From sequence record MN158209.1: a stretch of 51,031 nt of DNA; one strand, 5' to 3'. The notes under the pieces were generated by a model, which saw only the letters and a program-made list of their open reading frames with translations, did not search any database and was not told where the DNA came from. This document shows positions 1 to 51,031 of this stretch, one piece after another. The translations under genes and the position numbers were made by a program. The DNA comes from Escherichia phage BEK7. How positions within the stretch are numbered: the first letter of the stretch is position 1; every line of letters begins with the position of its first letter.

Positions 1-522
1 ATGGCTAAAAACGTTGAGCCAGCAGTAAAGGCTTGCAATTTTAAAAAACTATATAATAAGCAATATGGCGATATTGCAAAAATGACAAAGGCGCACAAGT
101 ACACGCCGGAGCAGGTATTTGATCTGGCTGTCCGTTACTTTACGTGGGCCGAGGAAAACCATATACAGGCGGCGGAAACGGCATCCTTTCAGGGTGATGT
201 ATACGAAAGCAAGATTCACAAGCCGCGCGTGTTCACCTTAAATGGATTCCGCTTATTCGCTGGGCTTTCTGCTTCCGTTCTTGAAAAATGGCGACGCGAG
301 CCAGGATTCAGCGATGTTATGGACTTTATCGACGGTGTTGTTTACGAGCAAAAATTCCAGCTTGCAGCAAACAATATTGTTAACGCCGGATTCATTGGTA
401 AAGAGATAGGCATTGAAAAGCCAGCTACCGTTACCATTGAGAATAACACGAGCGCAAGCGTTGACGCTGTAACGGCAGAGGAGGTCAAAGAGGCGGTAAT
501 TGACATTCTGGAGAAGATATAA
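1..522 (+). CDS. putative terminase small subunit
   Basis: 173-aa ORF directly upstream of and overlapping (TAATG) the large terminase ORF; assignment by position only. Confidence 0.5.
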   Translation: MAKNVEPAVKACNFKKLYNKQYGDIAKMTKAHKYTPEQVFDLAVRYFTWAEENHIQAAETASFQGDVYESKIHKPRVFTLNGFRLFAGLSASVLEKWRREPGFSDVMDFIDGVVYEQKFQLAANNIVNAGFIGKEIGIEKPATVTIENNTSASVDAVTAEEVKEAVIDILEKI

Positions 523-2090
523 TGCTGATTTGGGAAGACTTAACAGCGGCGCAGAAACGCGCCATTAAAGAAATGAGCGCTCACTCATTCGAAAAAATGA
601 TCCGCATTTGGTTTAACTTGCTACAGGGGCAAAAGTTTTTAGGTAATTGGCATTTATCATATATATGCCGATACCTTGAAGATGTGATTAGTGGCAAGGA
701 GCAGAACGTGATTTTCAACGTTGCTCCTGGTTCGTCAAAAACGGAAATATTCTCGATCCACATGCCAGTTTACGCAATGCTGAAAAGCAAGAAGGTGCGA
801 AATCTAAACCTTTCGTTTAGTGATGGCCTTGTGCAGCAAAACAGCATTAGAGTAAGGGAGATTATCGGTTCTCCAGAATGGCAAGAGCTATGGCCTTGCA
901 AGATGGCAAAAGCAAGCGCGAAAGATATAGCTGTACTTAATGGAGATGGAAAGGTCTGGTTGCAACTAAATTCGCGATCTATTGGTGGTCAGGTAACTGG
1001 TTTGCGTGGCGGTTACATGGATGATGGTTTTACTGGTATGCTGGTTCTTGACGACCCAGATAAGCCTGATGATCAACTATCAAAAACAAAGCGCGAAGCC
1101 GGACACATGCGCCTAAAGAACACGGTTCGATCGCGTAGAATGAAGGACACCACGCCAATTGTGATGGTTCAGCAACGCCTACACGTCAATGATTCAACAT
1201 GGTTCATGACAAACGGCGGCATGGGCGGCATCAAGTTTAAGGTGGTTAGTATTCCGGCGCTCGTTACTAAGGAATATCGCGAAACGCTTCCTGATTGGTT
1301 AAAGCCTGAGTTTGATCGCGATGTTTTGTCCAGTAAGCCAGTGATGATTGATGGTGTTGCTCATTATTCGTTCTGGCCTGCTAAGGAAAGCGCGGATGAA
1401 TTACTTGCGCTTCGAAATGCTGATCCGTACACGTTCGCTAGTCAGTATCAGCAACAGCCTGTTGCGCTTGGCGGTAACGTGTTTAAAACAGAGTGGTTTC
1501 AGTATTACGGCAGCAGCGAGAAATGCACGCTACCAAAACCGGATCGCTTTGAATATACATTTATCACGGTTGATACCGCACAGAAAACAGGGGAGCTTAA
1601 CGACTACTCCGTGATCTGTTATTGGGGGATGTATAAAGATCGCGTTTACTTCATTGATGGCGTTCGCGGAAAATGGGAAGCACCGGACCTTGAGACGAAT
1701 TTTGTTGCATTCGTGAATCAGTGTTGGAAGCGCAATAAAGAATGCGGAACATTGCGAAGGATTCATGTTGAAGATAAATCGTCTGGCACTGGTTTGATTC
1801 AGAGTGCAGCGAAAAAAATCATGATCAAGATCAATCCCGTTCAGCGTGATAAAGACAAGGTTACTCGTGCAATGGACGCAGCGCCAGTAATGCGCGCAGG
1901 ACGCGTAGCACTTCCAGAATCGCATCCTATGCTGGCTGAGATACTTGCGGAGGTTGCGGCTTTTGCTTATGATGATTCAGCGCCACACGATGATATTGTT
2001 GACACATTGATTGATGCGGTTAACATTGAAATGAACATGGCAGATGATCCGGTTGGAAGAATGTACCGCCTCGCTGGAATCAAGAAATAG
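522..2090 (+). CDS. terminase large subunit
   Basis: 522-aa ORF with P-loop-like GSSKTE near N-terminus and acidic C-terminal half; sits between small terminase and portal; followed by hairpin terminator. Confidence 0.75.
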   Translation: MLIWEDLTAAQKRAIKEMSAHSFEKMIRIWFNLLQGQKFLGNWHLSYICRYLEDVISGKEQNVIFNVAPGSSKTEIFSIHMPVYAMLKSKKVRNLNLSFSDGLVQQNSIRVREIIGSPEWQELWPCKMAKASAKDIAVLNGDGKVWLQLNSRSIGGQVTGLRGGYMDDGFTGMLVLDDPDKPDDQLSKTKREAGHMRLKNTVRSRRMKDTTPIVMVQQRLHVNDSTWFMTNGGMGGIKFKVVSIPALVTKEYRETLPDWLKPEFDRDVLSSKPVMIDGVAHYSFWPAKESADELLALRNADPYTFASQYQQQPVALGGNVFKTEWFQYYGSSEKCTLPKPDRFEYTFITVDTAQKTGELNDYSVICYWGMYKDRVYFIDGVRGKWEAPDLETNFVAFVNQCWKRNKECGTLRRIHVEDKSSGTGLIQSAAKKIMIKINPVQRDKDKVTRAMDAAPVMRAGRVALPESHPMLAEILAEVAAFAYDDSAPHDDIVDTLIDAVNIEMNMADDPVGRMYRLAGIKK

Positions 2091-2117
2091 CACGAATCGA
2101 CAAACCAATATATAATC

Positions 2118-2145
2118 AAAGGCTGGTAAATCCAGCCTTTTTTAT
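2118..2145 (+). terminator. rho-independent terminator
   Basis: GGCTGG-TAAA-CCAGCC then TTTTTT. Confidence 0.6.
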
Positions 2146-2158
2146 TGGAGGAAAGATA

Positions 2159-3439
2159 ATGAGTAAATCACGAATCGTTAAGACTGACGGCTATAACGAG
2201 ATCTTTAAAGGCGAGAATTGCAAATCGCGAGTAGAGCAACCATTCTACATGCAATCAATGCCATACAAGACACTTGCTGACTTTTACGAAAAAGACGGAC
2301 TAGCAAAAAGGATTATTGACGTAGTGCCAGAGGAAATGGTTTCCCCTGGCTTCACTGTTGACGGAGTGGCAGACGAGGCGGCATTCCGTTCTTTGTGGGA
2401 TGAAAAGCGATTGAATGCAAAAATTATTGATGCGCTTTGCTGGTCGCGTTTGTTTGGCGGATCTGCAATCATTGCTCTTGTTCAGGATGGGCGGGCGCTC
2501 AAATCACCTGTAAAGCCTGGGGCCATGCTGGAAGATGTTCGCGTTTACGATCGTTATCAGATTCGCGTTGAGGCGCGCGAAACTAATCCCCGCAAGGTTC
2601 GCTATGGTGAGCCAGTGCTTTACACTGTAACGCCAGGCGGAGACTTGCCGGAATACCAGGTACACTACACGCGAGTTTGCATTATCGACGGTGAGCGGAT
2701 ACCTAACGCAAAGCGACGCAGCAATGATGGCTGGGGTGAGTCAGTTCTGAATAAGCGACTTGTTGAGGCTATTGTTGATTATAACTATTGTGAAACATTG
2801 GCAACGCAATTATTGCGGAGGAAACAGCAGGCTGTATGGAAGGCTAAAGGACTTGCTGACTTGTGCGATGATGAGGAAGGTGTTAGCGCGGCACGCCTGA
2901 GACTTGCGCAGGTTGACGACGATGGCGGTGTTGGAAAAGCAATTGGTATTGATGCTGAGGATGAGGAATATGATGTTCTTAATTCTGACATCAGCGGCGT
3001 TGATTCTTTCTTGGAAAAGAAAATGGATCGCATCGTTTCCCTTTCAGGTATTCATGAAATCATCCTGAAAAACAAAAACGTTGGCGGCGTTAGCGCAAGC
3101 CAAAACACGGCGCTTGAAACATTCTATAAGCTGATTGAACGAAAACGCGTCGAGGATTACAAGCCTATCCTTGAATTTCTATTGCCGTTCATCATTAGTG
3201 AGCAGGAGTGGAGCATTGAGTTTTCACCTTTGAGCGTACCTAGCGATAAAGATCAGGCTGAAATTCTGAATAAGAATATCGACTCAATCAGCAAGGCTAT
3301 TGATGGTCAGTTCCTTGATGTTGAAGAAGCGCGCGACACGTTGCGAGCAATCGCCCCAAGCGTTAAACTAAAGGACACTAATAAAATCAAGCTGCCGGAG
3401 CCATCGGAGCCGGAGCCAGGCACACAGGGGAATGAGTAA
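2159..3439 (+). CDS. portal protein
   Basis: 426-aa ORF after terminase with strong RBS (GGAGGAAAGATAATG) and acidic C-terminus; canonical position. Confidence 0.7.
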   Translation: MSKSRIVKTDGYNEIFKGENCKSRVEQPFYMQSMPYKTLADFYEKDGLAKRIIDVVPEEMVSPGFTVDGVADEAAFRSLWDEKRLNAKIIDALCWSRLFGGSAIIALVQDGRALKSPVKPGAMLEDVRVYDRYQIRVEARETNPRKVRYGEPVLYTVTPGGDLPEYQVHYTRVCIIDGERIPNAKRRSNDGWGESVLNKRLVEAIVDYNYCETLATQLLRRKQQAVWKAKGLADLCDDEEGVSAARLRLAQVDDDGGVGKAIGIDAEDEEYDVLNSDISGVDSFLEKKMDRIVSLSGIHEIILKNKNVGGVSASQNTALETFYKLIERKRVEDYKPILEFLLPFIISEQEWSIEFSPLSVPSDKDQAEILNKNIDSISKAIDGQFLDVEEARDTLRAIAPSVKLKDTNKIKLPEPSEPEPGTQGNE

Positions 3440-4203
3440 TGAAAGTGAATGGCGTCGTTAAACAATGGCGCTTTCCTGAAGCAAGCGAGCGGCAATTTAG
3501 CCGCTCAATTCAGGAGGCAATTAGGGATCTGGTAGTTCTCATGCGCAAGCGTACAAAAGCGATGAAGTTTGACGCAGCAGATAATGAGATTAACAGCGCA
3601 GAAGATGAAATTAACAGCCTGGCAACTGACCTTATAGCTGGCATTATTTCAACTCTTCCTGCAATCGCGTTGACCATCTATAAATTCAATGCGAAGCAGT
3701 TCATAAATGTTGCAAAGTCAACTGGCGGAAATGATAACACGGCGGTAATTGTTTTGATCGCGGTTGGCGCTAACGCTAACGAGGAGTGGTATCAGACGCT
3801 TTACGGGCAATGGCACGGACTTACAGAATCATCGCTAAAGAAGTTGTTCACAAATATTGTGTCTGACTGGTCAACAAACATTCGCAATGCAAACTTTCGC
3901 GGAAGCAATGATAAACAGGTTAATGATCTTGCAGAAAAGAGATTTGCTGTTTATAGCTCCTGGGGTAAAACGAGATCAGAAAACATTATCGGCGCGTGGA
4001 ATAGTCGCCTGATGCGCCAGCGCCTTTATGATGCTAAGGTAACTCATTATTTCTGGCATGGAATGTTGGATGATAGAGAGCGCTTGCAGCATGTGTTATG
4101 GGAAGGTAAAAGAATAGCTCTTGATGCAATTCATGATTTCCCTGGTGAGCCGTGGGGTTGCCGTTGCTGGGCGATTCCAGATTGGAATAGTAAAGGAGAG
4201 TAA
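3439..4203 (+). CDS. head morphogenesis / minor capsid protein
   Basis: 254-aa ORF whose start overlaps the portal stop; position typical of SPP1 gp7-like head morphogenesis proteins. Confidence 0.5.
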   Translation: MKVNGVVKQWRFPEASERQFSRSIQEAIRDLVVLMRKRTKAMKFDAADNEINSAEDEINSLATDLIAGIISTLPAIALTIYKFNAKQFINVAKSTGGNDNTAVIVLIAVGANANEEWYQTLYGQWHGLTESSLKKLFTNIVSDWSTNIRNANFRGSNDKQVNDLAEKRFAVYSSWGKTRSENIIGAWNSRLMRQRLYDAKVTHYFWHGMLDDRERLQHVLWEGKRIALDAIHDFPGEPWGCRCWAIPDWNSKGE

Positions 4204-4206
4204 TTA

Positions 4207-5319
4207 ATGAAGGCAAAACAAAGATTTGATAGCGTCCAGGTTAAGGCGCATTTTGATGATAATGGTTTTTTAGTTGATCGCCCAATTGTGGCGCGAATTG
4301 GCTTGCAGGAGTATCACACACCGTATGGAATCAGACGAGAGTTCCGTCCAGCGTCCGAGGTGTTCAAGGCTGATTCCCTTGCTACTTTCGCAGGTAAGCC
4401 GATCACTATCGGTCACGTCACAGTGACGCCAGATAATGCGGATCAGGTTGTTGTTGGTTCATGCGCTGGCGCTGGTGTTCCAAATGGGATTGGCGTTGAA
4501 GTTCCGTTAAGTATTTACTCAAAGCGAGCAATTGAGAGTGCAAAAAAGAAAGACACGGCGGAAATTTCAGTTGGTTACACATCGGTTGATATTGACAAGC
4601 CAGGCTGGGGTAATAATAAAACTGGTGATTACTTGTTTGAGGAAGACCTCAAGGAAGACTGGAAGCCTGATTCTCCTGATTGGGTTAAATTTGACGCCAT
4701 TCAGACGAATATCCGTGTTAATCACATTGCACTTGTCTTTCGTGGTCGTGCTGGCATTGCCAAATTAAATCTTGATAGTGAGCAGGATTTTCCGTATAGT
4801 GACGAGGTTCTAAATGACAAAGGAGATGAGGAAATGACAGTAAAAATTAAACTTGATGGCGCGGTAGAATTTGATGTTCCAAAGGCCGTTGCTGATCATA
4901 TTGAGGCGTTAAAGGCAGATGCAAAAGCTGCAACCGAAAAAGCTGATGGCCTTGAGGCCGAGCGCGACGCCCTGAAAACTAAAGTCGATGGCATTCCGGT
5001 GCAGATTGCAGAAGCTGTTAAGAAGGCAAAGACTGATGCAGAAGAACACGCCAAGCTGGTTGCAGATGCAACTGAAATTGGCATCAAGTGTGACGGCTTG
5101 GACGATAAAGCGATCAAGGTTGCTTACGTCAAAGAAGTCACTGGCGCTGATATTTCAGAAAAAGCAGATGCATATATTGAAACAGCTTTTGACCTTGCGA
5201 AGCAGTCTGATAAAATGGCGGCGCAGCGTAAATCTGTTAAGGGCGATTCTTTCGAATCTGGCAAGAGTGAAAAAACCGACTCCCTTGATCCGACTGCGCG
5301 TTTGAAAAAACTTAAATAA
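4207..5319 (+). CDS. scaffolding protein (possible prohead protease-scaffold fusion)
   Basis: 370 aa; C-terminal half is Ala/Lys/Glu-rich predicted coiled coil; lies between portal/morphogenesis genes and capsid genes. Confidence 0.5.
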   Translation: MKAKQRFDSVQVKAHFDDNGFLVDRPIVARIGLQEYHTPYGIRREFRPASEVFKADSLATFAGKPITIGHVTVTPDNADQVVVGSCAGAGVPNGIGVEVPLSIYSKRAIESAKKKDTAEISVGYTSVDIDKPGWGNNKTGDYLFEEDLKEDWKPDSPDWVKFDAIQTNIRVNHIALVFRGRAGIAKLNLDSEQDFPYSDEVLNDKGDEEMTVKIKLDGAVEFDVPKAVADHIEALKADAKAATEKADGLEAERDALKTKVDGIPVQIAEAVKKAKTDAEEHAKLVADATEIGIKCDGLDDKAIKVAYVKEVTGADISEKADAYIETAFDLAKQSDKMAAQRKSVKGDSFESGKSEKTDSLDPTARLKKLK

Positions 5320-5331
5320 GGAGAAATAAAC

Positions 5332-5844
5332 ATGGCTACAATTGGAGCAAGTTATTTTGATGTAATGTCTCGCGCGTTACCTGGTCAGGTTTCTGACACT
5401 TCAGCTTATAATATTGATGGCGCTTGTGTTCTTGAGAATGCAGCAGGAAACCAGAACAAAAACATTTTTGTTGGTGTGGCAGTCCAGCATGGCGGCGTTG
5501 ACGCTATGGGCAATAAGCTAATTAAGCCGATGGCGGCAAGCGGCAAGGCTTACGGCGTTGCAATTCGTTCTCACTTTCAGACAACTGCGTCTGACGGTCG
5601 AATGATTTATGAATCTGGCGGCGGAATCAACGTAATGACTGAAGGGCGTGTTTGGATGTTGGCTAAAGACGCCACCGCGCCAGCGTTCGGCACTACAATC
5701 AAACTGTCTGAGGATGGTCAGGTTGATACCGGGTCTGGCACTATCGAAACAAAATGGATCGCGACTGGTGATTTCACCAAGTTTCAAGACTTGAAGCTGG
5801 TAGAGGTTCAGGTGCAAAAAGTTCCGGCATCTTCAGCAGGTTAA
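5332..5844 (+). CDS. capsid-associated protein, paralog A (possible decoration protein)
   Basis: 170 aa; shares GVA(I/V)R...G.VW.L...AP.(F/Y)G...DG...WI.TG pattern with the next ORF; followed by hairpin terminator. Confidence 0.4.
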   Translation: MATIGASYFDVMSRALPGQVSDTSAYNIDGACVLENAAGNQNKNIFVGVAVQHGGVDAMGNKLIKPMAASGKAYGVAIRSHFQTTASDGRMIYESGGGINVMTEGRVWMLAKDATAPAFGTTIKLSEDGQVDTGSGTIETKWIATGDFTKFQDLKLVEVQVQKVPASSAG

Positions 5845-5849
5845 TAAAT

Positions 5850-5876
5850 ATGGCGCTCACTGAGCGCCTTTTTTAT
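5850..5876 (+). terminator. rho-independent terminator
   Basis: GGCGCTCA-CTGAGCGCC then TTTTTT. Confidence 0.6.
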
Positions 5877-5890
5877 ATTTGGAGTTTCTC

Positions 5891-6325
5891 ATGAGTGATT
5901 ATTCAGTCATTGTTGGCGCTGAGTCGCAAGGGTGCATGGTCGATTCTTCAATAATGGTGATTAACGGTTCTTTCGTGTGCGGAGATGAATTTATTGCGCC
6001 AGGTAAGATTGTTCGACTATCACATATAACAAATGGATACAAAATAGCCAGTATTAATGGGGATCTCGTTATTGGCGTGGCAGTAAGGCCGCTGGACTCG
6101 TGCATATATGAGGAGGGTGATCCCGTTAATGTGGTTAGTAGAGGTAGTGTGTGGTGCTTAACTTCTGAGAGAGAAGCGCCAGAATATGGAGATAAAGTAT
6201 TTGTAACGCAAGATGGAGATGCGGCATACAGTGAAGGCGACTTGCTGATTGGTTGGATCTTTACTGGTGAACATGTAAAGGTTGATCATGATTCATATAT
6301 TGTCGGGGTAAGCATTAACGCATAA
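5891..6325 (+). CDS. capsid-associated protein, paralog B
   Basis: Start moved to ATG after GGAG; similar to 5332-5844 product by eye. Confidence 0.4.
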   Translation: MSDYSVIVGAESQGCMVDSSIMVINGSFVCGDEFIAPGKIVRLSHITNGYKIASINGDLVIGVAVRPLDSCIYEEGDPVNVVSRGSVWCLTSEREAPEYGDKVFVTQDGDAAYSEGDLLIGWIFTGEHVKVDHDSYIVGVSINA

Positions 6326-6343
6326 CACAAAATTATGTTGCAC

Positions 6344-6362
6344 GTTTAACAAAAAATGCTAT
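6344..6362 (-). promoter_or_regulatory. conserved element, atypical reversed copy inside structural operon
   Basis: Reverse complement GTTTAACAAAAAATGCTAT on + strand between capsid paralog B and major capsid gene; oriented against local transcription; lacks the usual 22-nt spacing to a -10. Confidence 0.3.
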
Positions 6363-6408
6363 CATTGTGGCGTTACATACTAACGACCTTTATATATGGA
6401 GGAAGAAA

Positions 6409-7383
6409 ATGGAAAAAGAAAAATTTGATCAGCTAGATGCGGATATTGTTTCTAGCTATCTGGCTACTCGCGGCGTTAAAGGTGATGCGTCCGATATGGG
6501 TATTTGGGCCGCTAAAGAACTGCATAAGATTCGCTCTGATGCTTACGAGAAAGAATATCCGGCAGGTTCTGCGCTTCGTGTATTCCCTGTAACTAATGAG
6601 CTTTCTGATACTGATAAGACTTTTGAATATCAGATGTTCGACAAGGTTGGTTACGCAAAAATTATCGCTGATTACACCGACGACCTGCCGACCGTTGACG
6701 CGCTGATGTCCAGCGAATTCGGTAAAGTTTTCCGCTTGGGTAACGCGTTCTTGATCTCAATTGACGAAATCAAGGCTGGTCAGCGTACTGGTAAGAGCCT
6801 TTCCACTCGCAAGGCAAACGCAGCGCAAAACGCCCATGATCAGGAAGTTAACCGCCTGGTGTTTAAGGGTTCAAAGCCGCATAAGATTCTTTCGGTGTTT
6901 GAACACCCTAACCTGACAAAGATTACATCTTCTGGCTGGTTAAGTCATGATGAAAACACTAAGTTCCCTCAAGCGGCATCTGATGAGCTGGAAAAGGCTA
7001 TTGAAACCATTCAGACCATTACCAATGGTCAGCACCGCGCAACCAATATCCTGATTCCGCCGTCTATGCGCAAGGTTCTTTCCGTTCGAATGGAAAACAC
7101 CACTGAAAGTTATCTGGAATACTTCCAGAAACAAAACAGCGGGATCACCATCGATTCAATCGCAGAACTCGAGGATATTGATGGCACTGGAACGAAAGGT
7201 TGCCTGGTATATGAGAAAGACCCGATGAACATGTCGATCGAAATTCCAGAAGCATTTAACATGCTTCCGGCGCAACCAAAAGATCTGCATTTCAAAGTTC
7301 CGTGTACTTCAAAATGTACTGGCCTGACGATTTACCGTCCGTTTACGCTAGTGCTTATTACTGGCTTGAAAAAATCAAGTTAA
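6409..7383 (+). CDS. major capsid protein
   Basis: About 325 aa from ATG after RBS GGAGGAAGAAA; position after scaffold; strong terminator hairpin downstream. Confidence 0.65.
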   Translation: MEKEKFDQLDADIVSSYLATRGVKGDASDMGIWAAKELHKIRSDAYEKEYPAGSALRVFPVTNELSDTDKTFEYQMFDKVGYAKIIADYTDDLPTVDALMSSEFGKVFRLGNAFLISIDEIKAGQRTGKSLSTRKANAAQNAHDQEVNRLVFKGSKPHKILSVFEHPNLTKITSSGWLSHDENTKFPQAASDELEKAIETIQTITNGQHRATNILIPPSMRKVLSVRMENTTESYLEYFQKQNSGITIDSIAELEDIDGTGTKGCLVYEKDPMNMSIEIPEAFNMLPAQPKDLHFKVPCTSKCTGLTIYRPFTLVLITGLKKSS

Positions 7384-7394
7384 TCGTATAGCAT

Positions 7395-7426
7395 TGGGGA
7401 ATCCTTAACTGGATTCCCTTTTTTAT
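7395..7426 (+). terminator. rho-independent terminator after major capsid gene
   Basis: GGGGAATCC-TTAACT-GGATTCCC then TTTTTT. Confidence 0.65.
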
Positions 7427-7439
7427 TGGAGGTTATGAA

Positions 7440-7712
7440 ATGGCTAAAGAAAAAACTGTAACGCTAAAGGTTTCCGGCGTGTGCCTTATCATTGTTGATG
7501 GTGAGCATTATCATCCAGGCAAAGAGTTTGACGTAGAAGAATCAAAATTGAAAACAAGCGCGTTTGAATATCTAATTGCAAAAGGCGATCTGGAGGTTAA
7601 AGACAACTCCGCATTGAACGAAGAAATCAAACAGAGCGCAGCAAGCAAACGTAAAAAAGACCCGCGAGAGGGCAAGAGCAAAGCCGAACTTGAAGACGGC
7701 GGCATCTATTAA
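7440..7712 (+). CDS. hypothetical protein
   Basis: 90-aa ORF between two terminator hairpins, RBS GGAGG upstream. Confidence 0.4.
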
Positions 7713-7713
7713 T

Positions 7714-7742
7714 AAAGAGGGCGCTTATAGCGCCCTCTTTCA
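7714..7742 (+). terminator. hairpin terminator
   Basis: AGAGGGCGC-TTAT-AGCGCCCTCT then TTT. Confidence 0.5.
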
Positions 7743-7759
7743 TATCTGGAGGAAACACA

Positions 7760-8176
7760 ATGGTTGATGAATTTTTCACTGACGCAGAAATCACGCAGCA
7801 AATCGTGAAATTAGCGCCACCGATGAAGCAGATTGATCCAGATTTAATGGTGGCATGGATTGAGCTTGCAAAGGAATTTGTTTGCAAGAAGCGGTTTAAA
7901 GAGTTATATCCTAAAGCGGTTGCTCTTTATACGTTGCACCTTATGACGCTTGATGGAGCCATGAAGCAAGAAGGGGAAAGCGTAGAAAGTTACTCGCGGC
8001 GAGTTGCGTCATTTTCCCTGACTGGTGAATTTAGCCAGACCTTTGATCGAGTGTCAGGCGACTCTGGCGGAAAAGATATTAGACAAACTCCCTGGGGGAA
8101 AATGTACGAAACGCTAAATCGTAAGAAAGGCGGTGGATTTGGTCTTGTGACTGGATTTAGGAGGCGTTGCAAATGA
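7760..8176 (+). CDS. head-tail connector protein (putative)
   Basis: 138-aa ORF with RBS GGAGGAAACACAATG; positional assignment. Confidence 0.4.
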
Positions 8177-8544
8177 ACTATAACGAGATCGCAAGAATGG
8201 CAACTGAAGGAATTAACTTCTTTAGTGATGGCAACGGTGAGTTTAAGTGCATAACGCAGCGTGGAAGCGTTGAAATCATCGGAGGAGAAGAAGTAGAAAA
8301 GCCAGAGATCAGTGTAATGATTAAGGGTTTAATTCGCTCCCCAAAAGTACGCGAGGTTGACGGAGAAACAATACGAGTAACCGATAAGTTGGGAGTTTTT
8401 AACAATAAAGTTGAAATTAAGAACGGGTATCATATTGATGTTGATGGTGAATTATATGCTGTAGTTGAAGCAAGACCAATCAGACAAACCAATGTCACTG
8501 TTGCTTATCGGCCTATTTTGAGAAGGATTTCTGTACATGGCTAA
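8173..8544 (+). CDS. head-tail joining protein (putative)
   Basis: ATG after AGGAGG; positional assignment. Confidence 0.4.
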
Positions 8545-8980
8545 AAACTACACGATAAGGGAATTTCACGGCAACATTGATGCGTGGATAAACGCCGTTG
8601 ATAGTGGATTAAAAGATTGCGTGGAGTTGTTCGCCGAAAAAGTACACACAGATTTGGTTAAGCGTTCTCCGGTTGATACTGGTCGTTATCGTGCAAACTG
8701 GCAGGTAACAGCAAACAAGCCGCCATTGTATGCGCTTAATCAGTACGATAAGCACGGAGACAAAACGATCGCGGAAGGAAAACGTGCCATATACGCAATA
8801 TTACGAGGTGGCGGCGCAGTAAGAGCTATTTATTTTTCCAACATGCTTATTTATGCTAACGCGCTTGAGTACGGTCATTCAAAACAAGCGCCAGCGGGTG
8901 TGCTTGGTATTGTTGCCGTGAAATTGCGTTCATATATGGCTGAAGCAATAAAAGAGTCGAGGGCTAAAAATGCACTATGA
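8537..8980 (+). CDS. neck / tail completion protein (putative)
   Basis: 147-aa ORF overlapping neighbours; positional. Confidence 0.4.
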   Translation: MAKNYTIREFHGNIDAWINAVDSGLKDCVELFAEKVHTDLVKRSPVDTGRYRANWQVTANKPPLYALNQYDKHGDKTIAEGKRAIYAILRGGGAVRAIYFSNMLIYANALEYGHSKQAPAGVLGIVAVKLRSYMAEAIKESRAKNAL

Positions 8981-9479
8981 TGATATATTCACATACAAAG
9001 ATGGACTTATTTACTGGAAGATTCAGATTAAAGATCAGTCAAAATGTAAGTATCCTTGTTCTGTTGGCGACGTAGCTGGAAATGTAAATAATCGCGGATA
9101 CGTTGTTGTTAATATGTTTGGCGGTCAGTTTAGGGTTCATCGCATAGTTTGGGAGATGCACAACGGGCCAATTCCTGACGGCATGGAGATTGACCATATT
9201 AATCACAACACAACTGACAACAGAATTGAGAATCTAAGGATTGTTGATAGATCTGGAAACATGAGAAACAAAACAATCGACAAAAGAAACTCAAGCGGAG
9301 TTACCGGTGTTTACTATCATCGAAAAAACAAGAAATGGTACGCTCAAATAATGCACAACAAAAAGAGGTTGCACTTAGGTTTCTTTGTTAGCTTTGATGA
9401 AGCTGCTAAAGCAAGAAAAGATGCAGAATTAAATTTTGGATACCACAAAAATCACGGAGTTCAACATGAGTCACTATGA
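8970..9479 (+). CDS. HNH homing endonuclease (HNH_3 + AP2-like domain)
   Basis: Motif HRIVWEMHNGPIPDGMEIDHINHNTTDNRIENLRIV plus C-terminal AP2-like segment; inserted within the structural operon. Confidence 0.85.
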   Translation: MHYDDIFTYKDGLIYWKIQIKDQSKCKYPCSVGDVAGNVNNRGYVVVNMFGGQFRVHRIVWEMHNGPIPDGMEIDHINHNTTDNRIENLRIVDRSGNMRNKTIDKRNSSGVTGVYYHRKNKKWYAQIMHNKKRLHLGFFVSFDEAAKARKDAELNFGYHKNHGVQHESL

Positions 9480-9867
9480 ATTAATGCTATCGGCGCGTAA
9501 GGCGCTGGCGACTGAATACGAAAGCAGATTCATGATCGCTTATGAAAACGTAGAGTTTACGCCACCTGGTGACGGTTCGCCGTGGTTGAAGTTTGACTAT
9601 GCCGAAGTTGACACAGAATACTTGTCATTGGATCGCAAATGCGTTTCTTATATCGGAATGATTCAGGTTGGTATTGTGTTTCCACCAGGTTACGGAACTG
9701 ACAGGCCGCGTGTGCTCGCTAAAGAGATTGCGCAATTCTTTTACGATGGTAAAATGTTGGAGCATGGTTATATATATGAGGGTGCAAGAGTTCACAAGCC
9801 GCTCAAGAGTGAAAGCGGCTGGCTTCTCCCAATAAGGTTTTATGTTCGAATTGAAACAAAGGAGTAA
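9466..9867 (+). CDS. tail completion protein (putative)
   Basis: ATG after GGAG; positional. Confidence 0.4.
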   Translation: MSHYELMLSARKALATEYESRFMIAYENVEFTPPGDGSPWLKFDYAEVDTEYLSLDRKCVSYIGMIQVGIVFPPGYGTDRPRVLAKEIAQFFYDGKMLEHGYIYEGARVHKPLKSESGWLLPIRFYVRIETKE

Positions 9868-9872
9868 AAATT

Positions 9873-10535
9873 ATGCATTTACCAAATGGATCGCAAGTTT
9901 TCGTTGAGAGCAATCGCGGCAGCGAAATCCAAGCAACGGCAGTATCAAACGCTAAAGATCCTGTGTTCACCGTTGCATCTGGTGGCACTGCGTACAAGAA
10001 AGGAGATTATGTAATCATCACTGCGTCCTCCTGGGGTAAGCTGATTGATCGTGTTATGCGTGTAAAGGCTAACGGTGAAGAAACAAGCGTAACTCTTGAG
10101 GGTGTTGATACTACAGATCAGAACGTGTTCCCGACTGGCGGAACTGCATCTTTTGCCAAGATTGATGCATGGACTGAGATCCCTTGCGTTCAGGATTTGT
10201 CGCAGGACGGCGGCGAACAGCAATACTATACTTATCAGTGTTTGGCAGACGACCAGGAACAGCAGTTGCCTACCTATAAGAGCGCCATTTCTCTGACCTA
10301 CACTTTTGCGCACGAATACGATAACGCGATCTATCCGTTACTTCGTGCAGCAGACGAATCCGGTGAAGTAAAGGCGCTTCGCATGTATGTACCAAAAGCA
10401 AAAGAAATGCGCCTTTGGGCTGGTGTGCTTTCTTTCAACGAGATCCCACAAACGGCGGTAAACGAAATGGAAACCGTTTCTTTGTCGGTATCCCTGAAAG
10501 GTCGCTTTACTTTCTTGCCGTCTACTCAGGCTTAA
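9873..10535 (+). CDS. major tail protein
   Basis: 220 aa, RBS AAGGAG, directly upstream of the chaperone/tape-measure block; terminator downstream. Confidence 0.6.
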   Translation: MHLPNGSQVFVESNRGSEIQATAVSNAKDPVFTVASGGTAYKKGDYVIITASSWGKLIDRVMRVKANGEETSVTLEGVDTTDQNVFPTGGTASFAKIDAWTEIPCVQDLSQDGGEQQYYTYQCLADDQEQQLPTYKSAISLTYTFAHEYDNAIYPLLRAADESGEVKALRMYVPKAKEMRLWAGVLSFNEIPQTAVNEMETVSLSVSLKGRFTFLPSTQA

Positions 10536-10539
10536 TTTA

Positions 10540-10566
10540 AAGGGGCGCATTGCGTCCCTTTTTTAT
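10540..10566 (+). terminator. rho-independent terminator after major tail gene
   Basis: GC-rich imperfect hairpin GGGGCGCATTGCGTCCC then TTTTTT. Confidence 0.5.
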
Positions 10567-10606
10567 TTGATGTAATATCACCTCAATATTTAACCACTCA
10601 GGAGAA

Positions 10607-10927
10607 ATGACAATGGCTAAAATGAAATTGACTCTTGCCCCGCTTCCAGATTTCAAACTTCCAGTTAAATTTGTATTGCCGGATGGTAACGAGCAAAAAA
10701 TTGTGTTTACCGTTAAGCATAAAAAGGCCAGCGAGATTCAAGAGCTTTACCAGAAAGAAGGTATTAAAGATCCTGAATTCATCATGAATGTTGCCGTGGG
10801 TTGGGATCTGGAAGAAGAATTCAACGAAGAAAACGCGCAACTGTTAGTTGATTATTATCCTGGCGCGGCGCTTGCTCTTATGGGATCTTATTTGAGCGCG
10901 CTGGCAGGGCAACGCGTAAAAAACTAA
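10607..10927 (+). CDS. tail assembly chaperone (G-like)
   Basis: 106-aa ORF directly upstream of tape measure, ending just after slippery A_AAA_AAC. Confidence 0.7.
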   Translation: MTMAKMKLTLAPLPDFKLPVKFVLPDGNEQKIVFTVKHKKASEIQELYQKEGIKDPEFIMNVAVGWDLEEEFNEENAQLLVDYYPGAALALMGSYLSALAGQRVKN

Positions 10928-11238
10928 AACGGGCGGTTTATCTGTATTATCAGAAACCGCCGACAGACGCAGAGCTTGAGGCCGTTGGGCTTACAAGGGC
11001 AGACTATGAAGGAGAAGATCCGCCAGAGGTTATATTTGATGAAAGCATGATGCAATCATGGGATATATTTTGCGCAATGCAAACGCAATGGAGATGTTCT
11101 GGCGGTGGCGCTTACGGATTTGATTACAACGTTCTCCCGATGCTTTTTGAGATTTACAAGGTTGAGGATCGCGAGATGGCGCTAAACGACTTGCGAATCA
11201 TGGAGCAAAAAGCACTTGAAATGATGCATTCAAAATAA
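10607..11238 (+). CDS. tail assembly chaperone -1 frameshift fusion product (GT-like)
   Basis: The -1 frame is open from the slippery heptamer 10918-10924 to the stop at 11236-11238 (verified codon by codon); the second ORF (11047-11238) is in exactly the -1 frame. Confidence 0.6.
10918..10924 (+). other. programmed -1 ribosomal frameshift slippery heptamer A_AAA_AAC
   Basis: X_XXY_YYZ heptamer just before the chaperone stop codon, -1 frame open downstream. Confidence 0.6.
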
Positions 11239-11260
11239 GCGCCTACGGGCGCTTTTTTAT
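11237..11260 (+). terminator. rho-independent terminator between chaperone and tape measure
   Basis: AGCGCC-TACG-GGCGCT then TTTTTT. Confidence 0.6.
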
Positions 11261-11277
11261 TACCAGGAGGATTAATA

Positions 11278-14181
11278 ATGTCAGAACAATACGCAGGATT
11301 GACGCTTGGGGTTGACGTTTCTCAACTCAACAATGCTGTAAAGTCTTTGCAGCAATTCAAGAAGGCAAACGACGAAGCAAAGAAAGGAGTTGAGAGCTTT
11401 GTTAATGAGGAAGAAATTGCAAAGCAAAGAGCAAAGCAATTAGCTGATGAATTGGCGAAACAGAGCCGTGAATTTAAGAGAATTCAGGATACAGTTGATC
11501 CGACAGCGGCAAAAATGCGCAAGCTGTCACAGGCAGCAAGTGATCTTGATAAGCTATGGAAAAAAGGGATTGTACCTGATGAAACATTCTTCCAATTAGG
11601 GAGCATGTTGGAAACTCAGATCAGTAAGCTGGAGCGTAATAAAAAGGCGTTAACGGAAGAAGGCCGTGCAGCACTTGAGGAATCAAAAGCCAAAGAGAAA
11701 GCAGCGTTAGCCGGAAAAACTTTCCTTGCGGATCTGGAATGGCAAGCCTCAGCGCTTGGCAAAACAAAATCCGAATTGCTGGAAATGAAAGCGGCGCAAC
11801 TTGGCGTAAGTGCTCAGGCCGCGCCATTTATTGCACAGCTTAAAGCGCAAGAAAAACAGATGAAGTTAACCGGAATTAGCGCGGGGCAATACAAGCAAGC
11901 TATGGCGCAACTTCCGGCTCAGATCACTGACGTTGTAACGTCGCTGGCTTCCGGTATGCCCGTTTGGTTAGTTGCAATCCAGCAGGGTGGACAGATTAAG
12001 GATTCTTTCGGCGGCGTTGGTAATACGTTTAAAGTGCTGTTGTCGTTTCTGAATCCGGTAAACGTTGGCCTTGCCGCATTAGCCGTTTCAATGGGTGCTA
12101 TTGTTAAAGCTGGTTATGATGCGTATAAATCGCAACGTGACTTGCAAGAGGCGTTGGCTCTGACTGGTGGATATGCTGGCACAAGCGGCTCACAGTTCGA
12201 TAATCTGGAGCAGGACATTAATAACAGCACTGACGCTACGATAGGAAACATACGATCCATCGCAACAGAGCTTGCAAAATCAGGCAAATTCACGATTGAT
12301 CAGATTAAAGCGATCACAAAGACTACCGCTCAGTGGTCAACGGTAACTGGTGAATCAAGCGACAAGATAACCGATTACTTTAATAAGATTGCTGGTGATC
12401 CGGTTAAAGGTCTTGCAGAGCTAAACGAACAATTCAACTTTTTAAGCGAAGGGCAGTTAACTTATATTGCAGACCTTGAGAAAACGAAAGGCAAAACAGA
12501 GGCTGTAACGACGGCAACAAAGTTATTTGCTGATGTTATGGATCAGAGATTAGCTGAACTGGCAGACTCCGCAACGCCATTAGAAAAGATGTGGACGGAC
12601 ATTAAAAAATGGGCGTCAGATGCATGGGGTTGGGTTGGGGATCACACGCTGGCGGCGCTGAACCTGATTATTGACGTTGTAGCCGGAACAGTTGAGCAAG
12701 TTCGTTATTTGCTTAATCAGGGTGATATTCTCATTGGTGAATTTATTGTATCTGCAACAAAGGCTATGCAAAAAATACCTGGTCTTGATGGCGTTGGTGA
12801 TTCAGTAATTGCACAGCAGCAACAGATCATTAATAAATCAAAAGAGCAAAACAAGGAGCTATTAAAATCAATTGCCGAACGTAACGAGAGAGTCAAAAAA
12901 GGCGAGCAAGGTTACATTGACATGATGAAAAATCGTGCGGCGGTTGAACAGCAATATGCGACAAAAACAAAAGATAATATCAGGAAGGAAGCCGAGGAAT
13001 TATCAAAGCGAGATAAAGTTACAAAAGTTAAGGTTTCGGCTGGAGATAAACTTGAAGAACAATATCAGCGTGATATCCTGGCGTTAGAAACTCAATTAAG
13101 AGTTTTGAAAGAGCACAAGACGATCACAGATACCATAAGCCAGCAACGTAAATCTTTATGGGCTGAACAAGCTAAAATTCAGATTTTGCAAGAAGCCTCA
13201 ACAAAGCGGCAACTTACTGATGAAGAAAAAAGCATTTTAGCCAACAAAGATAAGATCTTAGCCATGGCTGAACAAAAAGCTATTTTAGGCGATCAGATTG
13301 TTGCGCAAACGCGCCTTAATCAGTTGCAAGATAGCTCAATCAAGTTTATCCAGCAGCAGAAAGCAGCAACAGAAGCACTAGCAAAAACCAGAGGGTTGAG
13401 CGAGCGTGAATCAGCAAGAGCGGCGGAACGTGCAAAGGTTGAATCTGATTATCTTGCTAATGGAGGGCAGAAAGAAGATCCGCAACTTAAATCCATGATG
13501 GATGCCTTAGACAACCGCTATAAAGAGGAAGATGCTAAACGTGCTGATTGGTTGGCTGGCGCTAAAAATGCATTTGCTGAGTACGGCGAGGAAGCAATGA
13601 ACATGTATGATAATATCGGCAACATTGCGAGCCAGGCGCTAAACGGTCTATCGCAACAAATGGCTGATTTTTTGACTACTGGACAAGCAAACTTCAAAGA
13701 CTTTGCAAAATCGATCATTAGCCTGATTGTTCAGATGATTACGAAGATGGTTATCTTTAATGCCATATCTGGTGCGATGGGCGGTGACACTTGGACGATT
13801 GGAAGCCTTCTTAAAAATGTTGGATTTGCAACTGGTGGGTACACTGGCGACGGAGGGAAGTATGAGCCAGCAGGTGTTGTTCATAAAGGCGAGTTTGTCA
13901 TGACTAAGGAGGCCACGAAGCGGATCGGAGTTGGAAATCTTTACAAAATGATGCGCGGTTATGCAAATGGCGGCGTTGTTGGTGGAGCTTCATACACTGG
14001 AGGCGGAGTTTCATCTGGAGCCACAAATCTTAATATTGGCGGGATCAGCGTTGATATTAACAACGGAAGCGATCCGAAAGGGTTGGAGACTGGCGTAAAA
14101 ATGATTTTCACTGATATGATTAAGCGTTCCTGTACGCAGGGTGGGGAAGTTTACGAATTTGTTATGTCTAAGCGGGGGTGA
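11278..14181 (+). CDS. tail tape measure protein
   Basis: 967 aa, coiled-coil-rich N-terminal two thirds, Gly-rich C-terminus, follows chaperone pair. Confidence 0.85.
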   Translation: MSEQYAGLTLGVDVSQLNNAVKSLQQFKKANDEAKKGVESFVNEEEIAKQRAKQLADELAKQSREFKRIQDTVDPTAAKMRKLSQAASDLDKLWKKGIVPDETFFQLGSMLETQISKLERNKKALTEEGRAALEESKAKEKAALAGKTFLADLEWQASALGKTKSELLEMKAAQLGVSAQAAPFIAQLKAQEKQMKLTGISAGQYKQAMAQLPAQITDVVTSLASGMPVWLVAIQQGGQIKDSFGGVGNTFKVLLSFLNPVNVGLAALAVSMGAIVKAGYDAYKSQRDLQEALALTGGYAGTSGSQFDNLEQDINNSTDATIGNIRSIATELAKSGKFTIDQIKAITKTTAQWSTVTGESSDKITDYFNKIAGDPVKGLAELNEQFNFLSEGQLTYIADLEKTKGKTEAVTTATKLFADVMDQRLAELADSATPLEKMWTDIKKWASDAWGWVGDHTLAALNLIIDVVAGTVEQVRYLLNQGDILIGEFIVSATKAMQKIPGLDGVGDSVIAQQQQIINKSKEQNKELLKSIAERNERVKKGEQGYIDMMKNRAAVEQQYATKTKDNIRKEAEELSKRDKVTKVKVSAGDKLEEQYQRDILALETQLRVLKEHKTITDTISQQRKSLWAEQAKIQILQEASTKRQLTDEEKSILANKDKILAMAEQKAILGDQIVAQTRLNQLQDSSIKFIQQQKAATEALAKTRGLSERESARAAERAKVESDYLANGGQKEDPQLKSMMDALDNRYKEEDAKRADWLAGAKNAFAEYGEEAMNMYDNIGNIASQALNGLSQQMADFLTTGQANFKDFAKSIISLIVQMITKMVIFNAISGAMGGDTWTIGSLLKNVGFATGGYTGDGGKYEPAGVVHKGEFVMTKEATKRIGVGNLYKMMRGYANGGVVGGASYTGGGVSSGATNLNIGGISVDINNGSDPKGLETGVKMIFTDMIKRSCTQGGEVYEFVMSKRG

Positions 14182-14234
14182 TAGTGAAACTTGAGCAATT
14201 CAAATGGTGTACGCAAACGCAAGGAGGCGGCGGC

Positions 14235-14534
14235 ACTATGACCACATCAAATAACGACAGGGAAATATCATTTGGTAATGGTTACACGCAGGTTGCATCA
14301 GGAGGGTTTAACACGGTACGCAGGGAGTTTTCCATTGTCTATGTGGGTAATGATTACCGAGATGTTGTTGACTTCCTGAATGGACACAGGCTGAAGCCGT
14401 TTTTATGGTTTATGCCTGACGGTCAACCTGGTCTATTCAGGGTGAAATCCGGCAGTATTGGATTAACGCCTGTATCAGCAACCGTTCAGGAAGTGAAAGC
14501 AACATTTACTGAGCAATTTACATCAATGCAATAA
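14235..14534 (+). CDS. minor tail protein (lambda M-like)
   Basis: ATG after AAGGAGG; first gene after tape measure. Confidence 0.55.
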   Translation, partial: TMTTSNNDREISFGNGYTQVASGGFNTVRREFSIVYVGNDYRDVVDFLNGHRLKPFLWFMPDGQPGLFRVKSGSIGLTPVSATVQEVKATFTEQFTSMQ

Positions 14535-14536
14535 TT

Positions 14537-14562
14537 CAAGCCGCCTTTGTGCGGCTTTTTTA
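14537..14562 (+). terminator. rho-independent terminator
   Basis: AAGCCGC-CTTTGT-GCGGCTT then TTTTT. Confidence 0.6.
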
Positions 14563-14595
14563 TTGATGATACAATGCACGAAAGGAGGTGCAATT

Positions 14596-15357
14596 ATGGC
14601 TAATGAAACAACAGGTCGCGCAGATCTTGAAAACTGTCTGCAAAGCCTTTACCCTGGCGATATTATCACGCTAATTGAGATTGACGGTACAAAATTCGGT
14701 TCAAACATTTTTCGCATACACAATGAGAACATCTCATACACTGCGGAAGAATTATTGCAGGCGCGAGAAACTGGAGTTCTTCCGCCGAAAGAGATTACAT
14801 TCCGTGGCGAGGTTTACGGCGCGCGACCGTTTGGAATATCTGGAATCAACTTCACAAGCAACGGAAAGGCTGATAAGCCACAATTGATACTATCAAACCT
14901 TGATAGCCAGGTGAGCGCGATGATTCGCAACTTTAACGGCATGATGCAAGCTAAGGTTACAATCTGGATCACGCCAGCAGAATTAATGGGGAAAGATGGC
15001 AGCATTAAAGATGGCGCTTCAAGAAAGCTGGTTTATTACATTGAGCGCCCAAGCCATTACAATAGGATGATGGCAAAATTTGATCTGACATCGCCTTATG
15101 ATATGGATGGAATAATGATTCCTCCGCGAGTAACTCAAAGCGTTTGTTATTGGGCGCAGCGTGGATGGTATCGAAGCGGAAAAGGTTGCGGATATAATGG
15201 ATCGCGAATGTTCGATAAAGACAACAATCCTGTAACCGATCCATCTCAAGACTTTTGCGCCGGAACTGTAACCGCGTGTAAACTTCGTTTTGGTGCAGAC
15301 CAGCAGCTTGATTTTGGCGGCGCACCAGTAGCAAGCCTGTTAAGGAGAAACCAGTGA
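14596..15357 (+). CDS. minor tail protein (lambda L-like)
   Basis: ATG after AAAGGAGG; Cys-containing C-terminus; position. Confidence 0.55.
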   Translation: MANETTGRADLENCLQSLYPGDIITLIEIDGTKFGSNIFRIHNENISYTAEELLQARETGVLPPKEITFRGEVYGARPFGISGINFTSNGKADKPQLILSNLDSQVSAMIRNFNGMMQAKVTIWITPAELMGKDGSIKDGASRKLVYYIERPSHYNRMMAKFDLTSPYDMDGIMIPPRVTQSVCYWAQRGWYRSGKGCGYNGSRMFDKDNNPVTDPSQDFCAGTVTACKLRFGADQQLDFGGAPVASLLRRNQ

Positions 15358-16088
15358 TGATTAGCGCAAAAATAAAACTTGAAATAATGCAGCACGTAAA
15401 AGATGAATACCCGCGCGAGGCGTGCGGGGTTATCACTCAAAAATCACGCGTGCAAAAATACCACCGCGTAACCAACGTGCATGATGATCCTGAAAATCAT
15501 TTTGAGATGAACGCAATTGAATACGTTGAGGCGTGTGAAAGTGGCGAGCTTATTGCTGTTGTGCATAGCCACACTGGAGACGGGGCAAGTACAATTCCAA
15601 GCGCCCATGATACATGCATGTGTGATGAGATGGGTGTTTCATGGGTTATTGTGTCATGGCCAGAAGGTGATATGAGAATCATTGAGCCTGAATCTCGTCC
15701 TCTGATTGGTCGCCCGTGGTCGCTTGGGGCGTATGATTGCTGGGGGCTTATTATGGCATGGCACAAGCAACATGGCGTTATCCTGAATGATTTCAGGAAA
15801 CCGTATGAATGGTGGAAGCCTGAGTACGGGGAAAATCTTTACCAGGAAAATTATCTGAAAGAGGGTTTTGTTGAAACAGGAGAGCCGCCAAAACCTGGTG
15901 ATATGGTGATGATGAGATTGCAATCCGATGTTATCAATCACGCTGGGATTTACTTGGGAGATAACCAACTGCTACACCATACTTATGGAAAGCTATCTAG
16001 AATTGATTTATATTCTGGCTGGTATCAAGAGCATACCGCGATAGTTGTTAGGCATAAGGATCTGAAATATGACTTTAAAGGTAATTAA
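15354..16088 (+). CDS. tail assembly protein, lambda K-like (MPN/JAMM + NlpC/P60)
   Basis: JAMM motif HSHTGDGASTIPSAHD and downstream Cys/His papain-like segment YDCWGL...H. Confidence 0.75.
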   Translation: MMISAKIKLEIMQHVKDEYPREACGVITQKSRVQKYHRVTNVHDDPENHFEMNAIEYVEACESGELIAVVHSHTGDGASTIPSAHDTCMCDEMGVSWVIVSWPEGDMRIIEPESRPLIGRPWSLGAYDCWGLIMAWHKQHGVILNDFRKPYEWWKPEYGENLYQENYLKEGFVETGEPPKPGDMVMMRLQSDVINHAGIYLGDNQLLHHTYGKLSRIDLYSGWYQEHTAIVVRHKDLKYDFKGN

Positions 16089-16665
16089 ATTATCTGGATC
16101 TTTAGGACGAAGATTTGGTGTATTTCATAAGCTGGCTGTTGACTCATACCCTGAAGCAATACGCGCACTATCTTCGCAGGTGGAAGGATTCAAGGACTAC
16201 ATGCAAAGCGAAGTAGGATCGCGAATGCTTTACGCTGTATTTGTTGACGGTAAGAATGTAGGACAGCACGATGAAAAAGCGTGGCAATGCGCAAAGGAAG
16301 TGAGGATTATTCCAATCCCAACAGGTTCAAAGTCTGGCGGGTTGTTTCAGGTTGTTCTTGGCGCGGTCATTATGGCGACTGCATTTTTCACTGGCGGCGC
16401 TTCACTTGCGTTAATGGGTGCTTTTGCATCGTCTGCTTTTATGATGGGTGGAGCAATGGTACTTGGCGGAGTAATGCAAATGATCTCACCGCAGCAAGGA
16501 GGATCAAGATTGTCATCCCAATCAGCAGAAAACAAGCCGTCTTATGCTTTCGGTGGCGCTGTTAACACAACGGCAGCAGGATACCCAATACCATTGCCAT
16601 ATGGTCAAAGGACCGTCGGCGGAGCTATCTGGTCTGCTGGCAGCTATGCAGAGGACAAGGCTTAA
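16069..16665 (+). CDS. tail assembly protein, lambda I-like
   Basis: 198 aa with Gly/Ala-rich hydrophobic C-terminal half, between K-like and J-like genes. Confidence 0.55.
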   Translation: MTLKVIKLSGSLGRRFGVFHKLAVDSYPEAIRALSSQVEGFKDYMQSEVGSRMLYAVFVDGKNVGQHDEKAWQCAKEVRIIPIPTGSKSGGLFQVVLGAVIMATAFFTGGASLALMGAFASSAFMMGGAMVLGGVMQMISPQQGGSRLSSQSAENKPSYAFGGAVNTTAAGYPIPLPYGQRTVGGAIWSAGSYAEDKA

Positions 16666-16672
16666 TATAAAA

Positions 16673-16700
16673 GAGTCGCGCGTTGCGCGGCTTTTTTTTT
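16673..16700 (+). terminator. rho-independent terminator before J-like gene
   Basis: CGCGC-GTT-GCGCG then 9-nt T-run. Confidence 0.6.
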
Positions 16701-16745
16701 GCCCGTATAATTCAACAAATCAAATAGCACAAAAGGTGAAAAATA

Positions 16746-19700
16746 ATGGCTGAAAATATGATAACTGGCAGTAAGGGTGGATCATCAAAACCTTATGTGC
16801 CGAAAGAGATGGAAGATAACCTGATCTCAATCAACAAGATCAAAATCCTTCTTGCCGTTTCCGATGGTGAGTGCGATCCAGATTTTACACTTCGCGATCT
16901 GTATCTTGATAATGTTCCGGTAATTGCAGACGACGGAACTGTTAACTACAAGGGTGTGAGCGCAGAGTTTCGCCCAGGGACACAGACTCAAGATTACATC
17001 CAAGGATTTACTGACACATCAAGCGAAGTGACGCTGGCGCGTGATATTACTACGTCAAATCCTTATGTGATTTCCGTAACAAACAAAACATTATCTGCTA
17101 TCAGAATCAAAATGCTAATGCCAACAGGCATTAAGCAAGAGGATAACGGCGATCTTGTCGGCGTTAAGGTTACTTATGCTGTTGATATGGCTGTTGACGG
17201 AGACTCTTACAAAGAAGTATTGCGAGACACTATCGAAGGTAAAACACGTTCAGGTTACGACAGAAGCCGAAGGATTGACCTTCCGGCATTTAATGATCGC
17301 GTATTGCTTAGGGTTAGAAGGGTTACGGCAGACAGCACATCTTCTCGTGTTACTGATTTGATTAAGCTACAAAGTTACGCTGAGGTTATTGATGCAAAAT
17401 TCCGTTATCCTCTGACTGGTCTTGTATACGTTGAATTTGACAGCGAATTGTTCCCAAACCAGATCCCTAACATTTCAATCAAGAAGAAATGGAAGCTGAT
17501 TAATGTTCCTAGCAATTACGATCCGGTAATGCGAGAGTATCACGGTTCATGGGATGGTACGTTCAAGAAAGCGTGGTCGAACAATCCGGCGTGGGTACTT
17601 TATGACATTATCACAAACCAGCGATACGGATTAGATCAGCGAGAGCTTGGTGTACAGGTTGATAAATGGAGTCTTTACGAAGCGGCGCAATACTGCGATC
17701 AGAAAGTTCCTGACGGGAAAGGCGGTACAGAGCCGCGTTATCTATGCGACGTTGTGATTCAAAGCCAGATTGAGGCTTATCAGCTTATTCGTGATATTTG
17801 CTCAATCTTCAGAGGCATGAGCTTTTGGAATGGAGAGAGCTTGTCAATCGTCATTGATAAGCCGCGCGATCCGTCGTACATCTTCACAAATGACAATGTT
17901 GTTGATGGTGATTTTCAGTACACAACAGCAAGTGAAAAGAGCATGTACACGCAGTGCAACGTGACGTTCGATGACGAACAAAACATGTATCAACAGGACG
18001 TAGAGGGTGTATTCGACACAGAGGCCGCATTGCGTTTTGGATACAATCCTACAAGCATAACCGCGATCGGATGTACACGCAGGAGCGAGGCTAATCGGCG
18101 CGGTAGATGGATACTAAAAACCAACTTGCGCAGCACTACGGTAAACTTTGCTACTGGACTGGAAGGCATGATCCCATCAATAGGTGATGTGATTGCTATT
18201 GCTGACAACTTTCACAGCAGCAACCTTAAGTTAAACCTATCAGGGCGCGTGATGGAAGTTTCCGGCTTGCAGGTGTTCGTTCCGTTTAAGATTGACGCGC
18301 GACCAGGTGATTTCATTATCATCAACAAGCCGGACGGAAAGCCAGTTAAGCGCACAATCTCAAAAGTAAGCGTCGACGGAAAAACCATTGAACTAAACAT
18401 TGGGTTTGGGTTTGAAGTTAAACCGGATACAGTTTTTGCAATCGACCGCACTGATATTGCATTGCAGCAATACGTTGTAACGAGTATCGGAAAAGGTGAT
18501 GATGATGATGAATTTACATACTCCATCACGGCTGTTGAATATGACCCGAACAAATACGACGAGATTGATTATGGAGTAAACATTGACGACAGGCCAACGT
18601 CAATTGTCCAGCCTGACACAATGGCAGCACCGGAAAACGTGCAAATATCCTCATACTCGCGAATTGTCCAGGGTGCAAGCGTTGAAACAATGGTTGTGTC
18701 GTGGGATAAAGTACCTTACGCATCGCTGTATGAAATGCAATGGCGAAAAGGTGATGGCAACTGGCTGAATACACCACAGACCGCAAACAAAGAAATTGAG
18801 GTTGAAGGTATTTATTCAGGAAACTACCAGGTAAGGGTTAGATCTGTTTCTGCTTCAGGTTCTACTTCTCCGTGGTCCAGAATTGTGACAGCATCACTGA
18901 CTGGTAAGGTAGGAGAGCCAGGCGCGCCAGTTAACTTAACCGCATCCGACAATGAAGTGTTTGGCATTCGTGTTAAGTGGGGGATGCCAGAAGGGAGCGG
19001 AGACACGGCATACATTGAGCTTCATCAGTCGCCGGATGGAACGGCTGAAAACTCAAGCCTGCTAACGCTGATCCCGTATCCACAATATGAATACTGGCAC
19101 GGTACGCTTCCGGCTGGTCATGTTGTATGGTATCGGATCAGGAGCGTAGACAAGATCGGCAACGTTTCCGGTTGGACTGATTTTGTTAGAGGTATGGCTT
19201 CGGATGATGTTGATTCTGTTATGGGTGATCTTCTTGATAAGATTTTTGATACTGAAGCAGGCCAGGATATTAAAGAGAACGCCATTGATAGTGCAAACAA
19301 GATAAAGGACCAGGCGCAATCAATAATCCAGAATGCTATTGCAAATGATGCAAATCTTAAGTGGACAAGGGTACAAAACGGAAAGCGCAAGGCTGAATAT
19401 GGTCACGCTCTTGAGCTTATCGCCAACGAAACGGAGGCGCGAGTAACTCAAATCGAAGAGTTAAAGGCTTCAATTGATGACGATATAGTTTCAAGTATCA
19501 AAACCGTTCAGGAAGCGATTGCCAACGAATCAGAGACGCGAGCTACTCAAGTTCAGCAGCTTGATTCTAAATTTACGAAGGAAATAGACGGCGTAAAACG
19601 AGATACGGCTGCAAGTATTGGTGAGGTAAGGCAAACAATTGCCAATGAATCAGAAGCGCGCGCCCAGGCAGTTCAGCAGCTTGACGCTAAGTTTACGAAA

Positions 19701-20324
19701 GAGATAAACGACCTTGACGAAGTTATCAAGACCGAAGTCGAGGCTAACATCTCAGAAGTGAAACAGGCGATCGCCAATGAGACAGAGGCAAGGGTTCAGG
19801 CCGACCAGTCTTTAACAGCTAAATTCGGAGACGTTGAATCAGCACTAGCAGAAAAACTTGATTCGTGGGCTAACGTTGATTCTGTTGGCGCTAAGTACGC
19901 TATGAAATTGGGCCTTACTTACAAGGGGCAGAAGTACAGCGCAGGAATGATCATGCAGTTGTCGCAATCTTCTCAAGGCCTGATCTCGCAAATCCTGTTC
20001 GATGCTAACAGGTTCGCGATCATGACTAGCTCTACTGGCGGTACGTTTACATTGCCGTTTGTAGTAGAAAATAACCAGGTGTTTATCAACAGTTTGTTGG
20101 TGAAAAACGGGTCCATTACTAACGCAATGATTGGTAACGTGATTCAGTCAAATAACTTTGTTCAGAATCAGCAAGGATGGAGGCTTGATAAAAATGGTAA
20201 CTTTGAGAACTACGGAACTAGAGCGGGAGAAGGAGCTACAAAATTCACTAACGAAGGCTTAAAGGTGAAAGATGCAAATGGACGATTGAGAGTTGAGATA
20301 GGGAGAATAACCGGAAGTTGGTAA
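16746..20324 (+). CDS. tail tip / host specificity protein (lambda J-like central fibre)
   Basis: 1192 aa, last gene of tail operon; C-terminal tandem approx 40-aa IANE(S/T)EAR repeats. Confidence 0.85.
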   Translation: MAENMITGSKGGSSKPYVPKEMEDNLISINKIKILLAVSDGECDPDFTLRDLYLDNVPVIADDGTVNYKGVSAEFRPGTQTQDYIQGFTDTSSEVTLARDITTSNPYVISVTNKTLSAIRIKMLMPTGIKQEDNGDLVGVKVTYAVDMAVDGDSYKEVLRDTIEGKTRSGYDRSRRIDLPAFNDRVLLRVRRVTADSTSSRVTDLIKLQSYAEVIDAKFRYPLTGLVYVEFDSELFPNQIPNISIKKKWKLINVPSNYDPVMREYHGSWDGTFKKAWSNNPAWVLYDIITNQRYGLDQRELGVQVDKWSLYEAAQYCDQKVPDGKGGTEPRYLCDVVIQSQIEAYQLIRDICSIFRGMSFWNGESLSIVIDKPRDPSYIFTNDNVVDGDFQYTTASEKSMYTQCNVTFDDEQNMYQQDVEGVFDTEAALRFGYNPTSITAIGCTRRSEANRRGRWILKTNLRSTTVNFATGLEGMIPSIGDVIAIADNFHSSNLKLNLSGRVMEVSGLQVFVPFKIDARPGDFIIINKPDGKPVKRTISKVSVDGKTIELNIGFGFEVKPDTVFAIDRTDIALQQYVVTSIGKGDDDDEFTYSITAVEYDPNKYDEIDYGVNIDDRPTSIVQPDTMAAPENVQISSYSRIVQGASVETMVVSWDKVPYASLYEMQWRKGDGNWLNTPQTANKEIEVEGIYSGNYQVRVRSVSASGSTSPWSRIVTASLTGKVGEPGAPVNLTASDNEVFGIRVKWGMPEGSGDTAYIELHQSPDGTAENSSLLTLIPYPQYEYWHGTLPAGHVVWYRIRSVDKIGNVSGWTDFVRGMASDDVDSVMGDLLDKIFDTEAGQDIKENAIDSANKIKDQAQSIIQNAIANDANLKWTRVQNGKRKAEYGHALELIANETEARVTQIEELKASIDDDIVSSIKTVQEAIANESETRATQVQQLDSKFTKEIDGVKRDTAASIGEVRQTIANESEARAQAVQQLDAKFTKEINDLDEVIKTEVEANISEVKQAIANETEARVQADQSLTAKFGDVESALAEKLDSWANVDSVGAKYAMKLGLTYKGQKYSAGMIMQLSQSSQGLISQILFDANRFAIMTSSTGGTFTLPFVVENNQVFINSLLVKNGSITNAMIGNVIQSNNFVQNQQGWRLDKNGNFENYGTRAGEGATKFTNEGLKVKDANGRLRVEIGRITGSW
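19420..19830 (+). repeat. intragenic tandem repeats (approx 120 bp units) in J-like gene
   Basis: Near-identical units ATTGCCAA(C/T)GAATCAGA...GTTCAGCAGCTTGA..CTAA.TTTACGAA visible at about 19510 and 19630, further diverged copies flanking. Confidence 0.7.
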
Positions 20325-20352
20325 AAAAAAGGGGGCATAGCCCCCTTTAATT
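20322..20352. terminator. bidirectional terminator between convergent J-like and Cor-cassette genes
   Basis: A8-GGGGGC-ATAG-CCCCC-TTT; A-run and T-run flank the stem. Confidence 0.65.
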
Positions 20353-20967
20353 TTAATCATAGTGTGATGAATTTATAACCAAAACAGATGAAGCCGTGTA
20401 AATACCAACAGGACCAGAAGTTTGTGCAACCTGCCTAGATAAAGAATATACCCCGTTGCCATACGCGGCAGCTTGAGACTCAAATATCATGAATCCACCT
20501 AAAGACGGATTACTCACAGAGTTTAAAGCTGTTAGTGACGGCATGATGGCGCAAGGGTATCCCAAGTTAACGTCAAAAGTGATCCCGCTTACAGATACAA
20601 GTTTTGCATCTAAAGGCTTCATCTTTCCATGATAAACCATCTCACCATTAGCATTATAAAAAGCTATTCCGTGGCTACCAGGAGGAGTAACCATATTGCT
20701 AAAAGCATAAACAAATACCTCACCTTGATTGTCGGACTTTTCTATCTTTATTGCGTGCTTCCCACCATTATTAAATTGAGTAAATGCTATGTATGATTTT
20801 GATGTTAACCTTACAAAAAAGAAGCACGGTCTATTTATTGGTATAGAAGTATTAAAAACGGTTCCTGTTTTTGCTGATATTTTACCTTTATCTATAAGGT
20901 TAACAGGAGTGAAATCTGGACTTAACCACAATGATCCGTCTGGTTTTTTTATGCTCATCCCGTACAT
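20353..20967 (-). CDS. hypothetical protein (Cor-cassette gene 3)
   Basis: ATG after GGGGG RBS; convergent with J; no motif recognised. Confidence 0.45.
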   Translation of the reverse strand: MYGMSIKKPDGSLWLSPDFTPVNLIDKGKISAKTGTVFNTSIPINRPCFFFVRLTSKSYIAFTQFNNGGKHAIKIEKSDNQGEVFVYAFSNMVTPPGSHGIAFYNANGEMVYHGKMKPLDAKLVSVSGITFDVNLGYPCAIMPSLTALNSVSNPSLGGFMIFESQAAAYGNGVYSLSRQVAQTSGPVGIYTASSVLVINSSHYD

Positions 20968-20969
20968 TA

Positions 20970-21248
20970 TTACCCCCAAAAAGTATATATATATCTTGAG
21001 TCAGATCCAGAAAGTCCGCTCCATGTAACGGTATCACCACTTACACCTAAACTTGGAGCGCCAGGATCTCCTCCGCGCCACGAATTCATTCCAACATATA
21101 TTGCTTTCAACGACTTACCTGGAGGCCTGTTTGAGTAGGTCTTACTGCCAGATGATTGAGTAAATTTATCCAAGAAAAAAACTGGAGTTAAAAGGCCAGT
21201 AACATTTCTACCTTGCTCATCATATATTGCATACCCATATTCAGCCAT
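20970..21248 (-). CDS. hypothetical protein (Cor-cassette gene 2)
   Basis: 92-aa ORF tightly packed between lipoprotein gene and next ORF. Confidence 0.4.
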   Translation of the reverse strand: MAEYGYAIYDEQGRNVTGLLTPVFFLDKFTQSSGSKTYSNRPPGKSLKAIYVGMNSWRGGDPGAPSLGVSGDTVTWSGLSGSDSRYIYTFWG

Positions 21249-21516
21249 TTTTGCACCTCAAATCAATGAATTTTCTTTCATCTTGCCAACGGTTGATAAA
21301 TTTAACTTCTTTATTGTCAACGCTCAACCTGTATTGCTTTTGGCTGAATCTGTTTTCGCGGACCGCATTAATTTTAACTTCATGGAATCCGTTAACAGGG
21401 AATGTTTTAACGTTAAATTTTGCCGTGCAATCGATCTCCTTGAAGTTGCCAGTAGGCGAAGAAGAACATCCGGTCAGGGCGGCTACGGTGGCGATAACTG
21501 CGATTAATTTTTTCAT
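21241..21516 (-). CDS. outer-membrane lipoprotein, Cor-like superinfection exclusion candidate
   Basis: Signal peptide with lipobox LTGC (MKKLIAVIATVAALTGCSSS), about 90 aa, next to tail fibre/tip genes as cor is in T1/phi80-type phages; RBS AGGAG. Confidence 0.55.
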   Translation of the reverse strand: MKKLIAVIATVAALTGCSSSPTGNFKEIDCTAKFNVKTFPVNGFHEVKINAVRENRFSQKQYRLSVDNKEVKFINRWQDERKFIDLRCKNG

Positions 21517-21571
21517 CTTCAATACTCCTTAGTTGTTGTTGGCTGTAACTATACACGATCCGGCAAGCCGA

Positions 21572-21591
21572 GTTTAGCAAAAAGTGCTATT
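21572..21591 (-). promoter_or_regulatory. conserved element upstream of Cor-like lipoprotein gene
   Basis: Minus-strand ATAGCACTTTTTGCTAAAC; TATAGT 21 nt downstream; about 60 nt before ATG at 21516. Confidence 0.45.
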
Positions 21592-21660
21592 TGTTATTTT
21601 TTGTTTTCCGGTGTTATCGGATTTAAGGCGGCGTAAATTTAGCGCAAATCTTAGCCAACA

Positions 21661-21850
21661 TAAGAACAATAAATAATCAATAAAATAGATATATACATAT
21701 AAAATCAATAGTTTATTTATTTATGTATGTATATTTGTTTTTTCTTGTTATCTGTGTTTCTTGTGGTTTTGGTTGTTTGTGGTGATTTTTCTTTCTGAGT
21801 ATCTGTATGTGCCATCATTCATGTGTATGTATATAATCCGGCGTATCTGA
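21661..21850. repeat. AT-rich divergent control region, copy A
   Basis: Low-complexity AT-rich tract with TGTATGTATAT, ATAAAATCAATA, TGTTATCTGT, GGTGATTTT blocks shared with 42950-43145. Confidence 0.6.
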
Positions 21851-21959
21851 TAGAACAAGGGAACAAGAAAAATAACACATATTAATCATTAACTTACGCG
21901 TCAAATTTGTTTTATTGCCATCTGAGAACGTTTAGAAAACAGAAAAAACAAAACAACTA

Positions 21960-21987
21960 TTGACTAAATCAACCAAATGGCTACAAT
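21960..21987 (+). promoter_or_regulatory. sigma70-like promoter (TTGACT-16-TACAAT)
   Basis: -35 TTGACT at 21960-21965, 16-nt spacer, -10 TACAAT at 21982-21987, about 30 nt before ATG 22018. Confidence 0.55.
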
Positions 21988-22017
21988 GCACACACAAAGC
22001 AACGAGGAGCATTAAAG

Positions 22018-23076
22018 ATGAGTGATTTTAACGCCTATACTAGCGAAGAAATGAGCAATGAGCTTTATCATGATCCTAACGCGTGGACGGCTGAATACGT
22101 CAGCGGTTCCAGCCTGGCTGAGATTTACAGCACTTGCCCGGCGTACTGGAAGTACAAGCCTCGCCAGGAAACCAAAGCACTTGTTTTCGGTACGCAGTCG
22201 CATACCAATTTTGAAAGCAAGGAGCTTTTCGAAAAAACCTATCGCCGTGCGCCAGCACCAGAAGACTTTAAGGATCTGATAACCAGCCAAACGGCGCTTG
22301 CTGCAAAGCTAAAATCATTTGGCCTGAAAGGTACAACAGGAAAGACTTACCCTGAACTTATAAAAATGTTGGTTGACTGCGGAGAAGACCTTAACGTCAT
22401 GTGGTTAATCGACATGATCGCAGAAAGTCAGGCGAGGGCCGATGGGGTTCAGTTAATCGAAGCTAAAGATTACGATGCTTGCGTGGCAATGCGACAGGTT
22501 CTGGAATCAATACCGGAACATAACGCATGCATGAATAGCAAGACAGCACAACGTGAATTATCGTTGTTCGGTGAAATTAACGGCGTAAAAGTCAAAGTGC
22601 GATGCGATCACGTTGACGTAACAAAGAACGTCACCGCAACGCTGATTGATGGTTACGATGAAAAAGGTCAGCCGATTTGCCGCGATATTATTTATCCAGA
22701 GGCCATTGTGATCACAGACTACAAAACTACAATGAGCGCGAATCCGGCTGAGTTTATGCGCCTGGCTTACAATCACGGCTATTATCTTAAAATGGCGTTG
22801 CAATGTGATTTATTCAGGAAAGCGTATCCAGAAGAAAAGCGACCTATAGTTGTGCGCCTGTTAGCGCAAGAGAAGAAAGAGCCTTATTTGCCGTTGGCTT
22901 TCCGCATGAACAACGAGCAATTGAAGATTGGGCGCATTCAGTACATGAGCGTGATTAACCAGTTTGCCATGTGCCAGCATCATGACGTTTGGCCTTCGTA
23001 TTCAAACGGTGAGCCGGAGGTTTGCCTTGATACTCCTGATTGGGTGCGACGCCAGTTTAAGCAATATCTTATTTAA
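22018..23076 (+). CDS. putative recombination exonuclease (PD-(D/E)XK-like)
   Basis: 352 aa, first gene of exo-SSAP-SSB arrangement; ITDYKTT resembles a D-x-K nuclease core; assignment tentative. Confidence 0.45.
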   Translation: MSDFNAYTSEEMSNELYHDPNAWTAEYVSGSSLAEIYSTCPAYWKYKPRQETKALVFGTQSHTNFESKELFEKTYRRAPAPEDFKDLITSQTALAAKLKSFGLKGTTGKTYPELIKMLVDCGEDLNVMWLIDMIAESQARADGVQLIEAKDYDACVAMRQVLESIPEHNACMNSKTAQRELSLFGEINGVKVKVRCDHVDVTKNVTATLIDGYDEKGQPICRDIIYPEAIVITDYKTTMSANPAEFMRLAYNHGYYLKMALQCDLFRKAYPEEKRPIVVRLLAQEKKEPYLPLAFRMNNEQLKIGRIQYMSVINQFAMCQHHDVWPSYSNGEPEVCLDTPDWVRRQFKQYLI

Positions 23077-23157
23077 ACAGCACAAATAGCTAAACAAATG
23101 AAAAATGCGGTGTTATAATTCACCGCATAAGTTAACAACAAGCGTAAGGAAATAAAC

Positions 23158-23436
23158 ATGGAAAACAAACAAGTTTCAGAGGTAGCAGTTCATATCAATA
23201 ATTTTGCAACTGGCATGGCTATGTTGCTTCGTGACTTTGTAGCGCCCCTTGACCCAACGGCAGGCGCAGAAGAAATGGAGTACATCAGAAAAGTAATGGA
23301 TGCAGTCGATAACGTCGTACTCATTGCAACAATGAGCGAAGACAACGAGGAAGCAATCAAGGCGGTAAAAGAAAGTTCTGATCGCATGATGGAAAATCTG
23401 ATTAAATTACACACCAAAGAAGAAACAAAACATTAA
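23158..23436 (+). CDS. hypothetical acidic protein
   Basis: 92 aa, Glu/Asp-rich; flanked by small hairpins. Confidence 0.4.
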   Translation: MENKQVSEVAVHINNFATGMAMLLRDFVAPLDPTAGAEEMEYIRKVMDAVDNVVLIATMSEDNEEAIKAVKESSDRMMENLIKLHTKEETKH

Positions 23437-23481
23437 CAGCAATAAGGCGGCGAAAGCCGCCATGAATTACGGGGATTAATC

Positions 23482-24138
23482 ATGAAACTATCAGAGCAAT
23501 TCGACAAGGTTTTACCAGCACTGCATAAGGCGCGTAGTTTGTTTGTAAAGGTAAAGAAGGATAAGCAAAACACTCACCTTAAAAACCGTTACGCAACACT
23601 TGATGCCGTACTTGATGCAATCACCCCAGCACTGAACGATAACGCGCTAATGTTGATGCAGGATATGATCGAAAGCGAACAACCTAACCGCATCAAAGTT
23701 GAGACAACAGTTCTTCATGTTTCCGGTCAGTGGGTGAAATTTTACGCAGAGCTACCAATAGTTAAAAACGATCCTCAAGGTGTCGGATCTGCATTCACAT
23801 ACGCGCGTCGTTATGCAGCAGCAGCAGCATTTGGCTTAAGCCAGGCAGACGATGACGCTCAGATTGCCGTTAAATCTGCAAACGACTGGAAGCGTGACAT
23901 TGAGAAATGCGAAAGCGTAAACGAATTACAAGAAGTGCTAAAATCAGCATGGAAGGCAAGCGATCCGGCAAGCAAGCAGGTAATTAAAGAGCATTACGAA
24001 AAGCGCAAGGCAGAACTTGAGATCGGAAAAGCACGAGGATTTAATCCAGCGCAACCAAAACAAAATCTTGCCGCTCAAGACGTTGACACAAAAAACGACG
24101 AGCAAGTAAAATCACAAAGAATAACTGACTTTGAATAA
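23482..24138 (+). CDS. Erf-like single-strand annealing protein
   Basis: 218 aa between exonuclease and SSB; segment [14 protein letters not shown] and overall size consistent with ERF family. Confidence 0.55.
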
Positions 24139-24143
24139 TTGAC

Positions 24144-24168
24144 ATGGGGCGCTTGCGCCCCTTTCTTG
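24144..24168 (+). terminator. hairpin terminator-like element
   Basis: GGGGCGC-TTG-CGCCCC followed by TTTCTT. Confidence 0.45.
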
Positions 24169-24182
24169 CAGGAGAATAAATA

Positions 24183-24635
24183 ATGCATATTATTACTGGT
24201 GAGATCCGAAAAGAGCCGCGAGTAAAGCAAATGCCTAACGGCAGCACACTTTATGTGGTTGAACTTTCAGAGCGATACAAAGATAAAGATGGAAACTGGC
24301 AATATACAAACTACAGTTTCTTTTTTAATGCTAAAACAGAAGGTCTTAAGGGTTGGTATGATGAGGCATTCCAGGTTGGCAAGGTTATTTCTGTATCTTG
24401 CGACACGCTGCGCATTGAAACGCGTGAATATAACGGAAATCTGTATTCAAGTTTAATGCCAGGAGGATTTGCAAATCTTATCTTCAGTCAGCGCGGGGAA
24501 AGCCAGCAACAATATCAGCAGCGAACTCAAGGAGGATGGGGGCAGCAACAACAACAGAATCAACAGCAACAACCGCAACAGCCAAGACAAAGCAATCAGC
24601 CTCCTATGGACTTTGATTCTGACATCCCATTTTAA
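24183..24635 (+). CDS. ssb: single-stranded DNA-binding protein
   Basis: OB-fold-sized N-terminus, Gly/Gln-rich linker, C-terminal acidic tail ending DFDSDIPF. Confidence 0.85.
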   Translation: MHIITGEIRKEPRVKQMPNGSTLYVVELSERYKDKDGNWQYTNYSFFFNAKTEGLKGWYDEAFQVGKVISVSCDTLRIETREYNGNLYSSLMPGGFANLIFSQRGESQQQYQQRTQGGWGQQQQQNQQQQPQQPRQSNQPPMDFDSDIPF

Positions 24636-24678
24636 CACCCCATTTTAACATATAAGATACAAAGATATAACAAAAGAC

Positions 24679-24963
24679 ATGGTTGACGCCGCAAGGCGTC
24701 ACCTATCCTACGATGCAGAATCAGGAATTTTTACATGGATTCTTCCCACGTCGCAGAGCGTAGAGAAAGGTTCACAGGCCGGATCGCTTAGGAATGGATA
24801 CATAGGTATAAACATCCATGGCGAGCGATTTCAGGCGCACAGGCTTGCTGTTGCCTTCATTGAAGGCTATTTGATAGGCGATGTTGAAATTGACTACATA
24901 GACAGCAATTCTCTTTGCGAGTTCAGTTTGATGCGCATTCAACTTTCCGGTAGTCATTATTGA
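24679..24963 (+). pseudogene. degraded HNH homing endonuclease remnant
   Basis: HRLAVAFIEGYLIGDVEIDYIDSN resembles the HNH_3 core but His of DH is replaced and the ORF truncates after 94 aa. Confidence 0.45.
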
Positions 24964-25175
24964 CAACATGCAGCTCATGCTACCTATTCCGTTAAAATCA
25001 GTCATTGCAGATTTCATTATTGATATTGGAGAATAACCATCATCAGCTATTGTGTGCGCTCTCTCTGACAGGTCTTTAACTACCTGATCAATTCATTCAC
25101 TTTTCGTCATTTTCTTTTCCTTCAGGAATAGATATAAAACATTTGTAAGTGATATGTAAGAAACTGGCATAAAGA

Positions 25176-25207
25176 CGAAAAAAGGCGCAGCCGTAGCCGC
25201 GCCTTTC
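25176..25207 (-). terminator. rho-independent terminator (minus strand)
   Basis: Stem AGGCGC...GCGCCT with A-run on + strand (T-run on minus) just downstream of tail fibre stop. Confidence 0.6.
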
Positions 25208-25219
25208 GGTTAAATTTTG

Positions 25220-27238
25220 TTAATCCTCAAGCGTTGATTGCTTGTTAATTAACACTGAAACTACAGCTTTTAGTTCCTCAATCTCTTTTTGTAGTCTGGA
25301 TATCTTTTCCTTATTTTCATTATCACGTTTTGTTAAAGCCTGGATGGCCGCCAGACCATCAAGCAACATCGGAGTCGTGTCAAGATGCAACTTATCTCCG
25401 ACTTTTGTCGTGTATTCGCGGTCAATCAACCTGACTTGCTGAGCAATGACACCTCGTCTTGTGCTTCGTTCAGGGGAATCGCTCAGATAACGGAATAGTT
25501 TAAATTCCATTCTGTTAATATTATCCAATGCACCGTCAACGTTAAGATTGCCTTTAATATCCTTCAGGCTCTCATCAGATATGGCAGCGGTTGTTATTTT
25601 CAACCAGTCCTTCCAGCTATTACTCTCCAGGCATCTACCGTAAAAACCATTGTCTCTTGCCGCTATCTGCATTGCGTAGGAATTACTGTATCCAACGTGT
25701 ATCCCTGCGTACACCACATTATTAGCTGGTGAATTAACTTGCCCGGACATAAACAAACTACGGTTAACAATACTATTACCATCATTCCAATTCATGCTTG
25801 TGGCGGTCGTAATTCCACTCGGAGACCAAAAGCGACCAGCACGATCAAATGTAAAGAAATGAGTTGCATCACCTGATTTTGTAGCCCTATTGATAATGTT
25901 CACAACTCCATTAGCATCAACCCTAAATTCACCTTGTCCCTTATGCGTATTGGCTGAATCATAGTACCTTGTGGTAAAGGTTGCACCCTGAGTGTTTTCT
26001 ATACCATCAGCAAACACGCCGTTCGTACCATACGCCTTAACCTGACTAAACTGAACTTTGTCGTTAACGCCAAGGCCAATTGAAGCTCTAAATCCAGGGC
26101 TATTGTTTGGTCGGTCATATGCAGCCCACTCTGTCCATGGGCTTGGATTGCCTGCAAGATATTTTCTTATATAAAATCTGTTGCTGTTATTGTATGGGTA
26201 GTAAATCTGAGTACAACCATCAATGCCGCTTGCGCCGTTTCTTAACACCACAAGTGTTCCCGCGGAACTCTCTGGGTATCCACGCCCAGGTGTAGCGGCA
26301 GCGTTTCCAGATTGATAATACACACCGCTTTTTGCGCCAGTCAGCGTATTTAGATCTGTTTCTCCAAGAGCGGTCCTTGATTCACGGAACGTTTCAAGAT
26401 TACCCCTTGCACCTTCTGCACTTGTTGCACCAGTACCACCCCGCCCAACAGCAAGAGGCTTCGCTTCACCAGTAGTTGACTGAACACCCCAATTGCCATT
26501 ATTGGCAACAAACATGCTTAACTTTCCATCAGGTGATGCAATCTGATTGAACTTGCCAGCATCTGTACTTGTAGTACAGAAAACTCCTTGCACTCCAAGA
26601 TTTGTCTTTGCTGTATTAACATCGGTTAGATCGGAAAGGTTTGCATCTTTGCGTAAAAGGTTTTCAGCATTCAGGCTTTTAGCAAATTCCTCCGCCTCAT
26701 TGCGAGCAGTAACAGCGCCAGCCTTTGCAGTTTCAGCAGCACTCTTTGCAGACTGAGCATCGGTCATGTGTTGCTTTGCTGAGTCTCTTGCTGACACAGT
26801 TTCATTCTTAAGTTGTTCAGTTGCAGCGCGATCGGCTGATGTATTTTCTGCTGCATCCTTAATCTGATTTACCAGATCTTGTAACGCCTTCAGGTCAAAA
26901 TCTTTGAAAAACTCTATAGCTTCCTCAATGATTGTTTCTTTACTCTGATAGTATCGCAGCGTTTCAGCTACATCTTGAGCAAGTCCATCAACGGTTATTG
27001 AGTCATGAATCAAGATCGCGTAATTTGAGCGAGCAACTACCGCTCCACCAGTTGTAATTGCACGAATGCTTGTATCGTTTATAACTTCAGTTATTACAGC
27101 GATTTGTAACGGCTGAGTTAAGAATACAATGGTCGCGCCAGGGCGAATGAGTGTTAGTTGCTCTCGCCATTTTGTGTCGTATCCAGTTATATAGCCTTGA
27201 GCGTCCATTGACGCCTGTCCTGTTCTGTAAATTGCCAT
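25220..27238 (-). CDS. tail fibre protein with C-terminal intramolecular chaperone (S74-like) domain
   Basis: ATG after GGAG; Ala/Thr-rich coiled N-terminal region; C-terminus has [12 protein letters not shown]...[15 protein letters not shown] resembling the autoproteolytic chaperone domain of endosialidase/L-shaped fibres. Confidence 0.75.
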
Positions 27239-27295
27239 GCGCTTTCTCCAATGTTGCATGTTAATGTCAATGCAGATAATAGCATTTGCTAAGGC

Positions 27296-27320
27296 CAAAA
27301 AAAACCCCGCAATGCGGGGT
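27296..27320 (-). terminator. rho-independent terminator (minus strand)
   Basis: CCCCGC-AAT-GCGGGG with 8-nt A-run on + strand, between primase and tail fibre. Confidence 0.6.
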
Positions 27321-27337
27321 AAAAGTAGCAGTGACAT

Positions 27338-28270
27338 TTAGAGAAGAAATTCAGGTTTATAAACCTTCCTCTCTATCCCTTGCCTGTAATTATCATTAAT
27401 CGGCATCATAATTTCAAGTCCTCTTTCCTCTGCAGCAATGATCGCGTCACGATCTGTGCTCTTGCAGACAACTCGCATTCTTCTGTTGCCTTTATACCTG
27501 TAAGCTACAATCTCAATGTTAGTTGCATCAAAGCAGGCCCAAACCTCCTGACCAGTTGCAAGGTGAATATGTTGCGCATCAATCCAGTCAACGCAAAGAT
27601 AGATAGTCTTATCTGTACTTCCGGTTCTAACAATCGACCCTCTCGTGTAGTCCTTTGCTAGAAAAGACTGATTACCTTCTTCATCAATGAAAAGCACATT
27701 GCACATTTCATCATCAATTTCATCTGAATGTACCAGGTAACATGGTAACGCGTGAATGTATCGACCATCTTTAACGCCGCATTCATAATAACCATCTTCA
27801 GAAGGATATATCCCTTCATAGGTGCTTAACGGCGTGCGATCAAGTTTTAGTGTTTTTGACATAACGCGCTCGCAGCATTCATGGCTTGCCTGTTTCCCAA
27901 ACGAATAACCAGAATCACGAGATACTCGCTTATTTGCCTTGATTCTATAGTCCTGCGGAACTTTTCCAAGAAAGCGACCCAAAATATTGATCACTTCGCT
28001 GTAAGGTTCTCCGGTTAGCTTCATGATCCAACCAATTCCAGTATCGTTCCCGCACACGTTGCAGATAGCGCCTCCGTCGCCTTTTTTATCTCCAAGTTTA
28101 TCAGTCCATCTAAAGCGATCCTTTCCGCCGCAGTGGGGGCAAGATTGATGCTTGCCGTTAAAAACTTCATTTGGAAGACCGCAAATACTTTGTAGCGCCT
28201 CACGCCATAATCCCTGCATATATGGGAGAATATCTTCCTTTTGATAAACCATAAAGTTTTCGTTGTTCAT
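27338..28270 (-). CDS. DNA primase (zinc-ribbon type)
   Basis: ATG after GAGGTG; zinc-binding CPHCGGKDRFRW...CNVCG motif typical of primase zinc ribbons. Confidence 0.65.
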   Translation of the reverse strand: MNNENFMVYQKEDILPYMQGLWREALQSICGLPNEVFNGKHQSCPHCGGKDRFRWTDKLGDKKGDGGAICNVCGNDTGIGWIMKLTGEPYSEVINILGRFLGKVPQDYRIKANKRVSRDSGYSFGKQASHECCERVMSKTLKLDRTPLSTYEGIYPSEDGYYECGVKDGRYIHALPCYLVHSDEIDDEMCNVLFIDEEGNQSFLAKDYTRGSIVRTGSTDKTIYLCVDWIDAQHIHLATGQEVWACFDATNIEIVAYRYKGNRRMRVVCKSTDRDAIIAAEERGLEIMMPINDNYRQGIERKVYKPEFLL

Positions 28271-28325
28271 ATGCACCTCAAACAAAAAAGCCTGACAGAT
28301 GATAACATCATGCCAGGCATTGTTT

Positions 28326-28799
28326 TTAGCAATTAGTGCTTTCAGGTTTATACAGGAATCCGCCAGGCTCATAATCTGACATTCTTACCACTCGCAACAT
28401 TTCACGCTTATCACATCTCTTTGTGAGCGGTTTGCCATTGGAATCAAATCGCAGGTCTGGACGACAGAATGATGCGCGATAGCCTTGACATCCATATTTT
28501 TTGTAATCGTTATGCACCTTTTGAGCGCCAGCAGCTGAAATCATACCGCGAACACGCCACTGATTTACAGTTTGCTGGCTAACGTTAAGACGTTTTGCCA
28601 TTGCTGATACACTTCCGTAATACTCAATAAGGATGTCAAGTCGCGCTTTTAGTCCGGCGCGCACTTCATCTTTTAAAACATAGTATCCTGTAGGGCGCTT
28701 GCGTTTCTTCTTATCCTTGCCTCGTCTGGTTCCGTTATTGCCATTAATTGTGCGCTTGTCAATCTTGCCAGTTGATACCGCGATTCGCTGTTCTTTCAT
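28326..28799 (-). CDS. HTH DNA-binding protein (putative transcriptional regulator)
   Basis: Lys/Arg-rich N-terminus and helix-turn-helix-like SVSAMAKRLNVSQQTVNQWRVRG; divergent from helicase gene. Confidence 0.5.
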   Translation of the reverse strand: MKEQRIAVSTGKIDKRTINGNNGTRRGKDKKKRKRPTGYYVLKDEVRAGLKARLDILIEYYGSVSAMAKRLNVSQQTVNQWRVRGMISAAGAQKVHNDYKKYGCQGYRASFCRPDLRFDSNGKPLTKRCDKREMLRVVRMSDYEPGGFLYKPESTNC

Positions 28800-28811
28800 T
28801 ATTCATTCTCC

Positions 28812-28831
28812 AATAGCATTTTTTGTTAAAC
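28812..28831 (+). promoter_or_regulatory. conserved 21-nt promoter-like element (copy)
   Basis: AATAGCATTTTTTGTTAAAC; TATTAT 21 nt downstream; about 55-75 nt before helicase start. Confidence 0.5.
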
Positions 28832-28888
28832 GATGATTTAATGATTGTGTATTATACACGCCAAATGGCATTACTCAAAGGTTTTAGA

Positions 28889-30916
28889 ATGATTCCAAAC
28901 ATTGAAAAGCAAATATCAGCACTTGGTGAAGCGGTAATTAAATCCATTCAGGAGCGATTCACTGTTGGCGATATTGTGCCTTACCCTTACCAGTGCGTTG
29001 CATACGCTGAGATCGCAAAGCGTATGAAAAATTATGAGCATCCATTCTTTGTTAAAGCGTCGGTATCGTCTGGCAAAACATTGATGTTTGCAATGGTTGC
29101 TCACCAGTGCCGGAAAATGTGCTTAAAAATGATGGTTCTTGCTCGCCAGGCTGAGATTGTGGATCAAGATTCTGAAGAGATAACAAATCTTGGCGTGCCG
29201 AACTCCATCTATTGTGCAGGACTGAAGACAAAAAGCGCATACTTTCCGATCGTTGTTGGTTCTGAGGGAACTGTAGTTAATGGACTGTTTAAAGCGCTTG
29301 GCGACTATGTTCCGCACGTTATCGGGATTGACGAGTGTCACCAGGTGGATTGGGAAGACCTTGCCGACGCCATAGAGAAAGACGAGTCATTTTTACAAAT
29401 GACGACAAAGAAAGGCGAAAAAGTACAAAATCCAGATTATGACGTAGCGAGCGATAACGAATGCGAAGAATTCCTGATTGGTGAGGATGGCTTGCCAATG
29501 GAGGGAACAGGCCGCACACAATACACTGTCATTATCATGGAAATGATGCGACGTTGCAGGAAAGCATATGGTCATGAACTGCGCATCTTTGGTATGACTG
29601 GATCGGAGTTTCGCGGCGTAGTTCCAATACTGGTAGAAGATAAAAAACAAAAAGGATTCTGGCGCGAACAGGTTACTAATATTGATACCAACTACCTTAT
29701 CAAGTTTGGCTCGGTTGTGCCTACCAATTTTGGCGACGTTGGCGATCTAGGTTATGACCTTTCAGAGTTTGAGGCATCCAGTGAGGACGGCGTTGAAGAC
29801 TTTGACCAGAAAACTCTGCGCAAGATGGAGGAGAAGATCCATAATGATGCAACCATGACGCAAAAAATCATGTCACGCGTGCATGAGATCTGCAAAGACC
29901 GCAACGGCGTGCTGGTAACTTGCGCAGGTGAGCGTCACTGTAAAGAGGCCGCTGCCGCACTTCCGACAGGCACGACATACAGAATCATCACTGGCAAGAC
30001 GGGAGAGAAACAGCGTAAGGAGTGGTTAAGGGAAGCATTCGAGGGAAAGGTAAAATACATTTTCCAGGTTCAGGCGCTAACAACTGGCGTTAACCAGCCG
30101 TTATGGGATACTTCCGTCATTCTGCGTAAAATCAGATCACTAACGTTGCTGATTCAGCTTTTAGGGCGCGGTATGCGACTGCTTAAGAAATGGCATATTG
30201 AGCAAGGATTCACGAAAAACGATCACCTTGTTCTTGATTTCGCCGGAACGATGGACGAGCTAGGGGATTTATATTTCGATCCTATACTTGAGCAAGCGCA
30301 ATTCCAGAAGCGATTCACCAACGGGAAAGATCCGAAAACTTGCCCGATATGCAAGACGCTGAATAGCTACTACGCGCGCCGTTGTATGCACGTAGACGAA
30401 AGCGGAAAACGGTGTGAGCACTTCTGGACGTATCGCGAATGCACAGACCAGGTAGATCCGAGAACGAAAAAGATTATTCATCGCGGTTGCGGAACAAAAA
30501 ACGACGTAGTGGCGAGAGTATGCCGTTGTTGCGATATTTCTCTTGTCGATCCTAACGAGAAGTTAAGCGGCAAGCACTACACGAAAAACGATTACATGAG
30601 TGTTAAATCGTTCCGTGTTGACATGACAAAAAACCAGAAAGGTATCGTTTTTTGCTATGAGCTTGATTATCATGGGGAAACATTCAAGGCATACGAAAGA
30701 TTTTTCCCTGAGTCAGAAAGCAACATTTGCCGGACGATATGGAGAAAAATAGCATTGCAGCACATACCGGATCGCAAGATTGCTGGTATGGTGGCGAGCT
30801 ATAGAAATGCGCGTAAAATTATGGCATACGCCCATCACATCATGCCGCCAGTACGCGTGACGCATCGCAAGACGGCGAAAGGAGAGGACAACATTGCTAA
30901 ACGGGAGTTTGCTTAA
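28889..30916 (+). CDS. SF2 DNA helicase (DExH box)
   Basis: Walker A VSSGKT, DECH box (IGIDECHQV), C-terminal Cys-rich zinc-finger-like region; start could also be 28868. Confidence 0.75.
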   Translation: MIPNIEKQISALGEAVIKSIQERFTVGDIVPYPYQCVAYAEIAKRMKNYEHPFFVKASVSSGKTLMFAMVAHQCRKMCLKMMVLARQAEIVDQDSEEITNLGVPNSIYCAGLKTKSAYFPIVVGSEGTVVNGLFKALGDYVPHVIGIDECHQVDWEDLADAIEKDESFLQMTTKKGEKVQNPDYDVASDNECEEFLIGEDGLPMEGTGRTQYTVIIMEMMRRCRKAYGHELRIFGMTGSEFRGVVPILVEDKKQKGFWREQVTNIDTNYLIKFGSVVPTNFGDVGDLGYDLSEFEASSEDGVEDFDQKTLRKMEEKIHNDATMTQKIMSRVHEICKDRNGVLVTCAGERHCKEAAAALPTGTTYRIITGKTGEKQRKEWLREAFEGKVKYIFQVQALTTGVNQPLWDTSVILRKIRSLTLLIQLLGRGMRLLKKWHIEQGFTKNDHLVLDFAGTMDELGDLYFDPILEQAQFQKRFTNGKDPKTCPICKTLNSYYARRCMHVDESGKRCEHFWTYRECTDQVDPRTKKIIHRGCGTKNDVVARVCRCCDISLVDPNEKLSGKHYTKNDYMSVKSFRVDMTKNQKGIVFCYELDYHGETFKAYERFFPESESNICRTIWRKIALQHIPDRKIAGMVASYRNARKIMAYAHHIMPPVRVTHRKTAKGEDNIAKREFA

Positions 30917-31386
30917 TGAATTGGCATGATATTTTTTCATATGATAATGGTCGCCTTTTTTGGGCGACCAAAAGAGCAAACTGCATAAAAGTAGGTGACG
31001 AGGCAGGATTTTTACATCACCAAGGATACAGATTTGTTTGCATAAACGGGAAACAATTTGCAATCCATAGAATAGTATGGGAGATGCACTACGGAAAAAT
31101 ACCATATGGATATGAAATAGATCATATTAACGGCATAAGAGATGATAACCGCATAGAAAACTTGCGTCTGGTTATGAGAATCGACAACATGAAAAACAAA
31201 GCTACGTATAGGAATAACAAAAGCGGATTTGCTGGTGTTTCATGGGATAAAAGTAAGTCTAGATGGGTGGCAAAAATTGCAAACAAAAAACTAGGTGACT
31301 TCAAAAGCATAATTGATGCCGTGAATGCAAGAATAGTTGCAGAAGTTAGCTCAGGATTTCACAAAAATCACGGGAGGAAGCAGTGA
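30916..31386 (+). CDS. HNH homing endonuclease
   Basis: HRIVWEMHYGKIPYGYEIDHINGIRDDNRIENLRLV plus AP2-like C-terminus. Confidence 0.85.
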   Translation: MNWHDIFSYDNGRLFWATKRANCIKVGDEAGFLHHQGYRFVCINGKQFAIHRIVWEMHYGKIPYGYEIDHINGIRDDNRIENLRLVMRIDNMKNKATYRNNKSGFAGVSWDKSKSRWVAKIANKKLGDFKSIIDAVNARIVAEVSSGFHKNHGRKQ

Positions 31387-31799
31387 TAACTGATAAAGGC
31401 GATTATCTTGAGTTTTACGAAAGGGATCCAACCGACACGAGAAGGGAAGTTAATCACCAGATAGATAGTTTTCAGTGGTTGACTTATGCTCATCCTTATT
31501 TGCTGGCGTGGCATACGGTAAACGAGAATGAGAAGTCTAAAGCAACGGCGATGATTGATCAGCAGTCCGGTTTGGTTAAGGGAGTAAGCGATTTTATCAT
31601 CCTGATTGGTACAAAAGGCCGCTACCCGTTTGCGGCTATTGAGATGAAGCGCGTCAATAAGTCCGGAAAGGGAAAGGCTTCACCAGTCAGCAATGAGCAA
31701 AAAGCCTTCTTGCGACGTGTGCGTGAGATTGGCGGATTCGCCGCTGTAACATACGGATATAAGCAATTCATGATCGCTGTAGAATACATGATGAAATAG
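31383..31799 (+). CDS. VRR-NUC domain nuclease
   Basis: GVSDFIILIGTKGRYPFAAIEMKRVN...EQKAFL pattern (D...E.K) characteristic of VRR-NUC. Confidence 0.7.
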   Translation: MITDKGDYLEFYERDPTDTRREVNHQIDSFQWLTYAHPYLLAWHTVNENEKSKATAMIDQQSGLVKGVSDFIILIGTKGRYPFAAIEMKRVNKSGKGKASPVSNEQKAFLRRVREIGGFAAVTYGYKQFMIAVEYMMK

Positions 31800-31815
31800 C
31801 ACTTTTTGTTAAAAC
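31795..31815 (+). promoter_or_regulatory. conserved 21-nt promoter-like element (copy)
   Basis: AATAGCACTTTTTGTTAAAAC; TAG at 31797-31799 is the stop of the VRR-NUC ORF; CATAAT 22 nt downstream. Confidence 0.5.
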
Positions 31816-31873
31816 AGGCGCGAAGGATTTCGCCATAATAACAACAGTTCAACAAGCAACAGGTAATTAAGAA

Positions 31874-32575
31874 ATGAGCAAAGAAACTGAAGTGACATTT
31901 GAACAAATAGAACGCGAAACATTCATTGGCAATGCTCTTGCTACTGGTGGTCATTACCAGGCTGTTAAACCAAATCAATATTTCAAAGTGACTGGCAACC
32001 GCTATAACGGCAGCAATACGCCGGACGTTGTGCGCGATATGTGGAGCACGCCTCAAGAGATTGTGGAGTGGATGGAATCAGAATTTGGTGAATACGATCT
32101 CGACGCGGCAGCAAGCCAGGAAAACGCAGTTTGCGAGAAGTTCTATAGCAAGGAAACAAACTGCTTAAAGCGTTTGTGGGGTAGTAATAAGCATATATGG
32201 CTGAATCCACCGTACAGCAATATTACTCCATTTGTTAAGAAAGCGATTGAGCAAATGGAGTACAATAACCAGATCGACATTCTGTTACCTTGCGACACAT
32301 CAACAGGATGGTTTTATGAAGCGCAACAGCGAGCAGCGGAAATCATCTGGATCACTGGCGAAGTTTACCAGGAGGACGGAACAGAATATTCCCGCACCGG
32401 ACGACTGGCGTTTACCTCGGCTCTTACAGGTAAACCAGTGCAGGGAAACAACAAAGGAAGCGTTATTTTCATCATGCGCGAACTTAAAGAAGGTGAGCAG
32501 CAGAAAACGCGATACGTTAAGATCAGCGATATTTGTCCTTCTGTAACCGAACGTCGCGCACGGAAACGGAGCTAA
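31874..32575 (+). CDS. dam: DNA N6-adenine methyltransferase (phage Dam-like)
   Basis: Catalytic NPPY motif (HIWLNPPYSN); 233 aa. Confidence 0.8.
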   Translation: MSKETEVTFEQIERETFIGNALATGGHYQAVKPNQYFKVTGNRYNGSNTPDVVRDMWSTPQEIVEWMESEFGEYDLDAAASQENAVCEKFYSKETNCLKRLWGSNKHIWLNPPYSNITPFVKKAIEQMEYNNQIDILLPCDTSTGWFYEAQQRAAEIIWITGEVYQEDGTEYSRTGRLAFTSALTGKPVQGNNKGSVIFIMRELKEGEQQKTRYVKISDICPSVTERRARKRS

Positions 32576-32579
32576 AACC

Positions 32580-32837
32580 ATGCAGAAAGAAAGAAGAGTT
32601 TTACTTAATGAAGATGGCGAATTTCTTTTGTATCGCGCTATGGTATGCGATGCACTTGATAAAAACCCTAACGTGAAAAAGATGATTGATTGCGATCCGT
32701 GGGAATTTTCAAGCGCATTAGATATGAGCTTTGAGGAGACAAAAAAACTCCCACTTGAAAAATGGCACGAACAAATCAGAAATGACATGCAAGAATTTGT
32801 CGATTCGTGGAATTTTCAGAACGGAATGATCCACTAA
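32580..32837 (+). CDS. hypothetical protein
   Basis: 85-aa ORF; stop TAA immediately followed by the element's TAG. Confidence 0.4.
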   Translation: MQKERRVLLNEDGEFLLYRAMVCDALDKNPNVKKMIDCDPWEFSSALDMSFEETKKLPLEKWHEQIRNDMQEFVDSWNFQNGMIH

Positions 32838-32856
32838 TAGCACTTTTTGTTAAAAC
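32836..32856 (+). promoter_or_regulatory. conserved 21-nt promoter-like element (copy)
   Basis: AATAGCACTTTTTGTTAAAAC followed by hairpin GCCCGGC...CGGGC and ATAATT. Confidence 0.5.
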
Positions 32857-32912
32857 GCCCGGCCTTGTGTCGGGCATAATTATTTCAACGAAACAAACAT
32901 GAGGAAATAAAA

Positions 32913-33092
32913 ATGGTAGTATACAGCAAGAAAGCATTTGACCAGGCGCAAAAAACCGCACGCGAGGCGGTAAAAGGTGGAACGAAAAACAATATGCAGC
33001 TTTATTGGGGCGCTGCAATGATTCTACTTCGCGTTGCATATGGTCACTACCCATTAGAATTTGCGGAGGCATATTATCATCATGAGAGTTGA
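32913..33092 (+). CDS. hypothetical small protein (59 aa, below ORF-track cutoff)
   Basis: ATG after GAGGAAATAAAA, about 75 nt downstream of an element copy; stop overlaps next start. Confidence 0.3.
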   Translation: MVVYSKKAFDQAQKTAREAVKGGTKNNMQLYWGAAMILLRVAYGHYPLEFAEAYYHHES

Positions 33093-33327
33093 GCAAGGGC
33101 GTGAAGCAGTCTGGCAACATATAAACGAAATGGGGATGGCTGAGGACATAAAGAAGATCGCGCAATATTTTGATATTGCCGACATCAGCGTAATCGGCGG
33201 CGGCAAAATGACTTTCCTCAAGGAAAAGCCGCGTAAGATGGTACGCGTTCCAGCCATACCAACAAAAATTGACTACAAGGCAGAGATGGCAAAAGTTCGC
33301 GAGCCTAAAAAATATTACAAGAAATGA
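33082..33327 (+). CDS. hypothetical protein
   Basis: ORF in track, start moved to internal ATG overlapping previous stop. Confidence 0.35.
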   Translation: MRVEQGREAVWQHINEMGMAEDIKKIAQYFDIADISVIGGGKMTFLKEKPRKMVRVPAIPTKIDYKAEMAKVREPKKYYKK

Positions 33328-33426
33328 GGGTTATTATCATGTGGCGCTTGTTATATCTTCCGCTACCCGCTATCATTGCGACCGCTATCATGTATAGTAT
33401 CGTAATGCACCAATAGGAGAAACATC

Positions 33427-34545
33427 ATGAGTCAAAGCAAGATAACCGACGAGCAATTCACGCATGAGCGATTAAAGGGTAAGAGCTATCGACAGATTGC
33501 TGAGGAATACGGCCTGAATGTTCGCAGCGTCGAGCGCCGAGCGGCACGACTGGCAAAGCAGGGAAAAATAACCACTGTAGGAACGCCTGGTTTTGGTGTT
33601 CACGGCGAATCGGTCATGACCGACAAAGAAGGTAACGTGATCCTCAAATGGACAAAGACCAGTAAGGACAAAGAGCAACTGGAAGCGTTGATGCGCGCAG
33701 CTATGGACGCTTTTACCGAAGAATTACCTCGTGTAGATCCGACACCAGAAGAAACAATAAAATACAGAGAAAGCCTTGCCCTTTACCCCGTTTTTGATAT
33801 GCACCTGGGAGCTATGGCGCACAAGCACGAATGCGGCGAGAATTGGGATACATCAACGGCAGAGAAGGTAATGAATGACTTTTTCGATTATGCTGTGGCC
33901 TGCGCCCCGTTCAGCGAGAAAGCAGTGCTGCTGATTGGCGGCGACATGCTTCACAGTGACGGCCTGGAAGCGGTAACTCCTGCAAGCGGTCACGTATTGG
34001 ATCAAGATAGCCGATACGCAAAATTAGTTTACGTTGCAATTCGTGCCGTCCGTCGAGCCATTGAGTTGATGCTCAAAAAACACAAAGAAGTCGAGATCCA
34101 GATAATTGAGGGCAACCATGACCAAAGCGGCATGATCTGGTTACGTGCAGCTATGGCGGCGGCATATGAAAAAGAGCCTCGCGTTTACGTTGATGTATCG
34201 CCGCGAGTGGTTCACCATACGCAGTACGGAAAAACATTCCTTGCATATCATCACGGTCACACCGTCCGAAAGCCGGAAACATTGCTAATGATGTGCGCAG
34301 CAGACTGGCGGGAGGACTTTGGAAACTCAAAAACTATGTATGCGCACGTAGGGCATTTTCATCATCAGACTGTAACAGAAACATCGCTAGGCATTGTTGA
34401 AGTACATAGCACGATGGCAGCTAAAGACGCATACGCCGCGCGAGGCGGTTGGCGTTCCCGTCGCCGTGCTGCGGTTATCATTTACGACAAAGAACACGGC
34501 GAAATCGGACGCTTTATGTTTTATCCTGAAATGGCAGATAAATAA
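33427..34545 (+). CDS. calcineurin-like metallophosphoesterase with N-terminal HTH domain
   Basis: Phosphoesterase motifs DMH, GGDMLHSDG, EGNHD and His-rich HVGHFHH; N-terminal HTH-like YRQIAEEYGLNVRSVERR. Confidence 0.6.
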   Translation: MSQSKITDEQFTHERLKGKSYRQIAEEYGLNVRSVERRAARLAKQGKITTVGTPGFGVHGESVMTDKEGNVILKWTKTSKDKEQLEALMRAAMDAFTEELPRVDPTPEETIKYRESLALYPVFDMHLGAMAHKHECGENWDTSTAEKVMNDFFDYAVACAPFSEKAVLLIGGDMLHSDGLEAVTPASGHVLDQDSRYAKLVYVAIRAVRRAIELMLKKHKEVEIQIIEGNHDQSGMIWLRAAMAAAYEKEPRVYVDVSPRVVHHTQYGKTFLAYHHGHTVRKPETLLMMCAADWREDFGNSKTMYAHVGHFHHQTVTETSLGIVEVHSTMAAKDAYAARGGWRSRRRAAVIIYDKEHGEIGRFMFYPEMADK

Positions 34546-34546
34546 A

Positions 34547-34717
34547 ATGAAAGTACGTTGCACCAGAAACACATCTAAGCAATTGCCCTACACCGTCGGC
34601 CTGATTTACACGTCGGTAGCAATCCCTGGCGGGATGTATGAGATCCGCGACGGACAAGGTAGCGCGATTATCGCACCACTACACGGCTATTATCTGACTT
34701 TTTCGCCAGTAGAATGA
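34547..34717 (+). CDS. hypothetical small protein
   Basis: 57-aa ORF starting at ATG overlapping previous stop (TAAAATG). Confidence 0.3.
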   Translation: MKVRCTRNTSKQLPYTVGLIYTSVAIPGGMYEIRDGQGSAIIAPLHGYYLTFSPVE

Positions 34718-34740
34718 CCATATAAAACATTAACTTATAA

Positions 34741-34772
34741 GGAGGCTTGATTTTTAAGTCTCCTTTTTTTAT
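34741..34772 (+). terminator. rho-independent terminator
   Basis: GGAGGCT-loop-AGTCTCC followed by 7-nt T-run. Confidence 0.6.
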
Positions 34773-34840
34773 TTATTTTTTCAGCACAATGTTTAAAATA
34801 CAATCATCACTATTGACATTTGAATAAAGAGGATCTAAAT

Positions 34841-35056
34841 ATGAAAGATTTTTTGAACGCTGCAACGTCCGGCACGGGCGGCGCATCAATCACTGGAGCA
34901 GTAACAGGACAAACGGCAATTGCAATTGCCAGCTTCGTATTGATGGCTATTTTCGGCGTATGGGGCGCTTATCTGCGGTGGCGTGATAGTAAAGCCTTCC
35001 AGAAGGCGCTTGATAGTGGTGACTTTAAAAAAGCAATTGAAATCAGGGGTAAATGA
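34841..35056 (+). CDS. holin (pinholin candidate)
   Basis: 71 aa with one clear hydrophobic TMD and charged C-terminus; RBS AAGAGGA; directly upstream of and overlapping the endolysin gene. Confidence 0.6.
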
Positions 35057-35544
35057 TGAGCGCAAGAAAAAGCATCGTGTCCGTCGCTATCGGTGCTGCG
35101 CTTGCTCTTACTTCTCCACTCCTTGAAGAAATTGAGGGGATCAGATACACGCCATATAAAGATATTGCCGGAGTCTGGACGGCATGCGCCGGAATCACCG
35201 GAAAAGATGTGATTATCGGTAAGACCTACACAAAGCGAGAATGCGATGCGCTACTGGCAAAACATATCAAGGTGGCAAAGGATGAAGTAGACAAGCGCGT
35301 GAAGGTTGAAATCCCAGCCACGATGCGAGCGGCGATGTATAGTTTCACTTTTAACGCTGGCGTTGGTGCATTCCGCAATTCGACAATGCTCAAACTGATT
35401 AATCAGGGCAGATTGCCGGAAGCGTGCCAGCAGTTATGGCGGTGGGATAAATTCACGAATCCTAAAACCGGAAAGAAAGAACTCTCGAAAGGTTTACGCA
35501 ACCGCCGCGCGGTGGAATTTAAATATTGCATTAAGGATCTGTAA
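35053..35544 (+). CDS. SAR endolysin (phage lysozyme family)
   Basis: N-terminal weakly hydrophobic Gly/Ala/Ser-rich segment ([18 protein letters not shown]) followed by lysozyme catalytic region [23 protein letters not shown]. Confidence 0.75.
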
Positions 35545-35546
35545 TT

Positions 35547-35945
35547 ATGCGAAAGTTATCAATAATCGCGATCGCTGTTATTTTGTCTGGATGTTCAAGC
35601 GTTACGCCACTGACCGGATTAATCGGCAGTAAACCGGAAATCACAGCACAGGCAGGAGCTGAGAACGTAAAGCAGACCGTTGGCGTTACCGCAAAGCAGG
35701 ACACCAGTACAAAACAGGAAACCACAATAAAGGAATCTGCGGTTGATAAGGTGGACACTTCAAGCAAGAAGGATTTCACTACGTCAACCATTCAGGCTAA
35801 CACCATCAAGGCTGATAAAATCCAGGTCGTGCAGGGTGAGCAAAGGAAATGGTACGATCCTATAATCTATTGCGCTGCGATTTTCAGTGGTCTTTTGACT
35901 ATGCTTTACTTTTCCTACCGCAAAGGCAACAAAAAGGAGGCTTAA
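35547..35945 (+). CDS. unimolecular spanin (u-spanin)
   Basis: N-terminal lipoprotein signal with lipobox LSGC plus C-terminal TMD (IIYCAAIFSGLLTMLYF); architecture as described for T1 gp11. Confidence 0.7.
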   Translation: MRKLSIIAIAVILSGCSSVTPLTGLIGSKPEITAQAGAENVKQTVGVTAKQDTSTKQETTIKESAVDKVDTSSKKDFTTSTIQANTIKADKIQVVQGEQRKWYDPIIYCAAIFSGLLTMLYFSYRKGNKKEA

Positions 35946-35956
35946 CGCCTCCTTTG

Positions 35957-36199
35957 TTATTCAATACGCTTTACAGTAACCAATAAAACGCCGTCATCAT
36001 CACACAAATTATGCTCTGATATGTTAAACGCTCGCATGTCAGAATGAATTAGCGTTAACATTGCGTGCATGAAGTCGCCATGTGAGATTTGAGAAGTAGC
36101 GCAAAACTTAAGAATTTCATCTATCAGTTTACTTTCCATGATTTTCATGATAACCAAGTTTAGCCTCTGCTTGTTCTCTTGCCATAATTGCATCATCAA
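35957..36199 (-). CDS. hypothetical protein
   Basis: 80-aa ORF, last gene of leftward cluster. Confidence 0.35.
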   Translation of the reverse strand: MMMQLWQENKQRLNLVIMKIMESKLIDEILKFCATSQISHGDFMHAMLTLIHSDMRAFNISEHNLCDDDGVLLVTVKRIE

Positions 36200-36214
36200 T
36201 GCTTGAAAATAATC

Positions 36215-36601
36215 CTAAATGAATACTCTTACCTTTATCATATATGGTTGCATGCCATTTCTTTCTTTCTTCCTCCAGCACACTCCAACCCTACCAGATT
36301 TATTTCTTTTTAGTAGAGATACGTTTTTGCTGTTCTCTAATCTTGATGCAAGCCTTAAATTTTCAATCCTGTTATCCAACCTATTGTGCCATATATGATC
36401 TATCTCCATTCCTTCTGGTATTTTTCCATTGTGCATTTCCCATATTATTCTATGAGCCAAAAGCAATACACCATTATACCTTATTCTTACATAGCCATTT
36501 TTATCTACACATCCAGCAACGATTCCTGGCTTTGCTTTTCCCCTTCTGTTTCTCCATCTCAATATTCCATTGTCATATATAAATATTTTATTCCAATCCA
36601 T
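36215..36601 (-). CDS. HNH homing endonuclease
   Basis: HRIIWEMHNGKIPEGMEIDHIWHNRLDNRIENLRLA. Confidence 0.85.
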   Translation of the reverse strand: MDWNKIFIYDNGILRWRNRRGKAKPGIVAGCVDKNGYVRIRYNGVLLLAHRIIWEMHNGKIPEGMEIDHIWHNRLDNRIENLRLASRLENSKNVSLLKRNKSGRVGVCWRKKERNGMQPYMIKVRVFI

Positions 36602-36986
36602 ATCTTTTCCTTAGAGCTTCTATTTGTTGTCTATTAGCATTTGGCGTAAACAATTCTTCATCACTCATTTCTCCGATCCGTAAAACATCTCTTACCCATT
36701 CGTTTTGCATACCTTCCAGGCTGTAAAGTTCAAACGAGAAAGGGCGATTTGCTGATCCTTTCTTACACCAGAACTTTCCACAAACTCCATCAAGATAACC
36801 AGCAGTCATCATTCTTGCGCAAAACTCTTTTGAAACGGCAGTCGCAAACATTCTCGGCGTAAATCCTGCGGCCCTTGCGAGCCGCTCACATTCTCTGTGC
36901 TGAAAGATAAATTTTGCTATATGTTGACGCGTAAACCATTCGAATGACTCACACCAGCGATAAATATCAAGTAGAAACACGATCAC
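36588..36986 (-). CDS. hypothetical protein
   Basis: 132-aa ORF (true start probably internal ATG). Confidence 0.35.
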   Translation of the reverse strand: MIVFLLDIYRWCESFEWFTRQHIAKFIFQHRECERLARAAGFTPRMFATAVSKEFCARMMTAGYLDGVCGKFWCKKGSANRPFSFELYSLEGMQNEWVRDVLRIGEMSDEELFTPNANRQQIEALRKRYGLE

Positions 36987-38566
36987 CCCAGCAATGTTGG
37001 ATTTACGAAAACAACGCCATTAATCACACAAATATAATTTCTTTCCTCAAGCATCGGAAGCAGTTGCGTTTCCATGCGCTTCATTACGCCAGCCTGACCA
37101 ACAAAAGGCTTAACTTTTCGTGCTGCCTCATATATGGCGCGCACATTCAAGATTCCCTTATTAGCCTTGCCGTGTCGAGTGATGATCTCGATTAGTTTAC
37201 CCATTTCAGCATCATCACCAGCATAGCCAGAAGCGTTTGCGGCGCTAATGTATGTTTTGCTCAACTCGCTAAACATCAGCAATGCTTCCTGAACGGTTTC
37301 AACCTCAATCTCTTTAGACTTCTGAGGGTATCCACCAGGATTAAACCAATTGCGGATAGTGTGCAAAACCGAAGCAATCCTGATCACCTGCTTATCCATT
37401 TTGCCAAGCGCACCTCGCAGCATTGTATGCGAATACTTTCCGCCATCAGCAAGATGCGGTTCCATCTCCTGACGAGCCATGTTAAGCACTCGCATTGCTG
37501 ATTTGCTGATCTTAAGCTGGATGTTTGATTCGCTCATTATGTTATGGATCAGCTTGAAATATTGGCTTTTCAGTTCCCCATCAACAGGTTCATAAGTAGA
37601 GTCACCGTTATCATCAACAAACTTTCTACGGCCTAAAAATGATTCCTCACGCACAAGCAAATAACGCTCACTTACACCGATACCTCGCGATCCTGCATCC
37701 ATGATGGCATTGATTGTTTCATCCTGGGCAATTACCGCCATACATCCAAGAGCTTTAAAACTCATATTGTTGTCAGCGTTTGCGCGAGCTATAGAAACAT
37801 GACCGTGATCCCATGCTTTCAGCACAAGTTCGCTGTTTGTTTTGCGTTCGCTATTGGCATATGTCAGACCTAAAAGGCTGTTAATACTCGTTGCCTCGTC
37901 TGAAATTACAGCAAAGTTACCCTGGCGATTGTTGATTCTTGCAAGTCCTTCCGGCGTGGTATCGGACACAGGGAAAACAATGTCACACATCTTTTCAAGT
38001 TTTTCTTCAAGATCTTCTTTCTCCTGGTATAGCGATTCCATGTCAGCGCCAGATCGCTCGCTTTTCATCTCTTTTGCAAGACCTGCCAACTTTGCCTGAA
38101 TCTTTTTTCGTTCCTTCTTTCGCTGATCATTAATTCTTTCTACTTCAGCAACCATAGGAGCAAGCGCCAGGCTGTTAACGGCAGATTTACCAGTTGAAGG
38201 AGGCTGGCTTGTGACAACATAAAGAGCGGTCGGCTGATCCGTTCCGTGATACTCAACAGTGAAGCGTCCAAGCATTGCAGCAGACACACATCCGATAAAA
38301 TGCATATATGCCGATGATTCAGGGAACTGAACTGATCGAGCAATGTTGCGCGCCAACTTACCAACAACATCAACATCATTGCCAAGAGAAATTATAGGGT
38401 AGCGATCGTTTCCGTTATTAACATCATTAACCCCACCCCAAAAGCTGGACGATTGACGGTATCCGTTAGCCTGAATGGACACGCGCACCGGAGACAATCC
38501 TTGCGCATCAGCTAATTCTATAATTTGTTTTGGTGTTAGTTTATTGGTTTCAAACGAAAAATTCAT
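36983..38566 (-). CDS. P-loop NTPase protein (possible replication protein)
   Basis: ATG after GGAG; Walker A-like SQPPSTGKS; about 527 aa; no other motif recognised. Confidence 0.45.
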   Translation of the reverse strand: MNFSFETNKLTPKQIIELADAQGLSPVRVSIQANGYRQSSSFWGGVNDVNNGNDRYPIISLGNDVDVVGKLARNIARSVQFPESSAYMHFIGCVSAAMLGRFTVEYHGTDQPTALYVVTSQPPSTGKSAVNSLALAPMVAEVERINDQRKKERKKIQAKLAGLAKEMKSERSGADMESLYQEKEDLEEKLEKMCDIVFPVSDTTPEGLARINNRQGNFAVISDEATSINSLLGLTYANSERKTNSELVLKAWDHGHVSIARANADNNMSFKALGCMAVIAQDETINAIMDAGSRGIGVSERYLLVREESFLGRRKFVDDNGDSTYEPVDGELKSQYFKLIHNIMSESNIQLKISKSAMRVLNMARQEMEPHLADGGKYSHTMLRGALGKMDKQVIRIASVLHTIRNWFNPGGYPQKSKEIEVETVQEALLMFSELSKTYISAANASGYAGDDAEMGKLIEIITRHGKANKGILNVRAIYEAARKVKPFVGQAGVMKRMETQLLPMLEERNYICVINGVVFVNPTLLG

Positions 38567-38619
38567 TGGTGATAACTCCTTTTTGATGCGGCAATAATAC
38601 CGCACCAATGCTACCCGCA

Positions 38620-38638
38620 TTTAACAAAAAATGCTATT
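38620..38638 (-). promoter_or_regulatory. conserved 21-nt promoter-like element (copy)
   Basis: Minus-strand AATAGCATTTTTTGTTAAA; its TAG is the stop of ORF 38634-38897; TATTAT 22 nt downstream. Confidence 0.5.
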
Positions 38639-38897
38639 TGATCCGCTCTATGCTAACTAAGATTTTTTCTGGTTCCTTTGCACTATGGAAATGCGCGGTT
38701 ACAGAATCAACAAAATCAAAGTAAAGTGATTTGTGATATGAGAATCCAATCAGCCAACCTACCGCCGTTTTTTTGATGGGCCTGACTATATCGCCAGGCT
38801 TGAAGGTTTTTGTTGCTGAATAAGTCACCTTATAGCGATATTCAGTCTTGATCATGAGACTTCTCTTTTCCGTGGTTTTCGTGGAAACCATGCTCAA
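38634..38897 (-). CDS. hypothetical protein
   Basis: 87-aa ORF. Confidence 0.35.
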   Translation of the reverse strand: MSMVSTKTTEKRSLMIKTEYRYKVTYSATKTFKPGDIVRPIKKTAVGWLIGFSYHKSLYFDFVDSVTAHFHSAKEPEKILVSIERIK

Positions 38898-39360
38898 TCA
38901 ACAACCTATCTATTGCTGATATAGCCGACTCAATACATGTGTGCCATCCACCATAAATCAATCTACCATCAACCTTTACATTAACCTTGTACTTCCCCCT
39001 ATTTTCGTACCAGATAATTCCTATATGACCGATTGTATTGTTAGATCGCATGGATAAATTTCGTCCGTTTATCGACCTTGTAACCAATCTCAAGTTTTCT
39101 ATCCTGTTATCAGTTCTGTCATGGTTTATGTGATCAATTTCCATTCCTTGAGGAATATCTCCGTTGTGCATAATCCAAACAACCCTGTGAGCATAAATTT
39201 GTACACCTTCTACAGTTAGCTTTACATACCCTTTGCTGTTTACGGTTCCAGCCTCAAGACTGCGTTTTCTACCCTTTCTCCACTCCTTCCAGTAAAGAAT
39301 ACCGTCGTCGTATCTTAGTTGGCTTAGAAGTATTTCGCTTGAAATTTTGCAGTTGCACAT
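38842..39360 (-). CDS. HNH homing endonuclease
   Basis: HRVVWIMHNGDIPQGMEIDHINHDRTDNRIENLRLV. Confidence 0.85.
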   Translation of the reverse strand: MCNCKISSEILLSQLRYDDGILYWKEWRKGRKRSLEAGTVNSKGYVKLTVEGVQIYAHRVVWIMHNGDIPQGMEIDHINHDRTDNRIENLRLVTRSINGRNLSMRSNNTIGHIGIIWYENRGKYKVNVKVDGRLIYGGWHTCIESAISAIDRLLIEHGFHENHGKEKSHDQD

Positions 39361-39707
39361 TCAAAACCATCCTCGCAGCGATATAGAGTAAAGCGATCAC
39401 CTTGTTCATCGTAAACATACCCAGCAACAGCGCCAAGCACTCTACCACTTTCCACTTGATACCTCTTTCCTTGCTTGAAAGTTTTCTTAACGCTAAGAGA
39501 ATGGTCAACGAAAGTGCAAAGTATTGTTTTTGTCTTGATATGACGATAGTCAGACTCAACAGCGTTTTGCCACTTGCTACCCTTTGTAATGCTCTTTACC
39601 TGGAATTGTTCCAACTCGATCACATCATCGCTACCAGCAATTTTTTCGTATACAGCTTTATAACGACCGTTCATCAAAACGTTGGTTTTATTGCAGATAA
39701 CTTTCAT
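39324..39707 (-). CDS. hypothetical protein
   Basis: 127-aa ORF about 70 nt downstream of an element copy. Confidence 0.4.
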   Translation of the reverse strand: MKVICNKTNVLMNGRYKAVYEKIAGSDDVIELEQFQVKSITKGSKWQNAVESDYRHIKTKTILCTFVDHSLSVKKTFKQGKRYQVESGRVLGAVAGYVYDEQGDRFTLYRCEDGFECATAKFQAKYF

Positions 39708-39762
39708 CGTTTATTTCTCCTTTCGTTTCGGTGAAGTGATTATGCCAGGTTTTTACACCTGG

Positions 39763-39783
39763 CTTTTAACAAAAAGTGCTATT
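39763..39783 (-). promoter_or_regulatory. conserved 21-nt promoter-like element (copy)
   Basis: Minus-strand AATAGCACTTTTTGTTAAAAG; TAG is the stop of ORF 39779-40465; hairpin CCAGGT...ACCTGG then CATAAT. Confidence 0.5.
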
Positions 39784-40465
39784 TTGAGTTTGCCTCAAAT
39801 ACGGCGCGAGCAAATCCTCGCGGAGTGAGTGAGCGTAGTTGCTTTGTTCTGGCAGACTTACCGCCTAAAAACTTCCAACCCCAAAAGAACATTACGCCCT
39901 CATCATTGCATAACGGCTTGCGTTCGGGTTCTGTAAATCCGTTGCCGCACCAGATAGCAGTCCTTTTTGTGTATCCATCCTTTAGCGGCATCTTGGGGTG
40001 AAAAGATCCATCGGATTCGTCCAGGTAGTTACCAAAATCGCGCGGATTGAAATAAAAATCAGGCTTGCGCCATAGCGTTGATAGTCGGCCTACAGGATTC
40101 TCAGCCATCCAGGGAACACCGAAATGATTCCCGACAGTTTCAACCATGATTGCATTTTTGAGCGCGACCTGAATATCATCATCGCTTCGCAAGTGCTTAC
40201 TTCCTGATTGGGCAAACATGGTGCAGTCTGGAAATCCAAATACAATATCTGGTTTTGGAATATCCATCTTACTGATTCTTTCAATGAAATTTTCATCAAT
40301 CCACATATTCACATAATGAAGATTTTCATGCTTCATCTTGATGAAATATTCTCCGTGGTTGCCTTCGTCAGCGTTGAAGCAATAGCATTGATAGCCAGCC
40401 TTCGCATATTCCAGCAACATAATTCCAGATCCATCAAACATTGAGTAAGCGATTTTTTGTTTCAT
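39779..40465 (-). CDS. C5-cytosine methyltransferase-like protein (compact, no obvious target-recognition domain)
   Basis: AdoMet motif I-like YSMFDGSG, PC-like FGFPDCTMFAQSG, ENV-like AENPVG; only 228 aa. Confidence 0.45.
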   Translation of the reverse strand: MKQKIAYSMFDGSGIMLLEYAKAGYQCYCFNADEGNHGEYFIKMKHENLHYVNMWIDENFIERISKMDIPKPDIVFGFPDCTMFAQSGSKHLRSDDDIQVALKNAIMVETVGNHFGVPWMAENPVGRLSTLWRKPDFYFNPRDFGNYLDESDGSFHPKMPLKDGYTKRTAIWCGNGFTEPERKPLCNDEGVMFFWGWKFLGGKSARTKQLRSLTPRGFARAVFEANSK

Positions 40466-40474
40466 CTTTCAGCC

Positions 40475-40699
40475 TCAAAACGGAAAGCATATGGGGCAGT
40501 TCGGATCAAAATTGCAACCACAATCATTAACAATCATAGTTGGATCTGCAAATGCAGCGCCGCATTCATGATCCATATCCATTTCACCCAACGCATCATC
40601 AAGCGTCCTGATCTTATATGCAACTTCAAGCGCCGCCTCTTTATTTAGTCCGGCATCTTCTGCCATTTGAAGGCGTTCAAAAAAACCGTCCTGACTCAT
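40475..40699 (-). CDS. hypothetical Cys-rich small protein
   Basis: 74 aa with HECG...CGC...CPIC cluster. Confidence 0.4.
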   Translation of the reverse strand: MSQDGFFERLQMAEDAGLNKEAALEVAYKIRTLDDALGEMDMDHECGAAFADPTMIVNDCGCNFDPNCPICFPF

Positions 40700-40809
40700 T
40701 TCATAAACTCCTTAATAACAGCAAGAATAATTACAAGACCAGCAGTAAAAACAAGAAAACCGACAAGGCCAATCATAACACCAAATAAAATATCAAGCGC
40801 CTTAATCAT
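40696..40809 (-). CDS. hypothetical 37-aa membrane peptide (below ORF-track cutoff)
   Basis: Translation MIKALDILFGVMIGLVGFLVFTAGLVIILAVIKEFMK from reverse strand; stop overlaps next start (ATGA). Confidence 0.3.
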   Translation of the reverse strand: MIKALDILFGVMIGLVGFLVFTAGLVIILAVIKEFMK

Positions 40810-40819
40810 TTATTCACCA

Positions 40820-40850
40820 TTGATAAAACGGGAGGCAGCAACCTCCCATT
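40820..40850 (-). terminator. hairpin terminator-like element (minus strand)
   Basis: GGGAGGC-AGCAA-CCTCCC followed on minus strand by GTTTTAT. Confidence 0.4.
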
Positions 40851-40856
40851 AATTAA

Positions 40857-41123
40857 TCAGACAGCCTTCCAGCTTTCAATGAACATGCTGTTCTCTTCAA
40901 GAAGTTTAATCAATTCTTCGCGAGTATATTTGCGAATTTTACTACCAGGATGCGAGCCAACAACAAACACACCTTTACCGCTTGTGATTGTTAACTGGTT
41001 GATTCCACAAGATTGATCAATTTTCACAGCGACGCGGTGATGTGCATCAACAGTGTGCATGATGTTAGTTACTTTAGCTTTCATTGCGCGATCCTCATTA
41101 TATTTGGTTTGGTAACTATACAA
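40857..41123 (-). CDS. hypothetical protein
   Basis: ORF in track. Confidence 0.35.
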   Translation of the reverse strand: MYSYQTKYNEDRAMKAKVTNIMHTVDAHHRVAVKIDQSCGINQLTITSGKGVFVVGSHPGSKIRKYTREELIKLLEENSMFIESWKAV

Positions 41124-41258
41124 GGTTTAAGAAATATTGTTTAGCAATTCGTGATATCAGTTGAAATGGCTATGGCGTTTTGCTCGCTTTCCGTCTCCGC
41201 CATAATGATCATTAGAAACAGCAATCATCCAGGAATTATGGAATATTATTAGCTTCAT

Positions 41259-41537
41259 CTAATTAATACCAACCAAGTTAAAACTTACATTTTTTGTTGA
41301 GAATACATACGCCTCAACAGCGCCGCCAAATACGCGAATTTTCCCATGTCCGTACTGCGTATTCATATTGCGCCAAACCGTTATATTAGAACAGAACGCG
41401 CTACCAGTCTTAATGAGATTATCCATTTCTCTTCTTAGATCACGATAATCAAGCCAGAATCTATAAGCGCGTTGTTTAATTCGCGCCGACTTGATTATCT
41501 CGATTGCGCTATTGAAATCATTCTTTTCATATGCCAT
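41259..41537 (-). CDS. hypothetical protein
   Basis: ORF in track. Confidence 0.35.
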   Translation of the reverse strand: MAYEKNDFNSAIEIIKSARIKQRAYRFWLDYRDLRREMDNLIKTGSAFCSNITVWRNMNTQYGHGKIRVFGGAVEAYVFSTKNVSFNLVGIN

Positions 41538-41734
41538 TAGATGATCTCCATATAGGTTTCAAAGCCAGTCAACTTGAACAAGCCGTTTTCACATTTTCGC
41601 ACGTTCCAAGTCAGCCCTGAGTGGTACGCCTCCATATCATCAAGATCAATGGTGATTTCAACGCCTTTCTTAAATAATCCTTTTTCGTGAGATTTGTCGC
41701 GCTTAACCACTTTAACATCAACCTGTGTTTCCAT
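41537..41734 (-). CDS. hypothetical protein
   Basis: Start moved to ATG (METQVDV); about 68 nt downstream of an element copy. Confidence 0.35.
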   Translation of the reverse strand: METQVDVKVVKRDKSHEKGLFKKGVEITIDLDDMEAYHSGLTWNVRKCENGLFKLTGFETYMEII

Positions 41735-41791
41735 TTTCAAATCCTCGCATTCGTTGTCGATGCGCTTAATATACCAATCAGAGGCGCATCG

Positions 41792-41812
41792 GTTTTAACA
41801 AAAAGTGCTATT
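41792..41812 (-). promoter_or_regulatory. conserved 21-nt promoter-like element (copy)
   Basis: Minus-strand AATAGCACTTTTTGTTAAAAC; TATATT lies in the loop of hairpin GATGCGC...GCGCATC. Confidence 0.5.
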
Positions 41813-42171
41813 TAGTCCAGGAATTCGATTTCACGTTCTCCAGTTAGCGGATCTACAAGCCAGAATCCGAGCGGCTCGCCGTAAACACCGCCATAGAATC
41901 CAAGCGCCGACAGATCTTCACCTTTAACGAATGCCAGGTTTCCGCAACGACTTACGTGAGACACGTTAACGATAACCGGAAAGGTGCGATCCTTAAACGC
42001 AGGCCGCAGGGCGTAACACCCGTTATTGAGCAAACGTGCTTTGCGCTTAACTGGAATAGGTGCATTGATTCGCGCCATCTCTATTTCTCCATTGTTGTTA
42101 ACCATGTTTAACGGCATCCAGAACATCACAGGATTCGTTAATAAATTTTGCCATGCGCTTATCATCACCAA
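41812..42171 (-). CDS. hypothetical protein
   Basis: ORF in track. Confidence 0.35.
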   Translation of the reverse strand: MVMISAWQNLLTNPVMFWMPLNMVNNNGEIEMARINAPIPVKRKARLLNNGCYALRPAFKDRTFPVIVNVSHVSRCGNLAFVKGEDLSALGFYGGVYGEPLGFWLVDPLTGEREIEFLD

Positions 42172-42337
42172 CAGGGATTAGCGCGTTAAACTCGAGTTTG
42201 CTACTGAATACCGTAACTTTATGAAACGATGCGAACGGCATCGACGGGAACTCCACTGTTTGCGTCAAGATCCGCAACCCCATCTTTTTGGCCCTTACCT
42301 GGGCCTCTGCAAGTTCAAAATCCATCTCATTAATCAT
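42098..42337 (-). CDS. hypothetical protein
   Basis: ORF in track. Confidence 0.3.
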   Translation of the reverse strand: MINEMDFELAEAQVRAKKMGLRILTQTVEFPSMPFASFHKVTVFSSKLEFNALIPVGDDKRMAKFINESCDVLDAVKHG

Positions 42338-42606
42338 TTCTTGATCTCCTCAGCAATAAACTTCAATACCTGGCGCAAAAACACTTCGTTGTTGATGGTC
42401 GCTGGCAATTCTTCTTTCACTTCTTGCGGCAGATATATATTGCCGTGCCAGGTCAAGCAATCGTAGTTGATACGATAAGAGCAAAGCCATTCGCAATCGT
42501 TATCTGCTTCCCAAATGCAAAGCTGCATTACGTCGCCAAAATCCTCAACAGTCAGATCCAGACCGTGACGCTTAGCGAAGTTGAAAGTGGTTTTGCTGAT
42601 GTTCAT
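42334..42606 (-). CDS. hypothetical protein (first gene of leftward cluster)
   Basis: 90-aa ORF, RBS GGAGAT, about 65 nt downstream of an element copy. Confidence 0.4.
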   Translation of the reverse strand: MNISKTTFNFAKRHGLDLTVEDFGDVMQLCIWEADNDCEWLCSYRINYDCLTWHGNIYLPQEVKEELPATINNEVFLRQVLKFIAEEIKK

Positions 42607-42664
42607 TGCTATCTCCTGAGCGTTTCGTTTCGATGTGTGTAATGTACCCGATCAGGCGGATTCA

Positions 42665-42685
42665 GTTTTAACAAAAAGTGCTATT
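42665..42685 (-). promoter_or_regulatory. conserved 21-nt promoter-like element (copy)
   Basis: Minus-strand AATAGCACTTTTTGTTAAAAC; TACATT 22 nt downstream. Confidence 0.5.
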
Positions 42686-42949
42686 TGCCGACTGGTTATT
42701 ATTCCATCTATTCCATTAATCAGGAATAACAGGAATAACTCATTCGCGATCACCTGGATTGTGAGACTTTGAGTTTGATCAATTTTAATCAGTTGATTAA
42801 CTTTTTGTGCGGAGGGGATAGAGAAACACGGTCCTCTCGCATCCTTTCCGGCAATCCTGGCGAGCAATTCTGTTTCTTTCGTTCCCGTTGTTATGCCAAA
42901 TAGCCCTCCGCAACTGGCGATAACAGAAATCGCGTTGACATAACAAAAA

Positions 42950-43145
42950 AAACAAATATAAATATATATATATACCCATAAAATCAATAAGTTAGTTATA
43001 TATATAATTATAACTGTTATCTGTTGTTATCCTTGTTTCATGGGTATATTGGTAGGTGGTATTGTTTTTGTGAATATGTATGTGTGATTGTATGTTTTTT
43101 AATCAATGGTGATATGTGGTGATTTTGTATGTATATATGTATGGG
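42950..43145. repeat. AT-rich divergent control region, copy B
   Basis: Shares ATAAAATCAATA, TGTTATCTGT, GGTGATTTT, GTATGTATAT blocks with 21661-21850. Confidence 0.6.
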
Positions 43146-43276
43146 GGAGTGGCAATCCTCCGTCAACCAGCTAAACAAGCCAATATTTTCAAGTTAAAAC
43201 AATGACTTAAGCTGTGTCATTTGTTATCAGGCAACAGCATTTTGATAAAAAATGCAGCCAAAACAGAGAAAACATA

Positions 43277-43305
43277 TTGACACCACCAGGCTGCATGGTC
43301 ATAAT
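43277..43305 (+). promoter_or_regulatory. sigma70-like promoter (TTGACA-17-CATAAT)
   Basis: -35 TTGACA 43277-43282, 17-nt spacer, -10 CATAAT 43300-43305, about 40 nt before ATG 43345. Confidence 0.6.
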
Positions 43306-43344
43306 GCGCCACATCTAAACGCAACCAATACGGGAGAAAATTCA

Positions 43345-43863
43345 ATGATTAACGACGATCTTGAAATGATTGACGAAAGCGAAGACGAAGCGCCACGCAT
43401 GACGCGCAAGGAGTTCTGTAACATGCTGCGCGAGGTTGCGCAGAAGATTGGCAGCGGTGAACGTGACGAAGTGTCAATGCCGATCCTGTATATACACGCC
43501 AACGTCGAGGATGGTCACGAAATTACAGCATCATACATGCGCGGAATTATGAATCGTGTGCCGGAAATCAAAAAGCGCGGAGTGACAAGCATTAAGCGCA
43601 AAACTGGTAGTGGTGGATGCTGCTATGTGTTCTCACTTGCAGAGAAAGAGAGCAAACCTCGCGTGCTGACTGGCGATGAAATTAACGCCATTGTAAGCGA
43701 GAGAACTGCTAAGGCTGTTAATAAAGCGCTTAAGCACCTGGCTAGCGTGATGCCTCGCGTGTCAGATCTTGAAGGTGATAAGCTGGCTGGGGCGCTCATT
43801 ATGGGTGAGCGATTCCATGAAATTATTGATGGCATGATTAAGAAGGTTGGCGACGATGAATAA
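43345..43863 (+). CDS. hypothetical protein (acidic N-terminus)
   Basis: ATG after GGGAGA; first gene of rightward cluster. Confidence 0.45.
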   Translation: MINDDLEMIDESEDEAPRMTRKEFCNMLREVAQKIGSGERDEVSMPILYIHANVEDGHEITASYMRGIMNRVPEIKKRGVTSIKRKTGSGGCCYVFSLAEKESKPRVLTGDEINAIVSERTAKAVNKALKHLASVMPRVSDLEGDKLAGALIMGERFHEIIDGMIKKVGDDE

Positions 43864-44104
43864 GATTGATATTGATAAAGCCGCAAAACAAGTTGTTAGT
43901 GCGCTTGGTGGCAAGAAGTACACGAAAGAGGATGTGGAAAAAATACTGGACACGGCTAGGGACTTGATGATTCACGATGCCGTGCTTTCTTCTGGAGAGT
44001 GGCAAAAAACGTATCCGGCATCTTCCGAGGATATGATGAAAGCTATCAGAATCCTAGTAAATCACAGGGATAGCTTTAGCGTTACTTTCACTGACCGGAA
44101 ATAG
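43847..44104 (+). CDS. hypothetical protein
   Basis: 85-aa ORF; stop TAG is inside the next element copy. Confidence 0.4.
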   Translation: MATMNKIDIDKAAKQVVSALGGKKYTKEDVEKILDTARDLMIHDAVLSSGEWQKTYPASSEDMMKAIRILVNHRDSFSVTFTDRK

Positions 44105-44120
44105 CACTTTTTGTTAAAAC
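44100..44120 (+). promoter_or_regulatory. conserved 21-nt promoter-like element (copy)
   Basis: AATAGCACTTTTTGTTAAAAC; CATAAT 22 nt downstream. Confidence 0.5.
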
Positions 44121-44198
44121 TCGAAAACGATAACCAGGCATAATAAATCACATAGGGCGGCACGGCGTCGACCACAAAACCAATCAGGAGAAAGCACC

Positions 44199-45089
44199 AT
44201 GTTAAAACTTGCTGACATTAAATTCCCGATCACCTTCGAATCTCGCTACATTGGTCATTTCATGTTTACCGACGAGAAGACATGCACTAAGTTTAACGAA
44301 GACGGAAGTACAAACGCTTCAACAATGGAGATTGAACACTTCATTGAAGCGCACAATAAACACTACAACTCACTCAGAGACTACGGTTACGCAATGCCAG
44401 GCTACACTTGTTTGCACTACAAACCATATGAAGGCCAGGTGTTACCAGTGCGCTCGCCGGAACGCGAAGAGATTCATACGGTAGATATGAAAACCTGCGA
44501 CTACAAAAAATTGTGGTGCTTAAACGTGGATAACATTAAGTATCCGATCGTATTCCGCACTGTTGATTATTCAACGATTCGCTATACGTCACCAGACAAC
44601 GGCGTTTATAGTGATGGCCTGAAATCAGGTTTTAAAGTTGATTTTTTTGTTGATGGTCATAACAAATTAAATCCGCACAACGAAAAAGATAAGGTGTACT
44701 ACGTGGAAGATATTACAAAACACTTGTTTGGGGAAACACCATTCGGCGGCGGGAAGACGTCAATTCAAAAAATCATTGGCGAGGAGATCCACAAGGAAGC
44801 CGCTGAAATGAAAGCGCCTGGAAGCTGGCGTATTGATAAGAGCGAAATTGCCTATCAAGAAATAGTAACGCAGGGAGCAATTGAAGACATGCCAGTTGCC
44901 GCCACGTTAAAAGGGGTTCAGCTTGATGACGGCACCTGGTATGAATTAACGGCTAAGCCAAAGACGATCGAAATTCATGATGACGTTGTTATCCTCCTTC
45001 TTCACTACTGCGGAGCTAAAAACCGGACTGTTGCAGGTGAGATCAGCATCAAGCGCGGAACTATGGTTAAGTGGAAGGTCAAAGTATGA
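44199..45089 (+). CDS. hypothetical protein
   Basis: 296-aa ORF with RBS AGGAG; no motif recognised. Confidence 0.45.
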   Translation: MLKLADIKFPITFESRYIGHFMFTDEKTCTKFNEDGSTNASTMEIEHFIEAHNKHYNSLRDYGYAMPGYTCLHYKPYEGQVLPVRSPEREEIHTVDMKTCDYKKLWCLNVDNIKYPIVFRTVDYSTIRYTSPDNGVYSDGLKSGFKVDFFVDGHNKLNPHNEKDKVYYVEDITKHLFGETPFGGGKTSIQKIIGEEIHKEAAEMKAPGSWRIDKSEIAYQEIVTQGAIEDMPVAATLKGVQLDDGTWYELTAKPKTIEIHDDVVILLLHYCGAKNRTVAGEISIKRGTMVKWKVKV

Positions 45090-45148
45090 GTAATTGGCAC
45101 AACGAGCATGTAATGCAGTTTTACCGCCAGCGCATCAAGAAAATGCTC

Positions 45149-45169
45149 AATAGCACGAATTGTTAAAAC
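45149..45169 (+). promoter_or_regulatory. conserved element, GAA-variant copy
   Basis: AATAGCACGAATTGTTAAAAC followed by hairpin GGGCCA-TGTATAA-TGGCCC with TATAAT in the loop. Confidence 0.5.
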
Positions 45170-45221
45170 TCAAATGTGGGGCCATGTATAATGGCCCTAC
45201 TTTCAACGAAGGAGACAAAAG

Positions 45222-45452
45222 ATGTACATTAGCAAGAAGATGAAGTGCATTTCCGTTAACCATGGTCGATCTGGCATGTTCAAGCCAGGCGAAATCTATA
45301 TGGCGCAAAAGTTGAAATCATCAACCGGATCTTTTTACGTGAGAAATAGTAAAGGACATCTCATGTTCCTGAACGGTGGCGAAGGTACTAAGGTTATGGC
45401 ACACGCTATGGTAATTGCTGAATTTGAGGAGGTGAAGGATGGAGACAAATAA
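45222..45452 (+). CDS. hypothetical protein
   Basis: 76-aa ORF, RBS AAGGAG. Confidence 0.4.
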   Translation: MYISKKMKCISVNHGRSGMFKPGEIYMAQKLKSSTGSFYVRNSKGHLMFLNGGEGTKVMAHAMVIAEFEEVKDGDK

Positions 45453-45660
45453 GCGCGTTAAACACAAGTTTATTGATAATCATGGCGATGCGCTTGAGGT
45501 ATATAAGTTTGGCGATCGAGTGTTTATTGATGGAACGTTTGAAGGTGGGCTAAGGCCAGATTTTAGGTCGACACTCACCATTGACAAGGTGCGCAAGCTG
45601 GCGGATAAGTTAAATGATCTTGCAGATGAAATCGAATACAAGCAAATTCATTTTAATTGA
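45439..45660 (+). CDS. hypothetical protein
   Basis: 73-aa ORF, RBS GGAGG. Confidence 0.4.
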   Translation: METNKRVKHKFIDNHGDALEVYKFGDRVFIDGTFEGGLRPDFRSTLTIDKVRKLADKLNDLADEIEYKQIHFN

Positions 45661-45671
45661 TAGGTTTGATA

Positions 45672-46214
45672 ATGAAAAAATACGAATTTGAACTTTGGGG
45701 CAGCAAATACCATTTTTCCACGAGCAAGCCGATTGTTATCGTTGACCTGGACGGAACGTTATCAGACGGAACGCATCGCTTGCACCTGCTTCCGACAGAA
45801 GATTTGCACCTTACAGAAAGCTGGTCTGAGTTCAATAAGGCGGCTGTTGGCGATTCGCCGATTAAGAGCACGGTTGCAGTGGTTAACGGTTTGTGGATGT
45901 CGGGATTTGCCATCGTTATCCTGACCGGACGTAGCGATGAAGTGATGGAGGACACCTGCAAATGGCTTAACGAAAACAGCATCAAGTACGATGCGTTAAT
46001 CATGCGCCGCAAGGAAGACAACCGCAAAGACACAATCATCAAAGAAGAAGTCTTGCGCGCTATCGGACTGGAAAACATTGTGTGCGCTTTTGATGATTCG
46101 CCGAACGTGGTTAAGCACTTCCGAAGCCTGGGAATCACAACCTATCAGGTCACGGAATACGACAAGCCACATAATCATATCCAATCGCATGGCGTGGAGG
46201 AGTTGCAGAAATGA
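45672..46214 (+). CDS. HAD-family phosphatase (polynucleotide 3'-phosphatase / nucleotidase-like)
   Basis: HAD motif I IVIVDLDGTLSDG, motif II ILTGRS, motif IV FDDSP. Confidence 0.6.
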   Translation: MKKYEFELWGSKYHFSTSKPIVIVDLDGTLSDGTHRLHLLPTEDLHLTESWSEFNKAAVGDSPIKSTVAVVNGLWMSGFAIVILTGRSDEVMEDTCKWLNENSIKYDALIMRRKEDNRKDTIIKEEVLRAIGLENIVCAFDDSPNVVKHFRSLGITTYQVTEYDKPHNHIQSHGVEELQK

Positions 46215-46420
46215 TCCTGAATGTAGCATATGCTAACCCTCGCGGCCGCAATATATTCGGCTTTAAGGTTGGCGCGATGGTCAACGCCAGGATAAACGAA
46301 AAAGGCGTATTAGTTGTCAAGTCTCCTAAAACTGGCGTGGATATGCACATCAAGGAGAACGGCGGAAGATTGTTTATCAGGTCAATGTCTGGTCAAACGC
46401 TCGCAACGTTCACCAAATAG
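46211..46420 (+). CDS. hypothetical protein
   Basis: 69-aa ORF; stop TAG inside the next element copy. Confidence 0.35.
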   Translation: MILNVAYANPRGRNIFGFKVGAMVNARINEKGVLVVKSPKTGVDMHIKENGGRLFIRSMSGQTLATFTK

Positions 46421-46437
46421 CACGAATTGCAAAAAAC
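46416..46437 (+). promoter_or_regulatory. conserved element, GAA-variant copy
   Basis: AATAGCACGAATTGCAAAAAAC then hairpin GGGCTT...AAGCCC containing TATAGT. Confidence 0.45.
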
Positions 46438-46492
46438 AGATCATCGGGCTTGCTGTATAGTAAGCCCATCAACAACAAACGAGGATTAAATC

Positions 46493-46756
46493 ATGGCTAA
46501 CAAGATCGAGTTTTTTAAAGCTGTAGACATTATCGACGGCACGCCTAGCTTCTTTGCTATACATTCTATTGACGGAAAGGACATTGGTTACAATGTTATC
46601 CGTCGTGATGGAATCTCAAAACTTAGTAACCTGGTAGGCCATATTGTGTCAAACGGGAAATGCACATGGCCCGATTCGCCACGAGATCCACGCCGCCGCG
46701 ACATGGTAGAGCCTGTTCTGCTTTACACTCTGGTAATTGAAGGGGAAAACAAATGA
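46493..46756 (+). CDS. hypothetical protein
   Basis: 87-aa ORF, RBS GAGGA. Confidence 0.4.
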   Translation: MANKIEFFKAVDIIDGTPSFFAIHSIDGKDIGYNVIRRDGISKLSNLVGHIVSNGKCTWPDSPRDPRRRDMVEPVLLYTLVIEGENK

Positions 46757-46938
46757 TCTATGCACTTGTATTTTTAGTTATTTTCTTTTATATTTCAGGA
46801 TTATTCATCTTCCGCGCATTGGTTAAAGTGTGTGATTGCACTGATAAAGATCAGCCTCTTGTTCTGGTGTTCTGGTTTGTGTGGTTTTGGGTGGCGCTTT
46901 ACCAGATTGTACTGGATGAAAGCGGCTTTAAGTGGTGA
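46753..46938 (+). CDS. hypothetical small membrane protein
   Basis: 61 aa with two hydrophobic segments. Confidence 0.35.
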   Translation: MIYALVFLVIFFYISGLFIFRALVKVCDCTDKDQPLVLVFWFVWFWVALYQIVLDESGFKW

Positions 46939-47132
46939 TTCTTGCTATAGCGCATTCATGCAGTGCGCTATATTGAGATAACAACAGGAGATTATGAAGA
47001 TGCGAAGCGTCGAAAAAATCGTATCCAAGAAGAAGCGATACAGCTACTACGAGCACCAAGAGATGAATCAACGCTATCGCAATAAGCGCAAGCGACCAGG
47101 CAAACATTCAAGCAGATATGGAGACAACTAAT

Positions 47133-47723
47133 ATGAAGCGCGACATTATCATCCTTAACGGACCGCCAGGGGTTGGAAAAGATACGCTTGCGGCATACTT
47201 AACGGGCCATCGTTACGCAGCCGTTGAAGCGTCGTTTAAACAGCCTATGTTTGATATTGCGTTTTCCATGCTTGGTGTTTACCGATATGACGAGTTCATT
47301 GATCTGTATAATGACCGCGAGCAGAAAGAAAAGCCTCAAGCAATCTTGCAAGGCAAGTCGCCTCGCCAGTTCATGATCTGGATTAGCGAAGAAGTTATGA
47401 AGCCAGCTTTTGGCGAGCAATATTTCGGAAATCGCATGGTTGAGCAAGTACACGAGATGTACGGAGATTTAGCTGTTGTAATTAGTGATGGCGGATTCCC
47501 TGAAGAAATCAAGCCGCTAGTTAAGGCAGGCCATGAAGTTCACATTTGCAGACTGCATCGCGAAGGCTTCACGTTTGATGGCGATTCACGAAACTATATT
47601 GACCTGAACGGATACCATCACCGAGTAAAACATTACGACTTCACAATGATTGATGGCGATCCAGAAAAGACTATTGACGAGATCATCAAAACGGTCCAGT
47701 GGAAACACATTAAGATCAAATAG
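47133..47723 (+). CDS. P-loop nucleotide / polynucleotide kinase-like protein
   Basis: Walker A ILNGPPGVGKDT (GKDT variant as in phage dNMP kinases); 196 aa. Confidence 0.55.
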   Translation: MKRDIIILNGPPGVGKDTLAAYLTGHRYAAVEASFKQPMFDIAFSMLGVYRYDEFIDLYNDREQKEKPQAILQGKSPRQFMIWISEEVMKPAFGEQYFGNRMVEQVHEMYGDLAVVISDGGFPEEIKPLVKAGHEVHICRLHREGFTFDGDSRNYIDLNGYHHRVKHYDFTMIDGDPEKTIDEIIKTVQWKHIKIK

Positions 47724-47740
47724 CACGAATTGCTAAAAGC
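47719..47740 (+). promoter_or_regulatory. conserved element, GAA-variant copy
   Basis: AATAGCACGAATTGCTAAAAGC; TAG is the kinase stop; TATAAT 22 nt downstream. Confidence 0.45.
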
Positions 47741-47793
47741 GGGGCGCAATGCCTCGCTATAATGCAAACACTAATCAACGAGAGGAAATCATC

Positions 47794-48195
47794 ATGGTAG
47801 AGTTAAACGACATTCGCGTTGGAACAAAATTTCGCGTAACCTGGGCAGATGAATATTGCGGCGTTAGCAGGGGTCAGGTTGTTACGGTGGATAGTATTTA
47901 TCGCGGGTGTAGCAAAGACTTTCGCCGACCACGCATCAAGAATGGCTATATCATAACTCGCCGTTTTGGCTTTGAGCATTATTACGTAGTGGCGACTCAA
48001 GGAGTTTTGATTGAGCTTCAGCGAATCAGCGATCATCGCGGCTGTCATGTCAAAACAACGAAGATACCATCTCAGCGATCGCGATACGATGCGCGCAGGA
48101 TGCGCAGGATTGCACGAAACGCGATCAAGTTCAAAAAGCATGGTGGTAACTTTTACCGAATGTACAAAGGGATTGCGCGAAATGCTGGAAAATAA
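47794..48195 (+). CDS. hypothetical basic protein
   Basis: ATG after GAGAGGA; Arg/Lys-rich C-terminus. Confidence 0.4.
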   Translation: MVELNDIRVGTKFRVTWADEYCGVSRGQVVTVDSIYRGCSKDFRRPRIKNGYIITRRFGFEHYYVVATQGVLIELQRISDHRGCHVKTTKIPSQRSRYDARRMRRIARNAIKFKKHGGNFYRMYKGIARNAGK

Positions 48196-48291
48196 CAAAT
48201 CAACCAATCCAAAGCCGACATTTGATTTTCATGAAATCATGACTGTGTTATTCTTGATTCTCTTAGTTGTTTATTCAGTGAGGGCAGCAAT

Positions 48292-48555
48292 ATGGTTTTT
48301 AATGCACTAAAACGAATCTTTAAACCTGAATACCGGATTGTTTCTTGCACAGAATGCAAGATTTATTACCTGCAACTCCGCCGCGTTATTAGTGGCGATT
48401 GGGAATATCTGACGAATGATGCTTTCGGCTTTTGGGCTATGAAGTTCAATAGCTACAGCGAAGCGCGTGAATACGCTAAAAAGTTGCACAAGTTCCGACC
48501 TTACAAGCTGCGTTTGCTGGTTGTCAAAAAATGCGATGTGTTGGATCACGAATGA
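48292..48555 (+). CDS. hypothetical protein
   Basis: 87-aa ORF. Confidence 0.35.
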   Translation: MVFNALKRIFKPEYRIVSCTECKIYYLQLRRVISGDWEYLTNDAFGFWAMKFNSYSEAREYAKKLHKFRPYKLRLLVVKKCDVLDHE

Positions 48556-48771
48556 AAAGAGTAATTGTCATTTTTATTGCCATTATCGCTGGTTCTCACT
48601 TGGCCTATGAGTATAGCGGCATTGTTGAGTCAATAGGCGGAATGATTATATTCCTGGCTGGCGCATATTACGGCTACGGCGATGGATTTTAAAATGGCAA
48701 GCGTTACATCCTGACTGGTAAGAAATAATGTTTAACCGCGCCGCTTCTGTGGCGCTAAAAGGAGGAAACAA

Positions 48772-49059
48772 ATGGCTAAAAGCAATCGTAAGATGTTGAT
48801 TAACGCATTCGAAAAGGCAGCGCTTGAGCGTGGTTGGAATGACTCATTTCACACAGCAAACTGTATCCGACGTTACGGATTCAAGAATTGCCGCTCATGG
48901 GCGCGTCAAATGGCTTCATGGTATGATCTTGATGCGCATTACCTTGATATGGATTGCGCCCTTGTTGAAATGATTGAGCAGGCCGCACTAGAGGATCGAC
49001 CATTAACGCAATCTGATTTTGACGATTTTGTGCGCGATGAAATCTATTACATGAGCTAA
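48772..49059 (+). CDS. hypothetical protein
   Basis: 95-aa ORF with RBS AAGGAGG; TAA stop followed in frame by the element's TAG. Confidence 0.4.
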   Translation: MAKSNRKMLINAFEKAALERGWNDSFHTANCIRRYGFKNCRSWARQMASWYDLDAHYLDMDCALVEMIEQAALEDRPLTQSDFDDFVRDEIYYMS

Positions 49060-49078
49060 TAGCACTTTTTGTTAAAAC
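49058..49078 (+). promoter_or_regulatory. conserved 21-nt promoter-like element (copy)
   Basis: AATAGCACTTTTTGTTAAAAC; imperfect hairpin then TAAAGT; about 75 nt before GTG start 49135. Confidence 0.45.
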
Positions 49079-49134
49079 TTCCGCGAGGGCATTTGTTAAA
49101 GTGTCCTCATTGAAGCGAAACAGAGGAAATAAAA

Positions 49135-49347
49135 GTGAAAATTCGAATTACCAGGGTTGACATTGATCGCAACGACGGAAGCATTGCCCTTGAGCAATGC
49201 GGATTCAAAGTTGGTGACATTGTAGAGGTTGATGGATTCTTTCGAGATGGTTCTTACTGCGTGTTAGCAATCCGCAACACAGAAGAAATTCGAATCGGTG
49301 ATAACATCGGTGTAAATCATGACGAATGCGAGGTAGTAGAGGAATGA
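49135..49347 (+). CDS. hypothetical protein
   Basis: 70-aa ORF, GTG start after AGAGGAAAT. Confidence 0.35.
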   Translation: MKIRITRVDIDRNDGSIALEQCGFKVGDIVEVDGFFRDGSYCVLAIRNTEEIRIGDNIGVNHDECEVVEE

Positions 49348-49652
49348 TCACGATTAACCTTTCAGAAGAGCAAGCAAAGAAACTCCTGCATGCTGTAGGT
49401 TCTCGTGCGCTTTGCGGATCAACTGATGAAATTATGATTGATCATGAGGTTGCAAGAGAGCTTTTTACTCAGCTTGAGCAAAAATTCTCACCACGTCCGA
49501 CTGACGCGGCAGAAACTGCAAAATGGCTTGCTGAGAATGGATACACGGCTTTAAAAGTTCATAACTGGAAGCGAAAGAATGAAAGCATGGAGTCGGCATT
49601 TGCAAATTACGCCAAATCAGTTGCAAAGCAGGTAATGGAGAAATATAAATGA
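49326..49652 (+). CDS. hypothetical protein
   Basis: 108-aa ORF overlapping neighbours. Confidence 0.35.
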   Translation: MRGSRGMITINLSEEQAKKLLHAVGSRALCGSTDEIMIDHEVARELFTQLEQKFSPRPTDAAETAKWLAENGYTALKVHNWKRKNESMESAFANYAKSVAKQVMEKYK

Positions 49653-49963
49653 TTTACATTCACTACTACCAGATCGGGACAAACGAGAACAAGAAAGAGC
49701 ATCGTTTCATTCATGATGATTTTGACAAGGCAAAGGCCCAGCAACAGGTTTTAGGCGGTGTCATTCAGGCTTTTGATCCAGTGGAAGACATAGAGCACCG
49801 AGAGCATTTGAAAGAGATTGTTATTGATGAAATTTCATCACTAATCGACGACATGACAAATCACGGGCCTGGTTCTCCGTGGGAAGAAGCCGGATCGACG
49901 GAGTGGGATTGCGCTAAAGTTGCAACGCTTAACAACTTTCGTGAGTTGCTCGACGATTTTTAA
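49649..49963 (+). CDS. hypothetical protein
   Basis: 104-aa ORF. Confidence 0.35.
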   Translation: MIYIHYYQIGTNENKKEHRFIHDDFDKAKAQQQVLGGVIQAFDPVEDIEHREHLKEIVIDEISSLIDDMTNHGPGSPWEEAGSTEWDCAKVATLNNFRELLDDF

Positions 49964-50161
49964 TTAAAATTGAATGCCTCATACAGCGAACAGGACGCAT
50001 TTTGACGAGGTATTTTTTAGGTAAGGTGATTCAATGGATAACTACATAAAACCGTCGCAGTGGTGCGCACAGAAGCAAGAGGAAGCATTAGAACGAGGCG
50101 ACACTGAAACGGCAATGCACTATTTCGAAATGTACAACTTGTGGAAGGGTAGAGGTCTGTA

Positions 50162-50392
50162 ATGTTTGGAATGAACGAGGCACAATTCAACGCTGCAAAA
50201 CGCCAGGCTAAGAAGTGCGGCGAGGCAATGAAAGCGGATGTTGAAAAGCGCGGAAAGTATGTTGATGAAGTTATGAAGGGCATTATTGCCGAACATTATC
50301 AGCCAGTTGCGCCAATGCTGACAATTACCCAATTCATCTGGTTGTGTGGTTATCTTCGTGGGCGATGGGGAAACGCATTTGACCGAGAATGA
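50162..50392 (+). CDS. hypothetical protein
   Basis: 76-aa ORF; a 42-aa ORF (about 50034-50162) precedes it with ATGA overlap. Confidence 0.35.
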   Translation: MFGMNEAQFNAAKRQAKKCGEAMKADVEKRGKYVDEVMKGIIAEHYQPVAPMLTITQFIWLCGYLRGRWGNAFDRE

Positions 50393-50536
50393 TTGACAAC
50401 AATTTCCTGATTGGTTAGCATATCAATCGTTTACATAAGAGCAGCTAAGGCTGAACGGGTGGCGCGGTTGCCACGCAACAACGGCGATATGCAGGTTTTT
50501 ACCGTAAGACGTATCGCCTTTTTATGAGGATAAAGA

Positions 50537-50719
50537 ATGAAGTGGAAAGTTATCCTTACCATACGAAAAATGGGAAGGAGCTGCGCGACATGTAAACAAG
50601 AATTTGAAACAATTGTTACGGCATGTAGCTCCGATATGGCAGTAAGACTGGCAAAAGATTACTCCGGAGCCAATCAAGAAACGCACCAGTTTTCAGTTAA
50701 TTTAGTGAGGAAAATATAA
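50537..50719 (+). CDS. hypothetical protein
   Basis: 60-aa ORF. Confidence 0.3.
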   Translation: MKWKVILTIRKMGRSCATCKQEFETIVTACSSDMAVRLAKDYSGANQETHQFSVNLVRKI

Positions 50720-50952
50720 TGTTAAACTTAATTTCTGCTTTTATTATTGGTTTTGTTTTTGCTGTAATTATTTTGTTTGTCGCATCGGAAAAAATTTGCA
50801 AATTTCTTGCTAAGAACGGTAAGTTTGCAAGCGCAACATGGAATAACAAGATGCAGCGATGGGATGTGCGCGGTCACTATCTGACGATTGGTAGCAAAAT
50901 CCATCAGCACATGAAGAATCAAGAAGATGAAAAAGTAAAATACAAGTATTGA
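50719..50952 (+). CDS. hypothetical membrane protein
   Basis: 77 aa with N-terminal TMD; followed by strong terminator. Confidence 0.35.
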   Translation: MLNLISAFIIGFVFAVIILFVASEKICKFLAKNGKFASATWNNKMQRWDVRGHYLTIGSKIHQHMKNQEDEKVKYKY

Positions 50953-50957
50953 CCAAC

Positions 50958-50983
50958 TACCCGCCATTTGGCGGGTTTTTTAT
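50958..50983 (+). terminator. rho-independent terminator at right end
   Basis: CCCGCC-ATTT-GGCGGG then TTTTTT. Confidence 0.6.
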
Positions 50984-51031
50984 TGCCTGCAATTTGTCTA
51001 TAATGAGGCTTTGTTATAAGGAGGGCGCATT

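Follow-up and report, generated by a model that had tools for sequence, protein, structure and literature searches.

The window analysed here, 51,031 nt of Escherichia phage BEK7 (MN158209.1), is the complete genome of a T1-like coliphage of the Drexlerviridae. A 21-base element recurs along it. The initial annotation had listed 14 copies, and all 14 are present; the plus-strand starts were exact, and the minus-strand copies are likewise there, although three of their starts were off by 1–2 nt (the corrected 21-mers are 6343-6363, 21571-21591 and 38618-38638). Beyond that list we found three further promoter-associated copies, 28323-28343(-), 41138-41158(-) and 23076-23096(+), and two decayed ones, 2086-2106(+) and 16723-16743(+). 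The element is enriched over dinucleotide shuffles, with 11 exact pattern matches against 0.00 expected and 19 matches at up to three mismatches against 0.34 expected. The 21-base repeat is confirmed as genuine, and it marks some 16 predicted promoters, given below with the box, its distance from the -10 hexamer, and the hexamer.

21548..21591, minus strand: box AATAGCACTTTTTGCTAAACT, 17 nt, TATAGT; promoter module predicted to drive three small genes (21516->20353).
23076..23119, plus strand: degenerate 'A-group' box AACAGCACAAATAGCTAAACA, 17 nt, TGT-TATAAT; 5' of 23158-23436 and the recombinase gene; additional copy.
28299..28343, minus strand: box GAAAGCACTAATTGCTAAAAA, 18 nt, TATCAT; 5' of the primase gene (28270->27338); additional copy.
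28812..28855, plus strand: predicted helicase promoter; box AATAGCATTTTTTGTTAAACG, 17 nt, TATTAT.
31795..31839, plus strand: predicted Dam methylase promoter; box, 18 nt, CATAAT.
32836..32880, plus strand: box, 18 nt with the GC hairpin GCCCGGC/GTCGGGC, CATAAT.
38594..38638, minus strand: box AATAGCATTTTTTGTTAAATG, 18 nt, TATTAT; 5' of a 527-aa putative helicase (38566->36983).
39739..39783, minus strand: box, 18 nt with the hairpin CCAGGT/ACCTGG, CATAAT.
41115..41158, minus strand: box GATATCACGAATTGCTAAACA, 17 nt, TATAGT; additional copy.
41768..41812, minus strand: box, 18 nt, TATATT; -10 enclosed by the hairpin CGATGCGC/GCGCATCG.
42641..42685, minus strand: box, 18 nt, TACATT; first predicted promoter of the leftward early arm.
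44100..44144, plus strand: box, 18 nt, CATAAT.
45149..45192, plus strand: 'G-group' box AATAGCACGAATTGTTAAAAC, 17 nt, TATAAT.
46416..46461, plus strand: 'G-group' box, 19 nt, TATAGT.
47719..47763, plus strand: 'G-group' box, 18 nt, TATAAT.
49058..49102, plus strand: box, 18 nt, TAAAGT.

The 13 copies first described as co-oriented with the next gene are so, with the gene start 71-98 nt from the A of ATAGCAC, and all 16 promoter-associated boxes point with the downstream gene, their GCAC end distal. The degenerate box at 23076(+) has 0 mismatches to AYNGCACNNWNNRYYAAAYN, and the box at 28299..28343(-) sits within a terminator-like hairpin. As had been proposed, the element is near-absent from the structural operon and divides the non-structural genes into many short units. 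Downstream of each of the 13 copies comes a -10-like hexamer, 17-19 nt past the element's last base; this distance is equivalent to the 21-23 nt past TTGYTA reported at the outset, and the TTG indeed lies ~5 bp too far upstream to serve as a sigma70 -35. The view that the element marks a promoter class was upheld by the fixed -10 distance and the C-A start context, followed by a Shine-Dalgarno sequence and a start codon.

The element recurs in T1, TLS, Rtp, Klebsiella phage NJR15 and JakobBernoulli, with 17-24 copies in each, and its forward orientation relative to transcription holds in these five genomes also. Syntenic conservation in related phages, named in advance as a test, was found, the box being invariant and the flanks diverged. 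Of 104 sites in the six T1-like genomes (four lineages), 81 have the box 18 bp from the -10 hexamer and 97 have it at 17-19 bp. The hexamers are TATAGT, CATAAT, TATTAT or TATAAT; in 97/97 the second base is A and the sixth is T. A conserved C-A start-site context, 6-7 nt 3' of the hexamer, places the box at about -50 to -31, with its centre at ~-41, over the -35 position; no -35 hexamer is recognisable (mean match 1.79/6). G+C-rich spacer hairpins are found in most phage sites (mean z -2.7).

The element itself is already known and is not new. A 2024 re-annotation of TLS described the same repeat, aaATAGCACnnnTTGnTAAAA, in TLS, T1, Rtp and Rogue1, running along transcription ~76 nt before start codons and divided by its central triplet into T, G and A subgroups (PMC11447400). 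Its authors left the function of the repeat open among a stoperator, an enhancer site and a UP element (PMC11447400). The 21-nt direct repeat of TLS and the BEK7 element are the same in consensus, in their intergenic location along transcription and in being followed by start codons (71-98 nt on in BEK7). The -10 spacing and the marbox identity, found here, are absent from that paper.

The marbox is an asymmetric site of 20 bp to which the AraC-family activators MarA, SoxS and Rob (RamA in Klebsiella and Salmonella) bind as monomers. Martin et al. reportedly defined it in 1999 as the 20-mer AYnGCACnnWnnRYYAAAYn, and are said to have assigned the inaA, nfo and sodA promoters to class II. To this 20-mer, 18 sites match at up to one mismatch, against 1.37 expected. 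The positions at which phage copies vary (8, 9, 10, 14, 19 and 20) coincide with those written n, W or Y in the marbox, and positions 9 and 10 are A or T in every phage copy. With the MarA ChIP string quoted in PMC12052159, GCANNWWNTGNNAAA, as reference, the window has 16 exact matches versus 1.72 +/- 1.2 expected (100 shuffles), and 15 of the 16 are copies of the element, namely all 14 of the initial list and 28323-28343(-). Measured against the majority consensus of the marbox, gcactaattgctaaa (PMC5684230), one window copy scores 15/15 (core GCACTAATTGCTAAA, in the box at 28299..28343(-)) and another 14/15 (the core at 47719). Matches of at least 14/15 number 2-7 copies per genome in the six genomes, with 0.005 expected for the window.

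The correspondence extends to host promoters. A weight matrix built from phage sites only, applied to the E. coli micF and marRAB regions, gave the micF robbox and the marRAB marbox as its top hits, and in NC_000913.3 the best forward marbox of micF, inaA, nfo and sodA lies in each case exactly 18 bp from the hexamer. Class II mar/sox/rob promoters of E. coli and Salmonella (micF, inaA, nfo, sodA; lpxC, lpxL, rfaY) have the same asymmetric GCAC ... TG ... YTAAA, and likewise a forward box near -41, 18 bp from the -10, no recognisable -35 and a canonical TSS context. In Salmonella, class II MarA/SoxS/RamA promoters have a mean of 1.9 -35 matches and forward sites near -41 (PMC10268841). When the box is placed by the C-A start context, G4 falls at -47 and A6 at -45, and it is these bases that Rob touches in the Rob-RNAP-micF complex (PMC9178005). 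Boxes of the host are degenerate and usually have at least two mismatches, whereas the phage boxes are near-perfect and number ~16-20 per 50 kb; the G+C-rich spacer hairpin, usual in phage sites, was not evident at micF, the sole host promoter examined for it. That the promoter class is phage-specific, as first proposed, is not supported; its sequence is that of the host marbox in the class II configuration. In the literature searched, this identity appears unreported, and no work linking T1-like phages to Rob, MarA or SoxS was found. The hosts listed for the Drexlerviridae are Enterobacterales, except for records labelled Campylobacter and Vibrio.

Four further features of the window follow.

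43277..43305, plus strand: predicted box-free canonical sigma70 promoter TTGACA-17-CATAAT, of the first rightward gene (DUF7174).
28851..28878, minus strand: canonical sigma70-like promoter TTGAGT-16-TATAAT, of the Cro-like regulator gene.
28326..28799, minus strand: Cro-like HTH 'transcriptional regulator' (phrog_2856, counterpart of T1 gp23).
6338..6365, plus strand: promoter-like site TTGCAC-16-TATCAT, 5' of the major capsid gene (6409).

In sequence, orientation and spacing the element agrees with the E. coli marbox; the phage therefore most likely relies on stress activators of the host (MarA/SoxS/Rob), not on a phage-encoded factor, and the box promoters are probably class II promoters of the MarA/SoxS/Rob type. 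The element would then act as a consensus marbox in the class II setting, forward, centred near -41, in place of the -35 and 18 bp 5' of a sigma70 -10. Since they have no -35, these promoters would be used inefficiently by host sigma70 RNA polymerase alone. The missing contact would be supplied by a host marbox protein seated on GCAC (~-47 to -44) and YTAAA (~-37 to -33) and touching the alpha-CTD and sigma region 4. Of the candidates for this role, Rob is constitutively present, and MarA, SoxS or RamA would fill it under stress; some 16 short transcription units, of early and replication genes, would be expressed as a result. A few canonical promoters that have no box (43277; the regulator's at 28878) would be independent of the marbox protein, and that at 43277 is likely immediate-early and activator-independent.

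Several observations fit the marbox reading less well. MarA and SoxS are scarce without stress, and most Rob is sequestered under standard growth conditions (PMC5684230, PMC10268841), a poor fit to a lytic phage that is fast and thrives in plain broth. Position A3 of the box is nearly invariant in the phage although it is 'n' in the marbox. This may come from the use of the TAG as a stop codon, seen in 9 of the 16 sites (the TAG of the 31795 box ends 31383-31799), or from an extra constraint imposed by another binder. The core also carries a partial dyad, TAGCA-N5-TGCTA, perfect (5+5) in about half of the copies, as would be in keeping with binding by a dimeric HTH protein. The Cro-like regulator, family-wide in its occurrence, adjoins a box, and this too counts against the marbox.

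The dyad, near -42, is where a phage-encoded DNA-binding protein might bind and activate in the manner of lambda cI at PRM, the resemblance to the marbox then being convergence or a means of competition with host factors. We consider it unlikely that such a protein, be it the Cro-like regulator or the phosphoesterase at 33427-34545, is the real activator. The regulator is present in ~840 of ~866 Drexlerviridae records. It has a box-free sigma70 promoter of its own and therefore could be made first; the -10 of this promoter overlaps the helicase -10 on the opposite strand, and the 28812 box lies within the regulator's 5' leader. The phosphoesterase (372 aa) has a fairly conserved, sigma-region-4-like N-terminal HTH, whose score to Sigma70_r4_2 (22.9 bits) is below the cut-off. 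Yet few segments of the Cro-like protein vary as much as its recognition helix (over 116 homologues, residue 75 has an entropy of 3.6 bits, and residues 77, 79, 80, 82 and 83 have 2.1-2.8 bits), while phages from T1 to those of Klebsiella share an identical box. A symmetric dimer would leave two asymmetric features unexplained, the invariance of AAA and the strictly single orientation of the box. At position 14, C occurs 49 times and T 47 times, which agrees with the 'Y' of the marbox and not with a dyad, and a spacing of exactly 18 bp, as in host class II promoters, would go unexplained as well. No MarA/SoxS/Rob homologue was found in the six phage genomes (MarA query verified), nor was an AraC-family, sigma, MotA- or AsiA-like domain in a scan of 30 non-structural proteins, which took in about half of the small ORFs. 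Nothing points to the operator for a phage-encoded factor that was proposed earlier, and no AraC-family, sigma or MotA-like gene was found in these searches. The HTH protein at 28326-28799, put forward as that factor, is a Cro-type single-HTH protein whose recognition helix varies against an invariant DNA element.

T4 middle promoters likewise have a conserved box in place of the sigma70 -35, a normal -10 and a temporal class. Their MotA box (TGCTTtA), with its centre at -30, stands 11-13 bp from the -10 and depends on MotA and AsiA, both phage-encoded ('sigma appropriation'). The phage sites studied here do not fit this type, given the 18-bp spacing, the different sequence and the lack of a MotA/AsiA-like domain within the same 30-protein scan. 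Promoters of the sigma54 kind carry GG-N10-GC (TGGCAC-N5-TTGCW) at -24/-12 and no TATAAT; the phage sites do not fit this kind either, as TAGCAC-N3-TTGC is 2 bp short, has AG for GG and has a sigma70 -10 at a fixed distance.

The UP element has the consensus nnAAAWWTWTTTTnnnAAAnnn, with A/T tracts at -59 to -38, and is an alpha-CTD site upstream of a functional -35. It is decidedly improbable that host sigma70 RNA polymerase uses the good -10 without an activator, the box being a cis substitute for the -35 or a UP element. The hexamers are near-consensus, with G at -14 in 76 of 97 sites, the 3' half of the box is A/T-rich, and 'UP enhancer elements' are among the options of the TLS paper (PMC11447400). 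The best-conserved bases, however, are the invariant GCAC and TTG rather than A/T tracts, and the box lies at -50 to -31 with no -35 after it (match 1.8/6); on these grounds the box does not fit a UP element. T occurs at -15 in only 39/97 sites, so fewer than half could carry a full TG extended -10. A 15/15 and 14-position match to the site of a specific host activator, at the right spacing besides, would be very unlikely to arise by chance.

Mycobacteriophage L5 stoperators likewise occur in many asymmetric copies, along transcription and between genes; they lie inside the transcribed DNA of a temperate phage and act through its repressor. That the element is a repressor site or 'stoperator' shutting off early units is hardly credible: the TLS authors raised the option (PMC11447400), the sites are intergenic and along transcription, and the reverse copy in the capsid promoter core resembles an operator, but stoperators of the L5 type do not fit this virulent family with no repressor or integrase annotated, the sites being locked at a fixed distance 5' of the -10 hexamers in place of the -35, which the box promoters would lack without an activator.

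The reversed copy, 6343-6363(-), is not the mere exception it was first taken for: it fills the spacer and the start of the -10 of the conserved promoter-like site before the capsid gene, whose -35 has 3/6 matches in this genome versus 5/6 in T1 (predicted promoter). With the box backwards in its core, this site would be occluded by a box-binding protein, under the marbox reading the same host protein that would activate the early units. MarA represses rob, purA and hdeA, which have a marbox inside the core promoter. The phage site, a predicted promoter only, resembles pbpG, which is MarA-repressed with the marbox in the promoter spacer (PMC12052159). The two decayed copies have other geometries.

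2086..2106, plus strand: decayed copy AATAGCACGAATCGACAAACC; TATAAT only 4 nt on and then a terminator, outside the class II geometry.
16723..16743, plus strand: partial copy AATAGCACAAAAGGTGAAAAA; abuts the start codon of the J-like tail gene, a geometry that makes no promoter.

The partial copy at 16723 is kept in JakobBernoulli and TLS.

The whole 51,031-base window is 100% identical to the complete genome of Escherichia phage BEC3 / BEK1-23 (MN158217 / MN158211), a virulent T1-like siphovirus (Drexlerviridae, Tempevirinae, Hanrivervirus), and the small terminase gene begins at its position 1. The layout is as follows.

1-20.3 kb, rightward: structural operon
20.3-36 kb: recombination, replication, methylase and lysis genes
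from about 42.7 kb, leftward: small-gene arm, divergent from the rightward arm
from about 43.3 kb to the window end, rightward: small-gene arm, divergent from the leftward arm

The degenerate pattern that the initial annotation had drawn for a repeated 21-nt element (the box) was matched exactly 11 times and at up to three mismatches 19 times, compared to 0.00 and 0.34 in dinucleotide shuffles. All 14 copies listed there are present, three minus-strand coordinates being 1-2 nt off, and we added the following.

28323-28343, minus strand: promoter-associated copy before the primase gene
41138-41158, minus strand: promoter-associated copy
23076-23096, plus strand: degenerate promoter-associated copy
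2086-2106 (region 2086-2140): decayed copy after the large terminase gene, with TATAAT at 4 nt and then a strong terminator
16723-16743 (region 16723-16746): decayed copy adjoining the J-like tail gene at its start codon, with conservation in JakobBernoulli and TLS

Co-orientation with the next gene, as had been claimed, holds for 16 copies, the added ones included, with the A of ATAGCAC 71-98 nt from the start codon. A weight matrix built from the BEC3 copies found 17-24 copies per genome in T1, TLS, Rtp, JakobBernoulli and the Klebsiella Webervirus NJR15. The flanks have diverged at the syntenic helicase and Dam promoters, where the box itself stays invariant. Multi-copy clusters in IMG/VR were confined to contigs of T1-like size (~33-53 kb); elsewhere the scan returned single matches, and it offered no sign that other phage groups carry the element.

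We collected 114 sites from the six genomes (BEC3 and these five phages), 104 of which have a good -10-like hexamer downstream. The end of the box and the start of the hexamer are separated by exactly 18 nt in 81 of the 104 sites and by 17-19 nt in 97, as opposed to a flat distribution at random positions. The hexamers are TATAGT, CATAAT, TATTAT or TATAAT, with A2 and T6 invariant; position -14 is G in 78% of the sites, and a C-A step lies 6-7 nt 3' of the hexamer, likewise in 78%. After this step come an A/C-rich leader (consensus CATCGAAACGA), then a Shine-Dalgarno sequence and, last, the start codon. The match to TTGACA at the expected -35 position averages 1.79/6. The fixed hexamer, the C-A start context and this low -35 match make the modules look like sigma70 promoters that have a -10 and lack a -35. 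The fixed spacing and the phased start context thus support the initial annotation in treating the element as a promoter class, and its remark that the TTG lies about 5 bp too far upstream for a sigma70 -35 is correct. We also considered that the motif might itself be an extended -10 promoter (TGnTAAAA) and the hexamer a sigma-dependent pause site of the lambda PR' kind. This was rejected because the C-A context, the Shine-Dalgarno sequence and the start codon all keep phase with the downstream hexamer, and because no terminator lies downstream as a target for an antiterminator. Sites of sigma70 type were rarer than in shuffles in all three thirds of the genome (consensus promoter scan). To our knowledge, T1-like phages encode no RNA polymerase or sigma factor, and canonical promoters are nearly absent from them.

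Two details of the transcribed part are of note. The conserved leader, (C)ATCGAAACGA, runs about 6-20 nt past each -10 hexamer and begins at the predicted transcription start (for example, 42622-42634 and 41749-41761, both minus strand); it is independent of the box, since the same leader follows the box-free promoter at 43277. The gene after the box at 47719 has its annotated start codon (47749) within the spacer of the promoter, upstream of where transcription is predicted to begin; the ATG at 47794, which is in frame and follows GAGAGGAAATCATC, is the likelier start and shortens the product by 15 codons.

Read from its second base, the box is ATAGCAC-TTT-TTG-(C/T)TAAAAC. Comparison with published consensus strings strongly supports its assignment as a marbox, the asymmetric site to which the AraC-family activators MarA, SoxS and Rob bind. 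The older 20-mer marbox, AYnGCACnnWnnRYYAAAYn, is reportedly that of Martin et al. in 1999; it matched 18 times at one mismatch or fewer (1.37 expected). The definition derived from MarA ChIP, 5'-gcannwwntgnnaaa-3' (PMC12052159), has 16 exact matches in the window, compared to 1.72 +/- 1.2 in shuffles, and 15 of the 16 are copies of the element, including all 14 of the initial annotation. The majority consensus, 5'-gcactaattgctaaa-3' (PMC5684230), is matched at 15/15 positions at 28325-28339 (minus strand) and at 14/15 at 47723; each of the six genomes holds 2-7 copies at 14/15 or better, with 0.005 expected for the window. The phage copies vary at positions 8, 9-10 (A/T), 14 (C/T), 19 and 20, which are those that are degenerate in the marbox. 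The TAG or TAA within AATAG serves as the stop codon of the upstream gene in nine of the 16 promoter boxes, where the gene end is fused with the next promoter (31797-31799, 44102-44104, 46418-46420 and 47721-47723 on the plus strand, 38634-38636 and 39779-39781 on the minus strand, among others); this use may account for box position 3, an "n" in the marbox, being always A. On E. coli K-12, the top regional matches of a phage-derived matrix were the micF robbox and the marRAB marbox, the latter identical to the phage consensus at 16/20 positions. The matrix did not recover the fumC, inaA, nfo, sodA and fpr sites; it is too specific for degenerate host sites, so the published strings were used instead. 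Judged by eye against the respective consensuses, no Bacteroidetes-type promoter, sigma54 or sigma32/28/24 promoter, or CRP, FNR, IHF, Fis, Lrp or DnaA box fits in both sequence and spacing; an Lrp-like match of 12/15 was dropped because the marbox match is exact.

We take inaA, nfo and sodA to be class II promoters of the host. This class has a forward marbox overlapping the -35, centered between -36 and -55 and clustering near -41, together with a canonical -10 and a -35 match of 1.9/6 on average (PMC12052159; PMC10268841), and it includes micF (PMC9178005). The best forward marbox lies 18 bp from a -10-like hexamer at micF, inaA, nfo and sodA, the distance at fumC being ambiguous (NC_000913.3). 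The phage modules share with host class II the canonical -10, the 18-bp spacing and the poor -35 (1.79/6, compared to the published 1.9/6). With the hexamer 18 bp away and transcription beginning where predicted, the phage box occupies -50 to -31, which places G4 and A6 at -47 and -45, the bases contacted by Rob in the cryo-EM structure of the Rob-RNAP-micF complex; in that structure, sigma region 4 is displaced by Rob, and the B site (CAAA) lies over part of the -35 (PMC9178005). The marbox reading is thus strongly supported in sequence and in geometry, and the mechanism that would follow from it is a proposal.

For TLS and T1, the element has been described before, as a repeat without an assigned function. 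The 2024 re-annotation of TLS describes a 21-nt direct repeat, aaATAGCACnnnTTGnTAAAA, in 21 places, oriented with transcription ~76 nt before start codons, sorted by its central triplet into T, G and A groups, and "also found in T1, Rtp and Rogue1" (PMC11447400). Its authors identified no more than three sigma70-like promoters and neither a sigma nor an RNA polymerase gene, and proposed stoperators, enhancer-binding sites or UP elements (PMC11447400). As far as the literature that we searched shows, the identification of the element as a consensus class II marbox is new; the search found neither a transcriptome or start-site map for any T1-like phage nor a link between such phages and Rob or MarA.

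The initial annotation had assigned the element to a phage-encoded factor, with the HTH protein encoded at 28326-28799 as candidate, and this part of its interpretation was not supported. Pfam scans of 30 non-structural proteins found no sigma, AraC or MotA-like domain, and the box is by sequence and geometry a marbox of the host. Searches of the six phage genomes for homologues of MarA, SoxS and the Rob N-domain (tblastn and phmmer, the MarA query confirmed against the K-12 gene) gave nothing credible, the only match being 38 aa (E=0.02) on the antisense strand of annotated genes. The 28326-28799 product is a single Cro-type HTH (matches to PDB 5w8y and 3bd1) whose recognition helix ranks with the least conserved parts of the protein (entropy of 3.6 bits at residue 75 in 116 homologues); the helix is likewise variable in a five-way alignment, and the phages concerned carry an identical box. 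The asymmetry of the box, with an invariant AAA on one side only and C/T even at position 14, and its single orientation would better fit a monomeric reader with two HTHs than a symmetric dimer. The ChIP motifs for MarA, SoxS, Rob and RamA are "nearly indistinguishable" (PMC10268841), and the hosts of Drexlerviridae are almost all Enterobacterales. On these grounds, together with the missing AraC or sigma candidate and the variable Cro-like helix, we consider that the box promoters are probably activated by host proteins of the MarA/SoxS/Rob family, even though unstressed cells contain little MarA and SoxS, and most Rob is aggregated under standard culture conditions (PMC5684230; PMC10268841). 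Binding of the box by a phage-encoded protein is rated unlikely; were it so, the element would still define a Drexlerviridae regulon. The immediate-early DUF7174 protein was set aside as a conserved factor, its identity between subfamilies being only 18-36%. A 372-aa phosphoesterase encoded at 33427-34545 ("DNA repair exonuclease", phrog_704) has an N-terminal HTH that resembles sigma70 region 4, with a Pfam score of 22.9 bits (below the cut-off) and a recognition helix fairly conserved across five phages.

Promoters that lack the box, and one box that lies backward, may bear on the order of expression. The predicted sites are listed here.

43277-43305: box-free sigma70 promoter TTGACA-17-CATAAT, before the first rightward gene (poorly conserved DUF7174 protein)
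28878 to 28851, minus strand: box-free sigma70 promoter TTGAGT-16-TATAAT, before the Cro-like regulator gene
BEC3, 6338-6365, plus strand: capsid promoter-like site TTGCAC-16-TATCAT
T1: capsid promoter-like site TTGACG-16-TATTAT
TLS: capsid promoter-like site TTGAAC-16-TATATT
NJR15: capsid promoter-like site TTGACG-16-TATTCT

The -10 of the regulator overlaps that of the helicase box promoter (plus strand, TATTAT) base for base on the opposite strand, in the palindromic GTGTATTATACAC at 28850-28856, and the overlap recurs in T1, TLS, NJR15 and Rtp. Sharing a -10, the two promoters should compete, with RNA polymerase on one at a time. The sole reverse-oriented box (6343-6363, minus strand) takes up the 16-bp spacer of the capsid promoter-like site and extends into the start of its -10. 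T1, TLS and NJR15 keep this arrangement in front of the major capsid gene, with a better -35 (TTGACG, TTGAAC). At pbpG of the host, a marbox in the promoter spacer blocks the promoter (PMC12052159); by analogy, a protein on the reversed box would occlude the putative capsid promoter. The arrangement suggests a single factor that would activate the early units and keep the capsid promoter shut.

Extended to the family, this suggests a timer, which we put forward tentatively and rate as doubtful. The early and replication genes of Drexlerviridae would be driven by host MarA/SoxS/Rob/RamA through ~16-20 near-perfect class II marboxes per genome, and the same activator would occlude the capsid promoter through the backward box in the promoter core. 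Replication of the phage DNA would create thousands of high-affinity boxes and titrate the activator, whereby the early units would be turned down and the capsid promoter released, an early-to-late switch coupled to replication with no phage-encoded regulator. Were this so, cells with raised MarA, RamA, SoxS or Rob, as brought about by bile, salicylate, oxidants or the mutations of clinical multidrug-resistant strains, would be better hosts for T1-like phages. Few coliphages and Klebsiella phages are commoner than these, which are also used in therapy collections. If the elements are marbox promoters, a 20-year-old "repeat of unknown function" gains a concrete mechanism and phage expression is coupled to the regulators of multidrug resistance (MarA, RamA, SoxS, Rob), a coupling from which phage-antibiotic interactions would be expected, as would improved growth on resistant mutants; the set would also supply very strong natural marboxes, usable as tools.

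The region between box and start site often folds. Folds with z < -2 occur in 64% of 97 sites of the six genomes (mean z, -2.7), the stem lying wholly within the 18-bp spacer or holding the -10 in its loop (for example, 32857-32875, 39745-39763, 45175-45199 and 41768-41792). The G+C-rich stem sequences vary between sites, and between phages at the same site, with pairing kept. Some are annotated as rho-independent terminators in the T1 record, and most lack a U-tract; the hairpins may end or stabilise upstream transcripts.

The divergent early arms are separated by ~580 bp of non-coding DNA (42690-43270), A/T-rich in its central part (about 42940-43140) and containing TATATA runs and TGTATG-type repeats. 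It may be a packaging or replication-origin region; the T1 record has its ends at the counterpart of this stretch. For a 65-aa early protein (41537-41734, minus strand), the Pfam match is PF25180 ("Phage antiviral trigger protein Gp54") at E 5e-38. The host labels Campylobacter and Vibrio look doubtful in the GenBank entries MG0656xx ("Campylobacter phage A16a, A120 ...") and MT360682 ("Vibrio phage Vc1"), which have 89-95% identity to this coliphage, or the same boxes and geometry. Four HNH homing-endonuclease genes (8970-9479, 30916-31386, 36215-36601 and 38842-39360) lie inside the structural and replication modules; JakobBernoulli lacks them at the equivalent places.

Follow-up and report, generated by a model that had tools for sequence, protein, structure and literature searches.

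Among described homing endonucleases, those of the I-HmuI/I-HmuII family of the Bacillus phages SPO1 and SP82 combine N-terminal DNA-binding strands with an HNH domain of the beta-beta-alpha-metal type and its His/Asn/Asn residues, and the homing endonuclease genes (HEGs) of the Escherichia phage BEK1-23 resemble them in these features. I-HmuI nicks one strand; its gene lies within a group I intron and its C-terminus is a helix-turn-helix, whereas the BEK1-23 genes are free-standing with a putative AP2-type C-terminus. In phage T4, free-standing HEGs of the Seg and Mob groups (e.g., MobE and SegG) are likewise located between conserved genes and occur sporadically among relatives; cleavage by these enzymes has been demonstrated, as has marker exclusion in mixed infection, and flanking markers are co-converted. 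However, Seg enzymes belong to the GIY-YIG type and Mob enzymes to another HNH subgroup. Homing endonucleases that join HNH and AP2 domains have been described in phages, cyanobacteria and protists (Magnani et al., 2004, as cited in PMC10448857), and HEGs placed at genetic-exchange boundaries have been reported, together with an HNH/AP2 pair of vibriophage ICP1 that is frameshifted (PMC10448857). The ICP1 'IPA-HNH' genes share with those of BEK1-23 the two-domain layout, the free-standing organization and a position beside essential genes and at genetic-exchange boundaries, and the frameshifted pair gp115/gp116 parallels the BEK1-23 copy H3 (PMC10448857). Their divergence puts them beyond the reach of the Pfam HNH_3 model (PMC10448857), whereas the BEK1-23 genes are canonical HNH_3 members. 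Within the Drexlerviridae, HNH genes of the same family, often at the same sites, are present in T1, Rtp, tonn, tonnikala, Fulano1 and BEK12A, and 'Occasional repositioning of HNH nucleases' has been noted in T1-like phages (PMC13164509). One BEK1-23 lineage, H2, differs in its narrow range, which comprises only BEK-type phages and a small number of metagenome contigs.

The window, i.e., the whole stretch of 51,031 nucleotides that was analysed, is the complete, rotated genome of BEK1-23 (MN158211.1; Drexlerviridae, Hanrivervirus). The genome of this T1-like coliphage is already published; a literature search under the phage name turned up no paper. All five ORFs named in the original prediction, as four intact HNH endonuclease genes and one decayed copy, are present, those at 36215-36601 and 38842-39360 on the minus strand, and the proposed core motifs HR(I/V)(I/V)W, EIDHI and DNRIENLR were found in all four full copies, H1-H4, each of which already carries the label "homing endonuclease" in GenBank. 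The number of intact genes had to be lowered, since ORF 36215-36601 (minus strand) is frameshifted and its AP2-like domain sits in the -1 frame at 36129-36281 (minus strand; E 4e-13 by HMM); the count is therefore three intact genes, one frameshifted gene and one deletion remnant. The features are the following:

8970-9479, plus strand: H1, predicted intact HNH_3 and AP2-like homing endonuclease gene, 169 aa (QGH77130.1, 'homing endonuclease')
8973-8980, plus strand: left copy of the repeat CACTATGA of H1, with the stop codon of the upstream gene inside
9472-9479, plus strand: right copy of the repeat CACTATGA of H1, with the H1 stop codon inside
24679-24963, plus strand: remnant of a fifth predicted HNH_3 homing endonuclease gene (family HMM E 2e-7; PHROG 99 E 1.3e-15)
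24772-25110, minus strand: collateral pseudogene, homolog of herni gp82 (PHROG 7239), with a stop at codon 6
30916-31386, plus strand: H2, predicted intact HNH_3 and AP2-like homing endonuclease gene, 156 aa (Pfam HNH_3 74.4 bits, E 5.5e-21)
36129-36601, minus strand: H3, frameshifted HNH_3 and AP2-like homing endonuclease pseudogene, from HMM and alignment to intact orthologs
36258-36266, minus strand: H3 frameshift site, GAAAGAAAGAAATGG in BEK1-23 against GAAAGAAAAAAAATGG in Fulano1
38842-39360, minus strand: H4, predicted intact HNH_3 and AP2-like homing endonuclease gene, 172 aa (Pfam HNH_3 82.5 bits, E 1.6e-23)

An HMM scan of all six frames over the entire window recovered the four copies and the remnant and no further HNH_3 copy at E < 1, and the GenBank annotation of BEK1-23 contains no HEG of the GIY-YIG, LAGLIDADG or T5orf172 families. 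The assignment of the genes to an "HNH_3/AP2 type" held for the first domain, H1-H4 scoring 77.3, 74.4, 77.1 and 82.5 bits against Pfam HNH_3 (PF13392), far above the gathering score of 24.8 bits (H1: E 6.9e-22), and reaching E values of 1e-48 to 1e-65 against PHROG 99 'HNH endonuclease' (H1: 1.6e-65); the remnant had no match in Pfam. The second domain was not confirmed by Pfam, where AP2 matches (weak in H1) reached 22.9 and 19.9 bits against a gathering score of 33.3 bits, but it was recovered by profile and fold searches. A PDB search with the single H1 sequence yielded largely spurious hits to spike proteins of coronaviruses and placed I-HmuI at E 0.095; it was replaced by a 17-member family profile, which matched I-HmuI (1U3E) over positions 2-100 (E 1e-8) and the AP2/ERF domain of WRI1 over positions 103-152 (E 3e-4). 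Residues H76, N88 and N97/N100 (H1 numbering) are invariant in 17/17 family members, H1-H4 included; the remnant fails this catalytic-residue test, its His being replaced by Tyr and the others lost. An AP2-type DNA-binding domain is a three-stranded sheet packed on a helix. In an AlphaFold model of H1 (mean pLDDT 76, built from a 4-sequence alignment) the C-terminus is predicted to form strands at 113-139 and a helix at 142-155, and these elements match the AP2 domains of TEM1 and AtERF1 (Foldseek probability 0.99-1.00; for 1GCC, TM 0.66 and rmsd 2.6 A). The top Foldseek match of the model is again I-HmuI 1U3E (E 5e-4, probability 1.00), the TM score being just 0.43 because the domain arrangement differs. 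Taken as predictions, these results make it very probable that the ORFs are free-standing HNH_3/I-HmuI-like HEGs with a C-terminal AP2-type DNA-binding domain, scattered through the BEK1-23 genome.

The free-standing state was examined by a search for flanking introns. Rfam gave zero matches to introns or structured RNAs in the whole window, at the gathering threshold and at E <= 1; there is no group I intron and all copies are therefore free-standing. Intron-encoded HEGs of group I or II were rejected on the same grounds and because the insertions lie between genes, none within. The genes on either side are unbroken, and their ends overlap with those of the HEGs. The comparison with relatives lacking the insertions, which had been suggested as a check, yielded empty alleles at 5/5 sites and fixed the junctions to within a few bases: each full gene is a precise insertion of ~470-520 bp at a gene junction. 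Phage herni has zero HNH_3 sequence in all six frames, and at least six additional junctions carry HNH_3 genes in relatives and are empty in BEK1-23.

H1 follows a neck/tail-completion gene (8537-8980) and precedes the tail-terminator gene (9466-9867). Compared with the junctions of A16a, A134, E6 and herni, its insertion measures 499 bp and is flanked by the 8-bp direct repeat CACTATGA. The ATG at 8970, directly before the left repeat, is the tail-terminator start codon in the empty genomes, and the insert brings a new start for this gene (ATGAGT, 9466) ahead of the right repeat. By megablast, H1 was found in 5/101 matching phage records and is missing from ~96; the exact protein occurs in 17 contigs, with an identical site in every one. 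In tonn, a phage of another genus, the junctions are identical to those of BEK1-23 and the gene is 99.6% identical at the nucleotide level, and the right flank with the tail genes shows 72-75% identity. No co-conversion signal was detected around H1 in the Hanrivervirus comparisons, where the flanks are 94-99% identical throughout. H2 is inserted exactly within the overlapping stop and start codons (TAATG) of the ResIII helicase and VRR-NUC genes, where empty genomes have ~3 nt in place of 467 bp, and its 3' end provides VRR-NUC with a GTG start as well as a ribosome-binding site (GGGAGGAAG). It is carried by 3/200 matching phage records (megablast), and the exact protein was found in 19 contigs, flanked by helicase and VRR_NUC every time. 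Among relatives above 56% identity, the phage collection, IMG/VR and a set of 5.8 billion proteins contained only exact copies at the same site. In the Logan contig L033, from a metagenomic phage, H2 lies in a tract of ~3 kb (29500-32500) with 99.6-100% identity, within a backbone of 72-80%. An insertion near this site in BEK12A was set aside, being an extra gene between VRR-NUC and Dam, off the H2 junction.

H4 lies downstream of the DUF3987 helicase gene, with a small gene on either side (38634-38855 and 39324-39707), and its site is empty in A14b and herni, which have 51-54 nt where BEK1-23 has ~520 bp. Five of the 139 matching records carry it (megablast), and sequences with 93-99% identity are present in A16a, with an in-frame stop, and in L032, L033 and L035; divergent HNH genes occupy the site instead in E6, A121, BEK12A and Fulano1.

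H3 is adjacent to a YdbL-like gene (36588-36986) and to a small ORF of PHROG 9539 (start ~36139), for which it supplies the start codon; ~25 bp of overlapping gene ends are duplicated. The site is empty in E6, A134, A121, herni, L032 and L035, and H3 was found in 9/127 matching records (megablast). Different phages harbor distinct HNH lineages at this site, which are 74% identical to each other against 87-96% in the flanks. The annotated 128-aa ORF (36215-36601) retains the HNH core. Compared with the intact 157-aa orthologs of Fulano1 (99.2% identical nucleotides) and tonnikala (88.6% in the gene, 71-82% in the flanks), H3 has lost one base within an A-rich run and shows an A>G substitution there. 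It appears unlikely that this lesion is a sequencing or assembly error in an intact gene or that programmed ribosomal frameshifting reads through it. The A-rich context, the 100% identity of the downstream sequence to the intact Fulano1 gene and the confinement of the truncated protein to GenBank records of the BEK series would suit an error, but the deletion together with the A>G change breaks the homopolymer, which is atypical for a miscall, and the Logan assembly of run SRR11808712, made independently, matches the region at 100% identity, frameshift included. Programmed -1 frameshifting was rejected in favor of a pseudogene, since there is no X_XXY_YYZ slippery heptamer in the zero frame, the lesion is a simple indel relative to the intact orthologs, and these need no frameshift.

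The remnant was correctly described as a truncated copy with the core His replaced: it reads EIDYID, the catalytic His codon having become a Tyr codon (TAC, 24895-24897), and relatives have the intact gene. A 295-bp deletion (junction 24902-24909, microhomology ACAGnAAT) has removed the AP2 domain along with the remainder of the HNH core, and has shifted the frame. The intact version (EIDHID...DNLR) is present in A16a, E6, A134 and A121 and is N-terminally truncated in A14b; the site is empty in herni, and the metagenome contig L032 has the same deleted allele as BEK1-23. The deletion also cost the herni gp82-like pseudogene its 3' end, and GenBank annotates just 24772-25017 of it, as a hypothetical protein. 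The frameshifted H3 and the remnant represent two copies in decay, as is expected at a later stage of the HEG life cycle.

Across the sites, the arrangement of the insertions keeps flanking phage genes intact, in that the downstream start is taken over, a replacement is brought along and overlapping ends are duplicated. At H1 and H2, where the downstream gene is essential, the 3' end of the HEG provides a ribosome-binding site in addition to the new start. It is distinctly unlikely, albeit conceivable, that translation of the downstream gene thereby comes to depend on the cassette (translational addiction) or that the split H3 yields a separate AP2 protein that acts in regulation or exclusion. 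Such a function of AP2 domains has been shown in phage CasPR anti-CRISPRs (bioRxiv 10.64898/2026.02.23.707548). If such addiction were true, imprecise loss of the HEG would be lethal and the selfish gene would be stabilized.

Repeated and independent invasion by homing endonucleases, as the original prediction had proposed, is well supported by the sequence comparison: the five copies show pairwise identities of 31-51%, each has its own junction, and the junctions are empty in most close relatives. Presence and absence by themselves cannot tell gain from loss. This symmetry leaves room for a scenario in which ancestral HNH genes, no longer mobile, were lost many times, and BEK1-23, A14b and A16a directly show genes decaying by deletion and frameshift. 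We nevertheless consider differential loss very unlikely, given the 99.6% identity of H1 across two genera beside tail genes of 72-75%, the H2 tract in L033 with its much more divergent backbone, the GC content of the HEGs (34.2-39.5%, i.e., 4-9 points below the 43.6% of the genome) and the different HNH lineages found at one site in different phages. H1 identity, the H2 tract, low GC and the presence of different lineages at one site all point to recent horizontal movement, and the HEGs are better conserved than their flanks in other phages.

A domesticated function is harder still to reconcile with this distribution. HNH nucleases of similar architecture serve packaging in HK97-like phages (PMC10448857), and H2 lies within the replication module, so that one might think of housekeeping enzymes for terminase cos cleavage (of the HK97 gp74 type) or for replication and recombination. 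Yet no copy adjoins the terminase genes (TerS 1-522, TerL 522-2090), the nearest, H1, being ~6.9 kb downstream of TerL; none is genus-wide, any given copy being absent from 93-98% of the matching records; herni, with the same terminase genes, has zero HNH_3; and two copies are pseudogenes. Such a role seems extremely improbable and, given the apparent dispensability of the genes in relatives, is largely refuted.

The expectation that the insertions mark mosaic boundaries was borne out in single cases and not across the panel. H1 coincides with a breakpoint from 99.6% to 72% identity in tonn, H2 with the tract shared with L033, and the remnant adjoins a swapped tail-fibre gene; H3 lies beside the sole diverged patches relative to L032, which lacks it and is 99-100% identical to BEK1-23 overall but 81-95% directly beside H3. 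When identity in the 500-bp flanks was compared with random positions of the very mosaic BEK1-23 genome, the five sites were not enriched in six full relatives (P 0.62 for flank divergence, 0.44 for the left/right jump). The sites are no more mosaic than random positions, and no general link to mosaic boundaries is therefore demonstrated.

Judging from the known biology of the family, the movement of free-standing HEGs of this kind would start in a mixed infection, when a carrier meets a relative without the gene. Guided by the AP2 domain and by the N-terminal part of the protein, the HNH (beta-beta-alpha-metal) site would then be positioned at or near the empty junction, where the enzyme may nick or cut the empty allele, and recombinational repair would copy the HEG with some flanking sequence out of the HEG-carrying genome. 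A tentative extension of this homing model, possible but not the more likely reading, is that the HNH genes are weapons between phages, which cut co-infecting relatives and exclude their markers, and are thus more than purely selfish passengers. Competitive exclusion of this type has been shown for an intron-encoded HNH enzyme in jumbo phages. The intact H1, H2 and H4 lie beside essential genes (tail terminator, helicase/VRR-NUC and DUF3987 helicase, respectively), identical H2 and H4 proteins persist across several environmental assemblies, and relatives without these genes are potential targets; on the other hand, the decay of two of five copies speaks against strong selection for keeping each, and most close relatives thrive without HEGs or with different ones. 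A weapon role is compatible with homing and offers no alternative mechanism.

The BEK1-23 HEGs are ordinary selfish homing endonuclease genes of a kind already known. Beyond good annotation their importance is small, since GenBank labels exist and both the HNH+AP2 class and its mobility in T1-like and other phages are documented. An annotation as pseudogenes is appropriate for H3 and the remnant, and work on phylogeny and recombination in the Tempevirinae should mask the five BEK1-23 sites together with the at least six further HEG sites in relatives. BEK1-23, with five filled sites, and herni, with zero, constitute a clean pair of small, easily handled coliphages for the study of homing, co-conversion tract length and marker exclusion.

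The first 25 kb of the window are 100% identical by megablast to the genome of Escherichia phage BEK1-23 (MN158211.1, 51,031 bp; Drexlerviridae, Tempevirinae, Hanrivervirus), and the window is this entire genome, rotated (window position = record position - 8116). The sibling records BEC3 and BEK12B showed no differences from the window in all regions compared. Four intact homing endonuclease genes (HEGs) and one decayed copy had been predicted from the sequence, and all five reading frames were borne out, with 36215-36601 and 38842-39360 lying on the minus strand:

8970..9479 (+): H1, HNH_3 and AP2-like gene between the neck and tail-terminator genes
30916..31386 (+): H2, between the helicase and VRR-NUC genes
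36129..36601 (-): H3, annotated as ORF 36215-36601
38842..39360 (-): H4, between two small genes
24679..24963 (+): remnant of the fifth HEG
24772-25110 (-): herni gp82-like wreck (PHROG 7239), interrupted by a stop at codon 6 and lacking the deleted 3' end

GenBank already labels four of these CDS as "homing endonuclease", with exactly the predicted coordinates. The finding is real, with one detail corrected (the state of H3), and ordinary, infestation of coliphage genomes by homing endonucleases being routine knowledge.

H1-H4 matched Pfam HNH_3 with 74-83 bits (cut-off 24.8) and PHROG 99 "HNH endonuclease" with E-values of 1e-48 to 1e-65, and the core motifs on which the prediction was based were found in all four full copies. 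A family HMM made from the four copies and searched against all six frames of the window recovered only H1-H4, the remnant (E 2e-7) and a 53-residue piece at 36132-36290(-), which matches the C-terminal part of the family (E 4e-13). This piece is the missing C-terminus of H3 in another frame. When H3 is aligned with its intact 157-aa counterparts in the related phages Fulano1 and tonnikala, the lesion (GAAAGAAAGAAATGG in BEK1-23 versus GAAAGAAAAAAAATGG in Fulano1) is seen to consist of one lost base and an A>G change, with no difference from Fulano1 anywhere downstream. The lesion region is 100% identical in a Logan assembly made independently from run SRR11808712, so that an artefact of one assembly does not account for it. 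Programmed frameshifting was also considered for H3, and no slippery heptamer is present there to suggest it. The four intact genes thus become three intact and one frameshifted; the decayed fifth copy stands as predicted. A parallel to H3 is the frameshifted HNH/AP2 pair of phage ICP1 (PMC10448857).

A search of the PDB with a single sequence was uninformative. With a profile built from 17 family members, taken from the window and from relatives, positions 2-100 matched I-HmuI (1U3E, E 1e-8), an HNH homing endonuclease, and positions 103-152 matched plant AP2/ERF domains, those of WRI1 (E 3e-4) and TEM1; His76, Asn88 and Asn97/100 are invariant among the 17. The AlphaFold model of H1 (mean pLDDT 76) gave I-HmuI as the top Foldseek match, followed by the AP2 domains of TEM1 and AtERF1, the latter (1GCC) with a TM-score of 0.66 and an rmsd of 2.6 A. 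I-HmuI, the closest solved relative, is an enzyme that nicks a single strand; it is itself encoded in an intron and carries a helix-turn-helix tail. Among described classes, that of the HNH+AP2 homing endonucleases comes closest, and the H1-H4 proteins are members of this known class (PMC10448857). Flanking group I introns had been raised as a possibility; Rfam found no intron and no other RNA family over the window even at E <= 1, and all copies are therefore free-standing.

Comparison with relatives carrying empty sites defined the junctions of H1-H4, all four of which have the orientation of the adjacent genes and overlap with these on either side. Empty relatives read ...AAAAATGCACTATGAATTAATG... 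at the H1 site, where the neck gene stop (TGA) overlaps the tail-terminator start (ATG CAC TAT GAA). In BEK1-23, a 499-bp element is flanked by CACTATGA twice (8973-8980, 9472-9479), an octamer that contains both stop codons; H1 now uses the old tail-terminator ATG and first three codons (MHY), and the tail-terminator gene has a new start, ATGAGT, supplied by the 3' end of the element. H2 starts at the former helicase/VRR-NUC overlap TAATG, replaces ~3 nt by 467 bp and at its 3' end provides GGGAGGAAG, a ribosome-binding site, together with a GTG start for VRR-NUC. Between VRR-NUC and Dam, the related phage BEK12A has an additional 435-nt hypothetical gene (L010 10306-10740) that BEK1-23 does not have. 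H3 separates a YdbL-like gene from a small PHROG 9539 ORF, and ~25 nt of the overlap of these two are duplicated, in degenerate form, on both sides of the insertion; the PHROG 9539 start codon lies within the 3' end of H3. At H4, 51-54 nt were replaced by ~520 bp.

The site of the remnant is empty in herni, a phage of the same genus (67 nt from the SSB gene to gp82), and occupied by an intact gene in A16a, E6, A134 and A121 and by an N-terminally truncated one in A14b, all five encoding EIDHID...NNAYDNLR...N and an AP2-like tail. In BEK1-23 a Tyr codon (TAC) has replaced the catalytic His codon (CAT), and a 295-bp deletion (junction 24902-24909, microhomology ACAGnAAT) removed the rest of the nuclease, shifted the frame and took the 3' end of the convergent herni gp82 homolog. 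The GenBank CDS 24772-25017 is part of this wreck, and the C-terminus annotated for it is HEG sequence read in antisense. The metagenome contig L032 carries the identical deleted allele, which therefore circulates in nature. In most relatives, unrelated sequence takes the place of the tail-fibre gene at 25220-27337 (-), which matches Peptidase_S74 weakly; besides BEK1-23, only A14b and L032 have this gene, and its swap boundary adjoins the remnant. Elsewhere, the first 527 nt of the polynucleotide kinase/phosphatase gene 45672-46420 (+) match that of herni at 98.5%, and the last ~60 residues of the 237-aa herni protein are replaced in BEK1-23 by a different small ORF (46211-46420).

The genes are sporadic among matching phage records (H1 in 5 of 101, H2 in 3 of 200, H3 in 9 of 127, H4 in 5 of 139), and HNH_3 sequence is absent from all frames of herni. 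The five copies are mutually only 31-51% identical, with a GC content of 34-39.5% versus 43.6% for the genome. The exact H1 protein was found on 17 contigs and the exact H2 protein on 19, from several samples and with the same junction in every case. Apart from exact copies at the same site, nothing above 56% identity to H2 was found in the phage collection, IMG/VR or a 5.8-billion-protein set, and this isolation is the only mildly unusual point. Decaying copies were also seen in A16a (H4 ortholog with an in-frame stop, L002 28072-28515 (-)) and in A14b (L003 1551-1796 (-) and 37735-38145 (+)); in A14b the copy of the fifth HEG has no N-terminus, and only ~70 bp of H3 are left, the deletion having also taken the adjacent small ORF. 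About 20 GenBank 'Campylobacter phage' records (UNVERIFIED, host C. jejuni; including L002-L006: MG065636, MG065640, MG065643, MG065663, MG065670) are Hanrivervirus/T1-like. Since they are 90-92% identical to BEK1-23 across ~80-85% of the coliphage length, the host label looks doubtful, and they are possibly contaminating coliphages.

Mosaic boundaries at the insertions had likewise been expected. BEK1-23 and tonn, which is of a different genus (Warwickvirus), share H1 at 99.6% identity and with identical junctions; the left flank is 93-98% identical, and immediately to the right identity falls to 72-75%. L033 (Logan ERR2241927_9120), a sewage or metagenome phage aligned to 27250-32500 and 38750-40250, shares a 99.6-100% tract (29500-32500) centred on H2; its backbone, with the recombination and lysis modules, is 72-80% identical to BEK1-23, as against 98.8-100% for the blocks around H2 and H4, which on these alignments look like a case of HEG-centred exchange in nature. 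H3 is missing from the contigs L032 and L035, which match BEK1-23 at 99-100% nearly throughout; their sole diverged patches (81-95%) are a few hundred bases to the left and to the right of the H3 site. Fulano1 has H3 at 99.2% identity. At the H3 and H4 insertion sites, different HNH lineages are found in other phages, and in A16a the gene at the H3 site is 74% identical versus 87-96% for its flanks. When 500-bp flanks of the five sites were compared with random positions in six full relatives, neither divergence (P 0.62) nor identity jumps (P 0.44) were enriched. Because of this result, and because the BEK1-23 genome is mosaic everywhere, the expectation holds for specific pairs, but in this sample it is no general statistical rule.

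Earlier work has already commented on the mobility of HNH genes in T1-like phages (PMC13164509). Sporadic distribution, composition, site fidelity, identity contrasts, site turnover and further sites are, at the level of sequence, evidence that the present genes are mobile. Cleavage, its targets, nicking versus double-strand cutting, and the predicted marker exclusion would follow by analogy with the known behaviour of the family. At least six further junctions, empty in BEK1-23, hold HNH_3 genes or fragments in relatives (A134, A121, A16a, E6, Fulano1, BEK12A):

about 2063/2088, 11228/11278, 16665/16734, 34502/34548, 36979/37003 and 40456/40473: further HNH_3 junctions

Since these junctions are empty there, BEK1-23 itself would be a potential recipient.

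What the first reader, a model, noticed from the sequence alone, without database searches (positions are those of the whole stretch)
10607..11238. Programmed -1 frameshift in the tail assembly chaperone (G/GT-like)
The chaperone ORF ends at 10927 just after the slippery heptamer A_AAA_AAC (10918-10924). I followed the -1 frame codon by codon from that heptamer and it stays open to 11238, yielding an extended fusion product. This matches the conserved G/GT frameshift of long-tailed phages. A terminator hairpin follows at 11237-11260, just before the tape measure gene.
Basis: partly seen in the sequence, partly recalled or inferred. Interest (0 to 1): 0.4.

Follow-up and report, generated by a model that had tools for sequence, protein, structure and literature searches.

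The report
Known tail-chaperone frameshift in T1-like phage
This is the usual "G/GT" trick of long-tailed phages, where a few ribosomes slip back one base at the end of the tail-chaperone gene to make a longer fusion protein; it is real by comparative evidence, but it is already annotated in phage T1 and close relatives, so it is ordinary.

Summary
The window is Escherichia phage BEK1-23 (Drexlerviridae, a T1-like phage). A tail assembly chaperone ORF (Pfam Phage_TAC_4) ends at 10927, directly after an in-phase A_AAA_AAC heptamer (10918-10924). The -1 frame is open from 10852 to 11238 and encodes a DUF1799 domain. A terminator follows at 11237-11260. The likely start is ATG 10613, not 10607.

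The frameshift reading is strongly supported by comparison:
- In 78 distinct relatives (G identity down to about 40%) the extension is always in the -1 frame and 102-109 aa long.
- A recognised slip motif always sits in the last two or three sense codons: A_AAA_AAC in 65, G_GGA_AAC in 7, A_AAG in 5, A_AAA in 1.
- The stretch between the slip site and the first ATG (11047) varies mostly at third codon positions of the -1 frame, and in the window it holds no ATG, GTG or TTG.

A -16 kcal/mol hairpin lies 7 nt downstream. It is kept in most lineages, but without compensatory changes, and several lineages lack it.

The same frameshift product is already a joined CDS in the GenBank records of T1 and Stevie, and exact fused proteins are also deposited for LL5, Sazh and U136B. 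Genome papers mention it. This phage's own record missed it. No experimental proof was found for this family.

The parts
9873..10535 (+). Major tail protein gene, the upstream neighbour. This phage's GenBank record mislabels it 'tail fibers protein'.
   Evidence: ORF list. Orthologues are annotated as major tail protein in SP-126, Stevie and T1.
10539..10567 (+). Terminator-like hairpin (stem 10539-10561) plus T-run, after the major tail gene.
   Evidence: A terminator is annotated at the same place in Stevie.
10600..10605 (+). Shine-Dalgarno AGGAGA serving the G start at 10613.
   Evidence: Sequence. AGGAGA, or a close variant, lies 7 nt upstream of the conserved ATG in most of the 38 relatives.
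10613..10927 (+). Gene G: tail assembly (tape measure) chaperone, 104 aa, read in the 0 frame.
   Evidence: Pfam Phage_TAC_4, E 2.3e-37. phrog_17368 and phrog_569. Start conservation.
10918..10924 (+). Slippery heptamer A_AAA_AAC, in phase with the 0-frame codons GTA AAA AAC.
   Evidence: Invariant in 38 of 38 close relatives. The last base of the preceding codon stays A while its amino acid changes (GTA, GCA, GAA). In distant relatives it is replaced by G_GGA_AAC, A_AAG or A_AAA.
10925..10927 (+). 0-frame stop TAA, directly abutting the heptamer.
   Evidence: In all 72 relatives that carry a heptamer, a stop (TAA, TGA or TAG) abuts it.
10932..10961 (+). Hairpin 7 nt downstream of the heptamer; a candidate frameshift stimulator.
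   Evidence: MFE -16.1 kcal/mol, z -3.55. 90.5% of cells are paired across relatives, against 31-58% in slid controls, but with essentially no compensatory change (one cell of 200). It is not predicted in L021-23, Rtp, L042 or the A_AAG lineage.
10924..11238 (+). T extension, read in the -1 frame: 104 codons from CTA at 10924 to the stop TAA at 11236-11238. The -1 frame is open from 10852.
   Evidence: Pfam DUF1799, E 6.8e-13, matching residues 22-101. phrog_17368 positions 109-211. Third-position-biased variation (0.14/0.125/0.346) between the slip site and 11047.
10613..11238 (+). Predicted GT fusion product, 208 aa: codons 10613-10924 read in the 0 frame, then a -1 slip and codons 10924-11235.
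   Evidence: Inference from the parts above. The orthologous fused proteins are deposited for T1 (AAP50000.2) and Stevie (AIX12284.1).
11047..11238 (+). The 63-aa 'hypothetical protein' annotated in this phage's GenBank record. It is most likely only the C-terminal part of T.
   Evidence: This is the first ATG/GTG/TTG in the frame. The DUF1799 domain begins upstream of it.
11237..11260 (+). Intrinsic terminator (stem 11237-11254 plus T-run) overlapping the T stop codon.
   Evidence: The hairpin is kept with different stem sequences in different lineages. It is annotated as a rho-independent terminator in T1 and as a terminator in Stevie.
11278..14181 (+). Tape measure protein gene, the downstream neighbour.
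   Evidence: ORF list; GenBank annotation.

Best explanation
This is a programmed -1 ribosomal frameshift that makes two tail assembly chaperones from one start codon.

Most ribosomes start at ATG 10613, read 104 codons and terminate at TAA 10925-10927. This gives the short chaperone G (Phage_TAC_4).

A small fraction slips back one base. With tRNA-Lys on AAA (10919-21) and tRNA-Asn on AAC (10922-24), both tRNAs re-pair with AAA AAA (10918-23). Reading resumes at CTA (10924) in the -1 frame and runs to TAA 11236-11238. This gives a 208-aa GT fusion whose C-terminal half is a DUF1799 domain.

Shown here by sequence and comparison:
- the two frames and the in-phase heptamer;
- purifying selection on the -1 frame from the slip site onward;
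- the absence of a start codon for T;
- the conservation, or replacement in kind, of the slip motif.

Inferred:
- The slip itself.
- Its low efficiency. A few percent is expected, because the same A6C motif gives under 2% in IS1 in E. coli, and A_AAA_AAC is much less shifty there than A_AAA_AAG.
- A boost from the hairpin 7 nt downstream, from the abutting stop codon, or from both.
- The protein roles, by analogy with lambda: G and the G part of GT coat the tape measure protein, and the T part recruits the major tail protein. Neither ends up in the virion.
For: - Frames and heptamer.
- Families: Phage_TAC_4 (E 2e-37) and DUF1799 (E 7e-13). One PHROG profile of 213 positions (phrog_17368) covers G at positions 1-107 and T at 109-211, so fused proteins define that family.
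- Close relatives: AAAAAAC plus TAA is invariant in 38 of 38 distinct sequences. The eight codons before it vary freely at third positions. The preceding codon keeps its final A while coding for V, A or E.
- Coding signature: between the slip site and the first ATG, variation by -1 frame codon position is 0.14/0.125/0.346.
- No start for T: the window has no ATG, GTG or TTG in that frame before 11047. The TTG used as a 'TfmS' start in TLS-like records is CTT here.
- Wider family: 78 distinct relatives always have a 102-109-aa extension in the -1 frame. Slip motifs are A_AAA_AAC (65), G_GGA_AAC (7), A_AAG (5) and A_AAA (1). The T parts of the variant lineages are also DUF1799.
- Hairpin: -16.1 kcal/mol, z -3.55, 7 nt after the heptamer.
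- Deposited products: T1 and Stevie carry joined CDSs, labelled 'frameshift product' in T1. Exact fused proteins also exist for LL5, Sazh and U136B.
- Literature: the Stevie, Skenny and U136B genome papers state the frameshift or slippery sequence (PMC4319613, PMC6763657, PMC8104045). A6C is the proven IS1 -1 site in E. coli, at under 2% (PMC12903888, PMC4066793). Lambda G/GT biology is reviewed in PMC5009743.
Against: - I found no direct protein or reporter evidence for any T1-like phage. All support is comparative or by annotation.
- A_AAA_AAC is a weak slip site in E. coli (PMC5009743).
- The heptamer alone is not statistically unusual in this A-rich genome.
- The hairpin shows essentially no compensatory substitutions (one cell of 200). 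Its arms also encode conserved residues (RAV...KPP). It is not predicted in several lineages that keep the slip site. Its stimulatory role is therefore unproven.
- There is no detectable sequence similarity to lambda G or T, so the protein functions are inferred by position and analogy only.
Confidence: 0.88

Rival explanations
1. G and T are two separate genes. T is translated on its own from ATG 11047 as a 63-aa protein, as this phage's GenBank record has it, and no frameshift occurs.
For: The GenBank record MN158211 annotates 10613..10927 and 11047..11238 as separate hypothetical proteins. Many relatives' records also list a separate 'TfmS' or DUF1799 ORF.
Against: - The 40 codons between the slip site and 11047 are conserved as protein, with third-position-biased variation.
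- The DUF1799 match starts 22 codons after the slip site, so a product starting at 11047 would lack the first quarter of the domain.
- The window has no ATG, GTG or TTG in the frame before 11047.
- I see no obvious Shine-Dalgarno sequence in front of 11047 (reading).
- Annotated independent starts differ between records (products of 48 to 104 aa), which is what arbitrary ORF calling gives.
Confidence: 0.04
2. The fusion is made by transcriptional slippage. RNA polymerase adds or drops an A in the A6 run, so some mRNAs carry G and T in one frame and the ribosome does not shift.
For: The slip site in this phage contains a run of six A. Sequence alone cannot separate the two routes at a homopolymer.
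Against: - Efficient bacterial transcriptional slippage is known for runs of about nine or more A or T (my own knowledge of the field, not tested here).
- Orthologous lineages use G_GGA_AAC or A_AAG, which have no long homopolymer but are classic ribosomal slip motifs (PMC4066793).
- The motif is always in the phase required for tRNA re-pairing.
Confidence: 0.04
3. The product is the same but the route differs. Only the P-site tRNA-Asn on AAC slips back onto AAA, while the ribosome waits with the stop codon TAA in an empty A site (a 'shifty stop'). The two tRNAs do not slip together. The abutting stop would then be part of the signal and would make GT output depend on release-factor activity.
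For: A stop codon (TAA, TGA or TAG) abuts the heptamer in all 72 relatives that have one. The -1-frame Leu codon that overlaps the stop is CTA in 38 of 38 close relatives and CTG where the stop is TGA, so a stop is always kept there.
Against: - The A_AAG and A_AAA lineages have one sense codon between the slip codon and the stop.
- The first three bases of the heptamer are conserved as a homopolymer (AAA or GGG). This matters only if the upstream tRNA also re-pairs, which favours tandem slippage.
- The stop may be fixed simply because the C-terminus of G is fixed.
Confidence: 0.2
4. It is a chance overlap or a sequencing artefact: a single gene broken by a one-base error, or a meaningless open frame.
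For: AAAAAAC is common in the window (30 copies). One IMG/VR relative (L024/L068) does show a broken G ORF.
Against: Seventy-eight independent, distinct sequences share the same two-frame layout, with a conserved G stop. Three GenBank genomes are identical over the 1.6-kb query around these genes.
Confidence: 0.01

Closest known systems
Phage T1 'tape measure chaperone, frameshift product' (AAP50000.2, AY216660) and its orthologues in Stevie (AIX12284.1), LL5, Sazh and U136B
   Same: Orthologous genes in the same family (Drexlerviridae). They share the same A_AAA_AAC-TAA site at the last two codons, the same -1 DUF1799 extension and the same terminator right after it. The G protein is 100% identical to Stevie's and about 53% identical to T1's.
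   Different: Nothing of substance differs. This phage's own GenBank record (MN158211) does not carry the joined CDS and instead calls a 63-aa ORF from 11047. The T part is 2 aa shorter than in Stevie.
Bacteriophage lambda G/GT (slip site G_GGA_AAG)
   Same: The gene position is the same, between the major tail gene and the tape measure gene. Both have a -1 frameshift near the end of the short chaperone ORF, an extension of comparable size, and presumably a low GT:G ratio and the same assembly role (PMC5009743).
   Different: The Pfam families differ: Phage_TAC_2 plus Phage_tail_T in lambda, against Phage_TAC_4 plus DUF1799 here. BLASTP finds no similarity. The heptamer differs. Here the 0-frame stop abuts the heptamer, whereas in lambda T starts at 10115 and G ends at 10133. 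Here a terminator separates GT from the tape measure gene.
IS1 insA/insAB' frameshift (A6C motif)
   Same: The slip sequence AAAAAAC is identical. It is used for a -1 shift in the same host, E. coli, near the end of the upstream ORF. Its measured efficiency is low (under 2%) and it yields a fusion protein (PMC12903888, PMC4066793).
   Different: It is a transposase, not a phage chaperone. No stimulator is established for IS1 (PMC4066793), while a hairpin lies 7 nt downstream here.
E. coli dnaX (A_AAA_AAG with an upstream SD-like element and a downstream hairpin)
   Same: It has an A-rich heptamer followed by a downstream stem-loop at a similar spacing.
   Different: dnaX uses the far shiftier AAG in the A site, at high efficiency, and gives a shorter product (PMC5009743, PMC4066793). 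The SD-like AGGG 9-12 nt upstream here is not conserved in relatives.

Membership tests
G/GT-type tail assembly chaperone pair with programmed -1 frameshift (Xu, Hendrix and Duda 2004 class) | The two ORFs lie between the major tail protein gene and the tape measure protein gene. | tested here: met
   Major tail gene 9873..10535, G 10613..10927, T to 11238, tape measure gene 11278..14181.
G/GT-type tail assembly chaperone pair with programmed -1 frameshift (Xu, Hendrix and Duda 2004 class) | The downstream ORF overlaps the end of the upstream ORF in the -1 frame and has no translation start of its own. | tested here: met
   The -1 frame is open from 10852. The first ATG, GTG or TTG is at 11047, 40 conserved codons after the slip site.
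G/GT-type tail assembly chaperone pair with programmed -1 frameshift (Xu, Hendrix and Duda 2004 class) | An in-phase slippery sequence (X_XXY_YYZ or Z_ZZN) lies within the overlap, near the end of G. | tested here: met
   A_AAA_AAC at 10918-10924 is the only in-phase heptamer in the ORF.
G/GT-type tail assembly chaperone pair with programmed -1 frameshift (Xu, Hendrix and Duda 2004 class) | The two-frame layout and a slip site are conserved among relatives even where the protein sequence diverges. | tested here: met
   78 distinct relatives, all with a -1 extension of 102-109 aa. [quoted passage not shown]
G/GT-type tail assembly chaperone pair with programmed -1 frameshift (Xu, Hendrix and Duda 2004 class) | Both G and a frameshifted GT protein are made, with GT as the minor species. 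| not testable with these tools
   This needs a western blot, mass spectrometry or a reporter assay. Four targeted literature searches found no such data for T1-like phages.
G/GT-type tail assembly chaperone pair with programmed -1 frameshift (Xu, Hendrix and Duda 2004 class) | G and GT are required for tail assembly, bind the tape measure protein (G) and the major tail protein (T), and are absent from virions. | not testable with these tools
   Known for lambda (PMC5009743). Here it is inferred from position only.
Pfam Phage_TAC_4 (PF08748) tail assembly chaperones | The protein scores above the family's gathering threshold. | tested here: met
   128.4 bits against a cut-off of 21.1, E 2.3e-37, covering the full length.
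Pfam DUF1799 (PF08809) | The -1 frame product scores above the family's gathering threshold. | tested here: met
   49.1 bits against a cut-off of 26, E 6.8e-13, residues 22-101 of the extension. The variant-slip lineages also match.
Lambda gpG (Phage_TAC_2) and gpT (Phage_tail_T) sequence families | Detectable sequence homology to lambda G and T. | tested here: not met
   Lambda G and T hit only PF06894 and PF06223. BLASTP against the window's G and T gives E 12 and 0.53. The two are therefore analogous in layout; common ancestry is not shown here.
Frameshift signals with a downstream RNA stimulator | A stable structure lies 5-9 nt after the slip site and is supported by covariation. | tested here: inconclusive
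   The hairpin 10932-10961 has a 7-nt spacer, -16.1 kcal/mol and z -3.55. 90.5% of cells are paired against 31-58% in slid controls, but with essentially no compensatory pairs (one cell of 200). It is not predicted in L021-23, Rtp, L042 and the A_AAG lineage.

The most novel reading that the evidence does not exclude
The stop codon that directly abuts the heptamer (A_AAA_AAC_UAA; G_GGA_AAC_UAG in distant relatives) may be a working part of the signal rather than a by-product of where G ends. It would act as a 'shifty stop', coupling GT output to termination speed. The hairpin would be an optional booster that some lineages have lost. This family would then be a natural series of interchangeable weak slip sites (A6C, G3A3C, A_AAG, A_AAA) tuned to one GT:G ratio.
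Probability: 0.2. Interest if true: 0.3.

Novelty: already known. Interest (0 to 1): 0.12.

Why it matters
The practical value is a correction to the annotation. In MN158211 (and in BEK12B, BEC3 and many other Drexlerviridae records) the 63-aa 'hypothetical protein' at 11047..11238 should be replaced by a joined 208-aa tape measure chaperone CDS. The 'tail fibers protein' upstream is the major tail protein.

Biologically this is another instance of the near-universal G/GT device of long-tailed phages, so it adds nothing conceptually new.

A modest by-product is the survey of 78 relatives. One orthologous chaperone family has swapped between four weak slip motifs at the same spot while always keeping the -1 layout. 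A conserved terminator also separates GT from the tape measure gene. This could be useful material for anyone studying how GT:G ratios are set.

Tried and rejected
- Upstream SD-like stimulator. AGGG at 10906-10909 lies 9-12 nt before the heptamer, as in dnaX. The two codons that form it vary freely at third positions in relatives (GCA/GCG/GCT/GCC and GGG/GGC/GGT/GGA). Rejected as a conserved element.
- Covariation test of the downstream hairpin. High pairing but essentially no compensatory change (one cell of 200), and RNAalifold gives only -1.7 kcal/mol for the consensus. Left as unproven.
- Prophage relatives in 185,579 bacterial and archaeal genomes. None was confirmed, which suggests relatives are rare or absent as prophages.
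- Solved structures. No PDB chain matches the GT fusion at E up to 1.
- Homology to lambda G and T. None was detectable.
- Records where a single feature lay under the whole match (tonijn, herni, Henu4_2). These turned out to leave T unannotated rather than to hold joined CDSs.
- Structure prediction was not run.
- Experimental evidence in T1-like phages. Four targeted literature searches found only annotation-level statements.

Full report
**Identity of the window.**
The region 9800-11400 is 100% identical to Escherichia phage BEK1-23 (MN158211, 51,031 bp; also BEK12B and BEC3). This is a T1-like siphovirus of the Drexlerviridae, subfamily Tempevirinae, genus Hanrivervirus. Window coordinates equal record coordinates minus 8116. 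Around the finding the gene order is: tail completion, an HNH homing endonuclease, tail terminator, major tail protein (9873..10535), the two ORFs of the finding, then the tape measure protein (11278..14181).

**Check of the observation.**
The sequence is as described.
- The ORF 10607..10927 ends with TAA at 10925-10927.
- The last sense codons are GTA AAA AAC, so AAAAAAC at 10918-10924 is in the X_XXY_YYZ phase.
- The -1 frame is open from 10852 to the TAA at 11236-11238.
- A hairpin (stem 11237-11254) followed by a T-run to 11260 fits an intrinsic terminator.

One correction concerns the start. ATG 10613, 7 nt after AGGAGA, is the start shared by all relatives. The ATG at 10607 exists in only some lineages, and GenBank uses 10613.

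On its own the heptamer is not remarkable. AAAAAAC occurs 30 times in the window against 21.5 expected. About 0.1 in-phase slippery heptamers would be expected in a 75-nt overlap by chance. It is, however, the only in-phase heptamer in the whole ORF.

**What the two reading frames encode.**
The 0-frame product is a full-length match to Pfam Phage_TAC_4, 'phage tail assembly chaperone' (E 2.3e-37). The -1 frame product matches DUF1799 (E 6.8e-13), and that match begins 22 codons after the slip site. A single PHROG profile of 213 positions (phrog_17368) is matched by G at positions 1-107 and by the -1 product at 109-211. Fused proteins of exactly this layout therefore define that family.

**Comparative evidence among close relatives.**
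- The eight codons before it all vary at synonymous third positions.
- The codon just before the Lys codon keeps its final A while coding for Val, Ala or Glu (GTA, GCA, GAA).
- AAA is never AAG, and AAC is never AAT.

This is selection on the nucleotides, not on the protein.

From the slip site onward the -1 frame is conserved as protein (KKLKRAVYL.YQKPPT...). Between the slip site and the first ATG of the window, variation by codon position is 0.14/0.125/0.346, which is the signature of a translated frame. The window has no ATG, GTG or TTG in that frame before 11047. The TTG that some annotators use as a 'TfmS' start in TLS-like phages is CTT here. A separate T gene starting at 11047, as in this phage's GenBank record, would lack the first quarter of the DUF1799 domain.

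**Comparative evidence in the wider family.**
A profile-based scan raised the set to 78 distinct G-T regions. Every one has a -1 extension of 102-109 aa, while the +1 frame closes quickly in most of the loci scanned. The slip site changes in kind but not in place:

| Slip motif and stop | Distinct regions |
|---|---|
| A_AAA_AAC + TAA | 63 |
| A_AAA_AAC + TGA | 2 |
| G_GGA_AAC + TAG | 7 |
| A_AAG (GTC TAA) | 5 |
| A_AAA (GCC TAA) | 1 |

The T parts of the variant lineages are also DUF1799. Replacing AAA by GGG in the first triplet, which keeps a homopolymer, is what the tandem-slippage model predicts. The variants without a long homopolymer argue against transcriptional slippage as the general route.

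**Possible stimulators.**
A hairpin at 10932-10961 starts 7 nt after the heptamer (-16.1 kcal/mol, z -3.55). It is kept in the T1, TLS and Hanrivervirus lineages (90.5% of cells paired, against 31-58% in slid controls). There is essentially no compensatory change (one cell of 200), and its arms also encode conserved residues. It is not predicted in L021-23, Rtp, L042 and the A_AAG lineage, all of which keep a slip site. I therefore rate it a plausible but unproven and dispensable booster.

An SD-like AGGG upstream is not conserved. A stop codon abuts the heptamer in all 72 relatives that carry a heptamer. This may matter, or may only reflect a fixed C-terminus of G.

**Mechanism and expected level.**
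The same A6C motif is the experimentally proven -1 site of IS1 in E. coli, with under 2% efficiency (PMC12903888, PMC4066793). In E. coli A_AAA_AAC is much less shifty than A_AAA_AAG (PMC5009743). A low GT:G ratio is what lambda needs, about 1:30 (PMC5009743). I therefore expect a few percent of ribosomes to produce a 208-aa GT beside the 104-aa G. The protein roles are taken from lambda by analogy: G coats the tape measure protein and T recruits the major tail protein. Sequence similarity to lambda G or T is not detectable.

**Prior knowledge.**
The T1 reference record annotates a joined CDS 'tape measure chaperone, frameshift product' (AAP50000.2) at the orthologous site, with a rho-independent terminator right after it. 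Stevie, whose G protein is identical to the window's, has the same joined CDS and a terminator feature. An exact-sequence look-up finds the fused proteins of T1, Stevie, LL5, Sazh and U136B in NCBI, but no fused protein for this phage. The Stevie, Skenny and U136B genome papers mention the conserved frameshift or slippery sequence. The finding is therefore a correct rediscovery of a known feature that this phage's own annotation missed. I found no direct experimental demonstration for any T1-like phage.

**Terminators.**
The hairpin after T keeps its structure with different stem sequences in different lineages: AGCGCC/GGCGCT, GAGCGCC/GGCGCTC, CCCGC/GCGGG and GCCGCC/GGCGG. This is compensatory change and supports a real terminator. 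A second terminator follows the major tail gene (10539-10561). No sigma-70-like promoter was found on the + strand between them. The two terminators probably step expression down from major tail protein to G/GT to tape measure protein; this last point is inference.

**Verdict.**
Novelty: already known. Interest is low. The main value is an annotation fix.

Noticed in passing
window 8970-9479 (+): An HNH/AP2-type homing endonuclease ORF (169 aa, annotated 'homing endonuclease' in GenBank) sits between the tail-completion and tail-terminator genes. The Tlsvirus relatives SP-126 and Devorator have those two genes adjacent, with no ORF between them.
   Followed up: partly
window 11237-11260 and 10539-10567 (+): Intrinsic terminators flank the G/GT cassette. 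The one after T keeps its hairpin through different stem sequences in different lineages (compensatory change) and overlaps the T stop codon. No + strand sigma-70-like promoter was detected between them. They may set the ratio of major tail protein to G to tape measure protein.
   Followed up: partly
GenBank MG065636-MG065688 (hits H4-H21): About 20 unannotated records named 'Campylobacter phage' (host C. jejuni) are 92-94% identical to this coliphage over 1.6 kb and have T1-like genome sizes. The host label looks doubtful.
   Followed up: no
loci L073, L076, L078, L080, L081; L089; L092-L099: The slip site has turned over within one orthologous chaperone family. A_AAG (GCA AAG GTC TAA), A_AAA (GCA AAA GCC TAA) and G_GGA_AAC TAG replace A_AAA_AAC TAA at the same spot, always with a -1 DUF1799 extension.
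   Followed up: yes
window 10924-10926: The first full codon read after the shift is CTA in 38 of 38 close relatives. To my knowledge CTA is a rare Leu codon in E. coli. Its last two bases are the first two of the 0-frame stop. The synonymous CTG, which would keep a stop as TGA, appears in only two more distant loci (L062, L064).
   Followed up: partly
window 9873-10535 and 11047-11238; GenBank MN158211: There are annotation errors in the source record. The major tail protein is labelled 'tail fibers protein'. The C-terminal part of T is called as a separate 63-aa hypothetical protein.
   Followed up: yes
L024 / L068 (IMGVR_UViG_2706796530_000001): In this 99% identical relative the G ORF is interrupted early, with a stop after about 59 codons. 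This is probably an assembly or sequencing error.
   Followed up: no

Follow-up and report, generated by a model that had tools for sequence, protein, structure and literature searches.

A putative BtuB-type receptor-specificity module convergent with the J-like tail fibre gene of Escherichia phage BEK7

In the Drexlerviridae and Dhillonvirus, the locus directly downstream of gpJ has been described as a [quoted passage not shown] whose alleles track the receptor (PMC8594841; bioRxiv 10.64898/2026.04.02.716166). The Queuovirinae are also counted among the phages with such a locus. In the FhuA-type "cor cassette" of T1, N15, HK022, phi80 and Bas05, the genes for a small gp32-like protein (phrog_557) and a larger gp31-like protein (phrog_425) lie directly after J, adjoined by the gene of a small exclusion lipoprotein. 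In T1 and Bas05 the soluble-protein pair is co-directional with J and cor alone is on the opposite strand; in these phages, as in the Stx phages, the pair belongs to the late tail operon. The LptD-type locus has two genes, for a binding protein and a lipoprotein (bas18_0025 and bas18_0026 in Oekolampad; Rtp44 and Rtp45 in Rtp), and its receptor is not a TonB-dependent transporter; the Oekolampad binding protein contacts its receptor directly in a cryo-EM complex, and Rtp45 binds LptD on the periplasmic side, acting by steric displacement of a loop. In T5 (pb5 and Llp) and in the BtuB-dependent T5-like phages phiR2-01, Spc35 and DaisyDussoix, the binding-protein gene is likewise paired with the gene of a small outer-membrane lipoprotein, which blocks the same TonB-dependent transporter that the binding protein uses; Llp, whose termini are tied together by C11-C58, binds the periplasmic face of FhuA (PMC9586334). 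The short-tailed Stx phage phi24B, whose receptor is BamA, carries the soluble pair (gp55/gp54; VT2-Sakai orf63/orf64) co-directional with its needle gene and followed by lom, with no lipoprotein gene, and JenP2 also has the pair without any lipoprotein.

The window, that is, the whole 51,031-nt stretch analysed (MN158209.1), is a complete Drexlerviridae genome from a T1-like coliphage. The features on which the following argument depends are these:

16746-20324, plus strand: J-like gene, 1192 aa, convergent with the cassette
19746-20324, plus strand: tip region at the C-terminus of the J-like central tail fibre, where the ORF2 and ORF3 proteins presumably dock
20328-20348, both strands: bidirectional intrinsic terminator common to the J operon and the cassette
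20353-20967, minus strand: ORF3, 204-aa soluble all-beta protein of PHROG 425, putative BtuB-type tail-tip receptor-binding protein
20970-21248, minus strand: ORF2, 92-aa soluble protein of PHROG 557, probable small partner of the receptor-binding protein
21241-21516, minus strand: lipoprotein gene, 91 aa, putative superinfection-exclusion factor
21548-21553, minus strand: -10-like hexamer TATAGT, 21 nt 3' of the TTGCTA within the repeat, probable -10 of the cassette
21573-21591, minus strand: one copy of a 21-nt repeat with the core AATAGCACTTTTTGCTAAA, preceding the cassette

An earlier note, made from the sequence alone, had proposed a three-gene unit on the minus strand, convergent with the J-like gene, and this layout holds, the unit being linked to that tail-tip gene. 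The three ORFs are real, tightly packed and conserved, with homologues found for each, and they lie between a single promoter-type element and one terminator, directly downstream of the J-like gene (J stop at 20324, ORF3 stop at 20353). The spacing of 0-3 nt that had been claimed needs correction: the beginning of ORF2 and the end of the lipoprotein gene overlap by 8 nt (ATGGCTGA), and 2 nt separate the ORF2 stop from the ORF3 start, an arrangement compatible with translational coupling at both junctions. The terminator is a perfect hairpin with a 9-bp stem containing 6 G-C pairs and a T-run on either strand; it gave the only Rfam match in 20200-22100, at chance level. The cassette is lower in GC content than its flanks, and a search of the AT-rich spacer at 21600-22017 for tandem repeats found nothing notable. 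As a block of 1.45 kb the locus recurs at 80-100% identity in 68 phage records, and in GenBank MN158211.1 the same three CDSs are all annotated "hypothetical protein".

Set against the known systems, the locus has the same three genes, in the same order and orientation and convergent with J, as the BtuB-type loci of Bas04, JK16, PTXU06 and Zar3M. It shows no structural difference from that of the Bas04 group (87.5% nucleotide identity with FritzSarasin/Bas04; 85-95% protein identity), although relative to Bas04 and JK16 this phage falls in a sub-allele, a group of 97-100% identity. Compared with T1 and Bas05, the soluble pair is inverted and placed behind the lipoprotein gene, and the lipoprotein is not of the Cor family. 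The LptD-type locus differs in having two genes rather than three, the small partner being absent, and in the T5-like phages the binding-protein and lipoprotein genes are divergent whereas here they would be co-transcribed.

Transcription of the cassette most likely starts at a putative promoter made of the 21-nt repeat and the TATAGT -10 element, and would proceed through the lipoprotein gene, ORF2 and ORF3, in that order, to stop at the hairpin common to J. The repeat copy that had been noted ahead of the lipoprotein gene is indeed present, with zero mismatches, its 5' end lying 75 nt ahead of the ATG at which the lipoprotein gene starts. The window contains 21 copies of the pattern where 0.7 would be expected, and phage T1 contains 22. 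We rejected the idea that it is an unpublished element because it has already been described for TLS and T1-like phages; for TLS it was published as aaATAGCACnnnTTGnTAAAA, located ~76 nt upstream of start codons, with its function given as unknown (PMC11447400). When the DNA downstream of all copies is aligned, the repeat is followed after ~21 nt by TATAAT, TATAGT or cATAAT and, 25-40 nt further on, by a start codon with its ribosome-binding site. The repeat forms the conserved upstream portion of the promoter class that this phage commonly uses. Because a sigma-70 consensus scan of the minus strand over 20200-22100 returned no canonical -35/-10 pair, the repeat together with TATAGT is the sole promoter candidate for the cassette. 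T1 cor has no copy of the repeat within 2 mismatches and has instead a sigma-70-like promoter, TTGCAA-17-TACAAT. Co-transcription of a structural gene and an exclusion gene from an early-type promoter, a timing of expression that we infer, is unusual and counts against the explanation that we favour below.

What, then, do the two soluble proteins do? ORF3 (204 aa from ATG; 208 aa from TTG) matches phrog_425 over its full length (E 1e-50 across residues 1-204) and T1 gp31 over columns 2-153 (hhalign E 3.7e-6; ~23% identity), its C-terminal quarter not being alignable with gp31. Table S1 of a recent preprint lists the Warwickvirus BtuB binding protein as the product of the first gene behind J and the FhuA binding protein as that of the second (bioRxiv 10.64898/2026.04.02.716166), the latter being the phrog_425 protein of ~200-230 aa (197 aa in Bas05, 229 aa in T1); ORF3 would then correspond to the preprint's "RBP", a match made through CDS numbering and not through sequence. 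Further support can be found in the predicted fold of ORF3, which matches the proven receptor-binding protein of Oekolampad, and in the layout of the Oekolampad locus, where J on the plus strand is followed, as in this phage, by the binding-protein gene on the minus strand, itself preceded by an exclusion lipoprotein gene on the same strand. The LptD-type binding proteins are longer (309-321 aa) and show no significant sequence similarity to ORF3 (hhalign E 0.26 for the Oekolampad protein), so that apart from a faint phrog_1265 match (E 0.0085) the link to Oekolampad is structural; the pb5-type binding proteins (~585-640 aa) are unrelated to ORF3. The closest relatives outside the siphoviruses are those of phi24B, at 52% identity for the small and 46% for the large protein. 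The large one, gp54, also has 204 aa, has been detected in the virion, has been matched to additional density at the tip of the needle and is proposed to be the binding protein there; within it, the regions corresponding to residues 51-80 and 141-200 are only 10-30% identical to ORF3. Published AF-Multimer models place the "hand-like" phrog_425 protein on the spike tip, touching all three chains. Pfam and NCBIfam gave no match for ORF2 or ORF3, and profile searches of PDB sequences found no relatives of any of the three cassette families. We conclude that ORF3 is very probably the receptor-binding protein, and the PHROG 425 label "membrane associated protein" is a mislabel.

Could the J tip itself bind the receptor, leaving ORF2 and ORF3 as chaperones or adaptors of the lambda Tfa or T4 gp38 type that make no contact with BtuB? 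Several points favour this: TolC-, LamB- and NupG-specific phages use GpJ domains directly, the preprint models flag the GpJ C-terminal tip as specificity-associated (bioRxiv 10.64898/2026.04.02.716166), and "structural or chaperone-like roles" are among the options named by Matusiak et al. The J-like protein of this phage has Pfam matches to Phage_Tail_Tip (residues 1034-1163), FNIII-A_GpJ and Phage-tail_3, and its C-terminus is 25% identical to that of the Stx-phage needle (E 6e-7); the C-termini of J, T1 J and the needle all end ...NGRLRVEIGRI/L. However, the J tip is 63% identical to that of T1, which is FhuA-dependent, a degree of conservation too high for it to determine the receptor; ORF3 and T1 gp31, by contrast, have diverged to the low identity given above. 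With, in addition, a structural homologue of ORF3 binding its receptor directly in Oekolampad and a sequence homologue present in the phi24B virion, we regard receptor binding by J alone as quite unlikely and retain ORF3 as the receptor-binding protein. By analogy with the published AF-Multimer models of homologues, the ORF2 and ORF3 proteins would dock on the J tip.

ORF2 matches phrog_557 (E 6e-21) and is 93% identical to bas04_0024. In T1, Bas05, VT2-Sakai, JenP2 and Zar3M the phrog_557 gene is always directly upstream of the phrog_425 gene, and there are natural fusion proteins of 309-323 aa in which an N-terminal phrog_557 part is joined to a C-terminal phrog_425 part (hhalign 92% and 99.5%). 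[quoted passage not shown] On balance we lean towards ORF2 being a virion-associated partner or adaptor; as the small partner of ORF3 it would either sit between the J tip and ORF3 or aid ORF3 assembly. The PHROG 557 label "outer membrane protein", like that of PHROG 425, is a mislabel. We also considered whether ORF3 is a tandem duplication of an ORF2-like domain, and rejected the idea: hhalign found only a 15-residue motif (YGYAIYDEQGRNV in comparison with HGIAFYNANGEMV) at a probability of 5%, and BLASTP found nothing. We keep this as a shared motif only and not as homology.

A different role for the pair had been suggested in the earlier note, in which the two downstream ORFs were unknowns that could be additional exclusion factors, receptor-modifying factors or tail-fibre accessory proteins. 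In the first two cases they would act with the lipoprotein in the envelope of the infected cell, in keeping with the presumed co-transcription of the three genes in this phage and with speculation in the KanT1 paper on a superinfection-exclusion link for the T1 homologues. Against this, signal peptide, lipobox and membrane segment are all absent from both proteins (maximum 19-residue hydropathy 0.59 for ORF2 and 1.23 for ORF3), and published estimates of membrane affinity are low. Moreover, the pairs of T1, Bas05 and the Stx phages are co-oriented with the genes of the late tail operon and apart from cor, the JenP2 pair has no lipoprotein to act with, one homologue is in a virion proteome, and the fold of ORF3 is that of a proven receptor-binding protein. 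An envelope role is thus highly improbable. The third suggestion, tail-fibre accessory proteins, came closest but is an understatement, the 204-aa protein being most likely the receptor-binding protein itself, and the genes are not unknowns: they form the receptor-specificity locus following gpJ that is already in the literature.

The first gene of the unit encodes, as had been noted, a lipoprotein of about 90 aa with the lipobox LTGC: 91 aa from an ATG behind an AAGGAG ribosome-binding site, or 93 aa from an upstream TTG. Its signal peptide, MKKLIAVIATVAALTG, ends directly before the lipid-attached Cys and is followed by Ser at +2; the mature part of ~75 aa has a small beta fold and two invariant Cys (C14 and C72 of 75), placed as in Llp and Cor. 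With a signal peptide, a lipobox, no inner-membrane retention signal and a length within the 55-75 aa of such mature proteins, it has the properties of a small outer-membrane lipoprotein. The rule by which lipoproteins are sorted to the outer membrane is well established and, because the +2 residue is not Asp, this protein, once exported and lipidated, would be directed to the inner leaflet of that membrane.

Is it a Cor protein? The designation "Cor-type" is apt in so far as position, size, lipid anchor and cysteine pattern are those of a superinfection-exclusion lipoprotein, but not as a statement of family. The NCBIfam Cor model NF047972 scores it at 18.6 bits against a cut-off of 31 (T1 Cor: 55.8). 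The full-length protein matches phrog_1119 (Cor) with E 6e-8 and 34 bits (T1 Cor: 105 bits); its mature part alone does not match that PHROG at E<=1. The BLASTP alignment with T1 Cor is limited to residues 1-34, hhalign of mature parts only is non-significant against T1 and Bas05 Cor (E 0.015, probability 3%) and against Llp (E 0.19), and a sub-threshold lipid-attachment motif is the sole Pfam match. The likeness to Cor is therefore confined to signal peptide and lipobox. A remote homology to the BtuB-blocking lipoproteins of T5-like phages was rejected on similar grounds, since the full-length hhalign probability of 88.7% gave way to E 0.07 without signal peptides. The mature parts of the Cor, Llp and T5-like families are also mutually without significant similarity. 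Among viral models, the structures closest to that modelled for the lipoprotein belong to T5-like phage lipoproteins, including the "receptor-blocking protein" of phiR2-01, and with these the lipoprotein shares a lipid Cys, a second Cys 9-14 residues later and a third near the C-terminus; in Rtp45 the cysteines are arranged differently. In position and architecture the lipoprotein is analogous to Llp, Cor and Rtp45, but it does not belong to the Cor family.

By that analogy, the lipoprotein is probably the cognate exclusion factor for the phage's own receptor. Its gene is in the same transcription unit as ORF3, with similar neighbourhoods in Oekolampad, T5 and phiR2-01, and it is found only alongside the BtuB-type group of ORF3 (83 records, compared with 277 for ORF2 and 392 for ORF3). 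An alternative is that it does not block the receptor and either acts after adsorption, for instance on DcrB or SdaC, entry factors of the periplasm or inner membrane that BtuB-type phages need, or has an unrelated envelope role. It is in line with this that the Bas04 and Bas06 screens returned sdaC and dcrB along with btuB, and that neither the sequence nor the structure of the lipoprotein matches Llp or Cor significantly. We nevertheless consider it unlikely: in every studied version of the locus the lipoprotein beside the binding-protein gene blocks the receptor (Llp for FhuA, Rtp45 for LptD), and the distribution of this lipoprotein tracks the BtuB-type binding protein and not the phage backbone.

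A major question is which receptor this phage uses. Genetic evidence shows that Bas04 and JK16 need btuB, the gene of the vitamin-B12 transporter BtuB. Because these phages, with cassettes 85-95% identical to the present one, depend on BtuB, we hold with good confidence that BtuB is also the receptor here, and exclusion of FhuA-dependent phages would not be expected, since the relatives use BtuB and not FhuA. ORF3 is 85% identical in the close relatives JLBYU01 and SECphi27, and the lipoprotein is 94% identical in JK16 and tonnikala and 93-95% identical across the BtuB group. Beyond these relatives, the same cassette is found in Tempevirinae and Dhillonvirus, and those carriers that have been tested use BtuB. 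In the Dhillonvirus Zar3M the cassette has 54-58% protein identity, and PTXU06, which appears to be the BtuB-dependent phage published as PTX06, has at the same coordinates an ORF2 homologue that is 71% identical. Allele and receptor go hand in hand, and the locus spreads horizontally from one phage lineage to another. Binding of BtuB by ORF3 would follow from this correlation and from published AlphaFold3 models of BtuB complexes, with ipTM values of 0.43-0.82 (0.47 for Bas04).

A change of receptor within the sub-allele also has to be weighed, in which the module would function as described but the 97-100% group (vB_EcoS-95, JLBYU07, JLBYU10, JLBYU26, tonijn and this phage) would not use BtuB but another receptor. 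ORF3 and its counterparts in receptor-tested phages share only 85-86% identity, and the ~14% of positions at which ORF3 differs from the Bas04/JK16 group are concentrated in residues 21-80. For the other phages of the group, the published receptor information is solely "not FhuA", as for JLBYU07, JLBYU10 and JLBYU26, three phages independent of FhuA whose cassettes are 99% identical to this one in nucleotide sequence. However, the far more distant Dhillonvirus cassettes of Zar3M, PTXU06 and K25 are those of reported or predicted BtuB users and, as a change of receptor would be expected to entail divergence of the cognate exclusion factor, the identity of the lipoprotein to the BtuB group (93-95%) also argues against it. 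We judge such a change improbable, and it is quite likely that the cassette as a whole is a receptor-specificity module in its BtuB-associated allele, comprising binding protein, partner and cognate exclusion lipoprotein.

If BtuB is the receptor, the module could function as follows. A single ORF3 molecule would cap the tip of the trimeric J fibre, anchored through the conserved strands at its N- and C-termini, and its variable regions (approximately residues 51-80 and 141-195) would enter the extracellular face of BtuB, leading to irreversible adsorption. In the infected cell the lipoprotein, its two ends presumably tied together by a Cys-Cys bridge, would attach to BtuB from the periplasmic side and hold the transporter in a conformation closed to the binding protein. 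Such locking would shield the infected cell from superinfection and keep progeny from adsorbing to debris.

The cassette is a known kind of module, described for close relatives, for which this genome is unannotated. For a T1-like phage, the locus sets both the outer-membrane protein that is used and the receptor that is shut after infection, and it therefore offers a basis for host-range prediction from sequence and for giving phages new targets through module swaps. The three "hypothetical proteins" can be re-annotated, putatively, as receptor-binding protein of the BtuB type, partner protein and cognate exclusion lipoprotein. The labels "outer membrane protein", "membrane associated protein" and "Cor" that databases offer are misleading. 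The additions made here are small: a fold link between the BtuB/FhuA-type and LptD-type proteins, the fusions of small and large protein, and the inverted, self-contained three-gene operon. From these one may tentatively go further, to a proposal in which our belief falls slightly short of even: that the allele is a portable operon of binding protein, partner and exclusion lipoprotein with its own terminator and a promoter of the general, non-late class, from which the tip protein would be made ahead of other tail parts, and that the BtuB-, FhuA-, BamA- and LptD-specific tip proteins are one ancient fold family docking on J via shared terminal strands, with the small partner as a detachable N-terminal domain. 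Were this so, a single recombination event could move both the receptor used and the receptor shut between unrelated siphophages. The tip proteins specific for these four receptors have recently been called unrelated families.

The three minus-strand genes that follow the gene for the J-like central tail fibre protein (J; 16746-20324, plus strand) form one unit, as the earlier note had proposed: the ORFs overlap or abut, are convergent with J, have a copy of the 21-nt repeat upstream and end at a hairpin.

Features of the cassette (window positions)
21573-21591: copy of the 21-nt repeat, zero mismatches
21548-21553: probable -10 hexamer of the cassette, TATAGT
21241-21516, minus strand: lipoprotein gene, 91 aa from ATG
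20970-21248, minus strand: ORF2, 92 aa
20353-20967, minus strand: ORF3, 204 aa from ATG
20328-20348, both strands: perfect bidirectional hairpin, end of the cassette unit

Each of the three starts has a ribosome-binding site. The spacing of 0-3 nt proposed previously needs correction: ORF3 starts 2 nt beyond the ORF2 stop, and the ORF2 start and the lipoprotein stop overlap by 8 nt. J itself encodes 1192 aa (Pfam Phage_Tail_Tip, FNIII-A_GpJ and Phage-tail_3), and the GC content of the cassette is lower than that of its flanks. The 1.45-kb region is 100% identical to Escherichia phage BEK1-23 (MN158211.1; Drexlerviridae, Tempevirinae), in whose GenBank record all three ORFs are labeled hypothetical protein; the window and that record are one genome with different circular permutations.

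We consider it likely that the cassette is a receptor-specificity module of the BtuB type, in which a receptor-binding protein and its small partner are combined with an exclusion lipoprotein. It is a real, ordinary finding, in that the module has already been described for close relatives and is here simply unannotated. In Drexlerviridae, Dhillonvirus and Queuovirinae the locus directly after gpJ carries “bona fide RBP” alleles, which match the terminal receptor, and cognate superinfection-exclusion genes (Maffei et al., 2021, PMC8594841), and genome-wide screens have confirmed it as a receptor-specificity locus (bioRxiv 10.64898/2026.04.02.716166). FritzSarasin/Bas04, whose receptor is BtuB, shares this cassette, layout included, at 87.5% nucleotide identity; ORF2 and bas04_0024 are 93% identical, and in close relatives identity is 85% for ORF3 and 94% for the lipoprotein. 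JK16, with the same allele as Bas04, also scores as BtuB-dependent in the same preprint. The cassette recurs at ~99% nucleotide identity in JLBYU07, JLBYU10 and JLBYU26, all reported not to be FhuA-dependent, and an ORF2 homolog (71% identity) is found in PTXU06, apparently the same phage as the BtuB-dependent PTX06. It is quite likely, then, that BtuB is the receptor of this phage. The Dhillonvirus Zar3M has the whole three-gene cassette, convergent with J, at 54-58% protein identity, and such Dhillonvirus copies, together with the allele-receptor match and the lower GC content than the flanks, are consistent with a module that moves horizontally and is associated with BtuB. In the preprint's screens of Bas04 and Bas06, two phages with this cassette type, sdaC and dcrB come up along with btuB. 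The part of its supplementary table that was covered lists tonB for FhuA-type Bas03 and not for Bas04/Bas06, which suggests that BtuB-type phages cross the periplasm and inner membrane by a route of their own. A coliphage-type cassette with 53-73% protein identity also occurs in the unannotated “Campylobacter phage A143/A113” records (MG065649.1, MG065680.1; 49.9 kb), whose host label may be wrong because both resemble T1-like enterobacterial phages.

ORF3, a member of phrog_425 (E 1e-50), is very likely the receptor-binding protein of the phage. It has no Pfam family and no sequence relative in the PDB. Its AlphaFold2 model (19 sequences) is all-beta with a pLDDT of 89.8 and a pTM of 0.84, scores being low only in the first 20 residues, and its structural counterpart, the binding protein of Oekolampad (Bas18), binds its receptor directly. 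Sequence alone does not show that relation (hhalign E 0.26), with ORF3 matching phrog_1265, the family of the Oekolampad protein, only faintly (E 0.0085). Three short motifs are common to the two proteins: an N-terminal G-x-x-hydrophobic-x-x-x-D/N-G, an internal “GIAFYNxxGEMV”-like stretch and a C-terminal one that finishes with Y or YD. Homology to T1 gp31 covers the first three quarters of ORF3 (columns 2-153, E 3.7e-6); its last quarter cannot be aligned with that protein. Against Stx-phage homologs identity is 46% overall, with 55-75% in residues 1-30 and 81-150 and only 10-30% in residues 51-80 and 141-200, the profile that would be expected of conserved docking surfaces and variable receptor-contacting regions. 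A preprint on phi24B, a close relative of Stx phages whose homologs are 46% identical to ORF3, reports the 204-aa gp54 in the virion proteome and proposes that gp54 and gp55 together account for additional density at the tip of the needle. Both protein families have been modeled as a tail-spike cap, with the “hand-like” large protein in contact with each of the three chains of the spike (Matusiak et al., 2025, PMC12309495). In the table of bioRxiv 10.64898/2026.04.02.716166, J is distinguishable from the binding protein in dual-receptor phages: J is CDS_0024 in both Bas01 and CPL00221, with the LptD binder of Bas01 as CDS_0025 and the FhuA binder of CPL00221 as CDS_0026. The Warwickvirus entries give CDS_0022 as BtuB binder and CDS_0023 as FhuA binder. 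From these CDS numbers and the gene orders seen in Bas04 and Bas05, we infer that the gene directly following J, the ORF3 homolog, encodes the BtuB binder.

ORF2 matches phrog_557 (E 6e-21) and has weak, collinear homology to T1 gp32. In every genome examined (T1, VT2-Sakai, Bas05, JenP2, Zar3M) a gene of its family lies directly upstream of the phrog_425 gene. Among 1.84 billion representative proteins, a profile search recovered just 126 ORF3 relatives. Several are 309-323 aa long, with a phrog_557-like N-terminal domain (hhalign 92%, E 6.5e-7; PHROG E 4e-8 and 9e-6) and a phrog_425-like C-terminal part (99.5%, E 3.5e-23). These fused small-plus-large tail-tip proteins come from uncultured phages (search hits P0080, P0082, P0091, P0107 and P0126) and argue for joint action of the two types of protein in a fixed order. 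ORF2 may well be a virion-associated partner or adaptor of ORF3. The suggestion that the two are additional exclusion factors did not hold up: neither has a signal peptide or hydrophobic segment, and gp54, a homolog of ORF3, is reported in the virion. Two further hits, P0096 and P0113, have an ORF3-like N-terminal part, a long W/Y/P/G/K-rich insertion, which may be a different receptor-binding insert, and a conserved C-terminal “IKCxxYDxYF”.

The layout of these genes varies. The small and large genes come after J, or after the needle gene, and share its strand in T1, Bas05 and VT2-Sakai. T1 and Bas05 have cor by itself on the other strand, in T1 with a sigma-70-like promoter of its own; VT2-Sakai has no such lipoprotein gene and has lom after the pair. 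This phage shares with Bas04 and Zar3M an inverted pair that sits behind the lipoprotein gene. In JenP2 the pair is inverted without a lipoprotein, and Oekolampad has a two-gene version of the same inverted layout, J on the plus strand and, on the minus strand, an exclusion lipoprotein gene followed by the gene for the binding protein. The C-terminus of J, which is 63% identical to that of T1 and recognizably akin to the tip of the Stx needle, is consistent with a shared docking platform. Immediately ahead of the tail-tip domain, J contains two 78-nt direct repeats (19513-19710, plus strand; 120 nt apart, 77% identical) encoding coiled-coil units IANESE(T/A)RA..VQQLD.KFTKEI.

The lipoprotein begins MKKLIAVIATVAALTG|CSSS, a lipoprotein signal peptide with lipobox LTGC and Ser at +2. 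Judged by sequence it is not a member of the Cor family, because its similarity to Cor is that of the signal peptide (in BLASTP against T1 Cor residues 1-34 alone align), the mature part has no match to the Cor PHROG, and the NCBIfam Cor model scores it at 18.6 bits against a cut-off of 31 (T1 Cor, 55.8); the “Cor” label given previously must be dropped. The viral structure models closest to it are those of T5-like phage lipoproteins, the phiR2-01 “receptor-blocking protein” among them. A promising full-length score against T5-like lipoproteins reflected the signal peptide, and when the mature part alone was compared by profile with Cor, with T5 Llp and with the lipoproteins of T5-like phages that depend on BtuB, no score was significant. 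The broader idea of an exclusion-type lipoprotein stands by analogy: an outer-membrane lipid anchor carries a 75-residue mature beta-rich domain with invariant Cys close to both ends of the mature chain, a pattern seen in Llp (C11-C58) and Cor, and the gene adjoins that of the binding protein. The lipoprotein is found in 83 phage records, versus 277 for ORF2 and 392 for ORF3, and follows the BtuB-type ORF3 group rather than the wider ORF2/ORF3 spread. By comparison with Llp, which acts on FhuA (PMC9586334), and Rtp45, which acts on LptD, it is probably the cognate exclusion factor for the receptor of this phage, and most likely would bind the periplasmic face of BtuB, preventing its engagement by the binding protein.

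A consensus promoter scan of 20200-22100 found no minus-strand promoter, which leaves the repeat plus TATAGT as the candidate promoter of the cassette. The 21-nt repeat pattern has 21 copies in the genome (0.7 expected) and 22 in T1; examples lie at 28812, 31795, 32836, 38620, 39765, 41794, 42667, 44100, 45149, 46416, 47719 and 49058. When the DNA downstream of all copies is aligned, the repeat is followed by ~21 nt, a good -10 hexamer, 25-40 nt, a ribosome-binding site and a start codon. TTGNTA within the repeat lies ~21 nt from the -10 rather than 17, too distant for a canonical -35. The repeat is already published, for TLS and other T1-like phages, as a 21-nt direct repeat that lies ~76 nt upstream of start codons (PMC11447400). 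Almost all strong copies in the window are ahead of non-structural genes (21.5-49 kb), and therefore the cassette appears to use the general promoter class of the phage, not the late tail operon. Many copies have an inverted repeat downstream that brackets or contains the -10 hexamer (GGGCCATgtataATGGCCC at 45149, GGGCTTgctgtatagtAAGCCC at 46416 and GATGCGC...GCGCATC at 41794), a hairpin of which we found no mention in the TLS account (PMC11447400). A degenerate copy, AATAGCACAAAAGGTGAAA (16723-16741, plus strand), lies immediately before the start codon of J and overlaps the ribosome-binding site of that gene, an arrangement conserved in T1 (25020-25038, plus strand). A repeat abutting the start of J cannot be a promoter 75 nt upstream of the gene, a hint that it may bind a regulator.

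The divergent spacer that separates the cassette from the exonuclease gene (21600-21900) is very AT-rich (27-29% GC) and includes both a TATA-rich stretch and a tract rich in T and G, ttgtggttttggttgtttgtggtgatttt. It could serve in regulation or in replication; the spacer at this place in T1 is similarly odd, with repeated CTGTTACAC motifs. Beyond it, a 92-aa acidic ORF (23158-23436, plus strand) bears the GenBank name “tail length tape-measure protein,” which looks like an annotation error because the ORF is flanked by the genes for the exonuclease and the Erf recombinase.

Follow-up and report, generated by a model that had tools for sequence, protein, structure and literature searches.

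Paired AT-rich modules in divergent early control regions of a T1-like coliphage: paralogous candidates for origin-type assembly sites

Two intergenic regions of this phage, A (21661-21850) and B (42950-43145), are paralogous copies of one module, and we tentatively read that module as an origin-of-replication-type assembly site set inside divergent early promoter regions. The window that we analysed (51,031 nucleotides) is the whole genome of a T1-like coliphage (Drexlerviridae). For T1-like phages, no replication origin has been identified (PMC11447400, PMC7718038); within the T1 family, whose origins are still unmapped, the two modules are the strongest candidates to date. An earlier, sequence-only reading had picked out both regions as diverged copies. 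Beyond it, we found that the pair is conserved family-wide, that B adjoins the pac end and that the leftward promoters form a distinct phage-specific class.

Two copies of one module

Local alignment against shuffled controls confirmed that the AT-rich regions are true diverged copies and ruled out a compositional coincidence of AT bias. Segments 21658-21811 and 42938-43084 were identical in 117 of 157 columns (74.5%; blast2seq E = 7e-18). The alignment scores 100. Dinucleotide shuffles gave 24.8 ± 3.9 (z = 19), and shuffles in 30-nt blocks, a control that preserves the local composition gradient, gave 30.6 ± 6.7 (z = 10); 0 of 500 shuffles attained the observed score with either control. A profile search of the genome with the element returned two matches, exactly A and B. 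The four short blocks noticed earlier were all found, in identical order in A and B:

ATAAAATCAATA, at 21699 and 42978
TGTTATCTGT, at 21746 and 43015
GGTGATTTT, at 21781 and 43118, with one further, unrelated copy at 17907
GTATGTATAT, at 21725, 21825 and 43127

Colinear blocks also reach toward the promoters, with 21824-21835 matching 43126-43137 and 21936-21950 matching 43260-43274. GC content is 25.8% in A and 24.5% in B against 43.6% for the genome, and the two lowest-GC 120-nt windows of the genome fall in them. Duplex stability is also lowest there: the two weakest 100-bp windows of the genome (-102.0 and -102.3 kcal/mol; genome mean -135.4, sd 6.7) fall in A and B, about 5 sd off the mean and with a clear gap before the third-lowest site (-111.2 kcal/mol).

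Both copies follow a shared plan. After phased AACA sites comes an AT-rich dyad centred on an IHF-consensus site; beyond the dyad lie three phased TGTT sites (period 10-11 bp in A and B alike), a G/T-skewed stretch and a near-consensus early promoter. The flanking gene strands agree with the divergent setting described for them. To one side of A, Cor (phrog_1119) and its neighbours are transcribed leftward (minus strand); to the other, the recE-like, Erf and SSB genes are read from the plus strand. The features of region A are:

21548-21590, minus strand: Cor-cassette leftward promoter of the repeat class, ATAGCACTTTTTGCTAAA (21590-21573), 19 nt, TATAGT (21553-21548)
21591-21618, plus strand: left array of three TGTT sites, period about 10-11 bp, TTGTTATTTTTTGTTTTCCGGTGTTATC, conserved upstream of recE in relatives
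21655-21672, plus strand: left-arm AACA sites CCAACATAAGAACAATAA, inverted relative to the TGTT arrays (alignment columns 27-42)
21678-21747, no strand: AT-rich core A, an imperfect dyad and least stable duplex
21735-21761, plus strand: right array of three phased TGTT sites, TTGTTTTTTCTTGTTATCTGTGTTTC, with invariant GT columns; includes the block TGTTATCTGT
21762-21835, plus strand: G/T-skewed stretch, its 3' end the conserved TGTATGTATATA (21824-21835)
21838-21880, plus strand: second CCGGCGTA motif, then AACA sites GAACAAGGGAACAAGAAAAATAACA, as direct and inverted repeats
21935-21987, plus strand: AACA sites touching the -35 (GAAAACAGAAAAAACAAAACAAC), then the recE promoter TTGACT-16-TACAAT (21960-21987); colinear with 43260-43274

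The dyad arms of core A (21678-21704 and 21721-21747) are 78% complementary, with the IHF-consensus site AATCAATAGTTTA at the centre (21703-21715) and a -10-like hexamer, TAAAAT, at 21681-21686. Region B lies between small-gene clusters, leftward on one side and rightward on the other:

42667-42684, minus strand: leftward repeat-class element ATAGCACTTTTTGTTAAA, with TACATT 20 nt downstream, driving the leftward early and helicase cluster
42868-42895, plus strand: left array of TGTT/CGTT sites CTGTTTCTTTCGTTCCCGTTGTTATGCC, conserved among B orthologues
42905-42957, plus strand: CCTCCGCAA motif and AACA sites ATAACAGAAATCGCGTTGACATAACAAAAAAAACAAAT
42951-43018, no strand: AT-rich core B, a dyad with duplex instability
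43014-43040, plus strand: right array of three phased TGTT sites CTGTTATCTGTTGTTATCCTTGTTTC
43041-43150, plus strand: G/T-skewed stretch with TGTATGT repeats, its 3' end carrying TGTATGTATATA (43126-43137)
43243-43305, plus strand: A-tract and AACA segment AAAACAGAGAAAACA (43260-43274), then the early promoter TTGACA-17-CATAAT (43277-43305)

The arms of core B (42951-42972 and 42997-43018) are 86% complementary; the central block, with the IHF-consensus site AATCAATAAGTTA at 42982-42994, is strongly conserved across B orthologues. The IHF consensus is low in information, with 9 matches in the genome where 4.6 are expected.

Iteron-like repeats had been suggested for both regions, and each indeed contains short repeated sites: the two intergenic regions, 2.3% of the genome, contain 10 of its 17 spaced xAACA-N4-7-xAACA pairs. 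Curved DNA, by contrast, did not hold up as a common trait of the AT-rich cores. The wedge model put the genome's strongest bend at 43255, within the A-tract/AACA segment immediately upstream of the region-B promoter -35; region A peaked no higher than the 97th percentile, and AA/TT helical periodicity was outstanding in neither core. The predicted sigma70 promoters are both present, each to the right of its region. Strong intergenic sigma70 matches clear of a 21-nt repeat number three in the genome; these are two of them, and the third drives a phage Cro-like HTH regulator. The leftward promoters belong to a separate phage-specific class with this repeat, ATAGCACnnnTTGnTAAA, for which a pattern search found 20 copies against 0.78 expected. 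The repeat family has been reported for phage TLS (PMC11447400).

Conservation and co-evolution in T1-family phages

Both modules are kept at fixed positions in every T1-family phage examined. Core A, at 11-19% GC, was found in the window and in all 44 loci fetched around recE homologues, a median of 321 nt upstream of recE, and core B lies 3.3-5.6 kb upstream of the helicase gene in 33 related loci. In T1, TLS and MSK, too, A and B are the two least stable duplexes genome-wide. Strand asymmetry to the right of the core is conserved, with G exceeding C in 88-91% and T exceeding A in 98-100% of orthologues, percentages that exaggerate the support in such phylogenetically non-independent sets. 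Many relatives also conserve a second IHF-consensus site between the module and the recE promoter.

Judged from these sequences, the A and B copies co-evolve. Within genomes they scored 100, 63, 66 and 104 against each other, compared with 21.5 for shuffles, whereas between lineages A scored 20-61 against A (average 38) and B 21-81 against B (average 41). The flanking short sites vary by lineage yet are common to both copies of one genome. That A and B resemble each other more than they resemble orthologues of other lineages points to a shared, lineage-specific binding factor, although a shared transcription factor would fit the pattern equally well and gene conversion would also be expected to produce it. 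Distant relatives, in which the MCM-like helicase is 37-39% identical and the gene order differs, carry one core of this type, immediately upstream of their helicase gene. Here too the core is the weakest duplex of its locus, and a different 7-mer, (T/C)CTTACC, flanks it, with 8 of 13 and 10 of 13 locus copies inside the element.

Origin-type assembly and competing readings

Origin function is plausible: the anatomy and conservation of the modules, the co-evolution of A and B, and the association with the helicase gene seen in distant relatives are all consistent with it. The phage encodes a Zn-ribbon, DnaG-type primase, a Cro-like HTH protein beside it, and an MCM-like DUF3987 helicase with a winged helix at its C terminus; Foldseek matched the helicase model (pLDDT 88.8) best to MCM2-7 subunits. 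DUF3987 proteins have been classed as replicative helicases (PMC4889955). Copy B heads the operon containing the helicase gene and adjoins the packaging end; copy A immediately precedes the genes for the exonuclease, the annealing protein and SSB. We infer protein binding, melting and initiation, in a series of steps. IHF would bend the centre of the AT-rich dyad, after which a lineage-specific phage DNA-binding protein, possibly the winged helix of the helicase or the primase-adjacent Cro-like protein, would fill the helically phased AACA/TGTT sites in both arms. The core, as the least stable duplex of the genome, would then open and admit the helicase and the DnaG-type primase, with extension by host polymerase. 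Transcription from the flanking early promoters may aid opening or priming, as perhaps may the -10-like hexamer on the core's left margin, which reads into the G-rich strand. Copy A might serve as a second origin, or as a bound fork-stalling site as proposed for SPP1 oriR.

Some observations run against an origin. The short repeats of A and B are degenerate and are absent from the promoter region of the HTH protein, the IHF consensus is low in information as noted above, and cores A and B contain no DnaA boxes and no GATC clusters. Ordinary promoter regions also bear AT-rich intergenic islands, as SPP1 shows (PMC6316719), and A and B do lie between promoters.

The main rival is a purely transcriptional architecture, which we consider possible but rather unlikely. 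The modules would then be regulatory regions, duplicated upstream of the two main immediate-early promoters and without a replication role: IHF and a phage regulator at the phased sites would shape the DNA and switch early transcription on and then off, and the easily melted core would be a supercoil-sensitive element or an insulator between divergent promoters. Each module is indeed preceded by a repeat-class leftward promoter and followed, 250-290 bp downstream, by one of the three strong non-repeat sigma70 promoters, but a core-promoter distance of 250-300 bp is far for a UP-type or class I/II activation site. The homology is colinear up to the AACA sites touching each -35, and the strongest predicted bend lies immediately upstream of the region-B promoter, as would suit regulation; the second IHF-consensus site before the recE promoter does so as well. 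However, regulation does not call for such extremely unstable duplexes (A and B are the global minima of four genomes) or for the conserved strand skew, and most other promoters of the genome lack such a module. A Cro-like regulator exists, driven by the third sigma70 promoter, and a shared regulator fits the co-evolution equally well, yet AACA/TGTT sites are absent from its own promoter region (28800-28890). Moreover, although gene order is rearranged in distant relatives, the element has remained beside their helicase gene.

It is improbable, in our view, that element B is the terminase-binding part of pac, like lambda cosB, with element A a relic or secondary site. The relevant neighbour is:

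42699-42810, no strand: packaging-end-equivalent segment, assigned solely by position relative to T1, TLS and MSK

This segment holds TATTCC/GGAATA inverted repeats (42699-42738), two GATC sites, GATT/TGAG repeats and an IHF-consensus palindrome (42786-42798); the CDS annotated in it gave no family match. The deposited T1 and TLS records begin 205-215 bp left of core B, with the terminal repeat of T1 annotated from position 1, and the published PhageTerm terminus of MSK (36,862) maps some 140 bp to the left of the MSK core, through which packaging proceeds rightward. This geometry is like that of lambda cosN to cosB, and element B has an IHF-consensus site. Nevertheless, the termini fall outside the core in all three phages, which places the packaging cut 140-215 bp left of core B and not inside it. 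An equally conserved, co-evolving second copy 21 kb away, without a GATC/GATT cut region, is ill-suited to a single pac, and to our knowledge extreme AT-richness is not usual at pac or cos binding sites, which also counts against this role. In favour of a packaging role, a secondary source ties ATATA repeats to the T1 pac site (PMC8421802).

We regard it as very improbable that the modules encode a non-coding RNA or small protein from the -10-like hexamer: an exact top-strand TATAAT occurs at the left edge of 32 of 44 A and 16 of 33 B elements, region B has TTGACA (42935-42940) 16 nt upstream of TATAAA (42957-42962), and the downstream composition is consistently G/U-rich in the transcript sense, but an Rfam search of the genome gave no match, single-strand folding was no better than in shuffles (z = -1.1, -0.9, -0.7 and +0.3), the ORFs are all short, low-complexity and overlapping, and the G/T-rich part differs between orthologues in both length and sequence. 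Bottom-strand TATAAT is found on the right side as well (13 of 44 A, 11 of 33 B), so part of this signal is mere dyad symmetry.

Comparison with known systems

The iteron origins of lambda (ori), pSC101 and R6K gamma combine an IHF site with an AT-rich unwinding element. A and B likewise place an easily melted AT-rich segment beside helix-phased short repeats, with an IHF-type site between the arms, and their repeat sequence is lineage-specific, as expected if a repeat co-evolves with its binding protein. Unlike iterons, the repeats are very short (4-5 nt core) and degenerate and form inverted arrays around the core, and the module lies neither within nor beside an initiator gene and lacks DnaA boxes. 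The T7 primary origin and T4 oriF and oriG are transcription-activated, with promoter elements beside an AT-rich unwinding element and several origins per genome. A and B share the adjoining promoter elements and the plural copies, and their non-template G>C skew downstream would similarly favour a persistent RNA-DNA hybrid; their embedded promoter, however, is a -10-like hexamer without a -35 and is not present in all copies.

Satellite phage P4 has two cis sites several kilobases apart, ori and crr, with repeats of one short motif, an arrangement that A and B resemble. The P4 octamer, TGTTCACC, is similar to the TGTTCAC sites of TLS-type phages, and the Zn ribbon of the T1-family primase is common to primase-helicases. 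The P4 alpha helicase belongs to superfamily 3, whereas that of the window phage is MCM-like, and the DNA-binding domain of alpha had no sequence match in the helicase, primase or HTH protein. Lambda cosB and P1 pac both have protein-binding repeats near the packaging end, with an IHF site between them. Region B alone shares this, with an IHF-type site between repeats 140-215 bp from an end whose packaging passes through it, but here the termini lie outside the core and a co-evolving second copy has no neighbouring cut region.

Bacillus phage SPP1 has two separated, similarly organised copies, oriL and oriR, with repeats beside an AT-rich unwinding element; one phage protein binds both, and one copy is intergenic (PMC6316719). 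There is no sequence relationship to A and B. SPP1 replication relies on gp38, a dedicated origin-binding protein, together with a loader and a DnaB-type helicase, where the window phage encodes its own primase and an MCM-like DUF3987 helicase; binding and initiation are established for SPP1 and proposed for A and B. The fork stall proposed at SPP1 oriR would let replication turn to concatemer synthesis by way of the exonuclease, annealing protein and SSB; in the window phage, the genes immediately downstream of copy A are those of the exonuclease, Erf and SSB.

Two diverged copies of one AT-rich module

Two intergenic regions of the window, region A at about 21.7 kb and region B at about 43.0 kb, had been described from the sequence alone as diverged copies of an AT-rich control region. 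We confirmed this observation. GC content is 25.8% over 21661-21850 and 24.5% over 42950-43145, against 43.6% for the genome, and the four short blocks quoted for the pair were all found where they had been placed, in the same order in both regions. The best local alignment (21658-21811 with 42938-43084) has 117 identities in 157 columns and scores 100. Dinucleotide shuffles score 24.8 ± 3.9, and shuffles within 30-nt blocks, which preserve the AT-to-GT gradient, score 30.6 ± 6.7; 0 of 500 shuffles reached the score in each of these two controls, which rule out compositional coincidence as the source of the likeness. Additional colinear blocks (21824-21835 with 43126-43137, and 21936-21950 with 43260-43274) extend the homology to the two promoters named in the same reading, both of which are present. 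A profile search of the window matched only these two places and revealed no third copy. Alignment, shuffles, blocks, profile and promoters therefore establish a relationship that goes beyond AT bias. The surroundings of the two regions are as follows.

21523-22017: intergenic region A
Left of region A, (-) strand: Cor gene (phrog_1119) and two membrane-protein genes
Right of region A, (+) strand: genes for a recE-like PDDEXK exonuclease, Erf and SSB
Left of region B: leftward cluster, with the DUF3987 helicase gene 4.3 kb away
Right of region B: rightward small-gene cluster, reaching the terminase genes 8 kb away

The 51,031-bp window spans the whole genome of a phage assigned to Drexlerviridae, Tempevirinae, Hanrivervirus, in a rotation that puts the start of the small terminase gene at position 1. 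The record of BEK1-23 (MN158211), to which BEC3 (MN158217) is nearly identical, begins at the equivalent of window position 42916, within region B.

Layout, duplex stability and conservation

We derived a plan of the module from both regions, their internal repeats, 44 loci around recE homologues and 33 loci with a region-B equivalent; B orthologues were collected via the helicase gene, the first rightward gene being poorly conserved. An alignment of 17 B and 3 A elements backs one common plan, given here from left to right.

Part 1: three TGTT sites
Part 2: CCGCA or GGCGTA motif
Part 3: two or three AACA sites, repeating every 9-11 bp
Part 4: -10-like hexamer, 12-13 nt beyond the AACA sites (A, 21681-21686; B, 42957-42962)
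Part 5: AT-rich dyad (the core; A, 21678-21747; B, 42951-43018), arms 78% complementary in A and 86% in B, with a central block that fits the IHF consensus WATCAANNNNTTR (A, 21703-21715; B, 42982-42994)
Part 6: three TGTT sites, repeating every 10-11 bp and conserved in the alignment
Part 7: G/T-skewed stretch of variable length, terminated by the block TGTATGTATATA
Part 8: second CCGCA-type motif with AACA sites
Part 9: sigma70 promoter

The four quoted blocks correspond to the IHF-type block, the TGTT array, a piece of the G/T stretch and the right boundary block. The suggestion of iteron-like repeats also held: 10 of the 17 spaced xAACA-N4-7-xAACA pairs of the window fall within the 2.3% of the sequence that the two regions occupy, and three phased TGTT sites are kept. 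The CCGCA/GGCGTA motif was considered as a specific repeat of the window and set aside, being too degenerate to stand out genome-wide. To the right of the core, strand asymmetry is conserved: G outnumbers C in 91% of the A elements and in 88% of the B elements, and T outnumbers A in 98-100%. The IHF consensus WATCAANNNNTTR, which at a binding site would have an AT-rich tract upstream, has exact matches at both dyad centres (21703 and 42982). This consensus is weak (9 matches in the window versus 4.6 expected), and a match to it occurs at the core position in 14 of the 44 A and 18 of the 33 B elements; T1-type and TLS-type A cores have none there. No DnaA box (TTWTNCACA) lies in A or B, the whole window holding 3 matches versus 7.3 expected, and GATC sites do not cluster, with only one or two per whole intergenic region and none in a core. 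We therefore discarded a DnaA-dependent, oriC-like origin.

Nearest-neighbour energies in 100-bp intervals (kcal/mol) showed that A and B are the two least stable places of the genome, at -102.0 and -102.3, about 5 s.d. from the mean of -135.4 (s.d. 6.7). The third least stable interval (-111.2 kcal/mol per 100 bp) lies at 34750-34850, just upstream of the holin gene. In three T1-family comparison phages the two copies are again the two stability minima, likewise about 5 s.d. from the mean: T1 (-97.0 and -101.1; third, -114.9), TLS (-102.5 and -105.2; third, -111.7) and the Rtp-like MSK (-101.8 and -105.0; third, -112.3). An 80-nt stretch of 11-22% GC is present in 45 of 45 A cores and 34 of 34 B cores.

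The duplication is old: T1, TLS and MSK all retain both copies (A-B alignment scores of 66, 63 and 104; shuffles, 22-23). The two copies co-evolve across deep lineages. Within-genome A-B scores in the four lineages (100, 63, 66 and 104) mostly exceed the scores between orthologues of different lineages (A-A, 20-61, mean 38; B-B, 21-81, mean 41), the exception being TLS, whose A-B score of 63 is lower than the 81 scored between its B copy and that of the window. Each lineage has short flanking sites of its own, common to both copies of one genome.

Window: AACA/TGTT
TLS: GAACA/TGTTCAC
T1: TAACA/TTACG, 10-bp period
MSK: TTACGC/GTTACAT

This pattern of scores and flanking sites suggests that the copies are read by one lineage-specific factor, are homogenized by recombination, or both. 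Among close relatives (Tempevirinae) the likeness of copies within a genome is weak, with diagonal ranks from 1 to 10, and concerted evolution at that level was rejected; it is clear only across deep lineages. GenBank records MG065640-MG065687, labelled "Campylobacter phage" with C. jejuni as host, are 76-90% identical to regions A and B and have T1-like genome sizes; they are probably mislabelled or contaminant T1-like coliphages. No related element was matched in E. coli genomes or plasmids, including satellites and prophages.

Two distant phage contigs from ENA encode a helicase 37-39% identical to that of the window in a different gene order, with the helicase, primase, SNF2-type helicase, exonuclease, annealing protein and SSB genes in one block. 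In each, one AT-rich core immediately precedes the helicase gene (ERZ1524532 NODE_9, locus positions 9500-9960; ERZ1524542 NODE_76, locus positions 6650-7010), and this core is the least stable site of its locus (-102.6 and -103.3). The 7-mer (T/C)CTTACC flanks these cores in both orientations, with 8 of 13 and 10 of 13 locus copies inside an element of 360-460 bp. The architecture thus stays with the replication genes even as the repeats differ in sequence. Iterons behave in just this way, and the distant arrays are clearly iteron-like.

Predicted promoters and the probable packaging end beside the modules

Each module ends on the right in a predicted sigma70 promoter with spacing within 16-18 nt, and the leftward promoters beside A and B belong to another class, marked by the 21-nt repeat ATAGCACnnnTTGnTAAA. 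The corresponding sites, together with those of a third divergent region (28800-28890), are listed below.

21960-21987 (+): sigma70 promoter right of region A, 10 of 12 consensus positions
43277-43305 (+): sigma70 promoter right of region B, 11 of 12 consensus positions
28878-28851 (-): sigma70 match TTGAGT-16-TATAAT for the Cro-like HTH gene, third divergent region
28813-28830 (+): 21-nt repeat for the SNF2-type helicase gene, third divergent region
21573-21590 (-), 31796-31813 (+), 42667-42684 (-), 44101-44118 (+) and 49059-49076 (+): examples of ATAGCACnnnTTGnTAAA

A whole-genome scan for sigma70 matches at 10 or more of 12 positions gave few intergenic sites, and all but 21960(+), 28878(-) and 43277(+) overlap a 21-nt repeat. 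In the third divergent region, which is short and not AT-rich, there are no AACA arrays. The repeat ATAGCACnnnTTGnTAAA, given as unexplained in the TLS paper (PMC11447400), occurs 20 times in the window versus 0.78 expected. Of 18 copies read in detail, 17 are co-directional with the downstream gene and most have a -10-like hexamer (CATAAT, TATAAT or TATAGT) 18-21 nt downstream. The repeat has the look of an upstream element that marks a phage-specific class of promoters, and the interval between it and the -10 often contains a G+C-rich dyad. The promoter at 43277-43305 sits inside a 203-aa ORF that starts at 43252, which makes the annotated shorter start at 43345 (DUF7174 protein) the credible one.

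The proposal that curved DNA is a common property of the cores was not borne out. In a wedge model, both cores are unremarkable, also in helical periodicity, and the bend of region A peaks at the 97th percentile, left of the core. The strongest predicted bend of the genome is elsewhere, at 43255 (43243-43276; 88 degrees over 42 bp; genome mean 22, s.d. 12), just upstream of the -35 element of the region-B early promoter. This bend, homology that is colinear up to the -35 element, and a second conserved IHF-type site upstream of the recE promoter would all suit modules that serve the two strongest immediate-early promoters purely as transcriptional architecture. Such a role requires neither the 250-300 bp between core and promoter nor the extreme duplex instability nor the strand skew; it is the main alternative to the origin reading given below, and we consider it somewhat unlikely as the whole explanation.

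In T1, TLS and MSK, the B core also lies near a mapped or assigned packaging end. The T1 record begins at the start of the annotated terminal repeat, 215 bp left of the B core; the TLS record begins at an AGATTT assigned as pac, about 205 bp left of the core; and the MSK terminus, published from PhageTerm at 36,862 (PMC8421802), lies about 140 bp left of the MSK core, inside a GATT/GATG repeat segment. By position, the window equivalent is approximately 42745-42810, which holds two GATC sites, GATT/TGAG repeats and an IHF-consensus palindrome, TTAATCAGTTGATTAA, at 42786-42798. The CDS annotated across this segment at 42652-42867(-) has no Pfam or PHROG family; it probably does not represent a gene, and the phage's own pac cut probably falls there. 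Nearby, the inverted repeats TATTCC...GGAATA (arms 42699-42714 and 42723-42738, 81% complementary) have a counterpart, TATTCCA...TGGAATA, at the equivalent place in T1, and may be a terminase or regulator site. The sole related remark in the literature searched is second-hand, a mention in PMC8421802 of ATATA repeats of T1 in relation to pac. In MSK, T1 and TLS the terminus is not inside the element, and region A has neither a known terminus nor a matching segment; the packaging cut thus adjoins core B and lies outside it. The nearness of the cut is what a packaging-accessory role for B would predict; these positions and the existence of copy A make such a role improbable.

An RNA or peptide product of the modules is highly improbable, with no Rfam match in the window, folding no better than in shuffles (z from -1.1 to +0.3) and only overlapping low-complexity ORFs. 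From the first two results we also rejected a cruciform, hairpin or structured RNA, and the third led us to reject small ORFs as the module's role. The roles proposed for the modules, including the origin role considered below, are not mutually exclusive.

A candidate origin and its counterparts

Our preferred but tentative reading, held at just short of even confidence, is that the modules are two copies of an origin-type assembly site, one in each of the two divergent early promoter regions. Both contain a low-stability AT-rich segment with short repeated sites beside it. The reading is based on the unwinding-element property, found in all lineages, the arrangement of repeats about an IHF-type centre, the way the two copies co-evolve, the tie to the helicase gene in distant relatives and the lack of another origin candidate in the literature, where papers of 2020 and 2024 report that no replication origin was found in T1-like phages (PMC7718038, PMC11447400). 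In the literature searched, we found no transcriptome, TSS or origin mapping for Drexlerviridae and no published description of the A/B pair or of a T1-like origin.

The proteins that could act at such a site include the DUF3987 protein (36986-38566, (-) strand). A confident model of the 527-aa protein (pLDDT 88.8) shows an AAA+ core together with a winged helix at the C terminus (residues approximately 450-525). In structure it matches MCM2-7 subunits best and Orc1/Cdc6 less well. Since homologues are about 527 aa long, the true start is probably an internal Met and not that of the 545-aa ORF. The model agrees with the classification by Kazlauskas et al. 2016 (PMC4889955), in which DUF3987 proteins count as MCM-related replicative helicases bearing a winged helix at the C terminus. 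The stretch at 27.3-28.8 kb encodes both a Zn-ribbon primase and the Cro-like HTH protein (28326-28796, (-) strand). At an origin of this kind IHF would bind, the core would melt, the helicase would be loaded and transcription might provide priming; the repeat-binding initiator has two candidates, the helicase's own winged helix and the Cro-like HTH protein. In P4, ori and crr are served by an alpha-type primase-helicase whose C-terminal origin-binding domain recognises TGTTCACC repeats, which the TGTTCAC sites of TLS-type phages resemble. We rejected a P4-alpha-like origin binder and an ori-crr system: PDB sequence searches with the helicase, the primase and the HTH protein gave no match to the P4 alpha origin-binding domain, and the fold search for the helicase gave MCM.

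A more specific proposal, which we regard as speculative and unlikely in its full form, is that the pair is the origin system of the T1 family. The MCM-type (SF6) helicase of the phage, or a partner protein, would recognise both of the co-evolving modules, each with its unwinding element, IHF site and repeats. Through copy B, initiation would be linked to the early operons as well as to the packaging end, and copy A, before the exonuclease, Erf and SSB genes, would be a second origin or a fork barrier that triggers recombination-driven concatemer synthesis.

T1 is a classic coliphage and a common laboratory and fermentation contaminant. What was a vague AT-rich region has become two precisely bounded, family-conserved, co-evolving candidates with defined sub-elements, and the IHF-type site, phased repeats and unwinding core make the old question of the T1 origin directly testable. 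Should the modules prove purely transcriptional, they would nevertheless define how the family's immediate-early promoters are built. If the origin reading is correct, a bacterial virus would have an origin of familiar design (repeats, an unwinding element and IHF, in two copies as in SPP1) at which an unusual, MCM-like helicase acts, and the two sites would stay alike within each genome. It would show how an MCM-like phage helicase reaches DNA in a bacterium and whether a second origin copy governs the concatemer switch, as proposed for SPP1, and would offer a handle for engineering or blocking T1-like phages. SPP1 is the closest known case. Its oriL and oriR are two similar sites of repeats and an unwinding element, both bound by one phage protein, and oriR has been proposed to stall forks, handing over to an exonuclease, an annealing protein and SSB (PMC6316719); here, copy A lies directly before the same set of exonuclease, annealing protein and SSB genes.
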